Positions 1 through 55,770 of a DNA stretch of 55,770 nt are shown here, piece after piece. The stretch is from Candidatus Woesearchaeota archaeon (GTDB lineage Archaea > Nanobdellota > Nanobdellia > Pacearchaeales > UBA284): assembly GCA_964413705.1 (NCBI GenBank), contig CAYPSK010000002.1, positions 1 to 55,770 of the forward strand, in the 5' to 3' direction. Positions within the stretch are counted from its first letter, which is position 1; every line of letters begins with the position of its first letter. The position numbers and the translations under genes are program-made. The notes beneath the pieces were generated by a model. It saw only the letters and a list, made by a program, of their open reading frames with translations. It was not told the DNA's origin and did no database searches.

Positions 1-62
1 CGTTCTTTGGTACGATTATTTAATAAATGGGGGTTTATAAATGTGCGCAAGGAAGATAAGAA

Positions 63-186
63 CGGACCCGACAGGATTTGAACCTGCGACCCCTTGCTAT
101 CTTTTTTAGAGATTTCTCTCCAGGGTCTCTTTTTTAAAGAGAGCCTTTAGAAGGCAAGTGCTCTATCCAAACTGAGCTACGAGTCC
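63..186 (-). tRNA. tRNA-Arg(UCU) with a ~49-nt intron next to the anticodon
   Basis: The reverse complement folds as a cloverleaf: acceptor GGACTCG/CGGGTCC (one G-U), D arm GCTC-AGTTTGGATA-GAGC, anticodon stem CTTGC/GCAAG with loop CTTCTAA (anticodon TCT), T arm GCAGG-TTCAAAT-CCTGT, discriminator G, no encoded CCA. It is 124 nt against ~75 nt mature. The extra ~49 nt follow the anticodon at the canonical 37/38 position. Confidence 0.85.
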
Positions 187-210
187 ATCCTAAAAATTAG
201 AATTAGAAAC

Positions 211-218
211 TTTTAAAT
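211..218 (+). promoter_or_regulatory. TATA-like box upstream of tatD (leaderless-type spacing)
   Basis: TTTTAAAT ends 30 nt upstream of the ATG at 248, with no Shine-Dalgarno in between. The spacing fits an archaeal TATA about 25 nt upstream of a TSS at or near the start codon. Confidence 0.3.
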
Positions 219-247
219 TTAACCTTTATCTCCTTTTAATATCAAAG

Positions 248-1012
248 ATGATAGACTCACACTGCCACCTCGAACAGAAAGAACTTTACAATAGGCTTGA
301 AAAGCTTATTCCAAAATGGAAGCAAGAGCTTAAACACATTATTTCAAGCTGTGCTCATCCTCAAGACCTTGACAAGACCCTTGAGATATATGAAAAATAT
401 CATCCTTTTGTCAAGATTTGCATAGGTCTTCATCCTGAATTTATAAAAGAGCTAAAAGAGGAAGATGTTGAGAGAGTAATAGGATTTATCAAAGAGCATA
501 AAGATGATATTTCAGCAATAGGCGAGATAGGCCTAGATTATCACTGGATTAAAGAGCCAGAATGGCAACAAAAGCAAAAGACCCTATTCAAGAGGTTTAT
601 TGAATTATCTAAACAATTAAACTTACCTCTCATTATCCATTCCTGGGATTCAACCCAAGATGCAATTGATATTCTTGAACAACATGGTATGAAAGGTAAG
701 AAAGTCCTGATGCACTTGCTTCAGGATAAATCTGTTATTTCAAAAATAATAGAAAATAATTGGTATATCTCAATAGGCCCAAGCATAACAAAGTCAAAAA
801 CCATCAAGAAGATTGCCCGAGACATCCCCCTAAACAGAATCTTGCTAGAAACAGATTCTCCCTGGTTTAAGCAGGAAGAGCAAGGCCAGGAATTTGGCGA
901 GCCAATCAATGTAAAAATTGCTTGTGAAAAGATTGCTGAAATAAAAAAGATTTCAGTTCAAGAAGTTGAAAATCAAACCGATGAGAATGCAGGAGAATTC
1001 TTTAGATTATGA
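248..1012 (+). CDS. tatD: TatD-family metal-dependent hydrolase/DNase
   Basis: 254 aa. N-terminal IDSHCHL motif, internal GEIGLDYH and a C-terminal ETDSPW-type motif, all characteristic of the TatD/amidohydrolase fold. Confidence 0.85.
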   Translation: MIDSHCHLEQKELYNRLEKLIPKWKQELKHIISSCAHPQDLDKTLEIYEKYHPFVKICIGLHPEFIKELKEEDVERVIGFIKEHKDDISAIGEIGLDYHWIKEPEWQQKQKTLFKRFIELSKQLNLPLIIHSWDSTQDAIDILEQHGMKGKKVLMHLLQDKSVISKIIENNWYISIGPSITKSKTIKKIARDIPLNRILLETDSPWFKQEEQGQEFGEPINVKIACEKIAEIKKISVQEVENQTDENAGEFFRL

Positions 1013-1017
1013 AGAGA

Positions 1018-1872
1018 TTATAGTCTATATCCATCTGGAATTGGTTTTTTATCAAAGTAAAATAATCCTGTCTCATCCTGCGCAAATCTTCCTCTTGCGA
1101 TATTCTCAAGAGTTGCAGGAAAAATTAACCAGTCTCCGACTTTTTTTAGATTCCCTTGGTTTTCTTTTTCAGCACTTTGGAGCATAGCTTCATTTGTAGG
1201 ATCAAAACCCTCTGGGAGAACAACCTCCATTGGTCCTGATCTCATCAACAATCTCCCGTAGTCAACTTTTTCCTCAATAAGATGTGTTGACGAGCATATT
1301 CTTTTCTCTCCAGCAAGAATAGCATCTCGAACAGCGTGGTCTCCTACATATCTTCTTCTTCCTTGTTTGTCTCTGCTTGATAAGTCAGCAGGATGGACAT
1401 TCACTCCAAGTAAAGCGCTAATCAGAGGTTCTGTTGCAATGCTCATGTATCCGGCAAAAGCTGCAACATGCACGTCAAATAGACCGAGTTGATGTATGAG
1501 ATCCCTATCAAATTCCTCCCTGATCCCTAGTTGTTCTTCATATTTGGCCTTCAATTTTTTATCTTCCGGATCTAGATCGAGTTTATCCTTTAATCTTCTA
1601 AGGTTCTTTCTTTTCTTTCCCCTTCTTTCATAAAATCTTCTTATGCCTATAGCCAAGACTGGAATATCATAGTCTTGGCCTATCTGCCCAGCGTTGGATT
1701 CTGTAGTGTCTGTAAAGACTACAGCGACATGGAATGGACTTTTTCCAGGTTCTTGGCTCAATGCATGTTCATGCTCAATGATCTTAACCAGATTAGAGCC
1801 TGTTCCAGAAATTAATCCAGCAACCCTCATCTGTCCAGTAGAAGGATCATATAATGGTTCCAGTATTGTCAT
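1018..1872 (-). CDS. purN: Phosphoribosylglycinamide formyltransferase-like (PurN family) with a Lys/Arg-rich insertion
   Basis: 284 aa. Matches remembered E. coli PurN motifs: GLISGTGSNL, REEFDRDLIHQL..AAFAGYM, NVHPADL and THLIEEKVDYG. Carries a ~50-60 aa charged insertion (RRGKKRKNLRRLKDKLDLDPEDKKLKAKYEE). Overlaps the purD stop by 4 nt. Confidence 0.75.
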   Translation of the reverse strand: MTILEPLYDPSTGQMRVAGLISGTGSNLVKIIEHEHALSQEPGKSPFHVAVVFTDTTESNAGQIGQDYDIPVLAIGIRRFYERRGKKRKNLRRLKDKLDLDPEDKKLKAKYEEQLGIREEFDRDLIHQLGLFDVHVAAFAGYMSIATEPLISALLGVNVHPADLSSRDKQGRRRYVGDHAVRDAILAGEKRICSSTHLIEEKVDYGRLLMRSGPMEVVLPEGFDPTNEAMLQSAEKENQGNLKKVGDWLIFPATLENIARGRFAQDETGLFYFDKKPIPDGYRL

Positions 1873-3203
1873 TTTTTTGTTAGAAGTGCTTTATCAGCAA
1901 TATCTGATCTATAAGTTAAAACATCTCTTCCACCATTAAGTTTCTTGGTTTCTTCAGCAATATGAACTGTAGCAGCGTAAGCTTTTTTTTGCGCATCTGC
2001 AATACCTTTTGGAGAGTAAGATGTAACTCCGAGAACTCTTCCTCCGCTAGTTACTAGAGAACCCTCGTTGTTAATTGCAGTCCCTGCATGAAAAACTACA
2101 GTATCTTCTTCTTTTGAAATTTTTTCAAGTCCCCCTATTTTGAATCCTTTTTGGATTTGCCCGGGATATCCGTTAGAAATAAGAACAACAGTGCATGCAG
2201 CGCCTGGGTTGACTTCCATTAAAGATTCATTAAGTGTCCCATTAAGAGAAGCCATAATCGGCCTATACAATCCATGCTTGAGCATCATGACCAATGGTTG
2301 TGTTTCAGGATCGCCAAGTCTGCAATTATACTCTAAAATTTTTAGCCCTTTATCAACATCATCAATAACAGCAGCGTATAAGAACCCCTTATAGCTAACC
2401 CTTCTATCTCGCATAAATTGGACAGCAGGAGTCATCATAGTATCTGCAACATGCTTGACTATTTCTGCATTTGCGATTGGCGCAGGCCCATATGCTCCCA
2501 TCCCCCCTGTGTTTGGCCCTTCATCATTAACAAGCAATCTCTTATGATCTTGAATTGGAATTGGAAATGGAAACACTCTGTTCCCATCTGAAATCCCGAA
2601 AACTGAAAATTCTTGTCCAAATAATCTTTCAGCAACCAGAACAGACCCATCTTTGCCATATTTACCAAGAAATTCAGGCAATGCTCTAAGAGCATCATCA
2701 GCACTATCAAAAACACTGACTCCCTTTCCACCAGTCAGGCCTCTGGCCTTAAGGACAACTCCCCTGTCTGTTGATAATTCTTTTATTGCATCATCAGCAG
2801 AAGATAGATTACTGCATGGAATAGATCTTGCCTGCGGAATTCCACATGCATTCATGACCTCAAAAGAATAAAATTTATCTGCCTCGATTGCGGCTCCAAA
2901 AGATGTTGGGCCAAATATCTTCTTGAAACCTTCTCTGTGAGAATAATCGACAATGCCATCAACCAAAGGTTGTTCTGGCCCTACGACAATAAGTTCAAGT
3001 GGTTCATTTTGGGCAAATTCAAGAAGTCTGGGAAAATTTGCTTGCCTTTCTTCAGATGTTTCTCCTTTGGTGATGTCAATATTAAATCTATATTCGCTGC
3101 CACCATTTCCAGGAAGACACAAAACAGAATGCCCTTCTTTTTTTAATGACCAGGCAATTGCTTCCTCTCTTCCTCCGCCTCCAATGACTGCAATTTGTGC
3201 CAT
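1869..3203 (-). CDS. purD: Phosphoribosylamine-glycine ligase (GARS)
   Basis: 444 aa. N-terminal IAVIGGGGREEAIAWSL, ATP-grasp core (GLTGGKGV, EFSVF) and C-terminal VTSGGRVLGVT are typical of PurD. Confidence 0.9.
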   Translation of the reverse strand: MAQIAVIGGGGREEAIAWSLKKEGHSVLCLPGNGGSEYRFNIDITKGETSEERQANFPRLLEFAQNEPLELIVVGPEQPLVDGIVDYSHREGFKKIFGPTSFGAAIEADKFYSFEVMNACGIPQARSIPCSNLSSADDAIKELSTDRGVVLKARGLTGGKGVSVFDSADDALRALPEFLGKYGKDGSVLVAERLFGQEFSVFGISDGNRVFPFPIPIQDHKRLLVNDEGPNTGGMGAYGPAPIANAEIVKHVADTMMTPAVQFMRDRRVSYKGFLYAAVIDDVDKGLKILEYNCRLGDPETQPLVMMLKHGLYRPIMASLNGTLNESLMEVNPGAACTVVLISNGYPGQIQKGFKIGGLEKISKEEDTVVFHAGTAINNEGSLVTSGGRVLGVTSYSPKGIADAQKKAYAATVHIAEETKKLNGGRDVLTYRSDIADKALLTKK

Positions 3204-3293
3204 TTTAATAAATTAAATTGTTCTGCAGTTTAAAAGGATTATTATATTTTATTATATAGTTGAAGTGTCATATCCCTAAAGAAATAGTTTTTT

Positions 3294-4847
3294 TCAGTAC
3301 TCTTTCAGCGTCTCCAAGATAATATTATATACATCTGGGTAAAGGTAGGGGTTTGTTAGTTTTGTATGCAAAACCTGCCCAGAACAATCTCCCTGTATGA
3401 TTGAGTTATTTGCTCGCGATAGTCTGGAACTTTTTACAAGAACAATACCATCTCCATCTCCGTTTAGCATTTTGCATCCAGAGCCGATTATTGCATAAGT
3501 TGGTATATTTGATTCATATGTATTAAGTTCCTTCATAAATGTACTATTAGCATTCATATCAGCACACTCTTTTTTTCCTCCGATTACTGGGCAGAGTTCA
3601 GCTATATCCCCATATATTCCATTATTTGGGGTTCCTAACAAGATCATCTTATAAATACCCCTCTCTCCATAAATTTGTGTATATCTTCTAGAAACTAAAC
3701 CCCCCATACTATATGCAACAATTATTACTTTTGGCCTCCCAGTCTTATACTTTACAATATCAATTAATCTCTTTAATCTTATGGCATAATCTGTTATGTC
3801 CTCATCTTTTGTCTGAACTTCAACATACTCCCCAGAATCATTTTTTGTGTCAAGGTAGTAACTTACCTTGAAAGTCATAGGAACATTCATCTCTCCAAGT
3901 ATTCCGGGATTTTCTTCTTTTGAATTGATTGAGATTGCACCGGCATTTACAAAACCTTTTTCTTCAAGTTTATTCTGTATCTTGTTCTGTTCATCAAGAT
4001 TATACTCTGCAGAAGCATATTTGCTGATATCATGTCCATGAACAAAGATAATTGGAAAATCAGAAGGATCATTCCTGCATGATTCAAGAATACAGCACTC
4101 TTTGCATTTATTTAGTATACAGCATTTATTCTTTGGTTCAACAAAGGATACGCCTAAGGAAAACTCAGTTTTATTCAGGTCTATTAAGGTCAAGTTTACA
4201 TCATGAATTATAGTATAATCCCCTATTGGCAAGAAAGTGAAGTTTTCAGTTTGATTTTTAAAATCAAGATATAGCTCAAAGGTTTTAATCATGATTGGCT
4301 CTACCAATGCCTTTTTGTTATTGATAGAGTCTCTTTTATAGATAATATCTAAAAGAGAATTGAATTCAATTATAGTATTATTGATTTCTGAACCTCTTGA
4401 AAAATTTGTCTTATTCAAGGATAAGGCTTCTCTCATCTCCACCAAAATGTTCCTGATTAAGAAGATGTTGTTAATCAAGTGATTATACTCAGATATATTT
4501 TGGTACATGCTTAAGTTAGATATTAAAAATTCCTGTTCAAAATCTGAAAAAAACACAGAGTATTGGTTAATGCTGTCATTAAGCTGATAATAATCTTGCT
4601 TATTCCATAAATTCCTCAGATCATAAAGAAATTCATCTAAATTTTGAATAATCTCCTTTAGATTTTTATTTTCCCCTAGGGCATTATCCACAATGGTTGT
4701 TTTATTCATTTCGTAGAGACTCTCTTCAAAGTAATTGATTTCAGAGTGCCAGTTATTTAGCTTATTAAGAATATTATCTAAATGGTCTAAAGCATCGCTT
4801 TTTAATAATCTCTCTTCGTCATTTAAGTCATAGTTTAATGTTATCAA
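3294..4847 (-). CDS. Alpha/beta-hydrolase (PGAP1/lipase-like) domain protein, probably the distal part of an interrupted gene
   Basis: 517 aa. C-terminal half has FVHGH..., the nucleophile elbow AYSMGG (GxSxG) and a Cys-rich linker (CCILNKCKECCILESC). The listed start is a TTG. The ORF is in the same frame as 4905..5354, separated from it only by one TGA. Confidence 0.6.
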   Translation of the reverse strand: MITLNYDLNDEERLLKSDALDHLDNILNKLNNWHSEINYFEESLYEMNKTTIVDNALGENKNLKEIIQNLDEFLYDLRNLWNKQDYYQLNDSINQYSVFFSDFEQEFLISNLSMYQNISEYNHLINNIFLIRNILVEMREALSLNKTNFSRGSEINNTIIEFNSLLDIIYKRDSINNKKALVEPIMIKTFELYLDFKNQTENFTFLPIGDYTIIHDVNLTLIDLNKTEFSLGVSFVEPKNKCCILNKCKECCILESCRNDPSDFPIIFVHGHDISKYASAEYNLDEQNKIQNKLEEKGFVNAGAISINSKEENPGILGEMNVPMTFKVSYYLDTKNDSGEYVEVQTKDEDITDYAIRLKRLIDIVKYKTGRPKVIIVAYSMGGLVSRRYTQIYGERGIYKMILLGTPNNGIYGDIAELCPVIGGKKECADMNANSTFMKELNTYESNIPTYAIIGSGCKMLNGDGDGIVLVKSSRLSRANNSIIQGDCSGQVLHTKLTNPYLYPDVYNIILETLKEY

Positions 4848-4904
4848 TATATTTCTATAAGAAGTTCTTCCAGAAGTTTGGCAGATCTCAGTATATATCC
4901 CTTT

Positions 4905-5354
4905 TCATTCAAGGTCAAATCTATAAATCTCTTGGCCTTTTCCAAGCCTATTTGATTCAAGTTCAAAGGTTTTTGTCTGAGCCAGTGAGCTCAAAGTAAA
5001 TTTTTCTTCCTTGATACTTTTATTGCTGCTTAAATCTAAAAAATCATAGCTGCACTTTGCCTGGCATAAAGCGCTTCCTTTCAAAGATATAGTAAACTCA
5101 AGATTTTCTTTCTGCCCATGCTCAAGATAAAAATTTTGCTTATTTGCATCTACCTTAATCAATATGTCTTTTCCAAAAAGTGAATTAAATAAAGGAATTA
5201 TCTTTGGCGTAATAAAAATAAAAGCAAAGACGAGCACAATAAATATAACAAAGAAAAAGAAGACACCCCATCTTTTAGACTTGTTTTTCTTGGAATACTT
5301 ATTTTGCATTATCCTTCTTATGCGCTCCTCCTCCTCTTTTGGTATTTTTTCCAT
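4905..5354 (-). CDS. N-terminal membrane-anchor segment (probable proximal part of the interrupted lipase-like gene)
   Basis: 149 aa. Charged N-terminus followed by one hydrophobic helix (WGVFFFFVIFIVLVFAFIFI). Ends at TGA 4905-4907. The 57 nt down to 4848 stay open in the same frame. Confidence 0.5.
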   Translation of the reverse strand: MEKIPKEEEERIRRIMQNKYSKKNKSKRWGVFFFFVIFIVLVFAFIFITPKIIPLFNSLFGKDILIKVDANKQNFYLEHGQKENLEFTISLKGSALCQAKCSYDFLDLSSNKSIKEEKFTLSSLAQTKTFELESNRLGKGQEIYRFDLE

Positions 5355-5454
5355 TTTTCCTCTTTTTGATGTTTAATGAGCGAGATTAATTAAATATAAA
5401 AACCTAACCATCCTAATTAAAATGAAAAATATGCAAGAAGTAAAAGAAAAAAGA

Positions 5455-5480
5455 GTGCATAAATGCTAATTAAAGCACAT
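5455..5480. repeat. Paired GYGCAY element (degenerate copy)
   Basis: gtgcat-aaatgctaattaaa-gcacat, hexamers 20 bp apart. The spacer is similar to the copies at 18379 and 53394 (TAATGCTAA core). Confidence 0.4.
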
Positions 5481-5513
5481 AAAAGTTCTAAATAAACAAT
5501 ACGGAAAAATAAA

Positions 5514-5765
5514 ATGAATACAGCCCAGACAATAATGATTGTGATTTTGGCTATTTCCGGCTTTCCTCTAGGTATCTTTCTCTCAAACCATATAAAAGAA
5601 GAGCTTAAACAAGGAAAGCCATTTTTTGTTATAATCCTGATTCTCTCGATTATTGGCATGATTCTAAGCCTGATTTTTGCAAAATCAGATACTCTTGTTT
5701 TTCTTCTGTCAGCTCTTGTCTTTGTCTTTTTGATGTTTTTAGTATGTTTCCTAAAAGCTAGATGA
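5514..5765 (+). CDS. Small integral membrane protein (hypothetical)
   Basis: 83 aa with three clear hydrophobic segments. Preferred over the overlapping minus-strand ORF 5417..5857, whose translation is Lys/Arg/Phe low-complexity. Confidence 0.45.
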   Translation: MNTAQTIMIVILAISGFPLGIFLSNHIKEELKQGKPFFVIILILSIIGMILSLIFAKSDTLVFLLSALVFVFLMFLVCFLKAR

Positions 5766-5816
5766 AGGAAGAAGATAAAACCAAAGCCTTTTAATCTCTT
5801 TTTTCCCTCTATTTTT

Positions 5817-6515
5817 ATGTTATATCTAATTGGTTTAGGCTTGGATTTGAAAGACATCTCAATTAGAGCTCTTGAGATAATAAAGAAAAGCGAAAAAATT
5901 TATCTTGAATCCTATACAACCACTTTTCCGTATAATATTCAAGAACTTGAGAAGTTAATTGGCAAAAAGGTTATCATATCCAAAAGAGAAATATTTGAGA
6001 ATAAATTAAATGAACTTATAAATCAAGCAAAGCGCAAAGACATTGCGGTCTTGATATACGGAGATCCTTTAGCAGCAACAACACATATCACAATAATCAG
6101 GGAAGCAGAAAAAGCCAAGGTCCAACTCGAGATTATCCATAATAACTCCATCTTTAATGTCATAAGCGAAACAGGATTACAATTATATAAATTCGGCAAA
6201 ACAACAAGCCTACCAAAGTGGCAAGAGAATTACAAGCCTACTTCTTTCTTTGAGATAATTAAAGAAAATCTTTCAATCAAGGCCCACACTTTAATTCTTG
6301 TTGATCCTGGTTTATCATTAAAAGATGCTCTGAAACAAATTGAAGAGTCAGACGAAGAACATCTGCTTAAAGATAAAGAGATAATCATCGCTTCAAGACT
6401 TGGAACCACCGAAGCAAAGATAATAAGAGGAAAGATTAAACAACTTGCCTCAAAGAAAATAGACGAACCCTTCTCAGTTATAGTTCCCGGAGAGTTGCAT
6501 TTCTCAGAAGAATAA
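5817..6515 (+). CDS. dph5: Diphthine synthase (tetrapyrrole-methylase fold)
   Basis: 232 aa. MLYLIGLGL...YLESYT N-terminus and the GDPLAATTH motif are typical of Dph5, an archaeal/eukaryotic marker. Confidence 0.85.
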   Translation: MLYLIGLGLDLKDISIRALEIIKKSEKIYLESYTTTFPYNIQELEKLIGKKVIISKREIFENKLNELINQAKRKDIAVLIYGDPLAATTHITIIREAEKAKVQLEIIHNNSIFNVISETGLQLYKFGKTTSLPKWQENYKPTSFFEIIKENLSIKAHTLILVDPGLSLKDALKQIEESDEEHLLKDKEIIIASRLGTTEAKIIRGKIKQLASKKIDEPFSVIVPGELHFSEE

Positions 6516-6517
6516 GA

Positions 6518-6820
6518 TTATAATCTTGGAACAGGCGCGTTCATCAAAACAAAACCACCCGCTATTTTCTTGCCAGCAAAAGCTTCATTTAAGGATGCCC
6601 AATATTTGCGATAGTGTTCATATCTTTCTTTCCCAAATTCATCAAAGCGAATGAAAAAAGAATAATGCTTGTCTTCTGGATTACAAACTTTTCCAATCCT
6701 TTCTGGTCTATTTTCGGTTGTACTATTATCACTATAATAAAGAATTCCAGTTTTTGCATCAATTGAAAAACCAGGCGGAAGATTATTCACCAGATTATGC
6801 AAACCCCTAAGTTTCCCCAT
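6518..6820 (-). CDS. Hypothetical protein (orphan, less AT-rich coding)
   Basis: 100-aa ORF filling the gap between dph5 and the next gene. No recognisable motif. Confidence 0.4.
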   Translation of the reverse strand: MGKLRGLHNLVNNLPPGFSIDAKTGILYYSDNSTTENRPERIGKVCNPEDKHYSFFIRFDEFGKERYEHYRKYWASLNEAFAGKKIAGGFVLMNAPVPRL

Positions 6821-6939
6821 TATCCTTGATTATCAAGGCTCCTTTTCTATATATATTTTTCTGAAGAATAAAGAGAATTTATGAAAAGTGTGCACTAAAC
6901 CACAATAATCCTTATAAAGTTGTTTCTTGATAGATAAAA

Positions 6940-7713
6940 ATGGGTGGAGAAAAGACTGTTTCACAATGTTCAGAAAATCAAGGCATTGCAGAATTAAGTA
7001 ATATTACTGCTGGCGAGTATCAAGATGCAAAAGCATGGCTATTTTATATTCTAAAAAATCATGAATGTGAAAGAGTTCTAAGTGCTTTAAATATATTTAA
7101 TGGATTAGAAGTTATGATCGGCTCTAGAAGAGTTTCTATGACAACAATAGCTGCTGGTTCAAGCCTCTACCCTGGCAAGATTCCTATGGCAAAATTCCCT
7201 TTAGAGAAAGGTACTAGTAGTGTGTGGAATCCAAATCAGGCAGAGATTGCCAGGGCGATGGTCCCATACAAAGATATAGACTTATTCTTACTTGCAGACG
7301 ATTGTGCTACTCAAGAAGATATAGAACAAGGAAAGCGCATTTCAGAAGATCCTAGGGAATTTATTATCGATTTACTTAAGACCAGGGTTAATGCGCCAGA
7401 GCATGTTTATTTTGTTACAAGATACAAAAGCCAGGCAGAGGTTATTGATTGTAAAGGAACTGATGCTACACAAAGCTATAAGCAAGATAGGGGCAGTCGC
7501 ATTGTTCCTGTAACGGTATCTGTTTTTACAGGCGATGAAGATTTTTACAAAAGAAGACCCTTCTGTAGAGATGATATAGTTGTTCCTCCAGAAGATACTG
7601 GAAGATTCTTTCCCCCTGCAGAGAAGTTCATTGATTATAATAGGGCCATTGGTTCAAGATTCCTGGTCCTAAGCAGACAGAGAATGCCTCCAGAAACACA
7701 AAGAGCACTCTGA
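6940..7713 (+). CDS. Hypothetical protein (orphan, less AT-rich coding)
   Basis: 257-aa ORF with no competing frame. No recognisable motif. Amino-acid usage is richer in Arg/Ala/Gly/Pro than the neighbours. Confidence 0.5.
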   Translation: MGGEKTVSQCSENQGIAELSNITAGEYQDAKAWLFYILKNHECERVLSALNIFNGLEVMIGSRRVSMTTIAAGSSLYPGKIPMAKFPLEKGTSSVWNPNQAEIARAMVPYKDIDLFLLADDCATQEDIEQGKRISEDPREFIIDLLKTRVNAPEHVYFVTRYKSQAEVIDCKGTDATQSYKQDRGSRIVPVTVSVFTGDEDFYKRRPFCRDDIVVPPEDTGRFFPPAEKFIDYNRAIGSRFLVLSRQRMPPETQRAL

Positions 7714-7719
7714 GCATAT

Positions 7720-8925
7720 TTATTTTTTCACCATGATTTCTATGACATCGCCATTCTTCAAAACATGATCTTTGCCTACAGCAACTTTCTTCTTTACATC
7801 AATCGCCTTGACAAATCCATTTCCTATGTCTGTATGAACTCTAAATGCAAAATCAAGAGTTGTTGAGCCAGGTGGCATTAAATAACAATCTGGCAAGATA
7901 TTCCCTTTGCTGTCAGCCAACTTATTAAGTCCGCCTGGAAAGATATAAACATATTTTAGATAATCAAAAACAGCAGAATTAAGAGTTTGCTGAACTCCAG
8001 TATTTTTCCATTTGCCCAGGATTCTATTTTTTACAAACTCTAGGGCCTTTTTCCTTCTTTCATCAAGCTTTTCTTCATGAATGATTTTAAAATCAGAATC
8101 TCCAGGAATATATTCAATAAGCTCTGATCTTGAAGCTTCTCTCAAAGCTAATTCAGATTCAGCAGAGCACGGCACAATCAAAAGTTCAGGAAATTTATTC
8201 TTGGCTTTCTTGAAATTTTCATCAAATTCAGGCCTATCAGACTTATTAGCAGCTATAATCATCGGCTTGCTCTGTCTTCTCAGCTCTCTTGCGAATTCGA
8301 ATAATCTAGATTCTTGCCACACAGATGGTTTTTCTTCTTTAATATCAATTCCAAGTTTTTTCAAAACACCCCTTATCATTTCCTCTGTAACTTTTAAACC
8401 AGAAAATTGTTTTGCAACAGCTTTCTCAAATTCAGAATGTTCAACTTCAATTTTTCTGATAAATGTTCTCCAGACTTTTTTTAGAATTCCTAAGTACCAG
8501 TAGTCCAATTCTTCTTCAAGAAAAAGAATATCCTCACAAGGGTCTCGCATGCCAGCAGAGCAGGGCTTTCCTTCACAATCAGTCAAGCCAGCCATATCAA
8601 CAACATGAATCAATAAATCAGCATTGCTTAAATCATCTAAAAATTGATTTCCCAAGCCCTTTCCTTCATGCGCTCCAGGAACCAAGCCAGCAACATCTAG
8701 CAATTCAACAGGAACAAATCTCTGTCCTTTAATGCAGAATCCCTCTCGTGGATTGCACTTTACTTTAAAAAAAGTTTCAATACACTCAATTCTTACATAT
8801 CCTATTCCATGATTTGGGGCAATTGTGATAAAGGGTCTATTGCCTATTTCAACAGCACCAAGGGTGCATGCCTTAAAGAAGGTACTTTTTCCCACATTAG
8901 GTTTGCCCACTATTCCCAATAACAT
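7720..8925 (-). CDS. Obg-family GTPase, YchF/OLA1-like, with C-terminal TGS-like domain
   Basis: 401 aa. P-loop GKPNVGKST, G2 region PFITIAPN, G3 DVAGLVPGAHEGKGLGNQFL, NKSD. C-terminus (GDVIEI) resembles a TGS domain. Confidence 0.8.
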   Translation of the reverse strand: MLLGIVGKPNVGKSTFFKACTLGAVEIGNRPFITIAPNHGIGYVRIECIETFFKVKCNPREGFCIKGQRFVPVELLDVAGLVPGAHEGKGLGNQFLDDLSNADLLIHVVDMAGLTDCEGKPCSAGMRDPCEDILFLEEELDYWYLGILKKVWRTFIRKIEVEHSEFEKAVAKQFSGLKVTEEMIRGVLKKLGIDIKEEKPSVWQESRLFEFARELRRQSKPMIIAANKSDRPEFDENFKKAKNKFPELLIVPCSAESELALREASRSELIEYIPGDSDFKIIHEEKLDERRKKALEFVKNRILGKWKNTGVQQTLNSAVFDYLKYVYIFPGGLNKLADSKGNILPDCYLMPPGSTTLDFAFRVHTDIGNGFVKAIDVKKKVAVGKDHVLKNGDVIEIMVKK

Positions 8926-9017
8926 TTTAGACTCCGTAAATCCAATTTAATTGATTTTTATCTAATAATGGGATTTTTCTTTTATTTAAAGATTATCACA
9001 AACTTTATACCCCCCCT

Positions 9018-9079
9018 ATAGATAAATTTATCTATCACCATAGATAAATTTATCTATCCCTATAGACATAATTATCTAT
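9018..9079. promoter_or_regulatory. Three 18-bp palindromic operator-like sites phased at 22 bp
   Basis: ATAGATAAATTTATCTAT is a perfect palindrome at 9018-9035 and again at 9040-9057. An imperfect third copy ATAGACATAATTATCTAT lies at 9062-9079. Start-to-start spacing is exactly 22 bp. All three sit in the divergent intergenic region between the GTPase gene and the wHTH-NTase gene. Confidence 0.6.
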
Positions 9080-9217
9080 GATTGAAAATATTATCTCAAC
9101 ACTTCCAAGAAATAAAGAATCAATTTACAAAGGGTTTTGTAATTGCAGAAAACTAAAAAAATATATTGTGGTTCCGGAAAAAGAATTTGTTTCATTTGTT
9201 GAAGAGAGGTGTTTCGA

Positions 9218-9826
9218 ATGATATTTCCAATTTCGAAAGCAAAATATAAGATTATAAAATCTATATACGAAAATCCAAACATACGGATTTCTGAACTCTT
9301 AAAGATAAATAAAATTTCTCAAAAGTCCGGATATTTATATATAAATGAACTTTTAGACGCGCATATAATTTCTCAGAAGATAGACAAGCCATTAAGGTTA
9401 TTAAAACCAGATTTCAATGAAGCGGGGAAAATGGTTTTTTCATTGGTTGAGGAAGAGAAAAAACTGCATTTTTTTGAGAGGCATAAAGAGTTAAAAGGGC
9501 CATTTTTTCAATTTGAGAAAGAAACTTCCAATTTCATTACGTGTGCCTTAATTTTTGGCTCTTTTTCAAGATCAAGTGAAAATAAAGAGAGTGATGTAGA
9601 TATAATGATAATTACTGAAAACCAAGAAAATAAAAAGATTGAGAAAGCAGTTGAGAAATGTTTTATCACTCTTAAAAACAAACCCTCTATTCGGCTTGTT
9701 ACAAAAGATAATTTTATCGATTCACTTGAAAAAGAAGATGAATTTGCAAAACAAATACTAAAAGATTATATAATCATCATTAATTCATCAGGTTGGATAA
9801 ACCTGATATCAAAATCAAAAAAATGA
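9218..9826 (+). CDS. Winged-helix + nucleotidyltransferase (MNT-like) domain protein
   Basis: ATG at 9218 is preferred over the listed GTG at 9209. The N-terminus looks HTH-like (NIRISELLKINKISQKSGYLYINELL). The central GSFSRSSENKESDVDIMII matches the GSxxR...DxD minimal nucleotidyltransferase motif. Confidence 0.65.
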   Translation: MIFPISKAKYKIIKSIYENPNIRISELLKINKISQKSGYLYINELLDAHIISQKIDKPLRLLKPDFNEAGKMVFSLVEEEKKLHFFERHKELKGPFFQFEKETSNFITCALIFGSFSRSSENKESDVDIMIITENQENKKIEKAVEKCFITLKNKPSIRLVTKDNFIDSLEKEDEFAKQILKDYIIIINSSGWINLISKSKK

Positions 9827-9899
9827 GTATAATATAATGAAAAAAAATGGAATCTAAATTTTTAAAAACCTCAAATTCCTCTGTTTTTAGAGGAAAAAG

Positions 9900-12800
9900 A
9901 TGGAAAAAAAGGAAAGAAAAGGCACAACAAGAATTATTCTTTTCTTAATAGCTTTACTACTAATTTTTTTAATCCCCTATTTTAGTGAGGCAACACAATA
10001 TCCCTGTAACAGTAGAAGTGATTGCAATGACAAAATTCGTGAAGCAGAAGGGGGGGATGAAGTTATCCTAACTCAAGATATTGAGGTAAATTATTGGATT
10101 TACATTGACACAAAAACAAATTTCATATTCAATTGCAATGGGAGCCTAATAGATTCAACAGTCGCACCTGATCCAGCAATATGGATTAGAGCAGGAAACA
10201 CAGTCAAATTAAGAAATTGTATCCTAGATGGCAAGCATGTTGGTTCGAAAGGAATTTTCATATCAAATGGTGCTGAAAATGTTTTTATTGAGAATTCTGA
10301 AATCAGGGGTTTTACATATAGGGGTATTGATCATGGGGGAAATGGTGGCACAGGAAAGCTAGTAGTAACTAATAGTTATATACATGACAATGATGATGCA
10401 GGAATTCTGATTCATAATAATCAAGCTCATGCCGAAATATATGGTACAATGATAATAAATAATAAAATAGGAGTTTATTATGACTCAGGAGTATCTGGAA
10501 AAATAATAAACTCTACTCTTGCTAAAAACACCCAGAATGATTTGAAGGCTCGAATCACATTAGATTGTCAGAGCACTTATTGCGAGATGGACCAGCAGTG
10601 TTCCTTTTGTGCAAAGAGAAGGGCAGATCCCTTGCCGGATTTATGGGCTGGATGTATACAAAAAGATAAAAGTTATGTCGGTTGCCAGAGATACTCATGG
10701 GATAGAGGATTTAATTTCAAAATTCCAACCATTAATTTTTGTGCAGCAATGCCAGATGCTTGTTACCAAAAACCAGAGTACTCGAAATTTTGTAAATCAG
10801 AAGATATACATTCAGTTTTTGATTGTGCGGGCTGTGGTGGCAATAATCAAGTTGACTTTTGTGGCAGCGGAATATGTTTTGGAACATCTGGATACGCATA
10901 TTGTAAAAACTGTAAAATAGATCATATAGGGGTGAGTCCGGTCTTGCCCGAATGCTGGATTTCTGAAAATCAGGAGTATGTTTGTAATGAAAACAGCAAA
11001 ATTAATATTAGTCTAAAAACAGGATACCAAAATGAATGCAATTCCATAAAATGCATTAAAGTGTATTTAAGCTCACCTAAAACAAAAAGGCTAGTGATAT
11101 CAAAAAGAATTTGTTTTAACACAGTTGGTCAATCGACAGACATCAACACCTCATTTTTTGTGAATTCGTCCTACTTCTCAAGTCCAGAAGTAAGACGCTT
11201 ATTCGATCCAAAGTATAATCCTTGGAATATAACCCAAATTTATATTTATAACACCACAGATAACTATGTTCAGTTCATAGGAAGATCTACTAGTCTTGGT
11301 TTTAATAGTTTGCCTATTAATTTCAGCGAGGCTCAAGCTCCTCCGGGTCCTGAATGTGAGATTAAGAGCGCATTCGTTGACACAAAATTTTGCACGGGCA
11401 TGCCCCAGCCAGATGGAACAAAAAAATGTTTTGAGGGAGATAAGATTAATATAAGCATTACAATTAATGATCTCTGTTATAGATCTATCCTTAAAGAGAT
11501 AAAAGTTGATTTAAGCGAAGAGTCTGGCGAAGAGTGGGGATTGCCCATCACCGGATATGCTATTTTTGAAGGATGTTCTATGACCCTGGGTGCACCAGAT
11601 TCAGGCGCACTACGCTGTGGGGTGTATGGGACAGATAAAATATGTTGGGGGTATGCAACACTTAGTGATGTAAGCCCAGAGTGTTTTAATAAACCACTAA
11701 ACGCAAGCTATGTAGCAGTATATAACCAAAGCGGTTTTGTGCAAGACAATGTTGGATTTTTCGGAAATATTACAATAATCAAGCCAGCATGCAACATAGT
11801 CAGTGCGCAAATAATTCCAAACTGTAATGGTGTCTGCGATATTGGAGAAGAAATTACATTAAACATCGCTGTTGAAGATAAAGACAAATGCAAAAATGTG
11901 AGTAAAATGGAGATTCTCGGAGGAAATGGTGCAGGATGGATAGGAACAGCTTTTGTTATTCTTGGCTTGGCAACAGGAGGTGGTTCTGAATGTTCGATTA
12001 CTATGGAAAATTCAGGCAGCATAAGAGCGTATAACCAAAACCTTCCGGGCATCAGTAATGGATTTTATACCTCTACTTGGACAATCAAGGAAATAAAACC
12101 AGAATGCAATGGGCAAAAAATTACTGCAAGCACAGCGAAACTCTACAATGCAAGTGGAATAATTGGTTCCCTATCTGGCACCGGAGTTGAAGGTTCATTC
12201 ACCTTTACATATCGTGACTTGAACAAGCCAATGCAGGCAATAATCAATACTACTCCTAACTTAGAAGGTATTCTTAATCCTCTTTTAGATATAAAATTAG
12301 AACAATTAAGCATAGGGGACATTAAACAATGGAACTGGTCCTACAAATCTGTAGAATCGCAGAAATGGACTCTATATAAAAAAGATGGGCAGATGAATAC
12401 TACTATAAAATTTTCTGAGCCCCCACGAAATATAAAAATTGGAAACTATGAAATCAATCTAAGTGTCTGGAATGAGACAATGTGGGATTCAACAAAAGTT
12501 AAAATTCGTTTACTTTCTCCTGGCCATGGTCCACTAGCAGTAATTTCTGTTCCCTCTGATAATCAGGTGTTTACTTCAAGGACAGTTCCCTTTGATGGCG
12601 ACCTAAGTGAGTGGCCAGAATATGTGGATTTATTCAACATGACTTGGATTTTCTCAGATACAAAAAACAAAACAGTTAATGCAAGTGTATCAAAAACAAT
12701 GACCTATAGGTATGATAAAAGTCTTGCAAGCCCAAATTCCTTTAAAATCAAGTTAAATGCAAGCGGTGGAAATAAATATACAATAGATATAGTTAATTTT

Positions 12801-13616
12801 TACATCGGAGTATGTGATGAAGGATCCTCAAAAAATCCAAGATATATTTTCGCAGGTGAGTGTGGTTCAGACAAACCAAATTGGTGTGACCCAAGCACAT
12901 GCGACTCAATAACAAAGACCTGCGAGTTTACACCAAGCTGTACACTATGTGGTTGTATTGGTGGCAAGACTTGCAACATGGCACAAGGTACATGCGTAGC
13001 TGCTCAAACCATGCAAACCTGCGGGGACAAGAGCAGTGGAACTTGTGAGAATGATAACCCCCCTGGTTGTTATCTAGACAAGGAAGAAAATCCAGATAAA
13101 TGCAAATCATGTTATAGTTATGGCCAGAGAACAATAACATCGTGCAGCAACTATAGCAATCCTGAATCTTGTGGCAATGATAAATGTCAGTTAGGCATAA
13201 GTGGTTCAGATGCACTTCTTATGCTAGGACAAAGAAAACTTATTTTGGGAGAGGAGTATGAGGTAATCAAAACCCAGTGTTCATGGAATTTAGGAACAAC
13301 ATCTTGCACACTAAATGCAACATGGTCCCCAGCACAATCAAATAATAATCCAGTTCCTCAAAATGTTCAGTGCATATATTCAACACTAATTGGTTCATGT
13401 GGAAGCTGCAATGCAGGAATATTTCAAGGAAAATTAATTAAGTATACTCTGGTTTCAGGCACTCAAGAAAACTGTGGCGGCTCGTATGAATCCTGTGCAA
13501 GATGTGGTTTTACACAAGAAAGGCTTCCTTTCTTTTCAGTTTGGCAAATCATTCCAGTCATATTTTTGATAGTGATGTACTATTTTGTTGTATCAAAAAA
13601 GAAGCGCATGAAGTAA
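9900..13616 (+). CDS. Giant Cys-rich surface protein with N-terminal right-handed beta-helix (NosD/pectate-lyase-like) repeats and C-terminal TM anchor
   Basis: 1238 aa. N-terminal signal/TM (IILFLIALLLIFLIPYFSEA). PbH1-like repeats (NCILDG..GIFISNGAENVFIENSEIRG..VVTNSYIHDNDDAGILIHNN..IINNKIGVYYDS). Several repeats of a ~100-130 aa Cys-framed module. EGF-like Cys cluster near the C-terminus. Terminal hydrophobic helix followed by KKKRMK. Confidence 0.8.
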   Translation: MEKKERKGTTRIILFLIALLLIFLIPYFSEATQYPCNSRSDCNDKIREAEGGDEVILTQDIEVNYWIYIDTKTNFIFNCNGSLIDSTVAPDPAIWIRAGNTVKLRNCILDGKHVGSKGIFISNGAENVFIENSEIRGFTYRGIDHGGNGGTGKLVVTNSYIHDNDDAGILIHNNQAHAEIYGTMIINNKIGVYYDSGVSGKIINSTLAKNTQNDLKARITLDCQSTYCEMDQQCSFCAKRRADPLPDLWAGCIQKDKSYVGCQRYSWDRGFNFKIPTINFCAAMPDACYQKPEYSKFCKSEDIHSVFDCAGCGGNNQVDFCGSGICFGTSGYAYCKNCKIDHIGVSPVLPECWISENQEYVCNENSKINISLKTGYQNECNSIKCIKVYLSSPKTKRLVISKRICFNTVGQSTDINTSFFVNSSYFSSPEVRRLFDPKYNPWNITQIYIYNTTDNYVQFIGRSTSLGFNSLPINFSEAQAPPGPECEIKSAFVDTKFCTGMPQPDGTKKCFEGDKINISITINDLCYRSILKEIKVDLSEESGEEWGLPITGYAIFEGCSMTLGAPDSGALRCGVYGTDKICWGYATLSDVSPECFNKPLNASYVAVYNQSGFVQDNVGFFGNITIIKPACNIVSAQIIPNCNGVCDIGEEITLNIAVEDKDKCKNVSKMEILGGNGAGWIGTAFVILGLATGGGSECSITMENSGSIRAYNQNLPGISNGFYTSTWTIKEIKPECNGQKITASTAKLYNASGIIGSLSGTGVEGSFTFTYRDLNKPMQAIINTTPNLEGILNPLLDIKLEQLSIGDIKQWNWSYKSVESQKWTLYKKDGQMNTTIKFSEPPRNIKIGNYEINLSVWNETMWDSTKVKIRLLSPGHGPLAVISVPSDNQVFTSRTVPFDGDLSEWPEYVDLFNMTWIFSDTKNKTVNASVSKTMTYRYDKSLASPNSFKIKLNASGGNKYTIDIVNFYIGVCDEGSSKNPRYIFAGECGSDKPNWCDPSTCDSITKTCEFTPSCTLCGCIGGKTCNMAQGTCVAAQTMQTCGDKSSGTCENDNPPGCYLDKEENPDKCKSCYSYGQRTITSCSNYSNPESCGNDKCQLGISGSDALLMLGQRKLILGEEYEVIKTQCSWNLGTTSCTLNATWSPAQSNNNPVPQNVQCIYSTLIGSCGSCNAGIFQGKLIKYTLVSGTQENCGGSYESCARCGFTQERLPFFSVWQIIPVIFLIVMYYFVVSKKKRMK

Positions 13617-13629
13617 TAAAATAAAAAGA

Positions 13630-13659
13630 TGCCACGTGCTGAAGCACAAAATTGTGGCA
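13630..13659 (+). repeat. GCACAAAA two-level hairpin, copy D
   Basis: Outer stem TGCCAC/GTGGCA, inner mini-hairpin GTGC-TGAA-GCAC, then AAAATT. Lies 14 nt after the stop of 9900..13616 and ~12 nt upstream of a TATA-like CTTATAAAAAAT. Confidence 0.5.
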
Positions 13660-13704
13660 CAAACATGCAATCTTATAAAAAATAAAAATAAAAAAGAGGA
13701 AAAA

Positions 13705-16338
13705 ATGAAAAAAGAAATATTTATCTTATTTATCATGCTGGGTATTCTGGCACTTCCTTTATTCTTTAACCTCTCTTCTGCAACAATAACAAAAGGAACT
13801 CCTTTTTTCAATCTTTCATCATCAATCTGTGGTCCAAGCCAGCCAATTGAGGGTTTTGTTAACTTCTCTTTAAATAATCAGGACTCTGATATAAAGATTT
13901 CTGTTAATTCAAGTTCCTTTCTGAAATCTTTGAAATTAATTGATTTTCTTAAAAAAAGCAGTGCTGTCTTTACATGCAATCCATCATCCTGCCTGCCGAT
14001 ATACAGTTTTGTTTCAGGTTCAGAGCAAGAAAGCAAGAATTTCGATTTAGAGAACTCTGATAAACTTCTTGGAATAAAAATTCAGGGCCTGAATAATGTT
14101 GAAATCAAGAACCTGAGTTTCATAATCAGAGGTTCAAGCAACCAGGAATTTACATGTTCTGAGAGTTTTGTTAGACTAGATGTTCTTGATGATGATGCAA
14201 TAAATTATGAATACACCAGCCCCAATGAAAATAATAATTGCACTGACTTTACAAATTCTTGTTTCTCCATGAGCAATACAGTTGACTTTGACCTTGATTC
14301 AAATCCAAAATGTGAAAAGATTTTCATAGAAAAGACAGGCAAAGTAGACATAGGCGCGTATGTTACTCTTTCATCAGGAGATCCAAGTCAGTTAGTGATG
14401 ACACTCTATGATCCAAAGACAGCAAAGAAATATAATTGCACTATTGGAGAAACTGAGGGGGTGTTAACTGGTTTTAATTTCTGTTCAATAAACTCAGAGA
14501 ATAATCCAAACTTTTTTATTGATGAGGCAAGAGACGTCTATGTATGTATTTCAAATCAAGGAACAGGCCTTTATTCCATAAAAGGAGAATCAGATTATCC
14601 TTGTGGCTTTCTAGGAAGCCCAGAGAGTTTCAATGGGAACTTTTTATTTGACTATCCTATTTATATAAGATACTATGGCTTTTCTCCTATCAGGGGAGGA
14701 GAAGAAATTTTATTTTGGGATTCTAACTTCAGATCAGAGACATCTGAATCACTTATGGCCTATATTCAAGATTATATTAATTCAAGATACTCTGGAAATT
14801 GCTTGTCAGGATGTATAATTCCTATAAATTTTATTGCTAATGGAAAACAAAGCTTGGTTATATCTGACTTAGAACTCAAGTTTACAAGTAATCCAGGAGG
14901 ACCAGCAACTATTAGGACATTTTGGGATATCACTAAGACACCAGTCAGCGTTACAATGCCAAACTCAGTCTTCTCACTAAATGCATTTAATATCTCTGCG
15001 CCCTCAGCAATGGGAGATTATAAATTTATCCTAACTCTAGGAACATCTTCATCAATTCCTTTTAAAGTCTCAAATGTTCCGATTATTCAATCACTCACTC
15101 CTTTATTTATCTCCCCTAATAAACCAACAACATTCTATGCCAGTGTTCAACAATTTCAAAATCCTATTTCAAATTATACCTGGGATTGGGGAGATGGCTC
15201 TCAAGAAACAACCCTAGTTCCAAGTGCAAGCCACACATATTCTGAGGGTTCTTTTACACTGACACTAAAAGTCATAGATTCTTCAAGCTTAATGGGCATT
15301 AGGTCCTTTTTAATAAATACAACAATCACAAAACAAGCTCTTAATCAAACTTATCTTGAGAAGAAGCAGGCATATCAATCTTTGGCATCACTAGGGGACT
15401 CCTGGTATCTTGATTTATTAATTAATAAAACCCTAGTAAATAGCTCCCTAAATGAGGTAGCAACTCTGCTCGAGACATCAAATGACTTATTTTTGATAAA
15501 AGGAAAACTTGATTTGATAATGGTTCCAGTATCTCTAAATGACACCCAAGTTCTCCCAGAATCAAACTATTACCCAAATGTTGAATCAGTCAGCTTTGAT
15601 AAATTATCTGAACTTGGTGCAGGGCAGTATGATTCTTATTACAAAGAGGGCATGTTGAATGAGTTATTGCTCTGGCAGGACCAAGTTACTCTAAAACTTA
15701 GTGGAAGAGTCAAGCAAGTTGTTTTTGATGATTCATCAACTCAAGAAATAACTCTCTTGACAATAAGAATTATTCCGCCTGTCTCAGAAGAAGTTTATTT
15801 TATCTATGACCTGCCTGCCTCCTTGAACAAGGCCCAGATTATGGTAAAAGAGAACATAGCCTTTTTAGACCTAGGTTCTTCGATTGGCGCAAAGTTTTCA
15901 GAAGATGAAACTATAAATATCGCTCTCCCAATAAAACAATCACTAGCTCAGCAGACATTCTATGTCTCGCCATCATTATCAATTTTAGTAAAGGAACAAG
16001 ATTCAGTAAATCCTACAAGCAAGCCAAGCCTAGTTCTCCCAATTATTGTTTTAGTGATTATATTCCTGGCTTTGGTTGTTCTTCTATTTTTAATTTGGAA
16101 AAAGAAATTGCTAGGTTCTGGTTCAAAGTCAAAATCCTCTGCATCTAACTCAGAAGATTTATTTGCAAACCCTTCTGATTTGATGAGCTTAATAAGCTAT
16201 ATTCAGACTAGCCAACAAGAAGGAAAAAATAAAAAGATAATAGAAAAGGAACTTCTAGACAGCGGATGGACAAAAGCCCAGATAAAGTATGCCTATGAGA
16301 ACATGGGCACAGATATTTCCTCATTCAGTATTCAATGA
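13705..16338 (+). CDS. Large surface protein with PKD-like domain and C-terminal TM plus cytoplasmic tail
   Basis: ATG at 13705 is preceded by GAGGA and gives a signal peptide (MKKEIFILFIMLGILALPLFFNLSSA). The listed GTG start at 13636 lies inside the intergenic hairpin. PKD signature YTWDWGDGS...HTY. TM helix LVLPIIVLVIIFLALVVLLFLIW followed by an ~85-aa tail. Confidence 0.8.
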   Translation: MKKEIFILFIMLGILALPLFFNLSSATITKGTPFFNLSSSICGPSQPIEGFVNFSLNNQDSDIKISVNSSSFLKSLKLIDFLKKSSAVFTCNPSSCLPIYSFVSGSEQESKNFDLENSDKLLGIKIQGLNNVEIKNLSFIIRGSSNQEFTCSESFVRLDVLDDDAINYEYTSPNENNNCTDFTNSCFSMSNTVDFDLDSNPKCEKIFIEKTGKVDIGAYVTLSSGDPSQLVMTLYDPKTAKKYNCTIGETEGVLTGFNFCSINSENNPNFFIDEARDVYVCISNQGTGLYSIKGESDYPCGFLGSPESFNGNFLFDYPIYIRYYGFSPIRGGEEILFWDSNFRSETSESLMAYIQDYINSRYSGNCLSGCIIPINFIANGKQSLVISDLELKFTSNPGGPATIRTFWDITKTPVSVTMPNSVFSLNAFNISAPSAMGDYKFILTLGTSSSIPFKVSNVPIIQSLTPLFISPNKPTTFYASVQQFQNPISNYTWDWGDGSQETTLVPSASHTYSEGSFTLTLKVIDSSSLMGIRSFLINTTITKQALNQTYLEKKQAYQSLASLGDSWYLDLLINKTLVNSSLNEVATLLETSNDLFLIKGKLDLIMVPVSLNDTQVLPESNYYPNVESVSFDKLSELGAGQYDSYYKEGMLNELLLWQDQVTLKLSGRVKQVVFDDSSTQEITLLTIRIIPPVSEEVYFIYDLPASLNKAQIMVKENIAFLDLGSSIGAKFSEDETINIALPIKQSLAQQTFYVSPSLSILVKEQDSVNPTSKPSLVLPIIVLVIIFLALVVLLFLIWKKKLLGSGSKSKSSASNSEDLFANPSDLMSLISYIQTSQQEGKNKKIIEKELLDSGWTKAQIKYAYENMGTDISSFSIQ

Positions 16339-16346
16339 AAATTAAC

Positions 16347-16381
16347 TTATCGCTGCGCAATAGCGCACAACGTTGCGATAA
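16347..16381. terminator. Compound GC-containing hairpin between convergent genes
   Basis: TTATCGC...GCGATAA outer inverted repeat enclosing TGCGC-AATA-GCGCA. Located between the stop of 13705..16338 and the stop of 16416..16796. Confidence 0.35.
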
Positions 16382-16415
16382 ATAGACAATATACATTAAG
16401 AGAGTTCTTTAATAT

Positions 16416-16796
16416 TTACTTTCTCAATAGAAGTTGTATCTTTGTCGGGTCTTTCTTAATATCTCTTACGATTGTTGCAGGCCCAACAATAGTTATCGCA
16501 TCCCTATTTCCAGTAAGAGCAGATGCGAACTTCTCTCTCATTGACTGGAAAACAGAAAGTCCCTTGGCTTCAGGAAGAAAACTGACAAGTTCAATTCCCT
16601 TGAATTTTGAAGATTTTCCTATTTTCTTCATAGTTTCCTCAATCAAGTCAGCTTCTTCTTCTGGTTCGAGTTTTCCCTGAATTAATATGATTTTGTCTTC
16701 TGAAACAATATCCAAGAGTTTTTTGACTCTCTTGTAGCTAGTTAGATACGCTACCTCTGCAAATGGAACAAACTGAATTGTTATATCTTTCATCAT
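16416..16796 (-). CDS. DUF2073-like conserved archaeal protein
   Basis: 126 aa. Sits immediately downstream of a small GTPase and divergent from a Zn-ribbon protein. From memory, this triad is a conserved archaeal neighbourhood. Confidence 0.55.
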   Translation of the reverse strand: MMKDITIQFVPFAEVAYLTSYKRVKKLLDIVSEDKIILIQGKLEPEEEADLIEETMKKIGKSSKFKGIELVSFLPEAKGLSVFQSMREKFASALTGNRDAITIVGPATIVRDIKKDPTKIQLLLRK

Positions 16797-16818
16797 TTTT
16801 TCTCTTTTTTTTTTGGGT

Positions 16819-17475
16819 TTAAGTCTTTTTAATTAATCCGAATAATGAATCATAAAATTCTTCTATATTTTTTCCTTGTTTTGCAGATATCCCGACAACA
16901 CCATACTCTGGAAATGCGGCCTCAATTTTCTTTGCATCTGCTCCTTTTAAATCAATTTTATTTGCAGCGATTAAAACAGGAATTTTCCTGGCAACAAGAT
17001 TGCCGATGATTGTTACATTGACTTGGCTATAAGGATTTTTTGTTGAATCCAGGACAACAACAACTGCATCAACATCATCAAGCCATTTGATAGATTCTAT
17101 GACTCCTCGCGTTGCTTCTTTTGCTCTTGATTTAGCTGCTTTCATATTTAATCCAAAGTGCATGAAATCTTCATAATCTATCTTTGTAGCTATGCCTGGC
17201 GTATCAATAATCTTAAAAACAGCTTCCTTGCCTTTATGCGTAACATTGACTTTTTCTTTAAACTGAACATTTCTTGTTTCATGAGGAACTTTAGAAACAC
17301 TCCCAAGTTCTTCTCCTAAGAAATCAATGCATATCTTATTTGCTAGGGTTGTTTTTCCTGCATTCGGCGGACCATAGAATCCGATTTTTACATTTTTCTT
17401 TGTATTGAATATGCCAGAGAATATCCTCCTAAAAAATTTTGCTAAAGCTGATTTTTTATTACTTTCTTTGCTCAT
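16819..17475 (-). CDS. Small GTP-binding protein (Era/EngB-like P-loop GTPase)
   Basis: 218 aa. G1 GPPNAGKTT, G3 DTPG, G4 NKID, G5-like SAK. Confidence 0.8.
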   Translation of the reverse strand: MSKESNKKSALAKFFRRIFSGIFNTKKNVKIGFYGPPNAGKTTLANKICIDFLGEELGSVSKVPHETRNVQFKEKVNVTHKGKEAVFKIIDTPGIATKIDYEDFMHFGLNMKAAKSRAKEATRGVIESIKWLDDVDAVVVVLDSTKNPYSQVNVTIIGNLVARKIPVLIAANKIDLKGADAKKIEAAFPEYGVVGISAKQGKNIEEFYDSLFGLIKKT

Positions 17476-17568
17476 TTTTTGTCCCTATTTTTTTTGCCTC
17501 TGTTTAATTTAATTTAAAATTTGAGGAATATTTAAATCTTGCGCATCGCAGGTTTAAAAGAATTCTAA

Positions 17569-17594
17569 GCGCACGAGTGTAAAATGAAGCGCAC
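17569..17594. repeat. Paired GCGCAC element
   Basis: gcgcac-gagtgtaaaatgaa-gcgcac, hexamers exactly 20 bp apart. Followed by aaatct, as in the 53394 copy. A third GCGCAT lies 28 bp upstream at 17541. Confidence 0.5.
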
Positions 17595-17798
17595 AAATCT
17601 TTATTTTTGAGAGGATCTTTTCTATATCGATAGTAGTTCATGCGGATTAGTGAAAAACCTCGTTATTTATCTGTAATTTTGTTACTGGGCACTGGTTAAA
17701 TGCACACCAATTTCATTTAGATAATCCTAAAAACATTTATATATCTTTTCACCTTTGCGTGATTGCCAAGAAGGAGATAAGTTAAAAATCATAGTGTT

Positions 17799-17838
17799 CT
17801 GAGCAAGACTGCCTCAGCACAAAACCTGTCTTGCTAAG
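17799..17838 (+). repeat. GCACAAAA two-level hairpin, copy A
   Basis: Outer stem AGCAAGAC/GTCTTGCT at 17802-17809/17828-17835, extendable with one mismatch. Inner TGC-CTCA-GCA, then CAAAACCT. Lies just upstream of a TATA-like ATTAAATTATATAT and the ATG at 17869. Confidence 0.55.
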
Positions 17839-17868
17839 AATTAAATTATATATGGGTTTGATTAAAAC

Positions 17869-18387
17869 ATGCCAAATAGATGTGTTAGATGTGGAAAGAT
17901 ATATCAGAATGCAGCTCCAGAGATTTTAACTGGATGTACTTGTGGTTCTCATTATTTCTTCTTCTTTAAAGAAGATGATATCAATTTATTTGAGCAGACA
18001 GATGCCTTGACAAACCAAGAACGTGAGGAGATTCTAGAAGATGTCAAGGGAATTGTTGGAGAAGAGCCAGACAAACCAGTTATTCTGAACTTAGAATCTA
18101 TAAGGATAAAAAAACCAGGGAAATTTGAGATAGACCTAGTTAGTTTATTTAAAGGTGAGCCAGTAATCTATAAGCTTGAAGATGGAAAATATATCATAGA
18201 TCTTGCCTCAACATTCATGCTGAGCAAGCACAAAGTTGAACCTGAAAGAGTTCCAATTCCAGACACAGAATTGATGAAACAAGTAAAGAAAGAACAGGAA
18301 AAAGAATCCAGCGAGTTTGATTTTGAAGATGTCGGGCAAATCAAGACTGAAAAAGAGGAAAAAGGAGATAAAGAGAAAGTGCACTAA
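17869..18387 (+). CDS. Zn-ribbon protein (DUF2072-like) with acidic C-terminal tail
   Basis: 172 aa. N-terminal CVRCG...CTCGS four-Cys ribbon. Divergent from the GTPase/DUF2073 pair. Confidence 0.6.
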   Translation: MPNRCVRCGKIYQNAAPEILTGCTCGSHYFFFFKEDDINLFEQTDALTNQEREEILEDVKGIVGEEPDKPVILNLESIRIKKPGKFEIDLVSLFKGEPVIYKLEDGKYIIDLASTFMLSKHKVEPERVPIPDTELMKQVKKEQEKESSEFDFEDVGQIKTEKEEKGDKEKVH

Positions 18388-18404
18388 TGCAAACTAAATC
18401 GCAT
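18379..18404. repeat. Paired GYGCAY element (degenerate), overlapping a stop codon
   Basis: gtgcac-taatgcaaactaaa-tcgcat, 19 of 26 positions identical to the 53394 copy. Overlaps the last two codons and the stop of 17869..18387. Confidence 0.45.
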
Positions 18405-18440
18405 AAAGAATTATTCTAGTCAATATTTTTATCTTAACTA

Positions 18441-19154
18441 TCAGCCCATATAGTCTAGATTTCTCTGAACTTTCAGGTCCTTGGCCTCATTGACTTTACC
18501 CATCAAATCTTTCAACTTAACTTCCATTTCCTTTGCCTTATTCATCAAAGGGTCAGTATCAAGTTTTAAGTTCAAGTATTTATCCAAAGAATCTACAAGC
18601 TTCGCAGCAGCTTTATTATCAGGCATCTGAGAGTGTGCCTCGACAAACAAGCAGGACAATGGTGTTGAAGCTTTCATCAATAATGCCCCTGTAACCCCCA
18701 TGATTATTCCCTCCTCTAAAGGGAGAATTTTTAATTTATTCATCCTGTCTCCACAGCTTTTTGTCTTTGAAAAGAAGAATACTTTTGGCTCTTTGCTGAC
18801 TATTTGTGAATTAACTCCCTCTAAACCTATAATCTCTTTTATCTTCAATTGTTTTGCAAGTTCATTGACGGTTTCAGCTATTTCCCACTCAAGTCCATCA
18901 ACAGGAGTTACAGCCTGCACAATAACCAAGTTTGTCTTTTTATCATAAAATATTCCTAAAGGATTTATTACTTGGCCTTTATGTATTGCCGCTATAGGCT
19001 GAATCTTGTCAGAACTTATCATGCCAATCTGCTTTGCATTAAGATGTTTAATCAAAAACTCAGTAGCTATCGTTGAGACAAAACCAAACCCCGGGAAGCC
19101 CTCAATCATTATAGGTTTTGTTGTCGGTTTTTCTGTCAACTCGATTTTAAGCAT
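18441..19154 (-). CDS. PAC2-family proteasome assembly chaperone-like protein
   Basis: 237 aa. N-terminal IEGFPGFGFVSTIATEFLIKHL matches the archaeal PAC2 family signature (EGxPGxGxVG..A..yL). Confidence 0.7.
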   Translation of the reverse strand: MLKIELTEKPTTKPIMIEGFPGFGFVSTIATEFLIKHLNAKQIGMISSDKIQPIAAIHKGQVINPLGIFYDKKTNLVIVQAVTPVDGLEWEIAETVNELAKQLKIKEIIGLEGVNSQIVSKEPKVFFFSKTKSCGDRMNKLKILPLEEGIIMGVTGALLMKASTPLSCLFVEAHSQMPDNKAAAKLVDSLDKYLNLKLDTDPLMNKAKEMEVKLKDLMGKVNEAKDLKVQRNLDYMG

Positions 19155-19399
19155 TTTTCACCTTTTTAATATAGAATATATGCGCTCGTCTTTTTAAATC
19201 TTTCTTAAATTCTAACAGAAATTCCAGTTTCTTTTAATTCAAAGCAAAGAAATTGCAGATTCATATAGGCAGTATTTCAAGATTTTATGGAAAGCATCAA
19301 AATAAAGAGCCGAAAGATTTAAATACACATATATATCTAATAGTTATAAGTTGATAATTAAAAGTAATCAATAAGTAAATATCCCAAACCCTACTAAAA

Positions 19400-19672
19400 A
19401 TGAAACAAATATTACAAAAACCTGAACACTGGCCCACATTGAACACAGTAATAATGGTAGAGAAAACTCTAAAGAAAATGAATGAAAGTGTGGTTAAAGT
19501 GTCAGACTTAAAAAGAAAACTTCCAAGGCAGGTTAATCATAATACTCTATTATTAATTCTCAAATATCTTGAACAGAGTAATAAAATCTTAGTAACACTA
19601 AGCGGAATAACCTGGATTCACAATACAAATTCAAATCTGAGAAAAGCCCTCAATAAAGGCCTTGAAATCTAG
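19400..19672 (+). CDS. Hypothetical small protein (possible winged-helix)
   Basis: 90-aa ORF directly upstream of the RelE/ParE-like remnant. No firm motif. Confidence 0.4.
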   Translation: MKQILQKPEHWPTLNTVIMVEKTLKKMNESVVKVSDLKRKLPRQVNHNTLLLILKYLEQSNKILVTLSGITWIHNTNSNLRKALNKGLEI

Positions 19673-19684
19673 AATCTTATTAAA

Positions 19685-19979
19685 ATGAAAACAGTCAAGG
19701 TAATTTTATCGCCAGAAGCTGAAAACGTTTATAAATATCTAAATAGGCCTTATAAAGATAAATCCCCATTTTGGCGAGCCAATCTCCAAAGAAAAAATTC
19801 CAGATGAATACAAGTCAAAATATGGTGTAACTAACTTATTCTGGTTAGACTTGCCTTTGTTTTGGAGGATGCTTTACACTTTAGTTGATGGTGGGACGAA
19901 TATAGAGGTTGTAGCATTTGTCCTGGATATAATGGATCACAAATTATACAATAAAAAATTGGGGTATGCTAAAAAATGA
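19685..19979 (+). pseudogene. Frameshifted RelE/ParE-like toxin remnant
   Basis: Frame 1: MKTVKVILSPEAENVYKYLN... stops at 19805-19807. The +1 frame continues NPHFGEPISKEKIPDEYKSKYGVTNLFWLDLPLFWRMLYTLVDGGTNIEVVAFVLDIMDHKLYNKK to a TGA at 19977-19979. The pattern resembles RelE/ParE-fold toxins (NLW..L...WR.LY....I.V..I..H). Confidence 0.45.
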
Positions 19980-19990
19980 AAGTAACATTT

Positions 19991-19997
19991 TTTAAAT
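19991..19997 (+). promoter_or_regulatory. TATA-like box upstream of argS
   Basis: TTTAAAT, within a T-run, ends 21 nt before the ATG at 20018. No SD is present. Confidence 0.3.
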
Positions 19998-20017
19998 CTC
20001 CCTAACATGGATTATTC

Positions 20018-21706
20018 ATGGATTTTGAGCAAAAAATAAAAGAGGCGATTGGAAAAGTAATGGATGTTAGCACAGGAGACATTTCTCTCCAGAAGCCAAA
20101 AGGAGGAGAAAACTTTGGTGATTATGCTTTTCCCTGTTTCCCTTTTGTGAAGATATATGAAAAAAATCCTGTACAGATAGCAGAAGACCTTAAAAACAAG
20201 CTCGATAAATTAAAGATAAAAGAAATAATAAAAATTGAAGCAATTGGCGGTTATATCAATTTTTTCATAGACAAAGAATCTCTGACTAGGTCATTATTAG
20301 GGAATATAAACAAACCATTTATCCCTAAGGACAAGGAAACAATTTTGGTTGAGAGTCCAGGCCCAAATACAAACAAACCCTTACATGTTGGCCATATAAG
20401 AAATTTGTTTATAGGTGATTCAATAGCAAGAATCTTTGATTTCACAGGAAACAAGGTCAAAATAGTTGATGTTGTCAATGACCGAGGAATTCATATTTGC
20501 AAGTCAATGTTAGCATATCAAAAATGGGGTAAAAATTTAACTCCTGAGAAAGCAAAGAAAAAATCAGACCACTTTGTCGGAGATTTTTATGTTTTGTTCT
20601 CCAAAAAAGCCAGTGAAAAACCTGAATTGGAGAAAGAGGCTCAAGAAATACTGAAAAAATGGGAAGCAGGGGACAAAGAGACTCTAGCTTTGTGGAAAAA
20701 AATGAACTCTTGGGCCCTTGATGGTATGCAAGAAACCTATAAGCTCCTTAATTTTAAGCATGACAAACAATATTTTGAATCTCAAACATATAAAAAAGGC
20801 CGAGAAATTGTTCTTGAAGGTGTCAAGAAAGGCTTATTCAAGAAAAAGGGTGATGGCTCAGTTTCAATAGACCTTGGAGAATTAGGAGAAAAAGTTCTTC
20901 TGAGGGCAGATGGTACAACTGTTTACATAACTCAAGACTTGTATATGATTGAGGCAAGATACAAAGATTATAATTTTGATAAGATGTTTTATGTTGTAGC
21001 CAATGAACAGAACTATCATTTTCAGGTGCTTTTCAAAATTCTAGGGATTCTTGGAAAAAAATGGGCAAAAAATTGTTATCATGTAAGTTATGGCATGGTC
21101 AATCTTCCATCAGGAAAGATAAAATCAAGAGAAGGAACAACAGCTGATGCTGATGACCTTATTCAAGATCTTATAGAAGATGCAAAATCAGAACTGAAAA
21201 AAAGACATAAACTCTCAAAGAAAGAACTTGACTTAAGAGCCCTAGCAATTGCACTAGCAGCTCTTAAGTTTGCTTTGCTTAAAGTCGATATAAAGAAAGA
21301 CATGATATTCAATAAGCAAGAGGCCCTAGATTTCGAAGGTTTTTCAGGGCCATATCTTCAGTATAGTTATGCTCGAGCAAACAGCATCCTTAAAAAGACA
21401 AAGACAAGAGTAAAATCAAATTCATCTTTTAAAGACCTTGAGGAAGCTGAAATATCTCTTGTTAAGAAACTTTCAGAATTCCAAAATATACTTGAGAGAG
21501 CAAAAAAAGAGATTAAACCAGACATTATGGCCCTGTATTCCTATGAGCTCTCAAAGGTCTTTAATAATTTCTATCATAATTGTCCTGTCTCACAAATTAA
21601 AGATGTTGGAATAAAATTAAGAAGAATAGAAATTGTTCAGGCATTTAAGAACATAATTTCTATATGCTTGAACCTTATTGGTATAGAAACCCTTGAGGAA
21701 ATGTAG
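20018..21706 (+). CDS. argS: Arginyl-tRNA synthetase
   Basis: 562 aa. Class I HIGH-type motif PNTNKPLHVGHIRN, an ArgRS-like anticodon-binding C-terminus, and a conserved terminal Met (..ETLEEM). Confidence 0.9.
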   Translation: MDFEQKIKEAIGKVMDVSTGDISLQKPKGGENFGDYAFPCFPFVKIYEKNPVQIAEDLKNKLDKLKIKEIIKIEAIGGYINFFIDKESLTRSLLGNINKPFIPKDKETILVESPGPNTNKPLHVGHIRNLFIGDSIARIFDFTGNKVKIVDVVNDRGIHICKSMLAYQKWGKNLTPEKAKKKSDHFVGDFYVLFSKKASEKPELEKEAQEILKKWEAGDKETLALWKKMNSWALDGMQETYKLLNFKHDKQYFESQTYKKGREIVLEGVKKGLFKKKGDGSVSIDLGELGEKVLLRADGTTVYITQDLYMIEARYKDYNFDKMFYVVANEQNYHFQVLFKILGILGKKWAKNCYHVSYGMVNLPSGKIKSREGTTADADDLIQDLIEDAKSELKKRHKLSKKELDLRALAIALAALKFALLKVDIKKDMIFNKQEALDFEGFSGPYLQYSYARANSILKKTKTRVKSNSSFKDLEEAEISLVKKLSEFQNILERAKKEIKPDIMALYSYELSKVFNNFYHNCPVSQIKDVGIKLRRIEIVQAFKNIISICLNLIGIETLEEM

Positions 21707-22148
21707 ATCCAACAGGTCTTGATCTTACAACAGGGCATGATTCAATCATAGAGTCAATCACTGCCAAAATCTGGGTTTCATCAAAAACTCTTTTTCCTGC
21801 GTCATCTTTTAAAATCATAAGCCACGTTTTATACAATGGGGCCTCTCTTTCCTCAGGAGGAACTTGATCTGCAATAACAATCCGGGGAATATTCCTATAC
21901 CTTCTATCTCTAAAAGTAGTGTTGCAGAAAGCAATAGGCGACATTCCTCTCAAAGAATTTGCCCATACAACCATTAAATCATAATCTGCTTTTGGTAATT
22001 GGTTCAAAGCATCATCACAATCTTTTGTTGTATCAAGAGAGTATGTTCTTCTTAATTGTTCAGCTAGGGGGTCTGTTTCACTTGGATTATCTGATATTAA
22101 AAGAATTCTAGATCTAGTCTCAAGGTTTGTCATTTTATTAATTACCAA
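21675..22148 (-). CDS. CheY-like receiver-fold protein, apparently lacking the phospho-acceptor Asp
   Basis: 157 aa. RILLISDN (beta1) and YDLMVVW..LRGMSP (beta3 region) align to the receiver pattern PDLxxxD.xMPxMxG, with Trp where the acceptor Asp is expected. The 3' end overlaps argS by 32 nt. Confidence 0.4.
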   Translation of the reverse strand: MVINKMTNLETRSRILLISDNPSETDPLAEQLRRTYSLDTTKDCDDALNQLPKADYDLMVVWANSLRGMSPIAFCNTTFRDRRYRNIPRIVIADQVPPEEREAPLYKTWLMILKDDAGKRVFDETQILAVIDSMIESCPVVRSRPVGSTFPQGFLYQ

Positions 22149-22193
22149 TCGTATTTAAAAAGATTTATATGTTAAAAATCACACATCTAAAAA

Positions 22194-23576
22194 ATGACAA
22201 ACAACAACCTTATTTACATTGAAACCTATGGGTGCTCAGCTAATCAGAATAATACTGAGATTATGAAAGGCTTGCTTCTAAGTCATGGTTTTAATGTAGT
22301 TGAAACAGAGGCTCTTGCAGACATAATAATCTTAAATACCTGTGTTGTTAAAGAGCCGACAATCAAAAAAATAGAAGATAGAATAAAAAATATTGTAGAA
22401 AAAAATAAAAAACTCATCATAACAGGTTGTATGCCCGAAGTTCTAGAGAAAAAATTGACAAGGCTCTGCCCAAGAGCCTCGATAGTCGGAATAAATCATA
22501 TAAAAGAGATCTCAAACATAGTCAAGAAGTTGATTGAAGGCGAACAAGTCAAGATTCTTGAAAAAAGTAATGAAATCAAGCTTTGCACACCAAAGACAAG
22601 GCTAAAGAATGTGGTTGGAATAACCCAAATCGCTCAAGGCTGTCTTGGTTCATGCGCATACTGTTATACGCGGCTTGCAAAAGGCTCTCTTTTTTCATAT
22701 CCTGAAGACAAAATTCTAAAGAACATCGAGCAAGACATAGCTGCAGGATGCAAAGAGATTTGGCTTACAAGTCAAGACAATGCTTCCTATGGTCTTGATT
22801 TTAAAGATAGAGCAGAGTTATCTGATAAAAATAGGGGTTTTGTAACGTTGTGCACAGCACCAAAACCAGAAAAAAAAAGATTAGCACATACTCCAAAATC
22901 TCAGCTTCCTAGACTTATCAATTCCATAACTTCCCTTCCCCACAGATTCTTTCTTAGAATAGGGATGATGAATCCTAAAAATGTCCTTTCCCTCCTTGAT
23001 GAGCTGATGGAATCTTATAAAGATGAAAAAGTATTTAAATTTCTTCACATCTCGCTTCAATCTGGCTCAGATAAAATTCTCAAAGCAATGAATCGAAATT
23101 ACAAAGTCCAGGATTTTTTAGATATAATAAACAGGTTCACAGAAGCATTTCCAAATATCACAATAAGTACAGATATAATTGTTGGTTTTCCTGGAGAAAC
23201 AGAAGAAGATTTTCAAGACACCCTAGATATAATAAAAAAAATAAAGCCCGATGTCCTGAATATCTCGAGATTCTGGGCCATGGAAAAAACTGAAGCAAAG
23301 AAAATGCCAAATCAAATATCTCCAGAGATTAAGAGAAAAAGAGCAACAGAACTTATGAAATTGCACGCTAAAATAGCTCTTGAAAATAAAAAGCTCCTAA
23401 TTGGCCAACACTGCAAGGTTCTTGTCGATTCCAAGGGATTTCAAGATACGTGGATCGCAAGAGATGATTCATACAAGATGATTATCATAATTTCAAAAGA
23501 AAATCTGGCAGGTAAGTTCTTGAAGGTCTTGGTAAAGGAGGCAAAGCCCCACTATCTGATTGGCGAGCTAGTCTAG
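22194..23576 (+). CDS. Radical-SAM methylthiotransferase, MiaB/MtaB (CDKAL1-like) family
   Basis: 460 aa. N-terminal UPF0004 domain (YIETYGCSANQ), radical SAM CLGSCAYC (CxxxCxxC), C-terminal TRAM-like region. Carries a ~40 aa insertion (DKNRGFVTLCTAPKPEKKRLAHTPKSQ). Confidence 0.85.
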   Translation: MTNNNLIYIETYGCSANQNNTEIMKGLLLSHGFNVVETEALADIIILNTCVVKEPTIKKIEDRIKNIVEKNKKLIITGCMPEVLEKKLTRLCPRASIVGINHIKEISNIVKKLIEGEQVKILEKSNEIKLCTPKTRLKNVVGITQIAQGCLGSCAYCYTRLAKGSLFSYPEDKILKNIEQDIAAGCKEIWLTSQDNASYGLDFKDRAELSDKNRGFVTLCTAPKPEKKRLAHTPKSQLPRLINSITSLPHRFFLRIGMMNPKNVLSLLDELMESYKDEKVFKFLHISLQSGSDKILKAMNRNYKVQDFLDIINRFTEAFPNITISTDIIVGFPGETEEDFQDTLDIIKKIKPDVLNISRFWAMEKTEAKKMPNQISPEIKRKRATELMKLHAKIALENKKLLIGQHCKVLVDSKGFQDTWIARDDSYKMIIIISKENLAGKFLKVLVKEAKPHYLIGELV

Positions 23577-23922
23577 ATTCTTTTAATATGTTTCTTTCAG
23601 TGGTAGCATTATAAAATTCAATTATATTTTGTGTTTCTAGAATATCCCAAAGGCATCGGGGGTTATAGTAATGAATCTCCCTACTTACATAAATATGACA
23701 TCTTGATTTAGACCCTCTTCTTAATCTAAATGGCATCATTTTTTCTTCCCAAGGGCACTCCCTTATAATCCTCTTTCTTCTTTCTCTACAGTACTCTTTT
23801 TTAGCCCTTCTTATACTATCCTCTCCATCAGAACGAGCAAAGGGGCTCACACCACGCTTCTTTGATTCTTCATACTGCCTTCTAATCATCTGCATATAAG
23901 CGGAATTTGTATCTGTCATCAT
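23485..23922 (-). CDS. Hypothetical Arg-rich protein
   Basis: 145-aa ORF occupying an otherwise empty 415-bp gap. Its 3' end runs ~90 nt antisense into the methylthiotransferase gene. No motif recognised. Confidence 0.3.
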   Translation of the reverse strand: MMTDTNSAYMQMIRRQYEESKKRGVSPFARSDGEDSIRRAKKEYCRERRKRIIRECPWEEKMMPFRLRRGSKSRCHIYVSREIHYYNPRCLWDILETQNIIEFYNATTERNILKESRLARQSDSGALPPLPRPSRTYLPDFLLKL

Positions 23923-23992
23923 TTTAGTGATATCATGGGGTTTAAAAAACTTTCAATCAATAATTTCTTAAACCTCCAAAACAGATAATTTT

Positions 23993-24253
23993 ATGAGTAT
24001 CAAGAAAGAAAAAGAACAAAAACCAAAGAAACCAAAATATGTAAGGATATGCCCTAAATGCGGTTCTTTAGATGTAGAAATACTGAATATCACAAAACAA
24101 TATACTTTTGCTTTCGGTCTACCAACAGCATACAAATGCCGTTCATGCGGTTTCTCAAGTTACATCTTTCCTGAAATAGATTCAAACAAGATTCAAGATA
24201 TTGATAAAGTATCTAATAAAGATAATCCTGACAAAGCGCGTGATACCAAATAA
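23993..24253 (+). CDS. Small Zn-ribbon protein, paralogous to the LeuRS N-terminal extension
   Basis: 86 aa. ICPKCGS...YKCRSCGFSSYIFPEIDSNKIQDI aligns with FCPRCGS...IQCQNCKFTGSLFPEVSLKNLKQV at the N-terminus of 36588..39293. Confidence 0.55.
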   Translation: MSIKKEKEQKPKKPKYVRICPKCGSLDVEILNITKQYTFAFGLPTAYKCRSCGFSSYIFPEIDSNKIQDIDKVSNKDNPDKARDTK

Positions 24254-24260
24254 AGCGCGC
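24236..24260. repeat. Paired GCGCGY element overlapping a stop codon
   Basis: gcgcgt-gataccaaataaa-gcgcgc, hexamers 19 bp apart. Spans the last codons and the stop of 23993..24253. Confidence 0.35.
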
Positions 24261-24310
24261 CTAAATTAAAAATTAAACACCTACAGATTAAATAATCACA
24301 TAACTTAAAA

Positions 24311-25255
24311 ATGTACGAGATTAAACCCGCATTTCAGGAGTATCTGAATAAACTCTTGCCAGATTCTGAAGACATGAAAGCCTTTTTAGAATCATGCAAA
24401 AAACCAACAAGAGTCATAATCAGATGCAATACTCTAAAGATTTCACCTGAGAATTTAAAAAAAAGACTTGAAGATAAGGGTTGGAAAATATCTCAAGTAA
24501 AAAACTTTCCTGAAGCTATGGTCATTGAATCAAGACTTAGGCCTGGAGAACTTGGAAGATCTATTGAACATCAGACAGGCCTATACTATGTTCAAGAACT
24601 TTCATCAATGATGTCTGCGCTAGCTCTTGATCCTAAAGAGCATGAATCAGTTCTAGATTTATGTGCTTCTCCTGGTTCAAAAACAACTCAAATATCTATG
24701 ATGATGAAAAATACAGGCTTTTTACTTGCAAATGATGTCAAGATAGACAGAATAAGGATCCTAAATTCTAATCTTGAAAGATGTGGTTGTATGAATGTAA
24801 TAATTTCAAGGATGGATGGAGTAAGGTTATGTGAATCACTAGCTTCAAGAAAAATCTTTTTTGATAAGATCCTTGTCGATGCTCCTTGTTCTGGAGAGGG
24901 CATAATAAGAAGTGATCCAAAAGTATGGACAATGTATAATCCAGATATGATTCGTGGAATAGCTGCCTTGCAAAAAAAACTTATTGCAAGTGCTTTAAAA
25001 TGCCTAAAGCCTCACGGCATCCTAGTGTATTCAACCTGCACATTTGAACCAGAAGAAGATGAAAAAGTCATTCAATTTGCTCTAGAAAAGTTAAATGTCA
25101 AAATTGAAGAATTTTATCTTCCTTTGAAAACAAGACAAGGTTTAAAAACTTGGAAAGATAAAGAATTTTTTCCAGATATAAATAAATGCAAGCGAGTTTT
25201 TCCACAAGACAATGATACAGAGGGTTTTTTTGTGGCGAAACTAAGAAAATTATAA
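24311..25255 (+). CDS. NOL1/NOP2/Sun-family RNA cytosine-C5 methyltransferase
   Basis: 314 aa. SAM motif DLCASPGSKTT, catalytic DAPCSGEG and YSTCT motifs. Confidence 0.85.
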   Translation: MYEIKPAFQEYLNKLLPDSEDMKAFLESCKKPTRVIIRCNTLKISPENLKKRLEDKGWKISQVKNFPEAMVIESRLRPGELGRSIEHQTGLYYVQELSSMMSALALDPKEHESVLDLCASPGSKTTQISMMMKNTGFLLANDVKIDRIRILNSNLERCGCMNVIISRMDGVRLCESLASRKIFFDKILVDAPCSGEGIIRSDPKVWTMYNPDMIRGIAALQKKLIASALKCLKPHGILVYSTCTFEPEEDEKVIQFALEKLNVKIEEFYLPLKTRQGLKTWKDKEFFPDINKCKRVFPQDNDTEGFFVAKLRKL

Positions 25256-25282
25256 ACAAGAAAAAATAAATATAAAAATAAA

Positions 25283-25609
25283 ATGGAAAAAGAAGAATTG
25301 AATATGTGGGGATGTCCACTTCCGAGTGAAGCAAGATATGAATTAAGGTTGTATGAAAATGGCAAACCTAGTGTTTTGCAATCTTTTGACGCAGCTGACC
25401 TATATGCCTCAGCAGGATTATTTTTATCTTTATTAGATGGTTCACACCTTTGTCACGAAAGAATGTGCATAGTAAGGGTCAAGTATTCTGGCAGAACAAA
25501 AAGAGCAGAAAAGACTGTGGCAGATGTTAAATTTGATAGAAGAACAAGAACAGGCGAAGCAGGCAGGGCTGTTTTTTACTATCCTTTACACTGGCTTAAT
25601 TTAACATGA
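25283..25609 (+). CDS. Hypothetical protein (orphan, Arg/Ala-enriched)
   Basis: 108-aa ORF. Its stop overlaps the next start (ATGA at 25606). No motif recognised. Confidence 0.35.
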   Translation: MEKEELNMWGCPLPSEARYELRLYENGKPSVLQSFDAADLYASAGLFLSLLDGSHLCHERMCIVRVKYSGRTKRAEKTVADVKFDRRTRTGEAGRAVFYYPLHWLNLT

Positions 25610-26106
25610 AAATCGAAATACTTTCAAAAAAAGAAAAAGAAGAAATTGATGATTTTCTTAATGAAACCTACGGAATAAATCTTCCAAGATGCCAAATAAT
25701 TCAGAGTTCAAGGGAGAGATTAAGGATTTTTTCAGGTGATTTGTCAGAGCGTGAGCTCATGATTCTTATCAATACAATAAGGGTAGAGACAACTGGACTA
25801 TATCTCGCTTTTGTAAAGAAAACTGATAAAGAAAATGAGAAAAATCAAGATTTCAGATTAAGTTTTGATTCATCAGTCATATTGAAAAATGCGACAAAGA
25901 ACATTATTGATTTAGATGAAGAACAGATGAAAATCTGGATTTCAGGTCAAGACATGGACATAAATGAGAAAATAGCAAAAGACCCAAAATTAACTTATCC
26001 CTTTATTCTTCTGAAATATAAAAACGAGATAATCGGTTGCGGCAAACTCGCCCAAGATAAAATCTTGAACTTTGTTCCAAAAGAAAGAAGAATAAAAAAA
26101 TTCTAA
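25606..26106 (+). CDS. Putative PUA/NIP7-like RNA-binding protein
   Basis: 166 aa. The C-terminal segment (ILLKYKNEIIGCGKLAQDKILNFVPKERR) resembles PUA-domain proteins. Sits next to an RNA methyltransferase. Weak assignment. Confidence 0.4.
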   Translation: MKIEILSKKEKEEIDDFLNETYGINLPRCQIIQSSRERLRIFSGDLSERELMILINTIRVETTGLYLAFVKKTDKENEKNQDFRLSFDSSVILKNATKNIIDLDEEQMKIWISGQDMDINEKIAKDPKLTYPFILLKYKNEIIGCGKLAQDKILNFVPKERRIKKF

Positions 26107-26132
26107 ATTTTTTTAAGTTCAATTTTTGAGCA

Positions 26133-26162
26133 TGCAGAAAAAGAACAATCTTCTTTTTCTAG
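26133..26162 (+). terminator. Perfect 10-bp hairpin downstream of 25606..26106
   Basis: AGAAAAAGAA (26135-26144), loop CAATC, TTCTTTTTCT (26150-26159), flanked by GC/GC with one bulge. The 3' arm is T-rich. Begins ~27 nt after the stop codon. Confidence 0.4.
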
Positions 26163-26206
26163 CATAATTTTATAAATAGGTATAAGCATTTTATAATATC
26201 TTAAAG

Positions 26207-27097
26207 ATGAAACTAGAAGAACTAGACAAATGGAGAAAAGCAGGAAACATAGGTTCAGAAGCTTTAGCTTATGCAAAATCAATTACAAAGCCTGGAATTA
26301 AACTTCTTGAAATTGCAGAGAAAGTCGAGGCATTTGTCGAGACAAAAGGGGCTAAATTCGCTTTTCCAATCAATCTCTCAATGAATGAAATCGCTGCCCA
26401 TAGCTCTCCTCTATCTAATGATGAAGAAACAGCCCAGGGATTATTAAAAATTGATTTAGGAATCTCAGTTGATGGATATATCTCAGACTTGGCTTGTTCA
26501 ATTGATTTGACAGAGAACAAAGAGCATAAAAAACTCATTGAAGCAAGCCAAAAAGCTCTTGACGAAGCACTAAGAATAATTAAGCCCGGCATTGAAATTC
26601 GTGAAATAGGCAAGGTTATTCAAAAAACAATTTCAAGTTATGGGTATGCGCCAATTGTAAATCTTTCAGGCCACGAACTTAAACAATATCTTCTACATGC
26701 TGGCCTCACAATTCCTAATTATGACAACCAATCAGACATAAAACTAAAAGAAGGCCAGATTCTTGCTATAGAACCATTTGCAACAACAGGCCAGGGCATG
26801 GTCCAAGATGGCAAGCCTTCTGGCATCTATAAATTTGAGGTCAAGCACCTTGTTAGAGATAATGATTCAAGAAAAATTCTTGATTTCATAGAGCAAGAAT
26901 ACAAAGAGCTGCCTTTTACATCAAGATGGCTTGTAAAAAAATTCAGCACCAAGGCTTTGTTTGCTCTTCGTCTTCTAGAGAAAGCCAATGCATTGCATCA
27001 TTTCATGCAGCTTATTGAGAAAACAAAGATGCCTGTTTCACAAGCAGAAGCAACAGTACTTGTGACAAAAGATGGCCATGAGATTCTAGCGAAATAA
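26207..27097 (+). CDS. map: Methionine aminopeptidase, type 2 (archaeal/eukaryotic type)
   Basis: 296 aa. Metal-ligand context AAHSSP, DLGISVDGYISD, SGHEL, LAIEPFATTG and EATVLV is typical of archaeal MetAP2. Confidence 0.9.
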   Translation: MKLEELDKWRKAGNIGSEALAYAKSITKPGIKLLEIAEKVEAFVETKGAKFAFPINLSMNEIAAHSSPLSNDEETAQGLLKIDLGISVDGYISDLACSIDLTENKEHKKLIEASQKALDEALRIIKPGIEIREIGKVIQKTISSYGYAPIVNLSGHELKQYLLHAGLTIPNYDNQSDIKLKEGQILAIEPFATTGQGMVQDGKPSGIYKFEVKHLVRDNDSRKILDFIEQEYKELPFTSRWLVKKFSTKALFALRLLEKANALHHFMQLIEKTKMPVSQAEATVLVTKDGHEILAK

Positions 27098-27116
27098 AAT
27101 TTCTTCCCTTAATAAG

Positions 27117-27130
27117 CCAGAATATTCTGG
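27117..27130. terminator. 14-bp perfect palindrome between convergent genes
   Basis: CCAGAATATTCTGG lies between the stop of map (27097) and the stop of sppA (27164). Confidence 0.3.
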
Positions 27131-27163
27131 TATTTAAAAAGATTGCGAAAAAAGACCTATCTT

Positions 27164-28117
27164 TTAAGATTTAATACTCAAGACATTCTGACTCTCAACC
27201 AAGGCAGTTCCAATACCTTTTCCTATCCAAAAAGATATTTGGGATTGAACTCCAGAAAGTTGTATGAGAAGAGCATTTCTATTGCTGTACTCCCTTATCT
27301 TAACCTTGGTTTTAAGTTCTTGCTCAAGATATGCTACTGCATCTTCTTTTATGCCAAGCTGGTCTATCAGCCCTATGTCTTTAGCCTCAGTACCAAGATA
27401 GAATATACCTGTTGAAATCTCTTTTATTGTATCAGCAGAAAGATTTCTGTTCTGAGCGACTTGGTTAAGGAATAAATTATGAATTAAGTCTATTTTGTTC
27501 TGAAGAATATTTCTTTCTTCACCCCCAAGTTCTCGATACGGATTCATTGTATCTTTGTATATTCCTCCGTTAAGCTGTTCATAGGTTATATTGAATCTTT
27601 CCAATAGTCCAGAGAATTCAAGATATGAAGCTAAAACACCTACTGAACCAGTTATAGATAGGGGATGAGCAATTACATAATCACAAGAACTCGCAATCCA
27701 GTAAGCTCCAGAAGCACCTGACTCCCTTATCAAGGCAAGTGTTTTCTTTCCAGAGACTCTTGCTTTGTAGACAGCATAAGCAATTTCTGAAGAACCGACT
27801 GCTGAACCTCCGGGTGAGTTTATTTCAAAGATAATTGCTTTGATTTTAGGATTTTTTGTGATTTCTTCAATTTGTTTTGAGATATCGTCTGAAAAAACAT
27901 ATCCTGGCTGATATCCGCCAGAGGATCCAGAAAGAATCTGCCCGTCAATATGAACAAGAGCTACATTTGCTCCAGCCATGTTTGGCTTCTGGCTTATCAA
28001 GATGACTGTTGTCAAAAAGAATATTACTAACAACACAGATAAAACAGCTATTGTGGCCTTTGTTTTTCGATTTTTATCTTGACCCTTATCTAAATTTCTT
28101 AATTGTTTTTTATTCAT
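27164..28117 (-). CDS. sppA: Signal peptide peptidase SppA (S49 family), membrane anchored
   Basis: 317 aa. N-terminal TM (ATIAVLSVLLVIFFLTTVILI), INSPGGSAVGS and SGASGAYWIA motifs. Confidence 0.85.
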   Translation of the reverse strand: MNKKQLRNLDKGQDKNRKTKATIAVLSVLLVIFFLTTVILISQKPNMAGANVALVHIDGQILSGSSGGYQPGYVFSDDISKQIEEITKNPKIKAIIFEINSPGGSAVGSSEIAYAVYKARVSGKKTLALIRESGASGAYWIASSCDYVIAHPLSITGSVGVLASYLEFSGLLERFNITYEQLNGGIYKDTMNPYRELGGEERNILQNKIDLIHNLFLNQVAQNRNLSADTIKEISTGIFYLGTEAKDIGLIDQLGIKEDAVAYLEQELKTKVKIREYSNRNALLIQLSGVQSQISFWIGKGIGTALVESQNVLSIKS

Positions 28118-28234
28118 CTTCCCTCTTTTTATGATAACTATAATTCATTAGGGTTTTTAAAGTTTTTAGTGACACTAGATTACAATAAAACTTAAAAGGA
28201 AAGAGAATTAAGAGATGATTAGGAAAATTCAAAA

Positions 28235-29029
28235 ATGGCAGTGAAAGGAAGAGTAATGGAAGGTCGAGATAGTATCTCTCAACATAGGATTCTTGTAAAA
28301 GAAGGAAGGAAAGTAGTTATTCTTAAGGGAAGAAGCAGGGATAGTCTTTCTTTAGGTCAGGAGATTGGTTTTGATCATGTAGCATTTGGAACGAAGGATT
28401 ATGTGTATTTTGCACTACACCGTGGTTGGTGGGAGACCAGAGAAAAAACACTCTCCTATGCTGCAGGAAATGCACTTGGTGTGCTTTATCCAAGAACACC
28501 TGGGTCAGATACCATGGTTGGCTTCACAGTTGAAAAACTAAGAATGCACAAAAACTATGGATTAGTTAGTGTAGTTGCAGGATTTGAAACTAATGAACAA
28601 GCAAAAAGAGCAAGGGATTCCAGAGGATATGGGGTATTGTTAATAACAGACCCGGATATTACAGGTATTGAGTCTGAATTAGACCCTCGTTTAAAGGGAT
28701 TAAGCAGCGAATTTCCTCATGATTTTTATAGGGCAGCACACCATGTTCTTTGTGCTGCTGATAAGGGCATATCGAGTGTGGTACTTTCTTATAATCTCTC
28801 TGCTTTTAACCAATTAAGAGCATTGATGGAACAAAAGCAACTTTCAGGAAAACTTACAGTTCTACGTTCTTATGATGGACATCTTGTTGTTCCAGAAGTG
28901 ATGCGGCTTATAAAAGAAAAAGCACAAGGTGGCATAATTCCTCCTGTTGTACCCTTAACTCCTTCCCCTAACGATAATTCTTCTGAGTCAGGTGATATCT
29001 GGGCCCAGTTAGATGATGGCCCATTTTAG
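28235..29029 (+). CDS. Hypothetical protein (orphan, less AT-rich coding)
   Basis: 264-aa ORF with no competing frame. Arg/Gly/Val-rich relative to the neighbours. No motif recognised. Confidence 0.5.
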   Translation: MAVKGRVMEGRDSISQHRILVKEGRKVVILKGRSRDSLSLGQEIGFDHVAFGTKDYVYFALHRGWWETREKTLSYAAGNALGVLYPRTPGSDTMVGFTVEKLRMHKNYGLVSVVAGFETNEQAKRARDSRGYGVLLITDPDITGIESELDPRLKGLSSEFPHDFYRAAHHVLCAADKGISSVVLSYNLSAFNQLRALMEQKQLSGKLTVLRSYDGHLVVPEVMRLIKEKAQGGIIPPVVPLTPSPNDNSSESGDIWAQLDDGPF

Positions 29030-29193
29030 ATATTTCTTCCGACGAACTCAAAAATTCTTTCCGTCTATAAAACTTAAATATTCACCATAGAAAGATTTAA
29101 ATACCGGTGTATATGGTGTTGTGTATACACAGAACATACACTAAACAAAACATAAAAAATAAATAAAATAAAGAAACAAAATAAACAATAAAA

Positions 29194-29349
29194 ATGTGTG
29201 ACGTATGCAGCCAGAGTTACGAACGATTTATGGGCGGAAGTGGTTCAAATCAAAGCACACTTCAAGGATCTCAATCAAGAATGTATGAAGTAAAAAATGC
29301 CCAAAATAATTACAATAATAATGTCCGTAGAGGATATGTTAATAATTAA
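29194..29349 (+). CDS. Candidate micro-protein (51 aa), N/Q/S/Y-rich
   Basis: Hand translation: MCDVCSQSYERFMGGSGSNQSTLQGSQSRMYEVKNAQNNYNNNVRRGYVNN*. It is below the ORF-track length cutoff. Followed 2 nt later by a second similar ORF. Confidence 0.3.
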   Translation: MCDVCSQSYERFMGGSGSNQSTLQGSQSRMYEVKNAQNNYNNNVRRGYVNN

Positions 29350-29351
29350 AA

Positions 29352-29504
29352 ATGGCATTTGATAAATCATATGATGTCAATTCAGGAAAGAAAACCAGTA
29401 AGGCTTATGAGTTCGGCATATCAGCAATGAATCGCCAAAACCCCTACAATAATTCAAACTCAAGTTCAATAATAAATTATCAAAACTTTAGAAGTTTTTA
29501 CTAA
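29352..29504 (+). CDS. Candidate micro-protein (50 aa), N/S/Y-rich
   Basis: Hand translation: MAFDKSYDVNSGKKTSKAYEFGISAMNRQNPYNNSNSSSIINYQNFRSFY*. Ends 18 nt before the ATG of 29523. Confidence 0.3.
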   Translation: MAFDKSYDVNSGKKTSKAYEFGISAMNRQNPYNNSNSSSIINYQNFRSFY

Positions 29505-29522
29505 ACACATAGATTATAAAAA

Positions 29523-29969
29523 ATGATAGATATGTTTGATGAGATTGTTGTTTGTAGTGGCTGCGGAAAAAAGATGCAGAGAATAGATATCATAAAAAAT
29601 GGTTTTAGATTAAGGGCATTGCAGTGTGATAAATGCGAAAAAAGAATCTATCATCCCGCAGATATTGAAGAATACAAAAGATTTTCACAATTAAAGCAGA
29701 GGCCATTTGCAGTCAAGTTGAGAATGGTGGGAAACAGCTACACTGTCTCAATCCCAAGAGAGATTGTTGATTTCATGAATGAGCAAGAAGGGATGCACCA
29801 GCTTATCAAGATGCAGAATGAAATGGTCAAGGTTTTTTTTGAGGAATTTGGAAAGATTTCCTTGACATTTGCACAGCCTCAGCAAAAGCAACAGAGAGAA
29901 CCTGTTCAGGAAGAAAGAGGCATAGAAAAAGAACGCAAGATACTAAATAAGGCGCATAAACAAGAATAA
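29523..29969 (+). CDS. Zn-ribbon + SpoVT/AbrB-like domain protein
   Basis: 148 aa. CSGCG...CDKCE four-Cys ribbon, then VKLRMVGNSYTVSIPREIVDFM resembling the AbrB/SpoVT swapped-hairpin motif (vG.S..v.IPkei). Confidence 0.55.
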   Translation: MIDMFDEIVVCSGCGKKMQRIDIIKNGFRLRALQCDKCEKRIYHPADIEEYKRFSQLKQRPFAVKLRMVGNSYTVSIPREIVDFMNEQEGMHQLIKMQNEMVKVFFEEFGKISLTFAQPQQKQQREPVQEERGIEKERKILNKAHKQE

Positions 29970-30013
29970 ATTATAATAAACCCATATAAAACAAATTAGA
30001 TAAAAAAATAAAA

Positions 30014-32314
30014 ATGTCCAACGCAAATAATACAAATGAAAAATTCGTGAAGCTCAAAGTCATGGAGGCTTTGCAGGAAGATGCTTACAAAGGTATTGCT
30101 CGGATTGATTCTGCAACAATGAAACAACTTGGGGTCAGACAAGGTGATGTTATTATAATTAAAGGAGGTAGAGGAACTGTTGCAATAGTTGATAGAGCCT
30201 ATCCTGCTGATGTTGGCGAACAGATCATAAGGGTTGATGGAATAATAAGAAGAAATGCCAAGACCGGAATTGGCGAGATGATTGGAGTTGTCAAAGCAGA
30301 TATAAAAGAAGCTAAGAAAATTACAATTGCTCCTGCGCAAAAAGGTATTGAAGTCAGAGGAGACCCAGAAGCTCTAAGAAGCGGCCTATTAGGAAGAGTT
30401 ATAGTGGCAGGAGACTTGGTTGTTCTTGGGGGAGCTCAAAGAAGAAAAGAGCTTATGGGTTCTAATTTTGAAGACTTATTTAATATTTTTGGAGAGGCAT
30501 TTGGAAATTTCTCAATGCCTTCATTTGATTCAAGCAAGTTTGTTATAGCTTCAACAAATCCTAAACAGCCAGTAGTCATAACAGATTCAACTGAAATAGT
30601 TTTGAATCCAAGAGCAGTGGAAATTAGTGATGAGAATATTCCAGATATAACATATGAGGATATTGGGGGATTAGACGAGGAGATAAAGAAAGTTAGAGAG
30701 ATGGTTGAACTGCCTCTAAAGCATCCAGAAGTTTTTGCAAGACTTGGAATAGAACCTCCAAAAGGAGTTCTGTTATATGGTCCTCCTGGAACAGGAAAAA
30801 CCTTACTTGCTAAAGCTGTTGCTAGTGAGACAGAAGCAAATTTCTTTTTATTGAATGGTCCGGAAATCATGTCAAAGTTCTATGGTGAATCAGAGAAAAA
30901 AATAAGAGATTTGTTTGAACAAGCTGAAAAAAATGCCCCAAGCATTATATTCATTGATGAACTAGATGCCCTAGCTCCTAAAAGAGAAGAATCTTTTGGA
31001 GAAGTTGAGAGAAGAGTTGTCTCCCAGTTATTGACTATGATGGATGGTCTGAAAAACCGGGGCAGGATAGTTGTTATAGGTGCAACAAACAGACCAAATG
31101 CAATTGATGAAGCCCTAAGAAGGCCTGGAAGATTTGATAGAGAAATTTCAATCTCTGTTCCTGACAAACAAGGGAGGCTTTCTATTTTAAAGATACATAC
31201 GAGAAATATGCCTATAACAAAAGATGTTAATTTAGATGAGCTCGCAGGTATAACACATGGTTTTGTTGGAGCAGATGCTTCTGCACTATGCAAAGAAGCT
31301 GCAATGTCAGCTCTAAGAAGAGCTCTGCCAGATATGAAATTAAAAGAAGATGAACCTCTAAGTCAAGAAGTTCTTGCTAAATTGCAAGTAAATGCTAAGG
31401 ATTTCAAAGAAGCTCTAAAAATTGTCAAGCCAAGTGCAATGCGCGAAGTTCTTGTTGAAAGCCCAAATGTAAAGTGGACAGACATCGGAGGTCTTGAATC
31501 TGTGAAGCAAGATCTTAAAGAAGCTGTTGAGTGGCCAATCAAATTTCCCGAATCTTTTAAGAGAATAGGAATAAGTCCTCCAAAAGGAATCTTGATTTAT
31601 GGTCCTCCTGGAACAGGAAAAACTCTACTTGCTAAAGCTGTTGCAACTGAGAGTGAGGCTAATTTCATCCAGATTAAAGGTCCAAGCTTATTATCTATGT
31701 GGGTTGGAAAATCAGAAGAAGGAGTCAGAAAGATTTTTGAGAGAGCAAGGCAAGTTGCTCCCTGCATAATCTTCTTTGATGAAATTGATTCCCTAGCTTC
31801 TAGAAGAGGAAGAGACATGGGTTCCAAAGTTGCTGATCAAGTCTTGAACCAGATGCTTGCTGAAATGGATGGCATAGAAGATTTAAATGAAATTGTTGTC
31901 ATAGGAGCAACAAACAGGCCAGATATGCTTGACCCAGCTATATTAAGACCTGGAAGATTTGACAGGCTTGTCAAAGTAATGCCTCCAGGAAAAGAAGAGA
32001 GATTATCTATCTTCAAAGTCCATACAAAAAACATGCCCTTATCAAAAGATATTTCTTTATCAACTTTTTCAGAGAAGACAGAAGGGTTTACAGGAGCAGA
32101 TATAGAATCCATTTGTAGGGAAGCAGGGATGCTCGCTTTAAGAGAAAATATAGAAACAAAAGAAATTAAGAAAAAACACTTTGATCAAGCCATGAAGAAA
32201 CTTGGGCCAAGTGTTAATCAAGCTGATGTTCAAAAATACAATGAAATTGAGACAAATTATCTAAGGTCAGCACGAGCTGCCTTGAGAGATAATGGACATA
32301 GCTATATGGGTTGA
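30014..32314 (+). CDS. cdc48: CDC48/VCP-type AAA+ ATPase (two AAA domains)
   Basis: 766 aa. N-domain (IARIDSATMKQLGV..GDVIII), two Walker A motifs (both GPPGTGKTLLAKAVA), two Walker B motifs (IIFIDELD, IIFFDEID), and RPGRFDR in both domains. Confidence 0.95.
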   Translation: MSNANNTNEKFVKLKVMEALQEDAYKGIARIDSATMKQLGVRQGDVIIIKGGRGTVAIVDRAYPADVGEQIIRVDGIIRRNAKTGIGEMIGVVKADIKEAKKITIAPAQKGIEVRGDPEALRSGLLGRVIVAGDLVVLGGAQRRKELMGSNFEDLFNIFGEAFGNFSMPSFDSSKFVIASTNPKQPVVITDSTEIVLNPRAVEISDENIPDITYEDIGGLDEEIKKVREMVELPLKHPEVFARLGIEPPKGVLLYGPPGTGKTLLAKAVASETEANFFLLNGPEIMSKFYGESEKKIRDLFEQAEKNAPSIIFIDELDALAPKREESFGEVERRVVSQLLTMMDGLKNRGRIVVIGATNRPNAIDEALRRPGRFDREISISVPDKQGRLSILKIHTRNMPITKDVNLDELAGITHGFVGADASALCKEAAMSALRRALPDMKLKEDEPLSQEVLAKLQVNAKDFKEALKIVKPSAMREVLVESPNVKWTDIGGLESVKQDLKEAVEWPIKFPESFKRIGISPPKGILIYGPPGTGKTLLAKAVATESEANFIQIKGPSLLSMWVGKSEEGVRKIFERARQVAPCIIFFDEIDSLASRRGRDMGSKVADQVLNQMLAEMDGIEDLNEIVVIGATNRPDMLDPAILRPGRFDRLVKVMPPGKEERLSIFKVHTKNMPLSKDISLSTFSEKTEGFTGADIESICREAGMLALRENIETKEIKKKHFDQAMKKLGPSVNQADVQKYNEIETNYLRSARAALRDNGHSYMG

Positions 32315-32371
32315 GGGCTAAGAAAAAAGAAGCGCAGGATGCTGATTATAACACATCAATTTAATCCAAGT

Positions 32372-32400
32372 GGTTTTGTGCCGATGCAGTCTTGCTTGAG
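32372..32400 (-). repeat. GCACAAAA element, copy C (inverted orientation, outer stem degenerate)
   Basis: The reverse complement CTCAAGCAAGACTGCATCGGCACAAAACC matches copy A at 23 of 25 core positions. The downstream flank ATTAAATT is also shared with copy A. Inner stem TGC-ATCG-GCA is retained, but no clear 3' outer arm is present. Confidence 0.45.
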
Positions 32401-32512
32401 TTATATTCAATAGTTTCGTTTCAGAACATTTCAAATTGAGGAAGGTTAAGAAGGAGTAAGAATTAGTGATATGTCATCAATCATGTTCTTACATCATCAA
32501 AAAGTAAGAAGA

Positions 32513-32559
32513 GGGCCAGCCAGGAAGTTTTGCACACCTCTTTTCAACTTGGCTGGCCC
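32513..32559 (+). ncRNA. GC-rich 10-bp stem-loop followed by a T-rich tract (candidate ncRNA 3' end or terminator)
   Basis: GGGCCAGCCA (32513-32522) pairs perfectly with TGGCTGGCCC (32550-32559). The loop is 27 nt, followed by CTATATTTTATTAGGTTTTT. It stands out in a 320-bp AT-rich intergenic region ~200 nt after the cdc48 stop. Confidence 0.3.
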
Positions 32560-32634
32560 CTATATTTTATTAGGTTTTTCTCCACAATAGATTTAAAAGC
32601 ATTTTTCCTTTAAAGTGATTGGAGAAAAGAAAAA

Positions 32635-33414
32635 ATGAGGGCATGTGCTTTAGCTTCAGGAAGTTCAGGAAATTCATTTTATATTGAAAATGATGACAAA
32701 CAAGGGATTCTGATAGACTTAGGAATAACATGCAAGCTTGCATGTGAAAGATTAGAGAGCATAAAAAGAAGCCCTGAAAATATTAGAGCGATTTTTCTGA
32801 CACATGAACACCTTGATCATGTTAAAGGCATAGATGTTTTTGCAAGAAACTTTAATGTTCCTATTTTTCTTACTAAAGAGACTTCAAAGCACGCGTTTAT
32901 ATGCTCTAATTCAGAACTTTTGAATTTTATAAAAAACAATGAAACTACCCAGATAAATGGCATGGATGTCCAAGCTTTTCCAAAATCTCATGATGGTCTT
33001 AATCCTGTTTCTTACTCAATACTATCAAGAGAAGAAGAAAAAAGAGCATCAGTCATGACAGATATAGGGCAAATCTGCAAAAATGTTGCTGATTTCGCTT
33101 CTGATTCTGATATTCTCTTCATGGAATCAAATCATGATTCTGGAATGCTTCAAGATGGGCCCTATCCCAAATTCTTAAAAGATAGGATTTCAAGCAAGCT
33201 AGGACATCTTTCTAATTTTCAGTCTTCTATCTGTTTGCTAGAGCATGCGAGACATAGGTTAAAGAATATTGTATTATCTCACCTTAGCCTAGTCAATAAT
33301 ACTCCCCAAGTTGCAGTAAAGACAATGAAGGCTTTGTTAAAGGAGAGGAAAGACATAAAGCCCGAAATCCATATTTCTGAGAGGCATAAATCAACATACC
33401 TCTTTAGGGTCTAG
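32635..33414 (+). CDS. Metallo-beta-lactamase-fold hydrolase
   Basis: 259 aa. HxHxDH motif (LTHEHLDHVKG) and downstream His/Asp ligand positions. Confidence 0.8.
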   Translation: MRACALASGSSGNSFYIENDDKQGILIDLGITCKLACERLESIKRSPENIRAIFLTHEHLDHVKGIDVFARNFNVPIFLTKETSKHAFICSNSELLNFIKNNETTQINGMDVQAFPKSHDGLNPVSYSILSREEEKRASVMTDIGQICKNVADFASDSDILFMESNHDSGMLQDGPYPKFLKDRISSKLGHLSNFQSSICLLEHARHRLKNIVLSHLSLVNNTPQVAVKTMKALLKERKDIKPEIHISERHKSTYLFRV

Positions 33415-33506
33415 ACAAAACATAAGAAAAACACAAAAATATTTATAAAGCCTGTTCTTATTTATTCTACAAAAGAGAAAAAATGTCATATTCAAGATTA
33501 CTAATT

Positions 33507-36440
33507 TCAGTTCTTCTTATAAGGGCCTTTCTTTCTTGTAATAAGAATGGCCAAAACTGCGAATGCAGCCACAATAACTATGCAAACAGTTAACCATAAC
33601 CAAGTTAGATTCTTTCCTTGTCCAGTATCTAGAGTTCCAACAGGAACAAGCTCATTTACATTCACGACAGCTTTGTCATTCTCCATTTTTTCAAAAGTAA
33701 CTGAAATATCATATACTCCATCTTGATTCATATCAACATTTCTTGTCTCTCCAAGATTCAGTGTCAAAGTAATTGGTTCTGATTTTATCTCAATTGTTAT
33801 GGAGTACATTCCTGGCGAAGTTTCAATAATCTCAATGACTTTTATTGAATGATTCTCGCCCCGGAACAAGAAGTTTTTAATTTCTCCTTTCCCGAATTTT
33901 CCATGTTTCAACAAGTCCTTGCCTGGTTTTAGAGTATCATTCAAGGTCATGTTTCCGATACTTACATTCAATTGAGTCTGATTAGTTACATTCGTTGTGT
34001 TTTGGACTGGTGTTCCGCCTCCGCCACCTCCTCCACCTCCGCTAGGCGGTTGCTCTTCTTCTTCAGCAGTAATTATATCTCCTGAAACAGACGGGCCTAA
34101 GCCACTGAAATGCTTAATCTTAAACCAAATCATGTTATTTGTAGTATCTTTATAGCATAAGCCGCTACTTAAGTTAGAGTCTGTTACATTACAAGTTACC
34201 CCCTTGGAACTATTTATATAAAATTCATAACCAGTATTTAGATAATCTCTAAAATCTTTTAGGTCATCTGATGTATTAATTAAGGTCACATTAAATCCAT
34301 TAGAACTGCCATTCCAAACTGGAACATCAAAATCCTCCCCATATAAGCACGGTATAGTTAAATTGAAGTCAGAGGATTCATTGAAACCTGTCTGGCTTGT
34401 TGAGCCCTCTGTATAAGGAACTCCGATAATCACATAATCGTAAATTTCAGGGCCAGTGCTTCCGAATCTCCATACTTCCTCAAAACTTGAGCTTCCCTCT
34501 TTATCATCTGCATCTTCATCAAATACTGCATCTGGTGGTCCAGAAGCCATCATATCCACGCCAGTGTATATCACAGTTACACCATCCTCATTTTTCATAA
34601 CAAAACTCATCGAAGCTCCGCTCATCACAACCTTAAATGGATCAAATCCCCCACCTTCTTTACTTTCTATGCCTCCAAAAAAACTGCAATCACTTTGATT
34701 ATAATTCGGAACATTGCAATCTGAACTATTTTTGATCATGTCAATAAATAGATCTTTGTCCATCTCCTCCCCTCCGGGTGTTTTCATATCCATATTTTCT
34801 CTTAAAGATATATTCTCTGTCCCTTGATTAACTTGTGTTACATTAAGTTTCTTTTTTGTTGGAGAAGCTGCTTGAGAATAAATATTGATTCTGTCGACTC
34901 CAGTCATATTCAATAAAGGAACTCTAAGTAAACCATTATCACTACTGGAAATGTCTGCCATAAATGTAAAATTAGTCATATTATAATCGTCATAATCTAT
35001 CTCGACTTCAAGATGTGTTTGTTGCTGTATCGCAGAACCATTAAAAAGAACAGTGATGTTAAATGCGCCAAGTGTTAAATTTTGAGAACTTGGGTCCCCG
35101 CCGTTTGTAGTTATATTATAGTCGCTTCCAGCGAATTTTTCTAAACTTATATTATAATCACTAGTTATTAAAGTCCCATTTGTGTAAGCAACACCATTAT
35201 ATGTTAATTTTATCTCTTTGAATGCCCCATAGTAATCGCTTCCTAGTCTTCCAATTGCAATTGTTATTAAAGAAGAATTCTCCTCAGGGCCTAAAAAAGA
35301 AATATTATAAAATCCAGTACTGGAATTGTACTTATCTCCCTCGCCTTGCATAAGTGTAAAGTTGCTCATTGCCCAGGAATTAGCTCCAAAATAAATCATC
35401 CTTCCAGGTTCTAAAAGATAAGAAATAAAATAAATGTTATCAAAACTATTGTTACTATTAACATCTAAATAGCCCGTAAGCCTGTTGTCCATGGAGTCTG
35501 TACAATTGAATGTTTTTTGAAAATAACTATCTTGAAGTTCGCTAGAACTTATATCCACACTTACTGGGAAACTTTCATTTGGATATATCATAACAGAATA
35601 ATCCCTGTCACTTGGAACATGCAAAAGAACATTGGTTACCCCAGACATATCAAAAGCTTCTTGAATCGGATATCCTAGTCTTGTATCTTTTATTTGGTAT
35701 TGGAATGTTTTTGTTCCCCCAGTTATATTTATTGCCGAGATATTTATTGTTGCGCCAGCTTTTAAATAAAATGTAATATTATTCATTTGGTTAAACATAT
35801 TTTCAGGAAATTCAGGTAAACTTGGCCCAATCCAATCAACAACTTCAGAATTAGTTTTATTATACTTTTTGATTACTAATTTAAACAAATCAGTGTTTCT
35901 CATGGAAATATTTGTTATATTAAATAAACCATCAGAATCTGACAAAGCAGAATATGTATTCAATAAAGTTGGTGGAGCGCCCACACTCATTTCATATAAT
36001 AATACGCTGACATTAGTTCCATTTACAGCAGTTTTATTTAGATACTTTACATAACCTGAAAGATAATGGGTAATAACACTAAATGTATAGTTCTCTGACG
36101 CCCAATCACTATTTGAGTCATTTGTTGAGTCTACACAATAAACATTCCAAGTATAAAATCCATCAGATAAGTCGTCTATGCTGCACGAACCTCCTGTTGT
36201 CCCATTTGTTGAACAGTCAGCAGACCAGTTTCCTGTTTTATTATGGTAAACAGAACAATTGCTCTCAACATTTACAGTGTAATTTAAAGTAGTTGAATTA
36301 GTTGTCAATAATTGAGCATTCTCAGGATAAACTAAAGTAACATTAACCGGTGTTGCAGAAGCAGACAATAAACTTGCAAATAAGAAGCCCATCAAAATAA
36401 AAATCACGCAAGAGAGTTTAAAATATTTGGAATACACCAT
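33507..36440 (-). CDS. Giant Asn-rich (sequon-dense) surface protein with Gly9 linker and C-terminal TM anchor
   Basis: 977 aa. Signal peptide (FILMGFLFASLLSASA). Dozens of N-x-S/T sequons (NVT, NST, NYT, NCS, NKT, NWS ...). PPSGGGGGGGGGTP encoded at 34014-34040. Terminal helix WLWLTVCIVIVAAFAVLAILI followed by RKKGPYKKN. Confidence 0.8.
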   Translation of the reverse strand: MVYSKYFKLSCVIFILMGFLFASLLSASATPVNVTLVYPENAQLLTTNSTTLNYTVNVESNCSVYHNKTGNWSADCSTNGTTGGSCSIDDLSDGFYTWNVYCVDSTNDSNSDWASENYTFSVITHYLSGYVKYLNKTAVNGTNVSVLLYEMSVGAPPTLLNTYSALSDSDGLFNITNISMRNTDLFKLVIKKYNKTNSEVVDWIGPSLPEFPENMFNQMNNITFYLKAGATINISAINITGGTKTFQYQIKDTRLGYPIQEAFDMSGVTNVLLHVPSDRDYSVMIYPNESFPVSVDISSSELQDSYFQKTFNCTDSMDNRLTGYLDVNSNNSFDNIYFISYLLEPGRMIYFGANSWAMSNFTLMQGEGDKYNSSTGFYNISFLGPEENSSLITIAIGRLGSDYYGAFKEIKLTYNGVAYTNGTLITSDYNISLEKFAGSDYNITTNGGDPSSQNLTLGAFNITVLFNGSAIQQQTHLEVEIDYDDYNMTNFTFMADISSSDNGLLRVPLLNMTGVDRINIYSQAASPTKKKLNVTQVNQGTENISLRENMDMKTPGGEEMDKDLFIDMIKNSSDCNVPNYNQSDCSFFGGIESKEGGGFDPFKVVMSGASMSFVMKNEDGVTVIYTGVDMMASGPPDAVFDEDADDKEGSSSFEEVWRFGSTGPEIYDYVIIGVPYTEGSTSQTGFNESSDFNLTIPCLYGEDFDVPVWNGSSNGFNVTLINTSDDLKDFRDYLNTGYEFYINSSKGVTCNVTDSNLSSGLCYKDTTNNMIWFKIKHFSGLGPSVSGDIITAEEEEQPPSGGGGGGGGGTPVQNTTNVTNQTQLNVSIGNMTLNDTLKPGKDLLKHGKFGKGEIKNFLFRGENHSIKVIEIIETSPGMYSITIEIKSEPITLTLNLGETRNVDMNQDGVYDISVTFEKMENDKAVVNVNELVPVGTLDTGQGKNLTWLWLTVCIVIVAAFAVLAILITRKKGPYKKN

Positions 36441-36587
36441 CTTCTTCTTATATATAGGGATTAATTTAGTTTAAAAATGTTTCTAAGATTACCACTTGTA
36501 CTTAAGTAACTTTGTAATTAATATGCAATAAACATAAATCATAAAGGGAAGCAAAAACTTTAAATCTCGATTTTTCTTAATAAATCA

Positions 36588-39293
36588 ATGAAAAAGAAAG
36601 AAATATCCAAAAAAGAGATAAATAAATCAAGAAAATCAGAGAAATTAGAAAAAATGGTTCCTTTTTGTCCAAGATGCGGCTCAACTAAAATTGAATTTTT
36701 TGCAGGTAAAGCACCAATAATACAATGTCAGAATTGTAAATTCACCGGCTCTTTATTTCCAGAAGTTTCTCTAAAAAATCTTAAACAAGTTCAGGAAAGA
36801 ATAAAAAATAAAAAAAATGATGCATTAATAGATTTCTCCAGAATAGAGAAAAAATGGCAGTCTGAATGGGAAAAAGCTAAAATATTCCAAGTTAAGGAAG
36901 ATAGCAAAAAGAAGAAGTTCTATGTTCTCGAGATGTATGCTTACCCCTCTGCTTCGTTCTTACATGTTGGTCATGTGAGGAACTATACTATAGGAGATGT
37001 CTTTGCGAGATACAAGAGGATGCAGGGCTTTAACATCCTCTATCCAGTAGGTTATGATTCTTTTGGCCTTCCAGCTGAAAATGCAGCAAAAAAACAAGGG
37101 ATTCATCCTAAGAAATATGCCGAAGATGCTATAAAGAAGATAATAGAGTATCAAAAAGCCCTGGGGAATAGCTATGATTGGTCTAGGATGTTTGCAAGTC
37201 ACCAACCAGAGTATTACAAATGGAATCAATACTTCTTCTTAAAACTTTTAGAGCACGGATTAGCTTATCGAAAAAAAGCACCTGTAAATTACTGTGAACA
37301 CTGTCAATCTGTTCTTGCTAATGAAGAAGCTGAAAAAGGCAAATGCTGGAGATGTGGAAATGAAGTTATACAAAAAGAGATGGAACAATGGTTCTTCAAA
37401 ATAACAGATTATGCTGACAGATTATTAAAGGATCTAGATAAAATCCAGTGGTCGGAAAAAATAAAAACAATGCAGAAGAACTGGATAGGAAAAAGTGAAG
37501 GAGTTAACATATTTTTCAAATTAAAAGATTCGAAAAAAGTTTTAGAAGCATTTACAACAAGATGCGATACCCTCTTCTCAGTAACTTTTATTGCTGTTGC
37601 ACCAGAAAGCTCACTGGTTGACGAATTAATAAAAGGAACCAAATACGAAAAACCCGTCAAAGATTTCATTAAAAAAATTTTAAAAGAGAAAATAGAAGAT
37701 AGAATAAACGAAGAAAAAGAAAAAGAAGGAATATTTATTGGGAAATATGTAATTAATCCAACAACTAATGAGGAGATTCCCGTTTATGTTTCTAATTTCG
37801 TCCTTATGTACGGAACAGGAATTGTAATGTGTGATGCGCATGATAAAAGAGACTTTAGATTTGCTAGAAAGTATAAAATCCCATTAAAGTTTGTTATAAG
37901 TAAAGACGGCAAAACAATTAACCCAAAAGATTTTAAAGAGGCATACATGGATAATGGCATATTGTTTAATTCTGGAAAATTTTCAGGCATGAATAACCAA
38001 GAAGCCTTGCCCAAGATGGCTGATTGGCTTGAAAAAGAGAAAAAAGGTAGAAAAGTAACCCATTACAAATTAAGAGACTGGCTTATTTCAAGGCAGAGGT
38101 ACTGGGGGACACCAATTCCAGTTATTTATTGTGATAAATGCGGCATTGTTCCTGTTCCAGAAGATAAACTTCCAGTTCTTCTTCCTGAAAAAGTTGATTT
38201 CAAATCAGTAGGCAATCCATTATTATCCAATAAAAATTTTATTAATACTACATGCCCTAAATGCGGCGGAAAAGCACGAAGAGAGACAGACACACTAGGG
38301 GGATTTATGGATTCTTCATGGTACTATCTAAGGTATTGCGATAATAAGAACTCAGAAAAGCCATTTGATTCAAAAAAAGTGAATTACTGGATGCCTGTTG
38401 ATCAATACATAGGAGGGATAGAGCATGCAGTTGGCCATCTGATGTATGCAAGATTCTTGACTAAGTTTTTAAAAGATATAAATATGGTAAAGTTTGATGA
38501 GCCTTTCACCAGATTATTTAATCAGGGCGTAGTCTACAAAGACGGCAAAAAAATGTCAAAAAGTCAGGGCAATGTCGTTTTCCAGACAGAGATTTCTGAA
38601 AAATACGGAATAGATACTGCAAGATTATTCTTGACTTTCGTCTCTTCTCCAGACAAGCCAATGGAATGGACTGATGAAGGAGTTGAAGGAAGTTTTAGGA
38701 TAATAAATAGATTAATCCGATTAAAAGAAAAGATCTCAAAAGAATCTAATCCTTCACAAGAGAACAAGATACACTCAGCAATAAAGAAAGTTTCTGAGAA
38801 TATCGAGAATTTTGAATATCCTAAAGCTATTATCCCAATGACAGAGTGTCTAGACTCACTATCCGAATCAATAAAAAAACAAAATTATGAGATTTTACTA
38901 AAATTATTCCATCCATTCTGTCCGCATATCACAGAAGAGCTCTGGCACTCTCTTGGAAACAAGACATTCCTAAGCAAAGAATCCTGGCCAAAATTAAATG
39001 CAACCAAGATAAACGAGAACATCGAAAAACAAGAGCAGGCAGTTGAAAAAACAATTCAAGATATTAAGAACATAATCAAGATAATTAAAGAAAAACAAGA
39101 TAAAGACGCAAAGAAGATATACTTGTATACAATTCCCCCTGAGTTCAATACATATAACGAAGCAAAAGAGTCTATCACAAAATCAATCAATCTTCCAGTT
39201 GAAGTTTTTTCTGTTGACGACCCAAAGAAGATTGATCCTCAGAAAAAAGCAAAAAAAGCTAATCCTGGCAAGCCAGCTATTTATGTTGAATGA
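36588..39293 (+). CDS. leuS: Leucyl-tRNA synthetase, bacterial-type core, with ~85-aa N-terminal Zn-ribbon extension
   Basis: 901 aa. The core begins at IEKKWQSEW. LEMYAYPSASFLHVGHVRNYTIGDVFARYKRMQGFNILYPVGYDSFGLPAENAA matches the bacterial LeuRS pattern. KMSKS is present. The N-terminus carries CPRCGS...CQNCKF. Confidence 0.9.
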   Translation: MKKKEISKKEINKSRKSEKLEKMVPFCPRCGSTKIEFFAGKAPIIQCQNCKFTGSLFPEVSLKNLKQVQERIKNKKNDALIDFSRIEKKWQSEWEKAKIFQVKEDSKKKKFYVLEMYAYPSASFLHVGHVRNYTIGDVFARYKRMQGFNILYPVGYDSFGLPAENAAKKQGIHPKKYAEDAIKKIIEYQKALGNSYDWSRMFASHQPEYYKWNQYFFLKLLEHGLAYRKKAPVNYCEHCQSVLANEEAEKGKCWRCGNEVIQKEMEQWFFKITDYADRLLKDLDKIQWSEKIKTMQKNWIGKSEGVNIFFKLKDSKKVLEAFTTRCDTLFSVTFIAVAPESSLVDELIKGTKYEKPVKDFIKKILKEKIEDRINEEKEKEGIFIGKYVINPTTNEEIPVYVSNFVLMYGTGIVMCDAHDKRDFRFARKYKIPLKFVISKDGKTINPKDFKEAYMDNGILFNSGKFSGMNNQEALPKMADWLEKEKKGRKVTHYKLRDWLISRQRYWGTPIPVIYCDKCGIVPVPEDKLPVLLPEKVDFKSVGNPLLSNKNFINTTCPKCGGKARRETDTLGGFMDSSWYYLRYCDNKNSEKPFDSKKVNYWMPVDQYIGGIEHAVGHLMYARFLTKFLKDINMVKFDEPFTRLFNQGVVYKDGKKMSKSQGNVVFQTEISEKYGIDTARLFLTFVSSPDKPMEWTDEGVEGSFRIINRLIRLKEKISKESNPSQENKIHSAIKKVSENIENFEYPKAIIPMTECLDSLSESIKKQNYEILLKLFHPFCPHITEELWHSLGNKTFLSKESWPKLNATKINENIEKQEQAVEKTIQDIKNIIKIIKEKQDKDAKKIYLYTIPPEFNTYNEAKESITKSINLPVEVFSVDDPKKIDPQKKAKKANPGKPAIYVE

Positions 39294-39593
39294 TTAAAGT
39301 ACCTGCTTCTCTAAACCACCTTTTTGTTTAGTCTTTCTATTTCTTAATTGTAATAATGAGACTAAGATCAATCCTTGCGATGCTCCAATTTCAAATGGAA
39401 GTAAGGGAACATTAGGTAAAAGAGAAAGAACAATTTTGCCAGCAATTGATAAGGGATCATTAGTCTTTATTGTTTTATCCAATAAATAATATGTGCCCAA
39501 AGTAGTTGCTATTTGGGGAATTGCAAGCCCAAAATAAAAATTTAATCTCTCTCTTAAATTGTATCCTTGCGCTTTAAGATATTTGTTTATCAT
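39294..39593 (-). CDS. Small membrane protein (hypothetical)
   Basis: Internal ATG at 39593 (MINKYLKAQ...) is preferred, because the listed start at 39680 would abut the divergent trmB-family start with no promoter space. Two hydrophobic segments. Confidence 0.4.
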   Translation of the reverse strand: MINKYLKAQGYNLRERLNFYFGLAIPQIATTLGTYYLLDKTIKTNDPLSIAGKIVLSLLPNVPLLPFEIGASQGLILVSLLQLRNRKTKQKGGLEKQVL

Positions 39594-39688
39594 TTTAACC
39601 TCGTAATTAAACAAGCGAAATAATAAATATAAAGTTAAGTTGTTATTAAAAATAACAACATTTTTAAGTACAGAAAACATTGGGAATC

Positions 39689-40387
39689 ATGGAAATAATC
39701 GAGAAACTTCAAGAAGCAGGCTTAACAGGAAACGAAGCCAAGGTTTATCTTGAGCTTGTAAAGAAAGGAGAGCTCTCAGCTAATCAAATAGCTAAAAATC
39801 TGGGCATAGACCGGACTCTTACTTATACTCTTCTAAATCATCTTATAGAGAAAGGCCAAATCTCTTACATAATTAAAGAAAAGAAGAAATTCTTCTCTTG
39901 TTCAAGTCCAGAAAATCTATTGAATTCACTAAAATCCAAAGAGATTGTTATTTCTGATTTAATTCAAGAGCTTAAAAAAATAAAAACAGAAGAAAAGCAG
40001 GATATAGCTGTGAAGATTTATGAAGGAAAAGAAGGAATAAAGACTTTTGTTAATCTAGCTCTTAAAGAAAAAGAATTTTGCGCTTTTGGTTCAACAGGCC
40101 TGATGTTCTTTAGCCTATATGAAATGCCTGCAATGGCGAAAGAAGCAACAAAAAAAAGAATTAAAATAAGGATAATAGGCAATAAAGAACTAAAAACTCA
40201 AGATTCCTTCTTGTTGAAAGGTTTTCAGTATAAACTCTTAGATATTAAGAGTGAAGCAACAACATGCATCTTTGGAGACTATGTTTCTATACACATGATT
40301 AAGCCAAAACCAATATTCATTCTGATAAAGAACAAAAAGATAGCAGAATCATATCAAAACCATTTTGATTGTCTTTGGAAAAGATAA
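39689..40387 (+). CDS. TrmB-family transcriptional regulator
   Basis: ATG at 39689 (the listed start is a TTG at 39680). N-terminus MEIIEKLQEAGLTGNEAKVYLELVKKGELSANQIAKNLGIDRTLTYTLLNHLIEKG is the canonical TrmB wHTH. Confidence 0.8.
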   Translation: MEIIEKLQEAGLTGNEAKVYLELVKKGELSANQIAKNLGIDRTLTYTLLNHLIEKGQISYIIKEKKKFFSCSSPENLLNSLKSKEIVISDLIQELKKIKTEEKQDIAVKIYEGKEGIKTFVNLALKEKEFCAFGSTGLMFFSLYEMPAMAKEATKKRIKIRIIGNKELKTQDSFLLKGFQYKLLDIKSEATTCIFGDYVSIHMIKPKPIFILIKNKKIAESYQNHFDCLWKR

Positions 40388-40476
40388 TGCTTCAATTCTC
40401 CCTATTTGTGTTACTCTAGAATGATTACAAAGAGAAAGATTTATAAATCAATTTTCCATAGTTTATACATATTGTA

Positions 40477-40489
40477 TGTATATACTTTT
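40477..40489 (+). promoter_or_regulatory. Shared promoter-region motif TGTATATACTTTT (copy 1)
   Basis: Contains the 8-bp palindrome GTATATAC. The identical 13-mer recurs at 44446-44458. Lies ~55 nt upstream of the ATG at 40542. Confidence 0.4.
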
Positions 40490-40541
40490 TACTTGTTGAG
40501 ACAAGATAGTAGACAGAGTTAAGAGGTGATTGGAGACCTGA

Positions 40542-40730
40542 ATGAATAAAAACAAGAAGTTCACAATCACAAAAAAGATAGCAAAACATGGTTCTCAGTC
40601 TATCATAGTTATTCCAAGAATTCTAGAATCTCATCTTAAACCAGGCACAATCGCCCAAGTCACAATCAATGTTCTCGAACAAGTTGCAAAGCCCGAATTA
40701 AACCTTGATGGAGGTAAAGATGGCAACTGA
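40542..40730 (+). CDS. Small SpoVT/AbrB-like DNA-binding protein (putative)
   Basis: 62 aa. KKIAKHGSQSIIVIPRILESHLKPGTIAQVTI resembles the AbrB-fold pattern. GGAG lies 6 nt upstream of the ATG. Confidence 0.45.
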   Translation: MNKNKKFTITKKIAKHGSQSIIVIPRILESHLKPGTIAQVTINVLEQVAKPELNLDGGKDGN

Positions 40731-41217
40731 GATGAAAACTAAAAAACCAAAGAAAGGATTAGAAAGTTATGTTGATACAGGAGGGACTGTGTCCTATTCG
40801 CTAGTTGTTGGGGCTCTTCTTGATTATGCAGCAGGCCAGAATCTTTCAGGAATAGCTACTTCAAGAGGATCTGCTACTGTTTTGAATTTAGTAACTGGCG
40901 CACCATATGGAAAATGGAGAAATTGGATGTATAGAATAACAAAAACAACTGATAAAAGTAGCAAAAGAAGACAATACTTTACAGACCTTCTAGCTTTCAA
41001 TACATTTCAGGTTCCTATTTATGCAATCGCGGCATCAAGTGGTACTTTGGTCTCTGAAGGCCATATAGATTTGAATAAAGTGTGGCATGGATCATTATAT
41101 CTTGCAACAATTTCACCTTTTATCGGTCCAACAAGGGGTTGGTATATGGACAGACTAAGAAAATTATTCAAATTAAAGTCAGCACCTGAAAAAGCATATT
41201 CGGGGAGGTCAAGATGA
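40720..41217 (+). CDS. AlaE (L-alanine exporter)-like small membrane protein
   Basis: ATG at 40720 has GGAGG 5 nt upstream; the listed start is a TTG at 40705. Segments GAPYGKWRNWMYRI, DLLAFNTFQVPIYAIA and GWYMDRLRKLFKL parallel AWPYGMYRDLFMRA, DILAYVTFQSPVYVAI and GYFLDYCRRLFKV of E. coli AlaE as I recall it. Confidence 0.55.
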   Translation: MATEMKTKKPKKGLESYVDTGGTVSYSLVVGALLDYAAGQNLSGIATSRGSATVLNLVTGAPYGKWRNWMYRITKTTDKSSKRRQYFTDLLAFNTFQVPIYAIAASSGTLVSEGHIDLNKVWHGSLYLATISPFIGPTRGWYMDRLRKLFKLKSAPEKAYSGRSR

Positions 41218-43505
41218 CAATAGCAATTGATGAAAAAGGAACTATTAGAGAAATCAACCCAGGTATGAATGATATTGAAGAAGGTCTTGGCTTCACACCA
41301 GTAAGCAGAGATGATGAATGGCCATATAAAGAATTAATAGAGAAAAATATAAAAGCTATGTTGGAAAGTCCATTAACTCCAATAGATTTGAAAAGACAGA
41401 TAGTAGAAGCACAGGAAACAGCTCATAATATTGTTAGGAATCGGGGCTGGAGCTCAGGGCCGAAATTATTTATTAAAGAAGATCCACAGAGAGCAGCCAC
41501 ATCTTTAGTTGATGGTGGAGCTTTCTACACATTACTGTATGAGATGCCTGGCTTGAGTTTAAAATTCAGAGCAAAAAAATCAGGAAAACAAGATAAATTT
41601 GAAAGATCAAGAAGAGTACAAGAGTATCTTATGACTCTGCAGGAAGCTGGTTTCCTTAGAGGTCCAAAAATTAATATCACAAGTTATAATGATGAGAAAT
41701 TAGAATCAAAATTAAGTGTTGAACCTTATGTAGAGCATGATAGGCTTACAGATGTACTAAGAAGAGCTGAAACAGATGCTGAAAAAGGCGAGATTCTTAG
41801 AAAGCATATATTAGATAGTCTTGAAATAAGCAGAGTCATGACAGCTTACAGCAAAATGAAAGATGAGAAGGGAGATTATTTCTTGAGAAAAAATTATTCC
41901 TGGACTGATTTTGTAAGAAATTTTCTTCCAGGAAATTATATTGTAGACAGCCAGGATGCAATGACACAATTCCTAAATGGATTTGCCCTAAGAGCAGTTC
42001 CAGGATTGCAGCAAAAAGTCACAAAAAAAGGAAAACTTTCAAAAGGGGGATTAAGGCAAGAGCCATTACTTGAAAATTTAAGAAAAGCATTTAACTCAGA
42101 ATTTAACTCATTTTATAGAGAAAGAAGCAAACACATTGTAAACACAGATACCCATACAGGAAATATTCTGGTGGATAGTATACATGGCGATACAGTACAT
42201 TGTGATTTTGAGCATACATACTTTGACTTACTTGAAGATCCGATTGCAGAGCTTGTTTTAACATCAGGGATTCAAGACAGAGAAGTCATAAAAGATTTAG
42301 TTGATAATGCTTTTGAAAAATATAAAGCTGAGATAAATGTCTCAAAAGAACAATTCTACGCTACTTTCCAAAGAAGATTGATTGAAAAAACACTTACCAG
42401 AGCAACAAGATTTCTAGATCTATCACAAAGGTTCTCAGGAAAAGATAGGAAAAACTTAGAAGACCAAGCAAATATGTTTTATTCTCAAGCTTTGCGAAGC
42501 ATGAAAGAATTAGATTTAAAACAAACAGCTTCTGCTGTTGAGGCTTATAATGAAAAATATCTAAAATTGAAGAGAACATCAATGAGGTCAAATGTTGATG
42601 GAACACTTGCTTCTTTAGTCAGTGGCGTGACATCTCCAAAAACTCGAGATGCTCCAATTACAAGACCAAAGGAAGCACGAAGAGCTTTTAGATTTGCATA
42701 CAGGACAGCCATTATAACTGCATGCGCCTCCGCCGCAATATTTGGGTTGCGTAATTGCAAAAATCTCACAGTTGAATCAGAACCAATTAGTTGGTTACAA
42801 CAAATAGACTATACTGATAATCAGTTAAATATTGTAATGCCGACAGTAGATATGTATAAACAGGTTCCAGATTCTGCATTAACAAAGGTAGACTTAAATC
42901 AAATGGATCCAAGACAGATTGCAAGAAAAGTTTTCCAGACAGATGATAATGCTTTAATAGATTCACTGATAAGAGCATATGCTCCATCTGATCCAAAGTC
43001 ACTTAGAAAATCTAGAATTGAATGGATCTTTGATCAAGTCGAAAGAAGAAGATCATCAGATGCAGATTTACTAAGGGCAATCCATTATGCTTCAAAAGAA
43101 ATGTATAAGGATAAACAGGGGGTAAAACCAGGCGCTTTTGGCACTATGTTGTGGCCAGCAAAAAATAATATTTATTTAAGAGAACGAATACGTTTAGGCG
43201 AAGCACAGCACCAAGATAATCATGGGTTGGACGTACATATTGCAGGAAGGATTATGTTAGATAATATGAAAGCATCTATAAACGATGGCAAGGTCAGGAT
43301 AGCAACTGCAGTAGCAGGTTATGTATCAGGGTTATATAATCTCGGAGAAGCACAAATTGATGCAGGTAGCAGAAGCTATGGAGAATTTAGGAGAAAAATG
43401 GACCCTGATGACAGAGAAGCTACAGATAGGATTCTTATAGGTTATCTAGCACTTAAAGATGCATTGCCTAAAGTTGGTATAAAATATGGCATTGCAAAGA
43501 ACTGA
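41214..43505 (+). CDS. 763-aa protein: N-terminal protein-kinase-like/APH-like phosphotransferase motifs, one TM helix, C-terminal lysozyme-like (SLT-like) region
   Basis: Start overlaps the previous stop (ATGA), with GGAGG 5 nt upstream. The catalytic-loop-like NTDTHTGNILVD (DxxxxN) followed by HCDFEH (DFG/DWE-like) resembles the APH/choline-kinase/ABC1 fold. Hydrophobic helix AIITACASAAIFGL at ~aa 490. The C-terminal part has ASKE...KPGAFGTMLWP...HIAGRIMLDNM...AVAGYVSGLYNLG, loosely matching SLT motifs (ES, GA.GLMQ, aG..yL, AYN.G). Confidence 0.55.
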   Translation: MTIAIDEKGTIREINPGMNDIEEGLGFTPVSRDDEWPYKELIEKNIKAMLESPLTPIDLKRQIVEAQETAHNIVRNRGWSSGPKLFIKEDPQRAATSLVDGGAFYTLLYEMPGLSLKFRAKKSGKQDKFERSRRVQEYLMTLQEAGFLRGPKINITSYNDEKLESKLSVEPYVEHDRLTDVLRRAETDAEKGEILRKHILDSLEISRVMTAYSKMKDEKGDYFLRKNYSWTDFVRNFLPGNYIVDSQDAMTQFLNGFALRAVPGLQQKVTKKGKLSKGGLRQEPLLENLRKAFNSEFNSFYRERSKHIVNTDTHTGNILVDSIHGDTVHCDFEHTYFDLLEDPIAELVLTSGIQDREVIKDLVDNAFEKYKAEINVSKEQFYATFQRRLIEKTLTRATRFLDLSQRFSGKDRKNLEDQANMFYSQALRSMKELDLKQTASAVEAYNEKYLKLKRTSMRSNVDGTLASLVSGVTSPKTRDAPITRPKEARRAFRFAYRTAIITACASAAIFGLRNCKNLTVESEPISWLQQIDYTDNQLNIVMPTVDMYKQVPDSALTKVDLNQMDPRQIARKVFQTDDNALIDSLIRAYAPSDPKSLRKSRIEWIFDQVERRRSSDADLLRAIHYASKEMYKDKQGVKPGAFGTMLWPAKNNIYLRERIRLGEAQHQDNHGLDVHIAGRIMLDNMKASINDGKVRIATAVAGYVSGLYNLGEAQIDAGSRSYGEFRRKMDPDDREATDRILIGYLALKDALPKVGIKYGIAKN

Positions 43506-43517
43506 TATCTGGGGCGA

Positions 43518-44396
43518 TTATAACGTAAGCACAAACAAATAATTAGTCATTCTTATTATTGCATTGTTCAGCTCATGTAGGTAAGGCCCAAAAGGTTTTT
43601 TCTTGTCTATCTTATTTTTTATTCTTTCATACTCTTTCGCAAAAGCCACAGCATCTTCTTTTTTGAAATTTAGGAACAGTTTTCTGAACATATCTAAGAA
43701 CTTTCTCAATGCTTTGATGTTCTCTATCTCCCCTTCTGTTATTCTTGTCTTTTCTTGAGCAAGTATAGCCACTGATTTTATTATATCCCCAACCTCTTCT
43801 AGATCATTTATTATTCCATAGACTTGTGAAGTCTTTGAAGGGTCGTCATAACCTTTTCTATTCAAGACTCTTAAACAAAAATTAACAAATTTATTTACAG
43901 AAGCGTCTATCTCTATAATCGGTTCAAGATTTTGCTTCTTCTCAAGCGCATTGATTAGCTCTTCAACCATAGAATCTAAAATAAGGAATATTCTGGCTAT
44001 TATATACACAATATTTTGCTCGCTTGCTTCAGTTATATCTTTTATAATAATAGTATTTTGCGTCTGCTTCATTATCTCAAATCCAAGAAGCTCACTCAAA
44101 ACTCTCCTTTGAAAATCCTTTATTTCATTGTGGTTTGAAAAATTCACTTCAATCTCATCAACTCCTCGGATATACAAAGATAATAAAACTCTATTGACTA
44201 ATGGATGATATCCTGAAATATCAATCTTAACAATATTTTTCTCTTTTTTAGCATGTTCTGCACATATAATCAAATTTTTTCCATTTTCCGTAACATCAAT
44301 TTCATCTCCTTTCTTGAGATTATTCCCTCTTGCCCATTTGCTTGGCAAGCTTATCATAAGTGTTGCTGCTCCTTGCTTGACGATTTTTCTTTTCAT
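43518..44396 (-). CDS. AbrB/SpoVT domain + PhoU domain regulator (archaeal PhoU-like)
   Basis: 292 aa. N-terminal KIVKQGAATLMISLPSKWARGNNLKKGDEIDV (AbrB fold), followed by a helical two-repeat PhoU-like region. Transcribed divergently from the 44583 operon. Confidence 0.75.
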   Translation of the reverse strand: MKRKIVKQGAATLMISLPSKWARGNNLKKGDEIDVTENGKNLIICAEHAKKEKNIVKIDISGYHPLVNRVLLSLYIRGVDEIEVNFSNHNEIKDFQRRVLSELLGFEIMKQTQNTIIIKDITEASEQNIVYIIARIFLILDSMVEELINALEKKQNLEPIIEIDASVNKFVNFCLRVLNRKGYDDPSKTSQVYGIINDLEEVGDIIKSVAILAQEKTRITEGEIENIKALRKFLDMFRKLFLNFKKEDAVAFAKEYERIKNKIDKKKPFGPYLHELNNAIIRMTNYLFVLTL

Positions 44397-44445
44397 TTTA
44401 TTTCATAAAAACTCAAAGAACAGCTATTTATAAACTTTTTGTTTT

Positions 44446-44458
44446 TGTATATACTTTT
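44446..44458 (+). promoter_or_regulatory. Shared promoter-region motif TGTATATACTTTT (copy 2)
   Basis: Identical 13-mer to 40477-40489. Lies in the divergent region between the AbrB-PhoU gene and the 44583 operon. A 10-bp (one bulge) inverted repeat TGTTACCATT/AATGGTAAACA follows at 44521-44552. Confidence 0.4.
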
Positions 44459-44582
44459 ATACTAGTATATATAGTATAATAAAAAAGTATAAATGTCATA
44501 ATTTCTGATTATAATTAGGTTGTTACCATTAAAGAGTAACCAATGGTAAACAAAACAGAACAAAACATTGAGGAAAAACAAA

Positions 44583-45152
44583 ATGACTGAACAAAGAACA
44601 ACTGAAGCAAAAAAATCAGCTGGAAATGATTTAGCAGTATATATGCCACACACTTTAGACATTGTAGGCCATATAAAAAGATTAGAGAAACCTATTAGCT
44701 CAATTAATCCAGAAAGTAGAATAGTATCAAATGGCAGCATGTATGCTGGGGGATTTTGCGATTTAACATTTAATCCGGAGCGTATTGGTGGGAGAGCATA
44801 TGTTCGATTCTTAAAAGCATTAGAAAGTATTCCTAAAAACTCTTCGCTAACAACTAGACTAAATTTTGCTTTATTTGGAGAGAATCCAAAAGTTGATGAT
44901 AATCTTGTCGTAGAACACGATGGAAGAAAGTACCAACAGCAATGGGTTGTAAGAACATCTCAATATGAAACAATTGTTTCATTATATAGGTATCAAGAAA
45001 ATAAACATGTAACAGGAGATTTTCCATTGAAATTAAAAGCATTAGTTGCAGAAGAAGTAAAAGAACTATGGACAAATGAATTATTGCTTTCTCTTTTTGC
45101 TCCATTAATGAACCCTCTTATTCAAACACATCAACAGATGATGCAATTTTAA
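44583..45152 (+). CDS. Hypothetical soluble protein (operon gene 1)
   Basis: ATG at 44583 (MTEQRTT...) is preferred over the listed TTG at 44568. 189 aa with no recognisable motif. Confidence 0.5.
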   Translation: MTEQRTTEAKKSAGNDLAVYMPHTLDIVGHIKRLEKPISSINPESRIVSNGSMYAGGFCDLTFNPERIGGRAYVRFLKALESIPKNSSLTTRLNFALFGENPKVDDNLVVEHDGRKYQQQWVVRTSQYETIVSLYRYQENKHVTGDFPLKLKALVAEEVKELWTNELLLSLFAPLMNPLIQTHQQMMQF

Positions 45153-45212
45153 AATAAAATCAAACAATAAATCAAAATCAAAAAACAAATTAAATAAACA
45201 AGGAGGATAAAA

Positions 45213-45908
45213 ATGAACCAAATAAAGAAAGCAGTATTAGTTGGATTATGTCTAGCAACAGCATATGCTGCAGCTGAAACAATAGGAACTGTCAAAGGAA
45301 TCAGAGAAGGTGTTGATGGAGCTTACTTTCATCAAGCAAGAGTCGCATTATCTCAAGATGGAAGTGTTGCAGCTAAAGTAGGGGTGAAATTTCCAGTTGG
45401 TCCTGTTAATGTAGATTTACTTGGATGTTATACTGGAAACCCAAGTCTTACAGCAGCTGTTTTAGGAGACAGATTTGGAATTGAAGGAACTTTAACAGAT
45501 GGAATGAAAACAGCAACTTTAGAAGGAACAGCTTTAGGATGCATGGCACAAGGAACTTTAACATCAACTGAAGAAGGTTTATCACAAAAACTTAGGGTTT
45601 CACATGCACAGCAACTTGAAAACTTGACAGCACAACTAGGAGCAAGTGTAACAAGAAATACAGGCAATGCATACACACTTGGAGCAGATGTTTTCTTGTT
45701 AAATGCAACAAAAATTGGAAGCACAAGTTTGTTCCCATATGTTGGAGCATCACTAGGAAAAGACATTTTAGGTTACAAATTTGCTGGTTGTGTTATTGCA
45801 CCTAAGGAAAGCAAGGTTTCGCTAAAAACTACATTAGGCAATGGTGGAAACTTGACTGACTTAAAAGCATACACTGCTGGTTTAGAAGTAAGAGCAGGTC
45901 TTGATTAA
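45213..45908 (+). CDS. Secreted Gly/Thr/Ala-rich, beta-strand-rich protein (operon gene 2)
   Basis: 231 aa. AGGAGG 6 nt upstream. Sec-type signal KKAVLVGLCLATAYAAAE. Alternating hydrophobic/polar strands (AYTLGADVFLL, LKAYTAGLEVRAGL) are reminiscent of beta-barrel or beta-sandwich proteins. Followed by a long T-tract. Confidence 0.6.
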   Translation: MNQIKKAVLVGLCLATAYAAAETIGTVKGIREGVDGAYFHQARVALSQDGSVAAKVGVKFPVGPVNVDLLGCYTGNPSLTAAVLGDRFGIEGTLTDGMKTATLEGTALGCMAQGTLTSTEEGLSQKLRVSHAQQLENLTAQLGASVTRNTGNAYTLGADVFLLNATKIGSTSLFPYVGASLGKDILGYKFAGCVIAPKESKVSLKTTLGNGGNLTDLKAYTAGLEVRAGLD

Positions 45909-45910
45909 AA

Positions 45911-45933
45911 TTTTTTATTTTTTTATTTTTTTT
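45911..45933 (+). terminator. Oligo-T tract (archaeal-type terminator/attenuator) inside the operon
   Basis: TTTTTTATTTTTTTATTTTTTTT begins 3 nt after the stop of 45213..45908. Confidence 0.4.
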
Positions 45934-45989
45934 AAAAATTTCCCAAACTCTCAGGAAAAATGTGATGATTAAAATGGAAATGAAAGAAA

Positions 45990-46364
45990 ATGACAGACAA
46001 TCTAGAAACAACAACAAAGAAAGAAAGTAGAGATGTCAACCTAAATGTACTAGCAGGTTTACTCTGCTTATTTTCGTCTAGCTATTTTCTTGGTTTCGGA
46101 ATCAGCTATATTTCAGAGTATTATAATGGTATCGCTGCTATTAAAAGTGCAATTTATTCAAGAGCAACAGAAATAACACCAGAGATAATAAGCCAAGCAA
46201 CTGAAACTGCATACAAACTTACAACATCAAATCATAGTCTTTTTTATGGAGTTAGCTTAATTATGGGAGCTGGGTTGATTGCAGGTTTTGGTTTTTATAA
46301 TCTTAGTAGAGCAGCACTACATGATGTGCCATTGGAAAATAAAAAGAAGGAGGAAGCAAAATGA
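45990..46364 (+). CDS. Two-TM membrane protein (operon gene 3)
   Basis: 124 aa. Hydrophobic segments VLAGLLCLFSSSYFLGFGISYI and LFYGVSLIMGAGLIAGFGFY. Confidence 0.55.
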   Translation: MTDNLETTTKKESRDVNLNVLAGLLCLFSSSYFLGFGISYISEYYNGIAAIKSAIYSRATEITPEIISQATETAYKLTTSNHSLFYGVSLIMGAGLIAGFGFYNLSRAALHDVPLENKKKEEAK

Positions 46365-46954
46365 CTGAAGAACATAACCCAGAAAGAGATAAAGTAAAAA
46401 GAAGAAGTACAGTAGACAGAACAAAACATGCATATAACTTAATGGTGTGTGAGATTAGATGTCATAAAAGACTAGAACCATTATATGAAGATGAAAAATC
46501 ATATGTTACCCATAATGTTTTATTCAGGAGATTAAATAAAATAGATTCTCGTTTTCAATTTAGGGGAAGTAATGAATTATGGGCCAATGTAAATGTGGAT
46601 TGTTCACGTTTAGATTCTAAATATTCAAGTGCAGGAGTTGATTTTGATTATAAGTCAACACATCTTGAATATCTTTTTGAAAGAGATTATCCTGCATCCC
46701 TATCTTATGTACTTTCGAAATTAGGGATAAGTTTAGGAGTCCAAGGAAGAACTTTTTATTTTTATTCTCCAGATGATCACCCAACTGTTGGTGATGAAAT
46801 CAAAGACACTGTATCAGAATGTTACAATAATTTACTGAGAATAGAACAATTCTTGAAAAATGGAGCATATGAACTTTTAAAAAGAAAAAAGGAAGAAAAA
46901 TTACAAGAAATTGTAGAAGAGCTTCGTCCTCTTTTGCCGGAGGCAGGAAAATGA
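46361..46954 (+). CDS. Hypothetical soluble protein (operon gene 4)
   Basis: 197 aa. ATGA start/stop overlap with the previous gene. GGAGG 7 nt upstream. Confidence 0.55.
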   Translation: MTEEHNPERDKVKRRSTVDRTKHAYNLMVCEIRCHKRLEPLYEDEKSYVTHNVLFRRLNKIDSRFQFRGSNELWANVNVDCSRLDSKYSSAGVDFDYKSTHLEYLFERDYPASLSYVLSKLGISLGVQGRTFYFYSPDDHPTVGDEIKDTVSECYNNLLRIEQFLKNGAYELLKRKKEEKLQEIVEELRPLLPEAGK

Positions 46955-47364
46955 CAAAAGCAAAACAAAAGCCAGATGAATTGACCTTGGATGAATGCAT
47001 CAAACTAGCAAAAATGGTTCCAGCCGAGGCGTGGCAAAAAACATTTAGAAAAGAAGAATATCCTAGACCTAACTCGGAGGCTTATCTAGCAAGTTACGAA
47101 TCTTTTAGAATCAAAGTTTCAGGATATCCAAGTTATGGTGATTCTTATGTTGAAGTATACTCACAAGGTTCATGCATGACAGGGTGGTACAGTGAATCAA
47201 ACTCTAGACTAGAAAATAAACTAGATAAGTTAAATAGGTTTATTAAAGAAAAACATGAAAATTATCAATTCGCAAGAAGACATAATCAACTAAAAACAAT
47301 AGAAGGTCAGGAAAGAATTAGTGAGGTTGCAAGAGCAAGAGCTTTGTTAAGGAGGGGAAAATGA
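46951..47364 (+). CDS. Hypothetical soluble protein (operon gene 5)
   Basis: 137 aa. ATGA overlap. GGAGG 7 nt upstream. Confidence 0.55.
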   Translation: MTKAKQKPDELTLDECIKLAKMVPAEAWQKTFRKEEYPRPNSEAYLASYESFRIKVSGYPSYGDSYVEVYSQGSCMTGWYSESNSRLENKLDKLNRFIKEKHENYQFARRHNQLKTIEGQERISEVARARALLRRGK

Positions 47365-47618
47365 CAGAACGAATATATTTTGTAGATGATTGGGGAAGTA
47401 GGCTTTTGAAATATAACATAGCGGTTAATAAGTTCCATGCTACACTGGATTTTTTCAAAGAAGATTTTCCTATTGTGTCTAATTATTGCTTGGGACTTGC
47501 TTCAAGAGCAGTCAAAGAACCAACATTTACAGAAATATTACACAAACTCCATCAAAACGGATTTAATCGGGGGGATATGAAAGCTGTAAAAGGGTTGATT
47601 CAAATGAATTTTATGTAG
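47361..47618 (+). CDS. Hypothetical small protein (operon gene 6)
   Basis: 85 aa. ATGA overlap. GGAGG 5 nt upstream. Confidence 0.5.
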   Translation: MTERIYFVDDWGSRLLKYNIAVNKFHATLDFFKEDFPIVSNYCLGLASRAVKEPTFTEILHKLHQNGFNRGDMKAVKGLIQMNFM

Positions 47619-47798
47619 GTTATGTAGATATCAGAGAACCTGAACAAGATGACTTACAACACAAACGTGTTATGTCTGCTATTCCCTCAGTAGCCAGATT
47701 TAATCTTATATATACTATTATGAAAGCTCCCTTATTTCATGGAGATTTTATAAGTGCAGTTGGATTGGGATTGAAAGTATTTACTTAAGGAGTAAAAA

Positions 47799-48137
47799 AT
47801 GACAATAAAAAAACATCTGCCAAGCATTACAAGCACATTAGTTCTTGGTGGTTCAATATTATTTTGTTTTGCTGCGGGAATTGTTGAAACCATCCCTAAT
47901 TGGAGATTGATAAATTATTATAATCGAGCTTTGACATTTTATGCAGATACAAGTGGAAATGGAAGAATAGAGCCTGATGAGGAAACCAAATTCTTAGATG
48001 ATTTTGTTGCAGATGTAAGAAAACTTCCAGGTTATGAAGATTTTAGATTAAGGGCGGAAGACATTCCAAAATCTAGTGTAGATGCCAAAACAATCCTTCC
48101 CTTGATGCAAGAATATCGTCCTGTTCCAACCTTCTGA
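47799..48137 (+). CDS. Membrane-anchored protein with a canonical EF-hand Ca-binding loop (operon gene 7)
   Basis: 112 aa. N-terminal TM (LVLGGSILFCFAAGIV). The loop DTSGNGRIEPDE (nt 47946-47981) fits DxSxNGxIxxxE. GGAG 6 nt upstream. Confidence 0.55.
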   Translation: MTIKKHLPSITSTLVLGGSILFCFAAGIVETIPNWRLINYYNRALTFYADTSGNGRIEPDEETKFLDDFVADVRKLPGYEDFRLRAEDIPKSSVDAKTILPLMQEYRPVPTF

Positions 48138-48239
48138 GGTAAAGCATATATCTTTTAATTGAGCACAATCTTTTTAAACTACTCTTTCTAAAAAAGGATA
48201 GATTAAAAAAGTCAATAAAAAAGGGTAAGGAACAAGAAA

Positions 48240-48512
48240 ATGTCTGACGAAAAAATAAAAATAGCTATGATGTCTGCTGCATCAAAAGCACTAGCCTACA
48301 AGAAAATAAATGCCCGGGCAGATCAAGAAGAGATTCTGCAGTTTGTCATGAATGACATGAGGGTAAGAGGACAGGAGAAAATAGGCGCAATGGTAGCAGC
48401 AAGCAAGGCTCTGAAATATAAAGAAGAAGAAAGTGACCTAAATGACAAGAAGATTATGCAGAAAGTCATGGATGATGCTAATGATATCCTCATGACAATG
48501 AGTATAGAATAA
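48240..48512 (+). CDS. Small protein made of two ~33-aa tandem repeats (operon gene 8)
   Basis: 90 aa. IAMMSAASKALAYKKINARADQEEILQFVMNDM and IGAMVAASKALKYKEEESDLNDKKIMQKVMDDA are clearly homologous. Confidence 0.5.
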   Translation: MSDEKIKIAMMSAASKALAYKKINARADQEEILQFVMNDMRVRGQEKIGAMVAASKALKYKEEESDLNDKKIMQKVMDDANDILMTMSIE

Positions 48513-48579
48513 ATTCCTCCCTAAAGAATCTTCTTAAATATAGACTAAAATGTGTCTATCTATATCTAATTAACATAAA

Positions 48580-48605
48580 GCGCACTATTACTAGACTAGG
48601 CGCAT
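48580..48605. repeat. Paired GCGCAY element
   Basis: gcgcac-tattactagactag-gcgcat, hexamers exactly 20 bp apart, in the intergenic region. Confidence 0.5.
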
Positions 48606-48729
48606 GAATATGCTAAAGATTAATCTAGAATAACTTATACATCTTTTTTATATAACTCATATCTAAGCCCTATTTCCCTATTATACTGCAAATAGTTAGA
48701 TTTTTAAGCCCTACCTTATTATACTGAAA

Positions 48730-49323
48730 ATGCAATATTGCGAAAGATGTGGCGCAAGGCTTATAGGGGATAAATGCCACAAGTGTGGAAAGAGCTATGA
48801 AAAAGTCAAGAACTTAGACATAGTTAAGCATACTGTAAATAAACAGATGCAAAGGCACGGCATAAGGCTTCCAACCACACCAAGACTAGTGATAATCTTA
48901 GCAATACTAGCTATCGCTGTTCTCCTTTCTTATATTATATTCTCTAAAGAGAAAACCCCAGACACAAGTTCTGTTCTCTCAAGAATCCAGAGTCAAGTTA
49001 CACAATCAACTCAACCAACATCCTCAGCTCAGACCCAGGCAGAGAATACTCCAACAAGAGCCTCTCTAAGAGTTTTTCATCAAATGGTTAATCAATTTGG
49101 AGGAACTCTAGGTTGTTTTGGCAGGGTTGATGGCGGAGTCACAAATACAGGCTCAATAGATGCCCAGGGCGTTAGGGTGATTTGCACAGCAGAAGAAGTT
49201 TCCTCTCAAAAAGATCTTGGAATGATAAAAGCAGGAGATACTCAGGCTTTTCAAGTCATCTTGAATTATGACTGTGAGCACATGAGAACAGAGGATTGCA
49301 CAGTAACATGCTCAAACTGCTGA
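48730..49323 (+). CDS. Zn-ribbon / single-TM / Cys-containing extracytoplasmic domain protein
   Basis: 197 aa. YCERCGARLIGDKCHKCG at the N-terminus, TM LVIILAILAIAVLLSYIIF, Ser/Thr/Gln linker, C-terminal domain with 5 Cys. Confidence 0.55.
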   Translation: MQYCERCGARLIGDKCHKCGKSYEKVKNLDIVKHTVNKQMQRHGIRLPTTPRLVIILAILAIAVLLSYIIFSKEKTPDTSSVLSRIQSQVTQSTQPTSSAQTQAENTPTRASLRVFHQMVNQFGGTLGCFGRVDGGVTNTGSIDAQGVRVICTAEEVSSQKDLGMIKAGDTQAFQVILNYDCEHMRTEDCTVTCSNC

Positions 49324-49369
49324 GAAAGGAAAGTAATAATTTTAAGAGTTAAGTAGAAAAGATAATTAG

Positions 49370-49405
49370 TTCAGCCATGCCCAACGGCACAAAATTGTGG
49401 CTGAA
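49370..49405 (+). repeat. GCACAAAA two-level hairpin, copy E
   Basis: Outer stem TTCAGCCA/TGGCTGAA (8 bp), inner TGCC-CAAC-GGCA, then CAAAATTG. Shares the 15-mer GCACAAAATTGTGGC with copy D. Lies 47 nt after the stop of 48730..49323 and just upstream of the TATA-like TTTATTAATATATAA. Confidence 0.55.
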
Positions 49406-49436
49406 AAGTTTATTAATATATAACCCTTTATCTAAA

Positions 49437-49664
49437 ATGGAAGAAGAAAAACAAGAATACCAAAAAGAGAATAAGCAAGAAGAGAAGCCAAAAAAGAAAC
49501 TTGTGCTAGATGCTTCTTCTATTATCATGATTGTCTCTCTTATCTTGATTTTCTTGACAACCATTGCCAATAATGCCAAACTCTTATCAGCTTGGATTGC
49601 CTGGCCACTATTAGGCATTTTCTTGGCATGCATGATTTTGGCTATGTTCATAAAAAGAAAGTAG
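49437..49664 (+). CDS. Small membrane protein
   Basis: ATG at 49437 (MEEEKQEYQ...) is preferred, because the listed start at 49377 lies inside hairpin E. Two hydrophobic segments. Confidence 0.45.
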   Translation: MEEEKQEYQKENKQEEKPKKKLVLDASSIIMIVSLILIFLTTIANNAKLLSAWIAWPLLGIFLACMILAMFIKRK

Positions 49665-49751
49665 TTTATTTTTATGAATGCTGAAAATTCCTAATTTTCA
49701 AGCATTTTTGCCAAAGAGAAATAAATACAAGGTTGAGAAGAAGGAATAAAC

Positions 49752-49782
49752 ACAAGACTGCCTCAGCACAAATATGTCTTGT
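49752..49782 (+). repeat. GCACAAAA two-level hairpin, copy B
   Basis: Outer stem ACAAGAC/GTCTTGT, which differs from copy A by compensatory changes (G>A paired with C>T). The 19-mer AAGACTGCCTCAGCACAAA is identical to copy A. Lies between convergent genes. Confidence 0.55.
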
Positions 49783-49802
49783 TAAGAATAATCTTTTATA
49801 TT

Positions 49803-51596
49803 CTAGCTCTCCAGAACAGCTTTAATTCTTCTTACGCCCGCAGCAACAGCTTCTTCTTTAAGAATTCTAAAATGTCCGAGCTCTTTTAAGTCTTGGACAT
49901 GCGGGCCAGCGCAAATCTCACAGCTAAACTGATTCTTGCCTTTTTTATCACAGATACTATAAACTGAAACCTTATCTCCATATCTTTCTTTGAAAACAGC
50001 CTGAGCTCCCTTCTTCAGAGCCTCATCAACAGACATTTCTTCTCTCTTAACCTCTAATCCTTCCTGAATTTTTTTGTTGACAACATTTTCAATTTTTTTG
50101 AGTTCTTCATCTGTCAACTTTCTCTCAAAATTAAAATCAAACCTTAATCTTTCAGGGGTTATATTTGAACCTCGCTGTTGAATTTCCTCTTTCAAAACTT
50201 CTCTCAGTGCTTGATTTAGTAAGTGAGTTGCAGTATGTAATTTTGTAGTTGTTTCTGAATTATCTGCTAAACCAGATTTAAATTTTGTAATTATTGAGGC
50301 TCCCGATATTGTTTGGTGTTTTTTAAATTCATTTTCAAATCCTTCTTCATCAACCTTAATGCTCCTCTCAGTGCATAGGTCTTTAGTGATTTCAAAGGGA
50401 AATCCAAAACTCTGGTACAATAAAAAGGAGTCTTCTCCGCTTAATTTTCTTGTTTTTCTTTCTGAAATAATGTTTTCAAATTCTTTGATTCCTTTGTCAA
50501 GTGTTTCTTTGAATTTTATTTCCTCTTTCTCAATCTCTTCAAGAATAAAGTTCTCTGTATTCTTGAACTCTTTATAGTCACTATAATAATTGATAAATAT
50601 TTTCGCAAGCCTTTTGCAGAATTTTGCTTCAATTCCAAGTCTAAGTCCGAATCTTATTGCTCTTCTTATAAGCCTCCTTAAAACATAGCCCTGTTCAACA
50701 TTACTTGGAACAATACTCTCATTTAAGATGAAAACAGCAGCCCTGATATGGTCAACAATGATTCTCATCATCCTTGTATGGTCTTGATTAAATCCATAGT
50801 GCTTATCTGATATTTTTTCAAGTTCTTTTATTGCTGGCTGAAAAATCTCTGTCAGATAATTATCTTTTAATCCATTTAAAATAGTTAAGACTCTCTCAAC
50901 ACCCATGCCTGTATCAATGACCTTGCGATTAATATGCTCAAACTTCCCTTCTTTTGTTTTATTATACTGGACAAAAACATCATTCCATATCTCGCACCAT
51001 TCTTTTTCCTTAGATTCAGGATTGCTGTTGGGTTTTGGTTTTCCAATGCTAGCATAGACATACATTTCAGTATCTGGTCCACAAGGCCCTGTTTTTCCAG
51101 CAGGTCCCCACCAATTCTTCTCTTTTCCAAGAAAAACAATTTTTTTCTCATCTATTCCTAAATTTTTCCATATCTCTGCGCTCTCATCATCTCGCAGAGC
51201 ATCATCATCTCCTTTAAAGCATGAAATAGATAATTTTTCAAGGGGAATTTTTAAGACTTGGGTCAAGAAATCATAACTCATCTTAATTGCCTCTGCTTTC
51301 CAGTAATCTCCTAAAGCCCAATTGCCTAACATTTCAAAAAAAGTATGATGAAATGCATCTCCAACTTCTTCAATATCTCCTGTTCTTATGCATCTTTGAA
51401 CAGACACAAGTCTCTTTCCAAGAGGATGCTCTTGTCCAAGAATATAAGGAACAAGAGGATGCATGCCTGCTGTTGTAAAAAGACAAGTTGGGTCATTTTC
51501 AGGAATAAGACTTGCATTAGGCACTAGGGCATGTTTCTTCAACTTGAAGAAATTTACATATTGAGATATCAGCTCTTTTCTTGTTATTTTTGGCAT
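49803..51596 (-). CDS. alaS: Alanyl-tRNA synthetase, bacterial-type, short form lacking the C-Ala domain
   Basis: 597 aa. N-terminus F..KKHALVPNASLIPENDPTCLFTTAGMHPLVPY...VQRCIRTGDIEEVGD..HHTFFEMLGNWALGDYWK matches the bacterial AlaRS catalytic core. Editing-domain motifs HTATHLL and CAGPHV are present. The protein ends shortly after them. Confidence 0.85.
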   Translation of the reverse strand: MPKITRKELISQYVNFFKLKKHALVPNASLIPENDPTCLFTTAGMHPLVPYILGQEHPLGKRLVSVQRCIRTGDIEEVGDAFHHTFFEMLGNWALGDYWKAEAIKMSYDFLTQVLKIPLEKLSISCFKGDDDALRDDESAEIWKNLGIDEKKIVFLGKEKNWWGPAGKTGPCGPDTEMYVYASIGKPKPNSNPESKEKEWCEIWNDVFVQYNKTKEGKFEHINRKVIDTGMGVERVLTILNGLKDNYLTEIFQPAIKELEKISDKHYGFNQDHTRMMRIIVDHIRAAVFILNESIVPSNVEQGYVLRRLIRRAIRFGLRLGIEAKFCKRLAKIFINYYSDYKEFKNTENFILEEIEKEEIKFKETLDKGIKEFENIISERKTRKLSGEDSFLLYQSFGFPFEITKDLCTERSIKVDEEGFENEFKKHQTISGASIITKFKSGLADNSETTTKLHTATHLLNQALREVLKEEIQQRGSNITPERLRFDFNFERKLTDEELKKIENVVNKKIQEGLEVKREEMSVDEALKKGAQAVFKERYGDKVSVYSICDKKGKNQFSCEICAGPHVQDLKELGHFRILKEEAVAAGVRRIKAVLES

Positions 51597-51707
51597 GAAT
51601 ATCTAATTGAATCCTGTTTTTAAAAGTTTTTAAGTTGGATTTGGATTAGAAATATTTTTAAAGTACACAACAATTTATCTTATTAAGGTTTTAGATGATT
51701 TATAAAA

Positions 51708-52022
51708 ATGTCAACAGAATCAACAAAATACATAAAATTCTCTCTAGTGCATAAATGGAATGATATAATGGATGATTTAGCTGCCTTGCCAAGTAATCCG
51801 ATAGAATTATGTATTAATATTCCAGTTGGTTCAGATGCAAGGGCAATAAATCTTGGGGCAGCACTAGATAGAATAGGTATGACCTCCCCATGGTCTATAA
51901 CATACTGCTCTAGAATTAGAAGAGGCTCAGAAATCTTGCATAAAGTAGGAGTTAAAGAAGAACCTCTTCCTGGAATCTACAAAACACATGATTTGATAGT
52001 TCGAGTTCAAGACACTGGATAA
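51708..52022 (+). CDS. Hypothetical protein (orphan)
   Basis: 104-aa ORF in an otherwise empty gap. No motif recognised. Confidence 0.4.
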   Translation: MSTESTKYIKFSLVHKWNDIMDDLAALPSNPIELCINIPVGSDARAINLGAALDRIGMTSPWSITYCSRIRRGSEILHKVGVKEEPLPGIYKTHDLIVRVQDTG

Positions 52023-52040
52023 GATTGATTTTTTAGGTTT

Positions 52041-52691
52041 TCATTTCTTTTCAGCAATCGCAAAAAGCCCAGTATGTTCTTTGCTGTCTTCTATTTCTAG
52101 AACTTTAAAACCTGCTTTTTTCAATTCTTTTAGAAATTCCTCTTGAGTATAGAAATAATAATATCTTAAATTTCTTTTTTCATTATTTTTTCCAGTTCTC
52201 CAAGCTAAAAGTATTTCTTTTTTATTCTTGAATCTCTTGAAAGCAGGATGATTTGTGTTCCAAATAGTGATGATTACTTTTCCTTTATGTTTCAAGACCC
52301 TATAAAGCTCTTTCAGTGATTTTTCTCTTTTTTCCTTATCTAGGCAGTGCAAGGCAGCTATAAACAAGGCCCTGTCAAAAAAATTATCTTCAAAGCACCC
52401 TAAGTCAGAGGCATCTTTTTTGAAAGTTTTATAAATAATATTCAATCTTTTTGCTTTTTTCTCTGCAAGACTTAGCATGTTTTTTGAGAAATCAACAAGA
52501 TAAAACACAGCACTCTTATTTTCAACCAAGTTTCTTCCTGAACCACATCCAAGGTCAAGGATATTTCCCTTCGCTTTCTCAACAAACTCTGTAATTTTAG
52601 GTCCAGTCTTATTTCTTCGTTCATTCCAAGATTCAGCAATTTCATCCCATACTTGCTCTTGATTAGGAACTTCACTTTTCATTTTGTTCAT
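52041..52691 (-). CDS. Class I SAM-dependent methyltransferase
   Basis: ATG at 52691 (MNKMKSEV...) sits 1 nt after the stop of the upstream gene and is preferred over the listed start at 52778. Motif I ILDLGCGSGRN. Confidence 0.75.
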   Translation of the reverse strand: MNKMKSEVPNQEQVWDEIAESWNERRNKTGPKITEFVEKAKGNILDLGCGSGRNLVENKSAVFYLVDFSKNMLSLAEKKAKRLNIIYKTFKKDASDLGCFEDNFFDRALFIAALHCLDKEKREKSLKELYRVLKHKGKVIITIWNTNHPAFKRFKNKKEILLAWRTGKNNEKRNLRYYYFYTQEEFLKELKKAGFKVLEIEDSKEHTGLFAIAEKK

Positions 52692-52692
52692 T

Positions 52693-53292
52693 TTAATCAG
52701 CATCCTCGCGTTTTCCTTCTTTAAATGGAACAAGGTCATAGACATGAAAATTCTTTTTTTCATCAAAAAACCATTCAATCAGAACACTATCCATTTTGAC
52801 CTTTTTTATAATCTCCAGCAGCATCAAGAGCTCTTTCTGATTAAGAAGCTCCTTGTCTCCAATGAATTTCTCTAATAATGGCAGACCCCTGCCTCTTCTT
52901 ATGAATGTATAGTGCACATCAGGCACTGGTTTGTCAGGAAATAAACTGTCTCTTACTCCCTCAATAATAATCTTATCCTTACTGACCAGGGTATTTCCCA
53001 CTCTCTTAAATTTCCAAGCAGGGTATATAATAAAACTAGCTCTCTCACTTCGCACCCCTAGCCTCTCTTTAAATTCAGGAATCTTTTTCTTTATCTCCTC
53101 TTTGCTGATTTCTGGAGCAAATGGAAGTGAAAAACCCCTTCCATCGTCTACTGAGGTCCTTATGGTCCAGCCACAATAGGCCTCTCTCTCGCCAATCCAT
53201 TTTATTTCCTCAAAATTCTTAACAACTTCAAAATTAGGAACAGGCAGACCAAACTCCCTAGCCTTGATTAATCTTTCTGCTTTGCTCATCAT
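52693..53292 (-). CDS. Hypothetical protein (possible ATP-grasp-like fold)
   Basis: 199-aa ORF tightly coupled to the downstream methyltransferase. No firm motif. Confidence 0.5.
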   Translation of the reverse strand: MMSKAERLIKAREFGLPVPNFEVVKNFEEIKWIGEREAYCGWTIRTSVDDGRGFSLPFAPEISKEEIKKKIPEFKERLGVRSERASFIIYPAWKFKRVGNTLVSKDKIIIEGVRDSLFPDKPVPDVHYTFIRRGRGLPLLEKFIGDKELLNQKELLMLLEIIKKVKMDSVLIEWFFDEKKNFHVYDLVPFKEGKREDAD

Positions 53293-53393
53293 TTTTTCTA
53301 TTTTTACCTATGTTCTCTACATCAATTAAGTTTTTAAATATTCAAGTTATGAAGATTTAATCACGTCTAACAAAAACGCATAAAAACAAAGAA

Positions 53394-53419
53394 GCGCACT
53401 AATGCTAAACAAGGCGCAC
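53394..53419. repeat. Paired GCGCAC element (best copy)
   Basis: gcgcac-taatgctaaacaag-gcgcac, hexamers exactly 20 bp apart, followed by aaatct as at 17595. Lies in the divergent intergenic region upstream of gdhA. Confidence 0.5.
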
Positions 53420-53469
53420 AAATCTAAGATATAAATGTTTAGATATAAAGTTTTACAGCAAAATAAAAA

Positions 53470-54765
53470 ATGCCATCTAATAAGATTAAAAAATCAATCA
53501 AGAGCAAAGACAAAAATCCAATAAATCCTCTTGAAGAAGCAAATAAGCAAGTTATTGAGTCAGCTAAGATTCTTGGCTTGGATAAAGATATAATTGATTA
53601 TATTCTTGAGCCAAACAGGGTAATTGAAGTCAAGGTTCCAGTTATGATGGACAATAAACAGCTTAAGATTTTCAAGGGCTATAGGGTTCAACATGATAAT
53701 TCTCGAGGCCCTTACAAAGGCGGAATAAGATATGATAAGAATGTTTCTCTAGATGAAGTCAAAGCCCTGGCATTATGGATGTCAATCAAGACAGCAGTAG
53801 CAGGAATTCCATTTGGGGGAGGAAAAGGCGGAATAATAGTTGATCCTTCAAAGCTTTCAGAGTGTGAACTTGAAAAGCTAACAAGGCAATTCTCAAAAAC
53901 AATTTCAGATTGTGTTGGTTCAAAAAAAGATGTTCCTGCTCCAGACATAAATACAGATGGCAAGATTATGGAGTGGTTCAGACACGAGCACTGTAAATGT
54001 TTAGGTCATGATACTTATGCAGTCATCACAGGAAAGCCACTTGAAAACCGAGGTTCTTTAGGAAGAAGAGAGGCAACAGGTCGTGGTGTTTTTTTCACAA
54101 TTATGAATGCAATCAAAGACCTTGGCCTGAATAAAGATGAACTTCGGGCGTCTGTCCAAGGATTTGGAAATGTTGGAAGCCACTTAGCTTTATTCTTATT
54201 TAAAGCAGGAATAAAAGTAGTTGCAATTTCAGATTCATCTGCCTGTTTATATAAAACAGATGGATTAGATATCACTTCTCTTCATCACTATGCTCAAAAA
54301 AACAAGACAATCAAAGGCTATCATGAATCAAATCTCAAGATTCTTGATAGAGATAAGATTTTTGAACTTGAATCTGAGATTTTATGCCCCTGTGCAATTG
54401 AAGATGTGATAACTTCAAAAAATATGAAAAAAATTAAGGCAAAGATAATAGCTGAAGGTGCAAATGGTCCGACAACAAAAGAAGCTTCTGATTATCTATC
54501 TAAAAAAGGCATCTTCATCATTCCTGATGTTCTTGCAAATGCTGGCGGAGTTGTAGTTTCATATTTTGAATGGCTTCAGAATATACAAAACAAACCATGG
54601 TCAGAAAACACAGTCAACACAAGGCTTAAAGAAGTAATGGACAAAGCATACTGTGAGGTTTATACACTCTCAAAAAAAGAAAAGATTTCAATGAGGGCCT
54701 CTGCCTATGCACTAGCATTAAAAAGAATCAGTGATGCTATCTGGGCAAAGATGGCAAAAGCCTAA
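53470..54765 (+). CDS. gdhA: Glutamate dehydrogenase
   Basis: 431 aa. KGGIRY, catalytic-Lys region GIPFGGGKGGI, Rossmann motif GFGNVG. Confidence 0.9.
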   Translation: MPSNKIKKSIKSKDKNPINPLEEANKQVIESAKILGLDKDIIDYILEPNRVIEVKVPVMMDNKQLKIFKGYRVQHDNSRGPYKGGIRYDKNVSLDEVKALALWMSIKTAVAGIPFGGGKGGIIVDPSKLSECELEKLTRQFSKTISDCVGSKKDVPAPDINTDGKIMEWFRHEHCKCLGHDTYAVITGKPLENRGSLGRREATGRGVFFTIMNAIKDLGLNKDELRASVQGFGNVGSHLALFLFKAGIKVVAISDSSACLYKTDGLDITSLHHYAQKNKTIKGYHESNLKILDRDKIFELESEILCPCAIEDVITSKNMKKIKAKIIAEGANGPTTKEASDYLSKKGIFIIPDVLANAGGVVVSYFEWLQNIQNKPWSENTVNTRLKEVMDKAYCEVYTLSKKEKISMRASAYALALKRISDAIWAKMAKA

Positions 54766-54828
54766 AATTCTCAGATGCCAAGTTTCTCTCAGCAAAACAT
54801 TTATAATGTTCTCAAGGGTATTTTTATA

Positions 54829-55572
54829 ATGGTCACTTACGATAAGTTTGCCAAATTTTATTTTGAAAGAAGAAATAATAAAAGGCGGTTAGATTATAAT
54901 CGAGATATTGAGATTCCTGCTTTGATTAAGTTAATTGGAAATGTCAAGAATAAAACCCTTTTGGATATAGGTTGCGGTTTCGGAGATCATGCCAAGATAC
55001 TTTCAAAACAAAATTATCAAAAATTAATCGGGTTTGATATCAGTAAAGAACTGATTAAGTTAGCAAAACAGCAGCAAATTCCTAGATCTTTCTTTTACAT
55101 AGGCGATATGAACAAAAGATTAAAACATAATAACTCTTCATTTGATATTGTACTTGCTGGCCTTGTGATTCACTACGTAAAAAATCCAGTTAAATTGTTT
55201 AAGGAAGTGAATCGAGTTCTGAAGCAAGGAGGAATTTTTTGTTTTTCAACAGGGCATCCCATCTTTGATTTGGTTAATCAGACTGATAAACATATGGTGG
55301 GAGTAATAAAACAAGCAAATGGAAAAAGAATCATCTTTGGTAATTATTTTGATGAATCTCCAAAGAAGAATGATTTGGGTGGCTTGGGAAAAATGAAGGT
55401 ATACAATTTCACTTTTGAGACATTGATTAAAGCAGGATTAGATAATGGTTTTGAATTAATAGACTATAAAGATGCTAGACCAACACCAATTTCTAAGAAA
55501 TATGATGCAGAAAAGTATAGAGTCACAACCACCTTGCCGACTTTTATTCTTTTTAAATTTAAGAAGAAATAG
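54829..55572 (+). CDS. Class I SAM-dependent methyltransferase
   Basis: ATG at 54829 (MVTYDKFAKFY) is preceded by TTTATAAT at 54800-54807. The listed start is at 54775. Motif I LLDIGCGFGDH. Confidence 0.75.
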   Translation: MVTYDKFAKFYFERRNNKRRLDYNRDIEIPALIKLIGNVKNKTLLDIGCGFGDHAKILSKQNYQKLIGFDISKELIKLAKQQQIPRSFFYIGDMNKRLKHNNSSFDIVLAGLVIHYVKNPVKLFKEVNRVLKQGGIFCFSTGHPIFDLVNQTDKHMVGVIKQANGKRIIFGNYFDESPKKNDLGGLGKMKVYNFTFETLIKAGLDNGFELIDYKDARPTPISKKYDAEKYRVTTTLPTFILFKFKKK

Positions 55573-55606
55573 TCCTTTCCGGGCATAAATTAGTATTTTA
55601 CAAATT

Positions 55607-55768
55607 TCACAAAACAAGCCCATACTTAGCCACTAGTTCGTTTGCTCTACAAAAATTATCTTGGTTTTGTTGGTTTAAAAACGCTTGACTCTTATAAAAA
55701 TCGAATCGCCTCTTGATTTCTGCGAATGAGGATTCTCTTACAATACGATCGTTAGTTATGCCCTCTTT
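55607..55768 (-). CDS. 3' end of a gene that starts beyond the window (partial)
   Basis: Hand translation of the minus strand is open from the window edge: ..KEGITNDRIVRESSFAEIKRRFDFYKSQAFLNQQNQDNFCRANELVAKYGLVL*, with the stop at 55607-55609. It is absent from the ORF track because it has no start codon in the window. Confidence 0.3.
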   Translation of the reverse strand, partial: KEGITNDRIVRESSFAEIKRRFDFYKSQAFLNQQNQDNFCRANELVAKYGLVL

Positions 55769-55770
55769 AA

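Follow-up and report, generated by a model that had tools for sequence, protein, structure and literature searches.

The analysed window comprises 55.8 kb of DNA from a small, uncultivated DPANN archaeon of the Pacearchaeota/Woesearchaeota type, and it contains seven copies of a short hairpin element (Table 1). Five of these, A to E, had been described in the initial annotation, and checking of the sequence placed each of them exactly where it had been reported. Two further copies, F and G, were found by a descriptor scan of the window, so that the family is real, shares a conserved core and is larger than first noted.

Table 1. Copies of the hairpin element in the window; segments are given in the order outer 5' arm, inner 5' arm, loop, inner 3' arm, bulge, outer 3' arm.
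Copy	Positions	Strand	Segments	Remark
D	13630..13659	+	TGCCAC GTGC TGAA GCAC AAAATT GTGGCA	
F	16347..16381	+	TTATCGC TGCGC AATA GCGCA CAACGTT GCGATAA	new
A	17802..17835	+	AGCAAGAC TGC CTCA GCA CAAAACCT GTCTTGCT	
G	22836..22867	-	GGTTTTG GTGC TGT GCAC AACGTTA CAAAACC	new
C	32372..32400	-	AGCAAGAC TGC ATCG GCA CAAAACC	decayed; segments listed are intact, 3' arm degenerate
E	49370..49405	+	TTCAGCCA TGCC CAAC GGCA CAAAATTG TGGCTGAA	
B	49752..49782	+	ACAAGAC TGC CTCA GCA CAAATAT GTCTTGT	

Copy D lies 13 nt past the stop codon of the gene for a 1238-aa cysteine-rich surface protein and 42 nt ahead of the next start codon, and copy F, between convergent genes, follows the stop codon of a PKD-domain surface protein gene by 8 nt. 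The divergent spacer of OapA and OapC harbours copy A, 33 nt ahead of the OapC start codon. Copy E is found 46 nt past a stop codon and 31 nt ahead of the next start codon, while copy B is located between the gene for a small membrane protein and the convergent AlaRS gene. Copy C is flanked by the CDC48 and MBL genes and runs antisense to both. Copy G is located in a radical-SAM methylthiotransferase gene (22194-23576), antisense to it and within its variable linker; the stretch encodes GFVTLCTAPKP. The genes neighbouring copies of the family are functionally unrelated and encode surface proteins, Oap proteins, AlaRS, a synthetase of the AspRS/AsnRS type, a deaminase, a methyltransferase and a UPF0047 protein.

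The elements are 30-36 nt long, mostly intergenic, solitary two-tier hairpins. An outer stem of 6-8 bp, the sequence of which is free between copies, encloses an invariant TGC/GCA clamp that closes a loop of 3-4 nt, and a one-sided 3' bulge of 5-8 nt always opens with CAA. In some copies AACGTT is present, within the bulge only. When the architecture was combined with the GCACAA core, 8 descriptor matches were obtained in the window, whereas dinucleotide shuffles predicted 0.03; without the core, there was no enrichment of the architecture (138 observed versus 164 in shuffles). The density of about one copy per 6.5-8 kb extrapolates to roughly 100 copies per Mb at least.

Copies A, B, D and E folded exactly into the two-tier hairpin that had been described, both as RNA (z -2.2 to -3.2) and as DNA, the latter on either strand. 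For copy C the earlier description stood in part: the 5' arm and the core are kept, but the 3' arm is degenerate. This copy scored 16 bits (E 0.14) and is regarded as a relic, because its folding was no better than that of shuffled sequences (z 0.09). It is the only relic among 19 loci, which form a small sample from partial genomes.

In a model-based alignment, 96.5% of the cells were paired, compared with 30-54% when the partners were slid against each other. All six outer pairs showed changes on both sides, and the covariation score of 0.529, as against 0.150 in shuffles, was reached by none of 500 shuffled alignments. The proposed covariation of the outer stems was thus borne out, and a true compensatory change was found in the step from GCAAGAC/GTCTTGC to GCAAGAT/ATCTTGC. 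The inner mini-hairpin had also been thought to covary, which proved incorrect: all three inner pairs never vary, the TGC/GCA clamp being invariant and extra pairs merely being added.

Copies B and E turned out to be orthologous between the window species and a sister species. In the orthologous E copies, only the loop (CAAC in the window, TAAA in the sister species) and the tail of the bulge (AA and CG, respectively) differ, and the orthologous B copies differ solely in the bulge tail (TAT to CGC). Taken together, none of 50 stem and CAA positions changed in these two pairs, whereas 7 of 17 positions in loops and tails did (Fisher p = 2.2e-5). When copies of the CAAGAC subfamily were compared in pairs, they differed by 0-8% in the outer 5' arm and the inner stem, by 44% in the loops and by 62% in the tails; the value of 24% for the outer 3' arm is inflated by one misregistered copy. 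These comparisons show that persisting copies are under purifying selection on both stems, the TGC/GCA clamp and the CAA that opens the bulge, with the loop and the tail left free. Both the covariation and the confinement of changes in orthologous copies to unpaired positions support the earlier suggestion of selection for structure.

Most copies lie shortly past stop codons in sense orientation, in agreement with the initial annotation; at nine independent loci the distance is 0-46 nt. At all 5 loci where the flanking genes converge or where a gene is followed by a long spacer, the element abuts the gene to which it is sense. Several details had to be corrected. Copy B, which had been counted among those close to a stop codon, is 87 nt away from it in the window; in the sister species, where a 58-nt insertion is missing, the distance is 2 nt. 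The distance of copy E from the TATA-like box is about 4 nt rather than 10-15 nt, and such adjacency to TATA boxes would be expected where genes are packed tightly. Three intergenic copies are antisense to their Pfam-confirmed neighbours, namely C as well as s2 and s3 in L064, and they have kept the strand-specific CAA bulge. They fit a role in mRNA poorly, and an effect at the level of the DNA strand is conceivable. Two copies reside inside a coding region, G and its counterpart in the linker of the orthologous radical-SAM gene of the sister species (L125 4504-4534), in opposite orientations, the latter being sense. Nearly all copies within each contig are on one strand, a coherence that G and C break in the window, and the closest pairs, E and B at 347 nt and s10 and s11 at about 560 nt, have the same orientation.

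The search was extended to relatives of the window species. At least 11 further copies were found in roughly 72 kb of sister-species sequence, and a third relative contributed one copy (L218 3507-3536). Neither a stem-agnostic descriptor nor the covariance model gave a convincing match in 1.17-1.2 Mb from 79 other species of Pace-, Woese- and Nanoarchaeota. Among 185,579 species genomes, the CAAGAC pattern with its 22 specified bases matched the MAG of the sister species only, and the pattern of a second subfamily matched this MAG and two bacterial sequences, of which the one inspected is devoid of the outer stem. Viral contigs yielded no pattern match. Across the genomes searched, the family is restricted to the window species and two close relatives.

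The CAAGAC...GTCTTG stem recurs at eight unrelated loci in two species and a stem of the GGTTTTG...CAAAACC type at three loci, while D and E have a common stem type. A and B share an identical core of 20 nt, one more than the 19 nt first counted, and their 3' flanks are alike at about 15 of 20 nt. Because identical stems within subfamilies occur at unrelated loci, they arose by copying. Together with one clean indel of about 35 nt, these stems show that the copied unit is essentially the hairpin itself. Comparison of orthologous sites revealed turnover: copy D is absent or decayed beyond recognition in the orthologous spacer of the sister species, copy F is missing there from a spacer that is about 36 nt shorter, and the site of copy A is empty in the relative L124, while in the sister species L125 a member of another subfamily occupies it. 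Within the time that species take to diverge, copies are gained, lost or replaced. The view of the element as a conserved 3' UTR motif of particular genes could not be upheld, as the family is confined to three close species and its copies come and go.

We judge the chances to be about even that the elements are lineage-specific, REP-like dispersed hairpin repeats under structural selection, which most likely act at mRNA 3' ends or gene boundaries. A putative RNA role is likely for most copies. The clamp and the CAA bulge would form the recognition surface for a trans-acting protein, which would read the single-stranded fold rather than duplex DNA. In most cases the mRNA would be the folded molecule, with the copies in sense orientation 2-46 nt past the stop codon and close upstream of the next promoter. 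The hairpin might mark or protect the transcript 3' end, or it might insulate the downstream unit in a tightly packed genome. To reach new sites, the hairpin would require a factor that copies or inserts it. Pfam scans covered 50 window genes and 10 genes of the sister species, and no transposase or other candidate partner gene was present within the roughly 130 kb examined from genomes of roughly 1 Mb. A more specific proposal, which we put forward tentatively, is that the clamp and the CAA bulge are read by an undescribed hairpin-specific protein of DPANN archaea. Such a protein might form, terminate or protect 3' ends at a signal free of a U-tract, or might copy and insert bare hairpins of 30-36 nt via ssDNA without RAYT-type tags.

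Of the alternatives, a selfish ssDNA mobile element without any role for the host survives best, and we regard it as rather unlikely. The hairpin would then be the substrate of an HUH/Y1-type enzyme, similar to the TnpA of IS200/IS605 or to RAYT, or of another hairpin-specific enzyme with its gene elsewhere in the genome. Insertion would occur in the template of the lagging strand, with cleavage or recognition at the CAA bulge. The presence/absence differences between the sister species including the clean indel, the linker insertions in either orientation, the three gene-antisense copies, which are co-oriented with neighbouring copies in L064, the confinement to one lineage and the folding as DNA on either strand are all consistent with this explanation, and IS200-type Y1 transposases that act on subterminal hairpins exist in archaea (PMC6006769). 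However, selfish copies should decay evenly, and the old copies B and E are intact in both species, with a relic at only one of the 19 loci. In addition, a Y1/HUH gene was absent from the roughly 130 kb of DNA examined, the flanks show neither target-site duplications nor a conserved tetranucleotide tag nor doublets, and G and C break the strand coherence in the window.

It is quite unlikely, in our estimation, that the elements form a cis-regulatory RNA motif of the IRE kind, in which a lineage-specific RNA-binding protein would govern a post-transcriptional regulon and copies would have been recruited rather than spread. A free stem sequence combined with invariant unpaired and junction nucleotides is the signature of protein-recognised RNA hairpins, and the purifying selection on orthologous copies and the mostly sense positions near stop codons would be in accord with such a motif. 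Yet the neighbouring genes have no function in common, and the identical stems at unrelated loci show copying and not independent recruitment. Furthermore, some copies are antisense, some lie within coding sequence, and copies have been lost or gained at orthologous genes of the sister species.

A site that acts at the DNA level, either as a cruciform or as a duplex bound by a nucleoid, topology, replication or transcription factor, seems very improbable. Intergenic positions that often abut BRE/TATA regions, the origin-associated OapABC genes in the window and the strand coherence within contigs could be explained in this way, but a duplex-binding protein would give no reason for the covariation of the outer arms, established DNA biophysics predicts that stems of 6-8 plus 3 bp with a one-sided bulge of 6-8 nt extrude poorly as a cruciform, and the copies are spread across the whole window and not clustered as at an origin. 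Lastly, chance hairpins in AT-rich intergenic DNA would account for the lack of enrichment of the bare architecture, but are refuted by the excess of core-bearing matches over shuffles and by the covariation, and the recurrence of core and stems in two other species also speaks against them.

DPANN archaea have tiny, tightly packed genomes and are not cultivable alone, and their non-coding elements have hardly been explored. A private family that is mobile and yet structurally selected shows that even such reduced genomes keep, and perhaps exploit, REP-like elements, and it offers a compact and well-defined sequence with which a protein partner can be sought. If the elements act at mRNA 3' ends, they would bear on the separation of adjacent transcription units in archaea that lack hairpin-dependent terminators. 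In practical terms, the family can be used as a marker at species level when this lineage is binned or its strains are tracked.

The family was compared with known systems of structured elements. Consistent with the initial impression that the motif is not a known one, Rfam 15 gave no match at any element, neither at gathering scores nor up to E = 10. A bulge-helix-bulge motif consists of two 3-nt bulges on opposite strands, 4 bp apart, a K-turn has tandem sheared G-A pairs beside a 3-nt bulge, and a SECIS element combines a GAA/A internal loop with an in-frame UGA. By inspection, all three, including the archaeal SECIS, were rejected for the elements, which have a single one-sided bulge and lack both a G-A tandem and a GAA/A loop. 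On the 3' side the flanking sequence is rich in A (aagaatt, taagaat, caaaca, aaagtt, atagac) without a T5 run after any window copy, and because a U-tract is lacking the hairpins are not classic terminators. MITEs, which span about 50-500 bp and have conserved TIRs and TSDs, were dismissed on the basis of the short element length, the absence of flanking direct repeats and the outer arms that differ between subfamilies.

Integron attC sites are also conserved in structure and variable in sequence, lie 3' of ORFs, consist of two helices split by unpaired bases and are read as ssDNA. However, they are 55-140 nt long and have foot cores (RYYYAAC/GTTRRRY), defined extrahelical bases and cassette arrays near intI, none of which is found here, and they were rejected in view of the element length, the absence of a conserved foot sequence and the absence of a tyrosine recombinase in the Pfam scans. 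In RNA hairpins such as the IRE and the MS2 operator, the stems covary freely, while the bulge and the closing pairs, which are presumably contacted by the protein, are invariant. The logic of the elements would be the same, but IRE/MS2-type hairpins denote a functional regulon, do not spread through the genome by copying and have no similarity to the family in sequence or dimensions.

The subterminal hairpins of IS200/IS605, a family that occurs in archaea (PMC6006769), are likewise small and imperfect, and they are read as ssDNA via unpaired bases and short sequences adjacent to the foot. They form the left and right ends around a transposase gene, which is often accompanied by tnpB; the elements described here are solitary and have no such gene nearby. 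The archaeal REP-like palindromes of the RepRanger survey (PMC12306157) are also intergenic hairpin repeats and not intrinsic terminators; they were defined by loose energetic and positional criteria in a small number of cultivated phyla, and neither the present motif nor DPANN is mentioned in the available sections of that survey.

The closest resemblance is to bacterial REP elements, which are likewise short (20-40 nt) imperfect palindromes with an internal irregularity in the stem and a variable loop. They too are intergenic, often past stop codons or between convergent genes and occasionally within genes, and they are lineage-specific, form subfamilies and vary in presence among close relatives with preservation of pairing. 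The roles proposed for REPs include those of an mRNA 3' stabiliser or a terminator, according to three publications (PMC3733652, PMC3116915, PMC12306157). Among all copies there is no GTAG/CGTC REP tag, the feet and flanks sharing no tetranucleotide, and inverted REPIN doublets and BIME clusters do not occur, as every copy is solitary. REP/REPIN systems count tens to hundreds of copies per genome and are mobilised by a cognate RAYT (Y1 HUH transposase), whose gene usually has REPs at its sides. The Pfam-scanned genes include no RAYT gene, and RAYT-type subclasses have been reported only from bacteria (PMC6006769). In summary, the family is similar to bacterial REP elements, yet its architecture is distinct: conservation is internal, covering the clamp plus the CAA bulge (TGC...GCACAA), the sequence of the outer stem is free, and the host is a DPANN archaeon.

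The five hairpin copies described in the initial annotation (A to E) were all recovered at the reported positions, and for A, B, D and E the described fold was reproduced exactly, as RNA and as DNA on either strand. Copy C retains A's 5' arm and core; its 3' arm is gone and it folds no better than shuffled sequences, and it is thus a relic. A descriptor scan added two further copies, F and G, in the window. In the shared plan, an outer stem of 6-8 bp and free sequence encloses an inner part consisting of TGC (sometimes with one or two additional pairs), a loop of 3-4 nt, and GCA. An unpaired tract is present on the 3' side only, in which CAA always comes first, followed by 2-5 variable bases and then the outer 3' arm. 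When the core was included as a requirement, the descriptor matched 8 times in the window versus 0.03 expected from dinucleotide shuffles, whereas the two-tier architecture without the core was not enriched over such shuffles. An Rfam search at the elements gave no match at gathering scores nor up to E = 10. MAFFT failed to align all subfamilies in structural register, and therefore a covariance model (R1) was built from 8 copies of one architecture. Its E-values are rough and, because it is biased to the CAAGAC stem, the census was made with a stem-agnostic Python descriptor. The total sample comprised 19 loci, from fragments of three uncultivated genomes.

Coordinates of the mapped features
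Feature	Position	Strand	Context and evidence
Hairpin copy F	window 16347-16381		8 nt 3' of a stop codon; descriptor scan
Hairpin copy G	window 22836-22867	minus	within a radical-SAM methylthiotransferase gene; descriptor scan
OapB-OapA-OapC conserved gene cluster	window 16416-18387		
OapC promoter region, three states	window 17733-17868; L124 590-620; L125 9715-9870		
tRNA gene (124 nt; the length implies a long intron)	window 63-186	minus	Rfam, 54 bits; missed by ARAGORN

The window has a G+C content of 34%, promoters of the leaderless TATA type, and housekeeping genes for ArgRS, LeuRS, AlaRS, CDC48 and purine biosynthesis; it also encodes the archaeal origin-associated proteins OapA, OapB and OapC as well as two very large surface proteins, Cys-rich or with PKD domains. 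The genomes closest to it are MAGs that carry the labels Woesearchaeota, Pacearchaeota or Nanoarchaeota, and the source is therefore a DPANN archaeon. DNA identical to the window is contained in several metagenome assemblies.

The element family is confined to one lineage at the level of a genus. A first scan of the genome collection used 15 specified bases only and yielded mostly chance matches in bacteria; it also revealed the MAG of a sister species, CAYZTH01 (L064), which is syntenic with the window at a nucleotide identity of 75-85% and contains 11 clear copies in about 72 kb. The pattern of the commonest subfamily, CAAGAC TGC NNNN GCA CAAA N3-4 GTCTTG (22 specified bases), had four matches among 185,579 species represented by one genome each, all of them in CAYZTH01, and in the metagenome collection all its matches were in contigs either of the CAYZTH01 species or of the population to which the window belongs. 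The pattern of a second subfamily was confined to the sister MAG, plus two bacterial matches (L211 and L213); the one inspected, L211, had no outer stem and was rejected as a chance match. A third relative, L218, whose MBL protein is 79% identical, has one copy, 6 nt past the end of a gene for a small membrane protein, counted from its stop codon. No convincing copy was found with the stem-agnostic descriptor and the covariance model in 1.17-1.2 Mb of 79 other Pace-, Woese- and Nanoarchaeota species, and viral contigs contained zero copies of either main subfamily. In the literature, we found no account of this motif or of Pace/Woesearchaeota repeat families.

At nine independent loci, namely D, F, E, B, the sister-species copies s8, s9, s10 and s11, and the L218 copy, the element is in sense orientation 0-46 nt past a stop codon, and in convergent or long spacers it always adjoins the gene to which it is sense. 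In divergent spacers, the elements of two loci (A/s6 and s1) are sense and are located 33-44 nt 5' of the start codon; as a leaderless promoter needs the roughly 31-44 nt that separate the element from the next start codon, this spacing reflects packing and not a promoter role. Three intergenic copies, C, s2 and s3, are antisense to their neighbours, and the genes beside s2 and s3 were confirmed with Pfam. Nearly all copies within each contig are on one strand. The sense bias is real, but not absolute, and gene direction and replication direction are inseparable on these fragments. There are no T runs 3' of the hairpins, and a terminator was rejected because T5 runs past stop codons are neither general in the window nor tied to the elements. 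Inspection by eye revealed no consistent pattern across copies for a loop-to-bulge pseudoknot, a target-site duplication, or a flank-templated loop or tail. The antisense copies, together with the coherence of strands within contigs, make a single-stranded-DNA mechanism a live alternative, in which an IS200/IS605- or RAYT-like enzyme would act at the replication fork. The approximately 130 kb examined contain no gene for a candidate enzyme.

Identical stems at unrelated loci, hairpin-sized indels, a relic, and in-frame intragenic copies mark the family as a dispersed repeat for which copying is ongoing or recent. Compared with the sister species, copy F corresponds to an indel of about 36 nt, and the D spacer of that species contains no recognisable copy. 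The sister species has a counterpart of copy G (L125 4504-4534) in the corresponding hypervariable linker of the methylthiotransferase, in the opposite orientation. Three states were found for the OapC promoter region. In the relative L124, the ancestral TATA box is immediately 5' of the start codon and no element is present; the window has about 105 additional bases, which include element A as well as a second TATA-like box; and in the sister species the insert is a different one, which holds a copy of the GGTTTTG subfamily. The ancestral box is still upstream in both long forms. As A and B have about 15 of 20 bases 3' of the stem in common, including a TATA-like TWTATAT, the promoter-proximal OapC box of the window may have arrived together with element A. 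A regulatory RNA that serves specific genes is unlikely, given that the genes next to the copies are functionally unrelated and that individual genes do not consistently keep their copy.

Covariation had been claimed for both levels of the hairpin, and it turned out to hold for the outer stem, but not for the clamp formed by TGC and GCA. In a model-based alignment of 17 distinct sequences, 96.5% of the cells were paired, versus 30-54% when the partners were slid; changes on both sides occurred in 6 of 6 outer pairs, and the covariation score was 0.529 versus 0.150 in shuffles, 0 of 500 of which reached it. The three clamp pairs did not vary. Because the copies are paralogous, the covariation reflects pairing that was kept during subfamily divergence, and is silent on which molecule is concerned. 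Binding of a protein to duplex DNA leaves it unaccounted for. More informative are copies B and E, which are orthologous, each occupying one site that the window and the sister species have in common. In these pairs, 7 of 17 positions in the loop or bulge tail had changed, versus 0 of 50 in the stems and the CAA (Fisher p = 2.2e-5). The CAAGAC subfamily behaved alike: the inner stem was identical in every copy, the outer 5' arm was 8% different, the outer 3' arm differed by a counted 24% that is inflated by one misregistered copy, and pairwise differences amounted to 44% in loops and 62% in tails. One clean compensatory change, C-G to T-A, was found among the copies. Thus, in persisting copies the fold, the clamp and the CAA are under purifying selection.

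Several additional features were recorded in the window. Three tandem perfect palindromes of 18 nt (ATAGATAAATTTATCTAT, the third being ATAGACATAATTATCTAT), spaced by 4-5 nt and preceded by a run of seven Cs, are present at 9010-9082 in the 283-nt divergent spacer between the genes for an Obg-like GTPase and a nucleotidyltransferase. This is also where the genes switch strand and the cumulative GC skew reaches its minimum; the palindromes could represent an array of operators or a site resembling an origin. Neither an Orc1/Cdc6 gene nor an ORB-like repeat was seen beside the OapB/A/C cluster. The 8-mer AAGCGCAC occurs on the plus strand at 17567, 17587, 48578 and 53392, always intergenic (4 versus 0.38 expected). 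In the CDC48-MBL spacer, a minus-strand block at 32478-32575 contains a GC-rich 11-bp hairpin, GGGGCCAGCCA ... TGGCTGGCCCC around AAGTTGAAAAGAGGTGTGCAAAACTTCC, with AATAAAATATA before and TGATGATGTAAGAACATGAT after it. It shares about 90% identity with L218 3277-3425, whereas the neighbouring protein there is only 79% identical; Rfam gave no match, and the block may be an unannotated small RNA gene. Ten consecutive small plus-strand ORFs without Pfam match fill 44568-49664 in a cassette-like layout, yet without integrase or attC features, and elements E and B each follow one of them. Compared with the sister species, the window has 58 nt inserted at 49665-49722. This insertion contains a 13-bp hairpin of another kind (AATGCTGAAAATT / AATTTTCAAGCATT), which has no second copy in the DNA examined, and introduces an early stop that shortens the small membrane protein by about 15 codons.

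The best-supported reading is that the family represents a REP-like dispersed hairpin repeat with an anatomy of its own, for which copying, lineage restriction, turnover and structural selection were observed. A protein would recognise the clamp together with the CAA bulge in a single strand that has folded, which for most copies would be the 3' end of an mRNA. Possible roles of the hairpin there are to protect this end, to define it, or to shield the next promoter.

With regard to known systems, the target hairpin of diversity-generating retroelements, integron attC sites, and SECIS, K-turn and BHB motifs were all rejected on anatomical grounds. Bacterial REPs are imperfect hairpins, intergenic and occasionally intragenic, lineage-specific, and with proposed RNA roles (PMC3733652, PMC3116915). 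For archaea, loosely defined REP-like palindromes are mentioned in one report (PMC12306157), and reports of RAYT-type enzymes, the transposases of REPs, are from bacteria only (PMC6006769). In contrast to REPs and REPINs, the present family has neither the foot tag GTAG or CGTC nor the doublet arrangement, and no RAYT gene was found near the copies in the roughly 130 kb examined. Size, the imperfect hairpin, location, lineage specificity and proposed RNA roles are common to both. Therefore, we do not class the family as a member of the REP/REPIN group, but regard it as one that works like a REP.

Follow-up and report, generated by a model that had tools for sequence, protein, structure and literature searches.

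The window analysed here is a stretch of 55,770 nucleotides. The organism is archaeal and the locus chromosomal, because the window encodes CDC48, TrmB and an intron-containing tRNA, and the nearest AlaRS loci are those of Pacearchaeota/Woesearchaeota MAGs. The cluster (44583-48137) comprises seven tightly packed plus-strand ORFs within g1-g8, and the locus has the following features:

41214..43505, plus strand: 763-aa neighbour (AlaE-763 pair), with a GGAGG site and an ATGAC start
43518..44396, minus strand: AbrB/SpoVT-PhoU regulator, divergent from the operon, with Pfam domains
44424..44494, no strand: divergent control region, conserved in three genomes
44583..45152, plus strand: g1, 189-aa soluble ORFan, first cistron, with a GAGG site 5' of the start
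45213..45908, plus strand: g2, exported protein of 231 aa, six-member family, predicted 14-stranded porin-like β-barrel
45911..45933, plus strand: oligo-T tract T6-A-T7-A-T8, likely archaeal terminator or attenuator
45950..45973, plus strand: intergenic motif CTCAGGAAAAATGTGATGATTAAA, within the DNA segment best conserved with the relative L097
45990..46364, plus strand: g3, 124-aa ORFan with two TM segments
46361..46954, plus strand: g4, soluble ORFan of 197 aa; ATGA overlap, GGAGG site
46951..47364, plus strand: g5, 137-aa soluble protein, conserved scaffold gene
47361..47618, plus strand: g6, 85-aa soluble ORFan
47567..47788, plus strand: g7x, open frame, -1 relative to g6
47799..48137, plus strand: g8, 112 aa, N-terminal membrane anchor, conserved operon-terminal gene
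48240..48512, plus strand: g9, 90-aa two-repeat protein, separate core gene

As the initial annotation stated, every ORF between 44583 and 48512 lies on the plus strand, and ATGA start/stop overlaps are present at 46361, 46951 and 47361. The cluster of tightly packed, coupled genes beside a dedicated regulator is real in this Pacearchaeota genome, that of a very small symbiotic archaeon. In GC content, composition and codon usage it does not differ from its surroundings in the window. Its initiation sites are distinctive. Shine-Dalgarno (SD) sites had been assigned to nearly every gene of the cluster and to no housekeeping gene of the window; the enrichment holds, with GGAG/GAGG 8-14 nt 5' of the start in six of the eight listed genes, but other genes are not SD-free (6/44; Fisher p=0.001). 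The full GGAGG precedes 4/8 listed genes compared to 1/44 others (p=0.001), the sole outside case being the 763-aa gene of the same locus. An ATGAC (Met-Thr) start is found in 6/7 operon genes and 3/45 elsewhere (p=3e-5), and the combined SD and ATGAC signature is seen again in the L097 operon.

The divergent gene at 43518-44396 had been read as an AbrB-PhoU regulator, and both domains pass the Pfam curated cut-offs (SpoVT/AbrB, PF04014, E=7.8e-8; PhoU, PF01895, E=1.4e-5). Its orthologues, 70-75% identical, adjoin the operon in L097 and L101. The control region contains a TATA-like CTATTTATAAAC (44424-44435), a perfect palindrome TATACTAGTATA (44458-44469) inside an AT-rich repeat block and a second TATA-like element, GTATAAAT (44487-44494), which probably constitute the promoter and operator. 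It is near-invariant across three genomes whose proteins share just 43-77% identity, and a blastn comparison of 44424-44587 with L097 gave 82% identity. Among archaeal transcription factors, those of the PhoU type make up a populous family (PMC6316755), and archaeal members with an AbrB/SpoVT DNA-binding domain have the same two domains as this regulator. Its presumed link to the operon consists of the conserved divergent arrangement and the conserved palindrome. Beyond the regulator, the 763-aa protein has orthologues at the same position (77% identity in L097, 43% in L101). It possibly carries a protein-kinase-like catalytic motif, HTGNILVD...CDFE, and all kinase hints are sub-threshold (PI3_PI4_kinase E=0.12, ABC1 E=0.04, PDB 2pyw E=0.32).

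The cluster occupies the same site in relatives: LeuRS/TrmB, AlaE, the 763-aa protein and the AbrB/PhoU regulator, then the operon, then g9, dn197 and AlaRS. L097/L098, L101 and L017 repeat the order of a 763/773/735-aa protein, the minus-strand PhoU gene and the barrel gene, through to g8, g9 and dn197, with L017 having the right-hand part only (g2-family gene, g8, g9, dn197, AlaRS). Upstream of this shared part, L017 carries toxin-antitoxin genes, and a VapBC-like pair adjoins its g2-family gene. The expectation that gene order would recur elsewhere was thus borne out in part: related Pacearchaeota keep the regulator, then a g2-family gene, then g8, but g1, g3, g4, g6 and g7x are strain-specific and have been replaced. 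A DNA mosaic map against L097 showed conserved segments (promoter region, 82%; post-barrel intergenic region, 89.6%; g5, 85.5%; g8, 72%) alternating with non-homologous ones (g1+g2, g3+g4, g6+g7x), with boundaries that coincide with gene starts and stops. Conservation is confined to g5, g8, the g2 family, the promoter/operator region and the intergenic region with the oligo-T tract 3' of the second gene. L097 has unrelated genes at the positions of g1 (an 82-aa gene with two TM segments), g3, g4, g6 and g7x, and its g8 is accompanied by a different, non-homologous secreted protein of 335 aa. Two short contigs, L001 and L100, carry a g2-family gene but no g8, and a Fic gene lies between g8 and g9 in L101. 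In L025, the closest relative, the cluster is missing altogether and the site is taken up by toxin-antitoxin genes of Doc/Fic-like and RelE-like type; the cluster is therefore dispensable.

The initial annotation had included g9 in the operon, a membership that did not survive comparison. The gene belongs to the conserved core, has a conserved upstream promoter motif of its own (ATAATCTTT(T/A)TAAA) and falls outside the operon. It adjoins AlaRS or LeuRS in nine relatives, some of them without g1-g8. Its two tandem repeats reflect an internal duplication (repeat 1 versus repeat 2 of an orthologue, E=3e-4), and it matched no family. With g9 separate and genes replaced in relatives, a fixed operon of eight or nine subunits is not supported.

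Of the variable genes, g1 has gene-like codon statistics and g3 is the two-TM protein of the earlier description (TM at residues 18-38 and 84-102). Neither these nor g6 and g7x have a homologue in any fetched locus; g4 returned only itself from 5.8 billion proteins and has no relative in viral contigs. Since no homologue of these five frames, out of nine, exists anywhere searched, a function shared by the five is unsupported, and comparison shows that g1, g4, g6/g7x and g3 behave as exchangeable cargo differing between relatives. By contrast with these, g5 has an 85% identical orthologue in L097/L098/L099, with 25 synonymous and 21 non-synonymous codon differences; ten independent metagenome contig ends are located within it. 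The frame at 47567-47788, earlier listed as doubtful, has gene-like codon statistics (+0.31 bits/codon log-likelihood versus -0.46 and -0.38 in the other frames), but no ATG/GTG/TTG start until 47672. Its stop codon, TAA, runs into the g8 SD (AAGGAG), 10 nt ahead of the ATG of g8. Gene g6, whose sequence is identical across six independent assemblies, contains a run of six Gs (47569-47574) that lies 45 nt ahead of the g6 stop. The g7x frame is probably coding, as part of a 142-aa g6-g7x fusion made through a -1 shift in the G run, as a recently frameshifted gene or as a 38-aa ORF from 47672.

The T tract reported after g2 is present, spanning 23 nt and beginning 2 nt past the stop codon. T-runs are kept 3' of the barrel gene in four loci (the window's own, L097, L017 and L101), and the RNA fold at the tract was not significant (z=+0.7). 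It is likely an archaeal terminator or attenuator. The surrounding segment, 45896-45990, is the best-conserved DNA between the window and L097, though the flanking genes differ. The motif CTCAGGAAAAATGTGATGATTAAA within it, single-copy in the window and absent from viral contigs, may serve internally in translation initiation or as a promoter.

Searches of Pfam, NCBIfam, PHROGs, PADLOC and PDB sequences gave no significant match for the cluster products, consistent with their description as uncharacterised. As described, g2 has an N-terminal signal-peptide-like segment and amphipathic β-strands, one face hydrophobic and nearly charge-free (mean Kyte-Doolittle +1.7), the other polar (-0.75); a crude β-moment score did not single it out. 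Its only known relatives are five proteins (P0002, P0003, P0005, P0006 and L017_239). One AlphaFold2 (AF2) model from five sequences reached pLDDT 74.8 and pTM 0.68, with 14 strands joined mostly by turns of 2-5 residues. Foldseek retrieved 83 PDB matches at E<=1e-3, and the best listed were nearly all bacterial outer-membrane barrels (OmpU, E=3e-6; OmpG, TM-score 0.50-0.52; Omp33, 0.50/0.53). The leading BFVD matches were porin-like proteins. We predict that g2 is an exported, monomeric, short-looped, 14-stranded transmembrane β-barrel of porin-like type. Archaea are not known to possess OMP-type barrels or bacterial-type outer-membrane porins, nor Pacearchaeota an insertase of the Omp85/BamA type or a second membrane.

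The other conserved product, g8, has one TM segment, as the initial annotation proposed, and an EF-hand-like loop at residues 50-61. This loop, DTSGNGRIEPDE, is the sole match to the 12-residue ligand pattern in 28,622 aa of window open frames. It is not the textbook EF-hand it was taken for, since it fails PROSITE PS00018 at position 13 and has no Pfam EF-hand match. Orthologues share 61% (L097), 57% (L101) and 38-39% (L017) identity, the C-terminal EYRPVP motif being invariant (three of the four sequences read QEYRPVP), and in L017 g8 lies directly 3' of the g2-family gene.

We give about an even chance to the reading that a DPANN archaeon (Pacearchaeota/Woesearchaeota) has here an envelope operon that is specific to its lineage, shuffled in cassettes and centred on two products, an exported porin-like barrel and a membrane-anchored protein with a Ca-loop-like motif. 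The suggestion of an envelope, transport or host-contact module keeps its envelope character (g2 exported and predicted to be a barrel, g3 and g8 membrane proteins), but not as a fixed gene set. The operon sits in a conserved hot spot of the chromosome, with LeuRS/TrmB to one side and g9/AlaRS to the other, and the regulator would probably act on the palindrome between the two TATA-like boxes. The first unit, g1-g2, would end at the conserved oligo-T terminator, which would give a surplus of the Sec-exported g2 protein; expression of the coupled g3-g8, from their stereotyped GGAGG-N-AAAATGAC initiation sites, would come from read-through or from an internal start within the conserved intergenic element. 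As a bitopic membrane protein, g8 would place its Ca2+-loop-like motif in the outside domain. Together with g2 and small membrane proteins such as g3, it may form or modify an envelope pore or contact structure, in the archaeon's own outer layer or in a host-cell membrane.

The barrel could instead be an artefact of a shallow alignment and g2 a soluble or wall-associated secreted β-rich protein (adhesin or S-layer-associated), a somewhat doubtful reading that we nevertheless take seriously. With three sequences, modelling was uninformative (pLDDT 33), the porin TM-scores are about 0.5, no g2-family member matches an OMP Pfam family, and full-text searches on DPANN barrels, porins or outer membranes yielded one passing remark, on Altiarchaeales. 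Yet all five AF2 models lie at pLDDT 65-75, the predominance of outer-membrane barrels among the best PDB matches points to a pore, and a charge-free hydrophobic face could hardly be buried inside a closed 14-strand barrel. In addition, family C-termini such as ...RYNF and ...RAAF (a further one is ...RYGFN) resemble the bacterial β-signal.

For the cluster as a whole, an integrated virus, plasmid or other mobile element might account for the unusual SD usage and start context and for the varying gene content. We consider this very improbable: no PHROG or phage and plasmid collection matched, IMG/VR viral contigs held no relative of g2, g4, g8 or CTCAGGAAAAATGTGATGATTAAA, no integrase or att-like flanking repeats were seen, GC and codon usage equal those of the surrounding genes, and several species carry the cluster at the same chromosomal position with the same regulator. 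Less remote, though still unlikely, is a mere collection of accessory ORFans that evolve fast, have no joint function and share a recombination hot spot, where operon form and SD sites merely reflect how new genes get expressed and g2, g5 and g8 are longer-lived residents. The ORFans g1, g3, g4, g6 and g7x, the wholly different cassettes of L097, the lack of the cluster in L025 and the other neighbours of the g2 family in L001 and L100 favour it. Against it, conservation of the regulator, of the control region and of the intergenic DNA after the barrel gene exceeds that of coding DNA, three genomes keep the g2 family first and g8 last, and L097 and L100 again combine exported, membrane and Ca-loop proteins. 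The toxin-antitoxin genes at the L025 and L017 sites and the Fic gene in L101 raise the prospect that the variable genes are cargo of a defence island, the envelope proteins being bystanders or abortive-infection effectors; PADLOC found nothing over all nine products and Pfam and NCBIfam no nuclease, ATPase or toxin domain, so that we hold this to be improbable.

Among known systems, the g8 loop of the envelope operon resembles EF-hand and DxDxDG loops (calmodulin, dockerin, FG-GAP) in its Asp/Ser/Asn/Glu at positions 1, 3, 5, 9 and 12, Gly at position 6 and helix-like flanks; the ligand positions are kept in four orthologues, and similar loops occur in other membrane-anchored sister-operon proteins (DVNEDGLDD in L097, DIDGDNQKE in L100). 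Unlike EF-hand proteins, it has a single, unpaired loop, predicted to lie outside the cell. With the monomeric 14-stranded porins OmpG (E. coli) and Omp33 (Acinetobacter baumannii), its best Foldseek matches, g2 shares a signal peptide, about 210 mature residues, 14 predicted antiparallel strands with a hydrophobic face free of charges, a Gly/Ala/Thr-rich composition and similar family C-termini. It differs in its lack of sequence similarity to them (8-13% identity in structural alignments and no match to a Pfam OMP family), its loops, almost all of 2-5 residues, its own C-terminus (...RAGLD, with no terminal aromatic residue) and an archaeal host with no known outer membrane or BAM machinery. 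Double-membrane archaea (Ignicoccus, Altiarchaeales) would be a precedent for an archaeal outer compartment needing pores. The known Ignicoccus outer-membrane pore protein is α-helical, however, and by sequence the g2 family has no relationship to any described protein. One passage mentions a possible distal porin-like relative in Altiarchaeales (PMC12228718). The flexible (hypervariable) surface-structure islands of bacteria and archaea share with this locus a fixed position, conserved flanks and regulatory DNA, non-homologous content between close relatives and an enrichment in exported and membrane proteins. Unlike those islands, the locus has no glycosyltransferases or other classic island genes; replacement takes place within a single coupled operon, at exact gene boundaries, with conserved g5 and g8 interspersed among the variable genes and a stereotyped GGAGG...AAAATGAC start.

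The cluster consists of seven ATG-initiated ORFs between 44583 and 48137, all on the + strand, followed by g9 after a 102-nt gap:

44583-45152, + strand: g1, 189 aa
45213-45908, + strand: g2, 231 aa
45990-46364, + strand: g3, 124 aa
46361-46954, + strand: g4, 197 aa
46951-47364, + strand: g5, 137 aa
47361-47618, + strand: g6, 85 aa
47799-48137, + strand: g8, 112 aa
48240-48512, + strand: g9, 90 aa

The three ATGA overlaps described in the initial annotation are all present, as are the two hydrophobic segments of its 2-TM protein (g3). The reported enrichment of SD motifs also held on counting: GGAG or GAGG lies 8-14 nt 5' of six of the eight listed genes, compared with 6 of 44 other genes (p=0.001). 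The full GGAGG occurs four times in the cluster and once elsewhere in the window, before the 763-aa gene of the same locus. A further feature, missing from that annotation, is the start ATGAC (Met-Thr), used by six of the seven genes g1-g8 and by 3 of 45 elsewhere (p=3e-5). Starts of the same GGAGG...AAAATG(AC) type are found in the operon of the related locus L097, and in another operon with a g2-family gene (L100, 4440-5540) a near-identical initiation region, AGGAGGCAAATAAAATG, precedes three consecutive genes. With a single strand, overlapping or abutting cistrons and these SD sites, and with the extra frame g7x (47567-47788) stopping 10 nt before the g8 ATG, the layout predicts that g1-g8 form a translationally coupled operon. 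GC content and codon statistics in the cluster are no different from those of the remaining window.

The nine products had been called uncharacterised, and none has a meaningful match in Pfam, PHROGs, NCBIfam or PADLOC; PDB sequence searches with g9 and with profiles of g2, the 763-aa protein and g9 returned nothing significant. Relatives are also scarce. None was found for g4 among 5.8 billion proteins and one was found for g5, while the g2 family reached six members through two relatives from a word-indexed search, two more from an exhaustive profile search (1.84 billion representatives) and one in L017. The g2 profile search of genome contigs gave no match; the divergent L017 copy escaped it for want of the search pattern. 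The gene content of the window is archaeal (CDC48, TrmB, the AbrB-PhoU regulator, an intron-containing tRNA), and the nearest genomes, using AlaRS as anchor, are Pacearchaeota/Woesearchaeota MAGs (L025 87%, L021 82%, L017 75%, L022 72%). The tRNA gene (63-186, - strand, 124 nt, presumably intron-containing) scores 54 bits in Rfam and was missed by ARAGORN. AlaRS itself (49803-51596, - strand) is short, at 597 aa, and bacterial-type in appearance, its matches outside Pacearchaeota/Woesearchaeota being Patescibacteria (CPR) and other bacterial MAGs at 45-55% identity; LeuRS (36588-39293, + strand) has the same appearance and carries the bacterial-type editing domain PF13603.

We compared the gene order of the locus across related genomes and metagenome contigs.

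Gene order at the locus. Semicolons separate blocks, (-) marks the reverse strand, bare numbers are protein lengths in aa and percentages are identities.
Window: LeuRS, o128(-), TrmB, small AbrB ORF, AlaE, 763 aa, PhoU(-); g1, g2, g3, g4, g5, g6/g7x, g8; g9; dn197; o95; AlaRS(-)
L097/L098 (AlaRS 72%), left side: TrmB, 91, 53, AlaE, 773 aa (77%), PhoU(-) (70%), MTase(-)
L097/L098, operon, first part: 82 (2 TM), 335 (signal peptide, ends ...AYVGFN), 179, 134, 124 (DVNEDGLDD loop), 134, 122, 132
L097/L098, operon, second part, and right side: g5 (85%), flavin reductase 204, 128, 149, g8 (61%), α/β-hydrolase 351; g9 (66%); dn197
L101: LeuRS, 112(-), 91, 62, 735 aa (43%), PhoU(-) (75%); g2-family (232), 143, 170, g8 (57%); Fic; g9 (72%); 77; dn197
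L017 (Lac Pavin Pacearchaeota): VapBC-like pair ...; g2-family (239), g8 (38-39%); g9; dn197; AlaRS
L025 (nearest relative): 2.4 kb of Doc/Fic-like and RelE-like toxin-antitoxin genes between g9 and TrmB
L018, L019, L020: LeuRS directly adjoins g9

These maps place the cluster at a hot spot between g9 and LeuRS/TrmB. L025 lacks g1-g8, the 763-aa gene and the PhoU gene; its segment 13400-15700 contains a small AbrB ORF and genes for a Doc/Fic-like 111-aa protein (HIFEDGNKRTA) and for a RelE-like protein of 109 aa, the latter paired with one of 80 aa. The elements that recur are the regulator, the 763-aa protein, an early gene for an exported protein of the g2 family or analogous to it and, at the end, g8; g1, g3, g4, g6 and g7x are private to the window strain. 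The 335-aa secreted protein of L097 and the g2 family are positional analogues, hhalign giving a probability of 0.4% and thus no homology. The placement of g9 in the operon was not upheld: it is a conserved core gene with its own upstream motif, ATAATCTTT(T/A)TAAA, whatever gene precedes it. Beyond it, dn197 (48730-49323, + strand), an uncharacterised gene that adjoins g9 in L017, L025, L097 and L101, encodes a protein with a zinc-ribbon-like CxxC...CxxC at its N-terminus, a single strong TM segment and, at its C-terminus, a domain rich in Cys that ends in CSNC.

In a blastn comparison of the window with L097, similar segments alternate with segments of no similarity, and the boundaries fall at start and stop codons:

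44424-44587: control region, 82%; then g1 and g2 (44588-45895), non-homologous
45896-45990: post-barrel intergenic DNA, 89.6%, the highest in the region; then g3 and g4 (45991-46947), non-homologous
46948-47369: g5 segment, 85.5%; then g6 and g7x (47370-47795), non-homologous
47796-48144: g8 segment, 72%

The 85% identity of g5 was not taken as a sign of recent transfer, since TrmB (87%) and the 763-aa protein (77%) are comparably conserved between the same genomes. A metagenome scan recovered only known contigs, and the short contigs carrying cluster genes were all 99.9-100% identical to the window and so come from a single population present in several samples. Ten ends from twelve independent short contigs (loci L003-L013) lie within g5 (46951-47364), and other ends, at 45880/45919, 47798, 48140 and 48512, coincide with scaffold or cassette boundaries. 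These samples also contain a relative whose g5 is 85% identical (longest exact match 39 nt). The clustering of ends may reflect assembly-graph branching or real population variation; as an argument for population-level recombination it was rejected, a shared 35-39-nt stretch with the co-occurring relative being technically sufficient.

The divergent regulator gene (43518-44396) encodes an N-terminal SpoVT/AbrB domain and a PhoU domain, as proposed, both past the Pfam cut-offs (PF04014, 32.6 bits against 24.7; PF01895, 25.8 bits against 23.5). The control region between it and the operon is almost invariant across three genomes and contains the following elements:

44424-44435: control element CTATTTATAAAC
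44458-44469: perfect palindrome TATACTAGTATA
44487-44494: control element GTATAAAT

We infer that CTATTTATAAAC and GTATAAAT are divergent archaeal TATA boxes on either side of an operator. Downstream, the 5'-UTR segment GGTTGTTACC (window 44519-44550; L097 6080-6118) is conserved. In each of the two genomes it supplies the 5' arm of a hairpin, but the 3' arms differ. At -8 kcal/mol (z=-0.8) for the window and -9.4 kcal/mol (z=-2.2) for L097, the folds are unconvincing and hint at best at a conserved leader structure. The block 47707-47726, inside g7x about 75 nt 5' of g8, matches the complement of the operator-like block 44454-44473 at 90%; a second operator, an internal promoter or chance in AT-rich DNA could each account for it.

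The oligo-T tract after g2 reads T6-A-T7-A-T8 at 45911-45933, as the initial annotation had it, and in L097, L017 and L101, as here, the barrel gene is followed by T-runs. RNA folding of the post-barrel intergenic region found no significant structure (z=+0.7), which is consistent with archaeal oligo-T termination, a process that requires no hairpin. The conserved T-runs and the missing fold favour the proposed attenuation at this site, though they are not proof of it. A sigma-70 and hairpin-terminator scan, inapplicable to archaea, was uninformative. A conserved leader, (GTG)ATGATTAAA.T.GAAA (window 45960-46030), lies 3' of the tract. Its counterparts in L097, L017 and L101 share the reading frame of the next gene, whose product thereby gains the N-terminal extension MIKLxxx...K. 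The window copy lies 25 nt from the g3 ATG and is thus out of frame; it would yield a 21-aa uORF (45965-46030) overlapping the g3 start.

Two further observations concern the genes upstream of the regulator. An unlisted 62-aa SpoVT/AbrB-like ORF (40542-40730, + strand; MNKNKKFTITKKIAKHGSQSIIVIPRILE...), conserved in L025, L097 and L101, lies upstream of the AlaE-like gene and overlaps it, so that the TTG start assigned to AlaE (40705) may be wrong. The 763-aa protein (41214-43505, + strand), always beside the AbrB-PhoU regulator, has no Pfam domain; it carries an HTGNILVD...CDFEHT motif, includes a segment around residue 500 that is weakly hydrophobic, and ends in a conserved domain, and it gave three independent sub-threshold kinase-like matches (PI3/PI4 kinase, ABC1 and the MTR kinase 2pyw).

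The frame g7x has its first ATG/GTG/TTG at 47672, and its TAA stop overlaps with the g8 AAGGAG site. Its codon statistics (+0.31 bits/codon) are no less gene-like than those of the adjoining genes, compared with -0.46 and -0.38 in the other two frames, and g7x is quite probably coding. It is in the -1 frame relative to g6, with a G6 run (47569-47574) within the overlap of both frames; the run is identical in six independent assemblies, and is therefore not an assembly error. The run lacks a canonical X XXY YYZ heptamer in the zero frame, and both frames have gene-like codons. The frame could belong to a 142-aa g6-g7x fusion made by a -1 shift, to a recently frameshifted gene or to a 38-aa ORF; no g7x homologue that would help to choose among them was found in the loci compared.

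The predicted porin-like barrel encoded by g2 is the most interesting element of the locus. The signal peptide proposed for g2 fits the N-terminal Sec type: its n-region is rich in Lys, residues 7-25 make up the hydrophobic core and AYA/AAA precedes the mature part, and these features are kept in all six family members. AF2 on a three-sequence alignment was unusable (pLDDT 33), while a five-sequence alignment gave a pLDDT of 74.8 and a pTM of 0.68, with all five models at 65-75. The model has 14 β-strands joined by turns of mostly 2-5 residues, and in this AF2 prediction they close into an antiparallel barrel with an even strand number. Foldseek found 83 PDB structures matching at E<=1e-3, the top matches listed being nearly all bacterial outer-membrane barrels with a probability of 1.00, among them OmpU (E=3e-6), OmpG (E=5e-6, TM-score 0.50-0.52) and Omp33 (TM-score 0.50/0.53). 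In BFVD, the matches that rank first are porin or OMP-like proteins encoded by phages. In almost every strand of the family, one face is hydrophobic (mean KD +1.7) and nearly charge-free and the opposite face is polar (-0.75); since a 14-stranded closed barrel has no packed core, the hydrophobic face would be expected to point outwards. A crude β versus α hydrophobic-moment score, which is not discriminating, placed g2 4th of 52 proteins. We consider it more likely than not that g2 is a membrane β-barrel.

The g8 protein has a single N-terminal anchor and, at residues 50-61, the loop DTSGNGRIEPDE, with oxygen-ligand residues at positions 1, 3, 5, 9 and 12 and Gly at 6. Nothing else in the open frames of the window fits the 12-residue EF-hand ligand pattern. 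Its description as a textbook EF-hand went too far: the loop fails PROSITE PS00018 (position 13 is Glu, not hydrophobic), has no Pfam EF-hand match at E<=1 and is single, without paired hands, and is best termed EF-hand-like. The anchor and the loop ligands are retained in four g8 orthologues, which also share an invariant EYRPVP at the C-terminus, extended to QEYRPVP in three of them. DxDxDG-like loops are found in further membrane-anchored proteins next to barrel genes, L097_124 (DVNEDGLDD) and L100_117 (DIDGDNQKE), so the pairing of a predicted barrel with a Ca-loop-like anchored protein recurs, sometimes with non-homologous parts. A Pfam search of g2-family members and of cassette proteins from L097, L100 and L101 gave a single match, a sub-threshold FG-GAP on L097_124 (E=0.009).

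We interpret the locus as a conserved envelope core, small and served by dedicated control DNA, inside a cassette-shuffled operon whose remaining genes are strain-specific. The observations of the initial annotation are largely right, and its envelope or host-contact module is right in part, with g9 excluded and the other genes strain-specific. Unrelated orphans would account for the private genes, but are at odds with the conserved regulator, control DNA and first and last genes. The soluble cargo might instead be a defence or toxin-antitoxin island, a possible reading in that the hot spot carries toxin-antitoxin-type genes in L025, L101 and L017, although PADLOC matched none of the nine products at E<=1 and no toxin domain was found. 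A viral or plasmid origin is not supported. A match to such a backbone had been named beforehand as grounds for abandoning the module, and searches with PHROGs, IMG/VR (scanned for g2, g4, g8 and the intergenic motif), phage DNA and plasmid proteins found no integrase, replication or capsid genes and no viral or plasmid similarity; a search for att-site repeats gave nothing convincing.

DPANN archaea are tiny episymbionts whose envelope architecture and uptake of metabolites and lipids from hosts are largely unknown, and a native archaeal barrel family would offer concrete proteins for testing. With genes replaced at exact boundaries within one coupled operon under conserved regulatory DNA, the locus is a compact natural example of accessory envelope gene turnover in reduced genomes. 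A bolder reading, which we hold tentatively and consider somewhat improbable, is that Pacearchaeota encode a true Sec-exported transmembrane β-barrel porin family, partnered with the anchored Ca-loop-like g8. The barrel could be inserted in the archaeon's own outer layer or in a host membrane; Pacearchaeota would then have an outer porin-bearing layer, or would place the porin in the host membrane to tap metabolites, and specificity for hosts or phages would be tuned by the exchange of cassettes in the operon. Should the barrel prediction fail, the locus would be an ordinary lineage-specific accessory island.

β-barrel outer-membrane proteins are considered a hallmark of diderm bacteria and organelles, and a native archaeal family would be unexpected, more so with a conserved partner and regulator. 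The g2 family has no sequence link to described OMP families: g2 had no match at E<=1 to those in Pfam and NCBIfam, the other members none at E<=10 to those in Pfam, and the g2 profile found nothing relevant in the PDB. The C-termini of most members recall the bacterial β-signal, with a terminal aromatic residue in P0002 (...RAAF) and P0006 (...RYNF) and Phe one residue before the end in P0005 (...RYGFN) and L017 (...RYNFQ). The window copy (...RAGLD) differs, and P0003 (...RARLN) likewise has no terminal aromatic. In the literature searched, no OMP-type barrels are described for Pacearchaeota, and the sole related statement that we found is a remark on a possible distal porin relative in Altiarchaeales (PMC12228718). 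If the porin reading is true, the g2 family would be the first OMP-type barrel system native to archaea.
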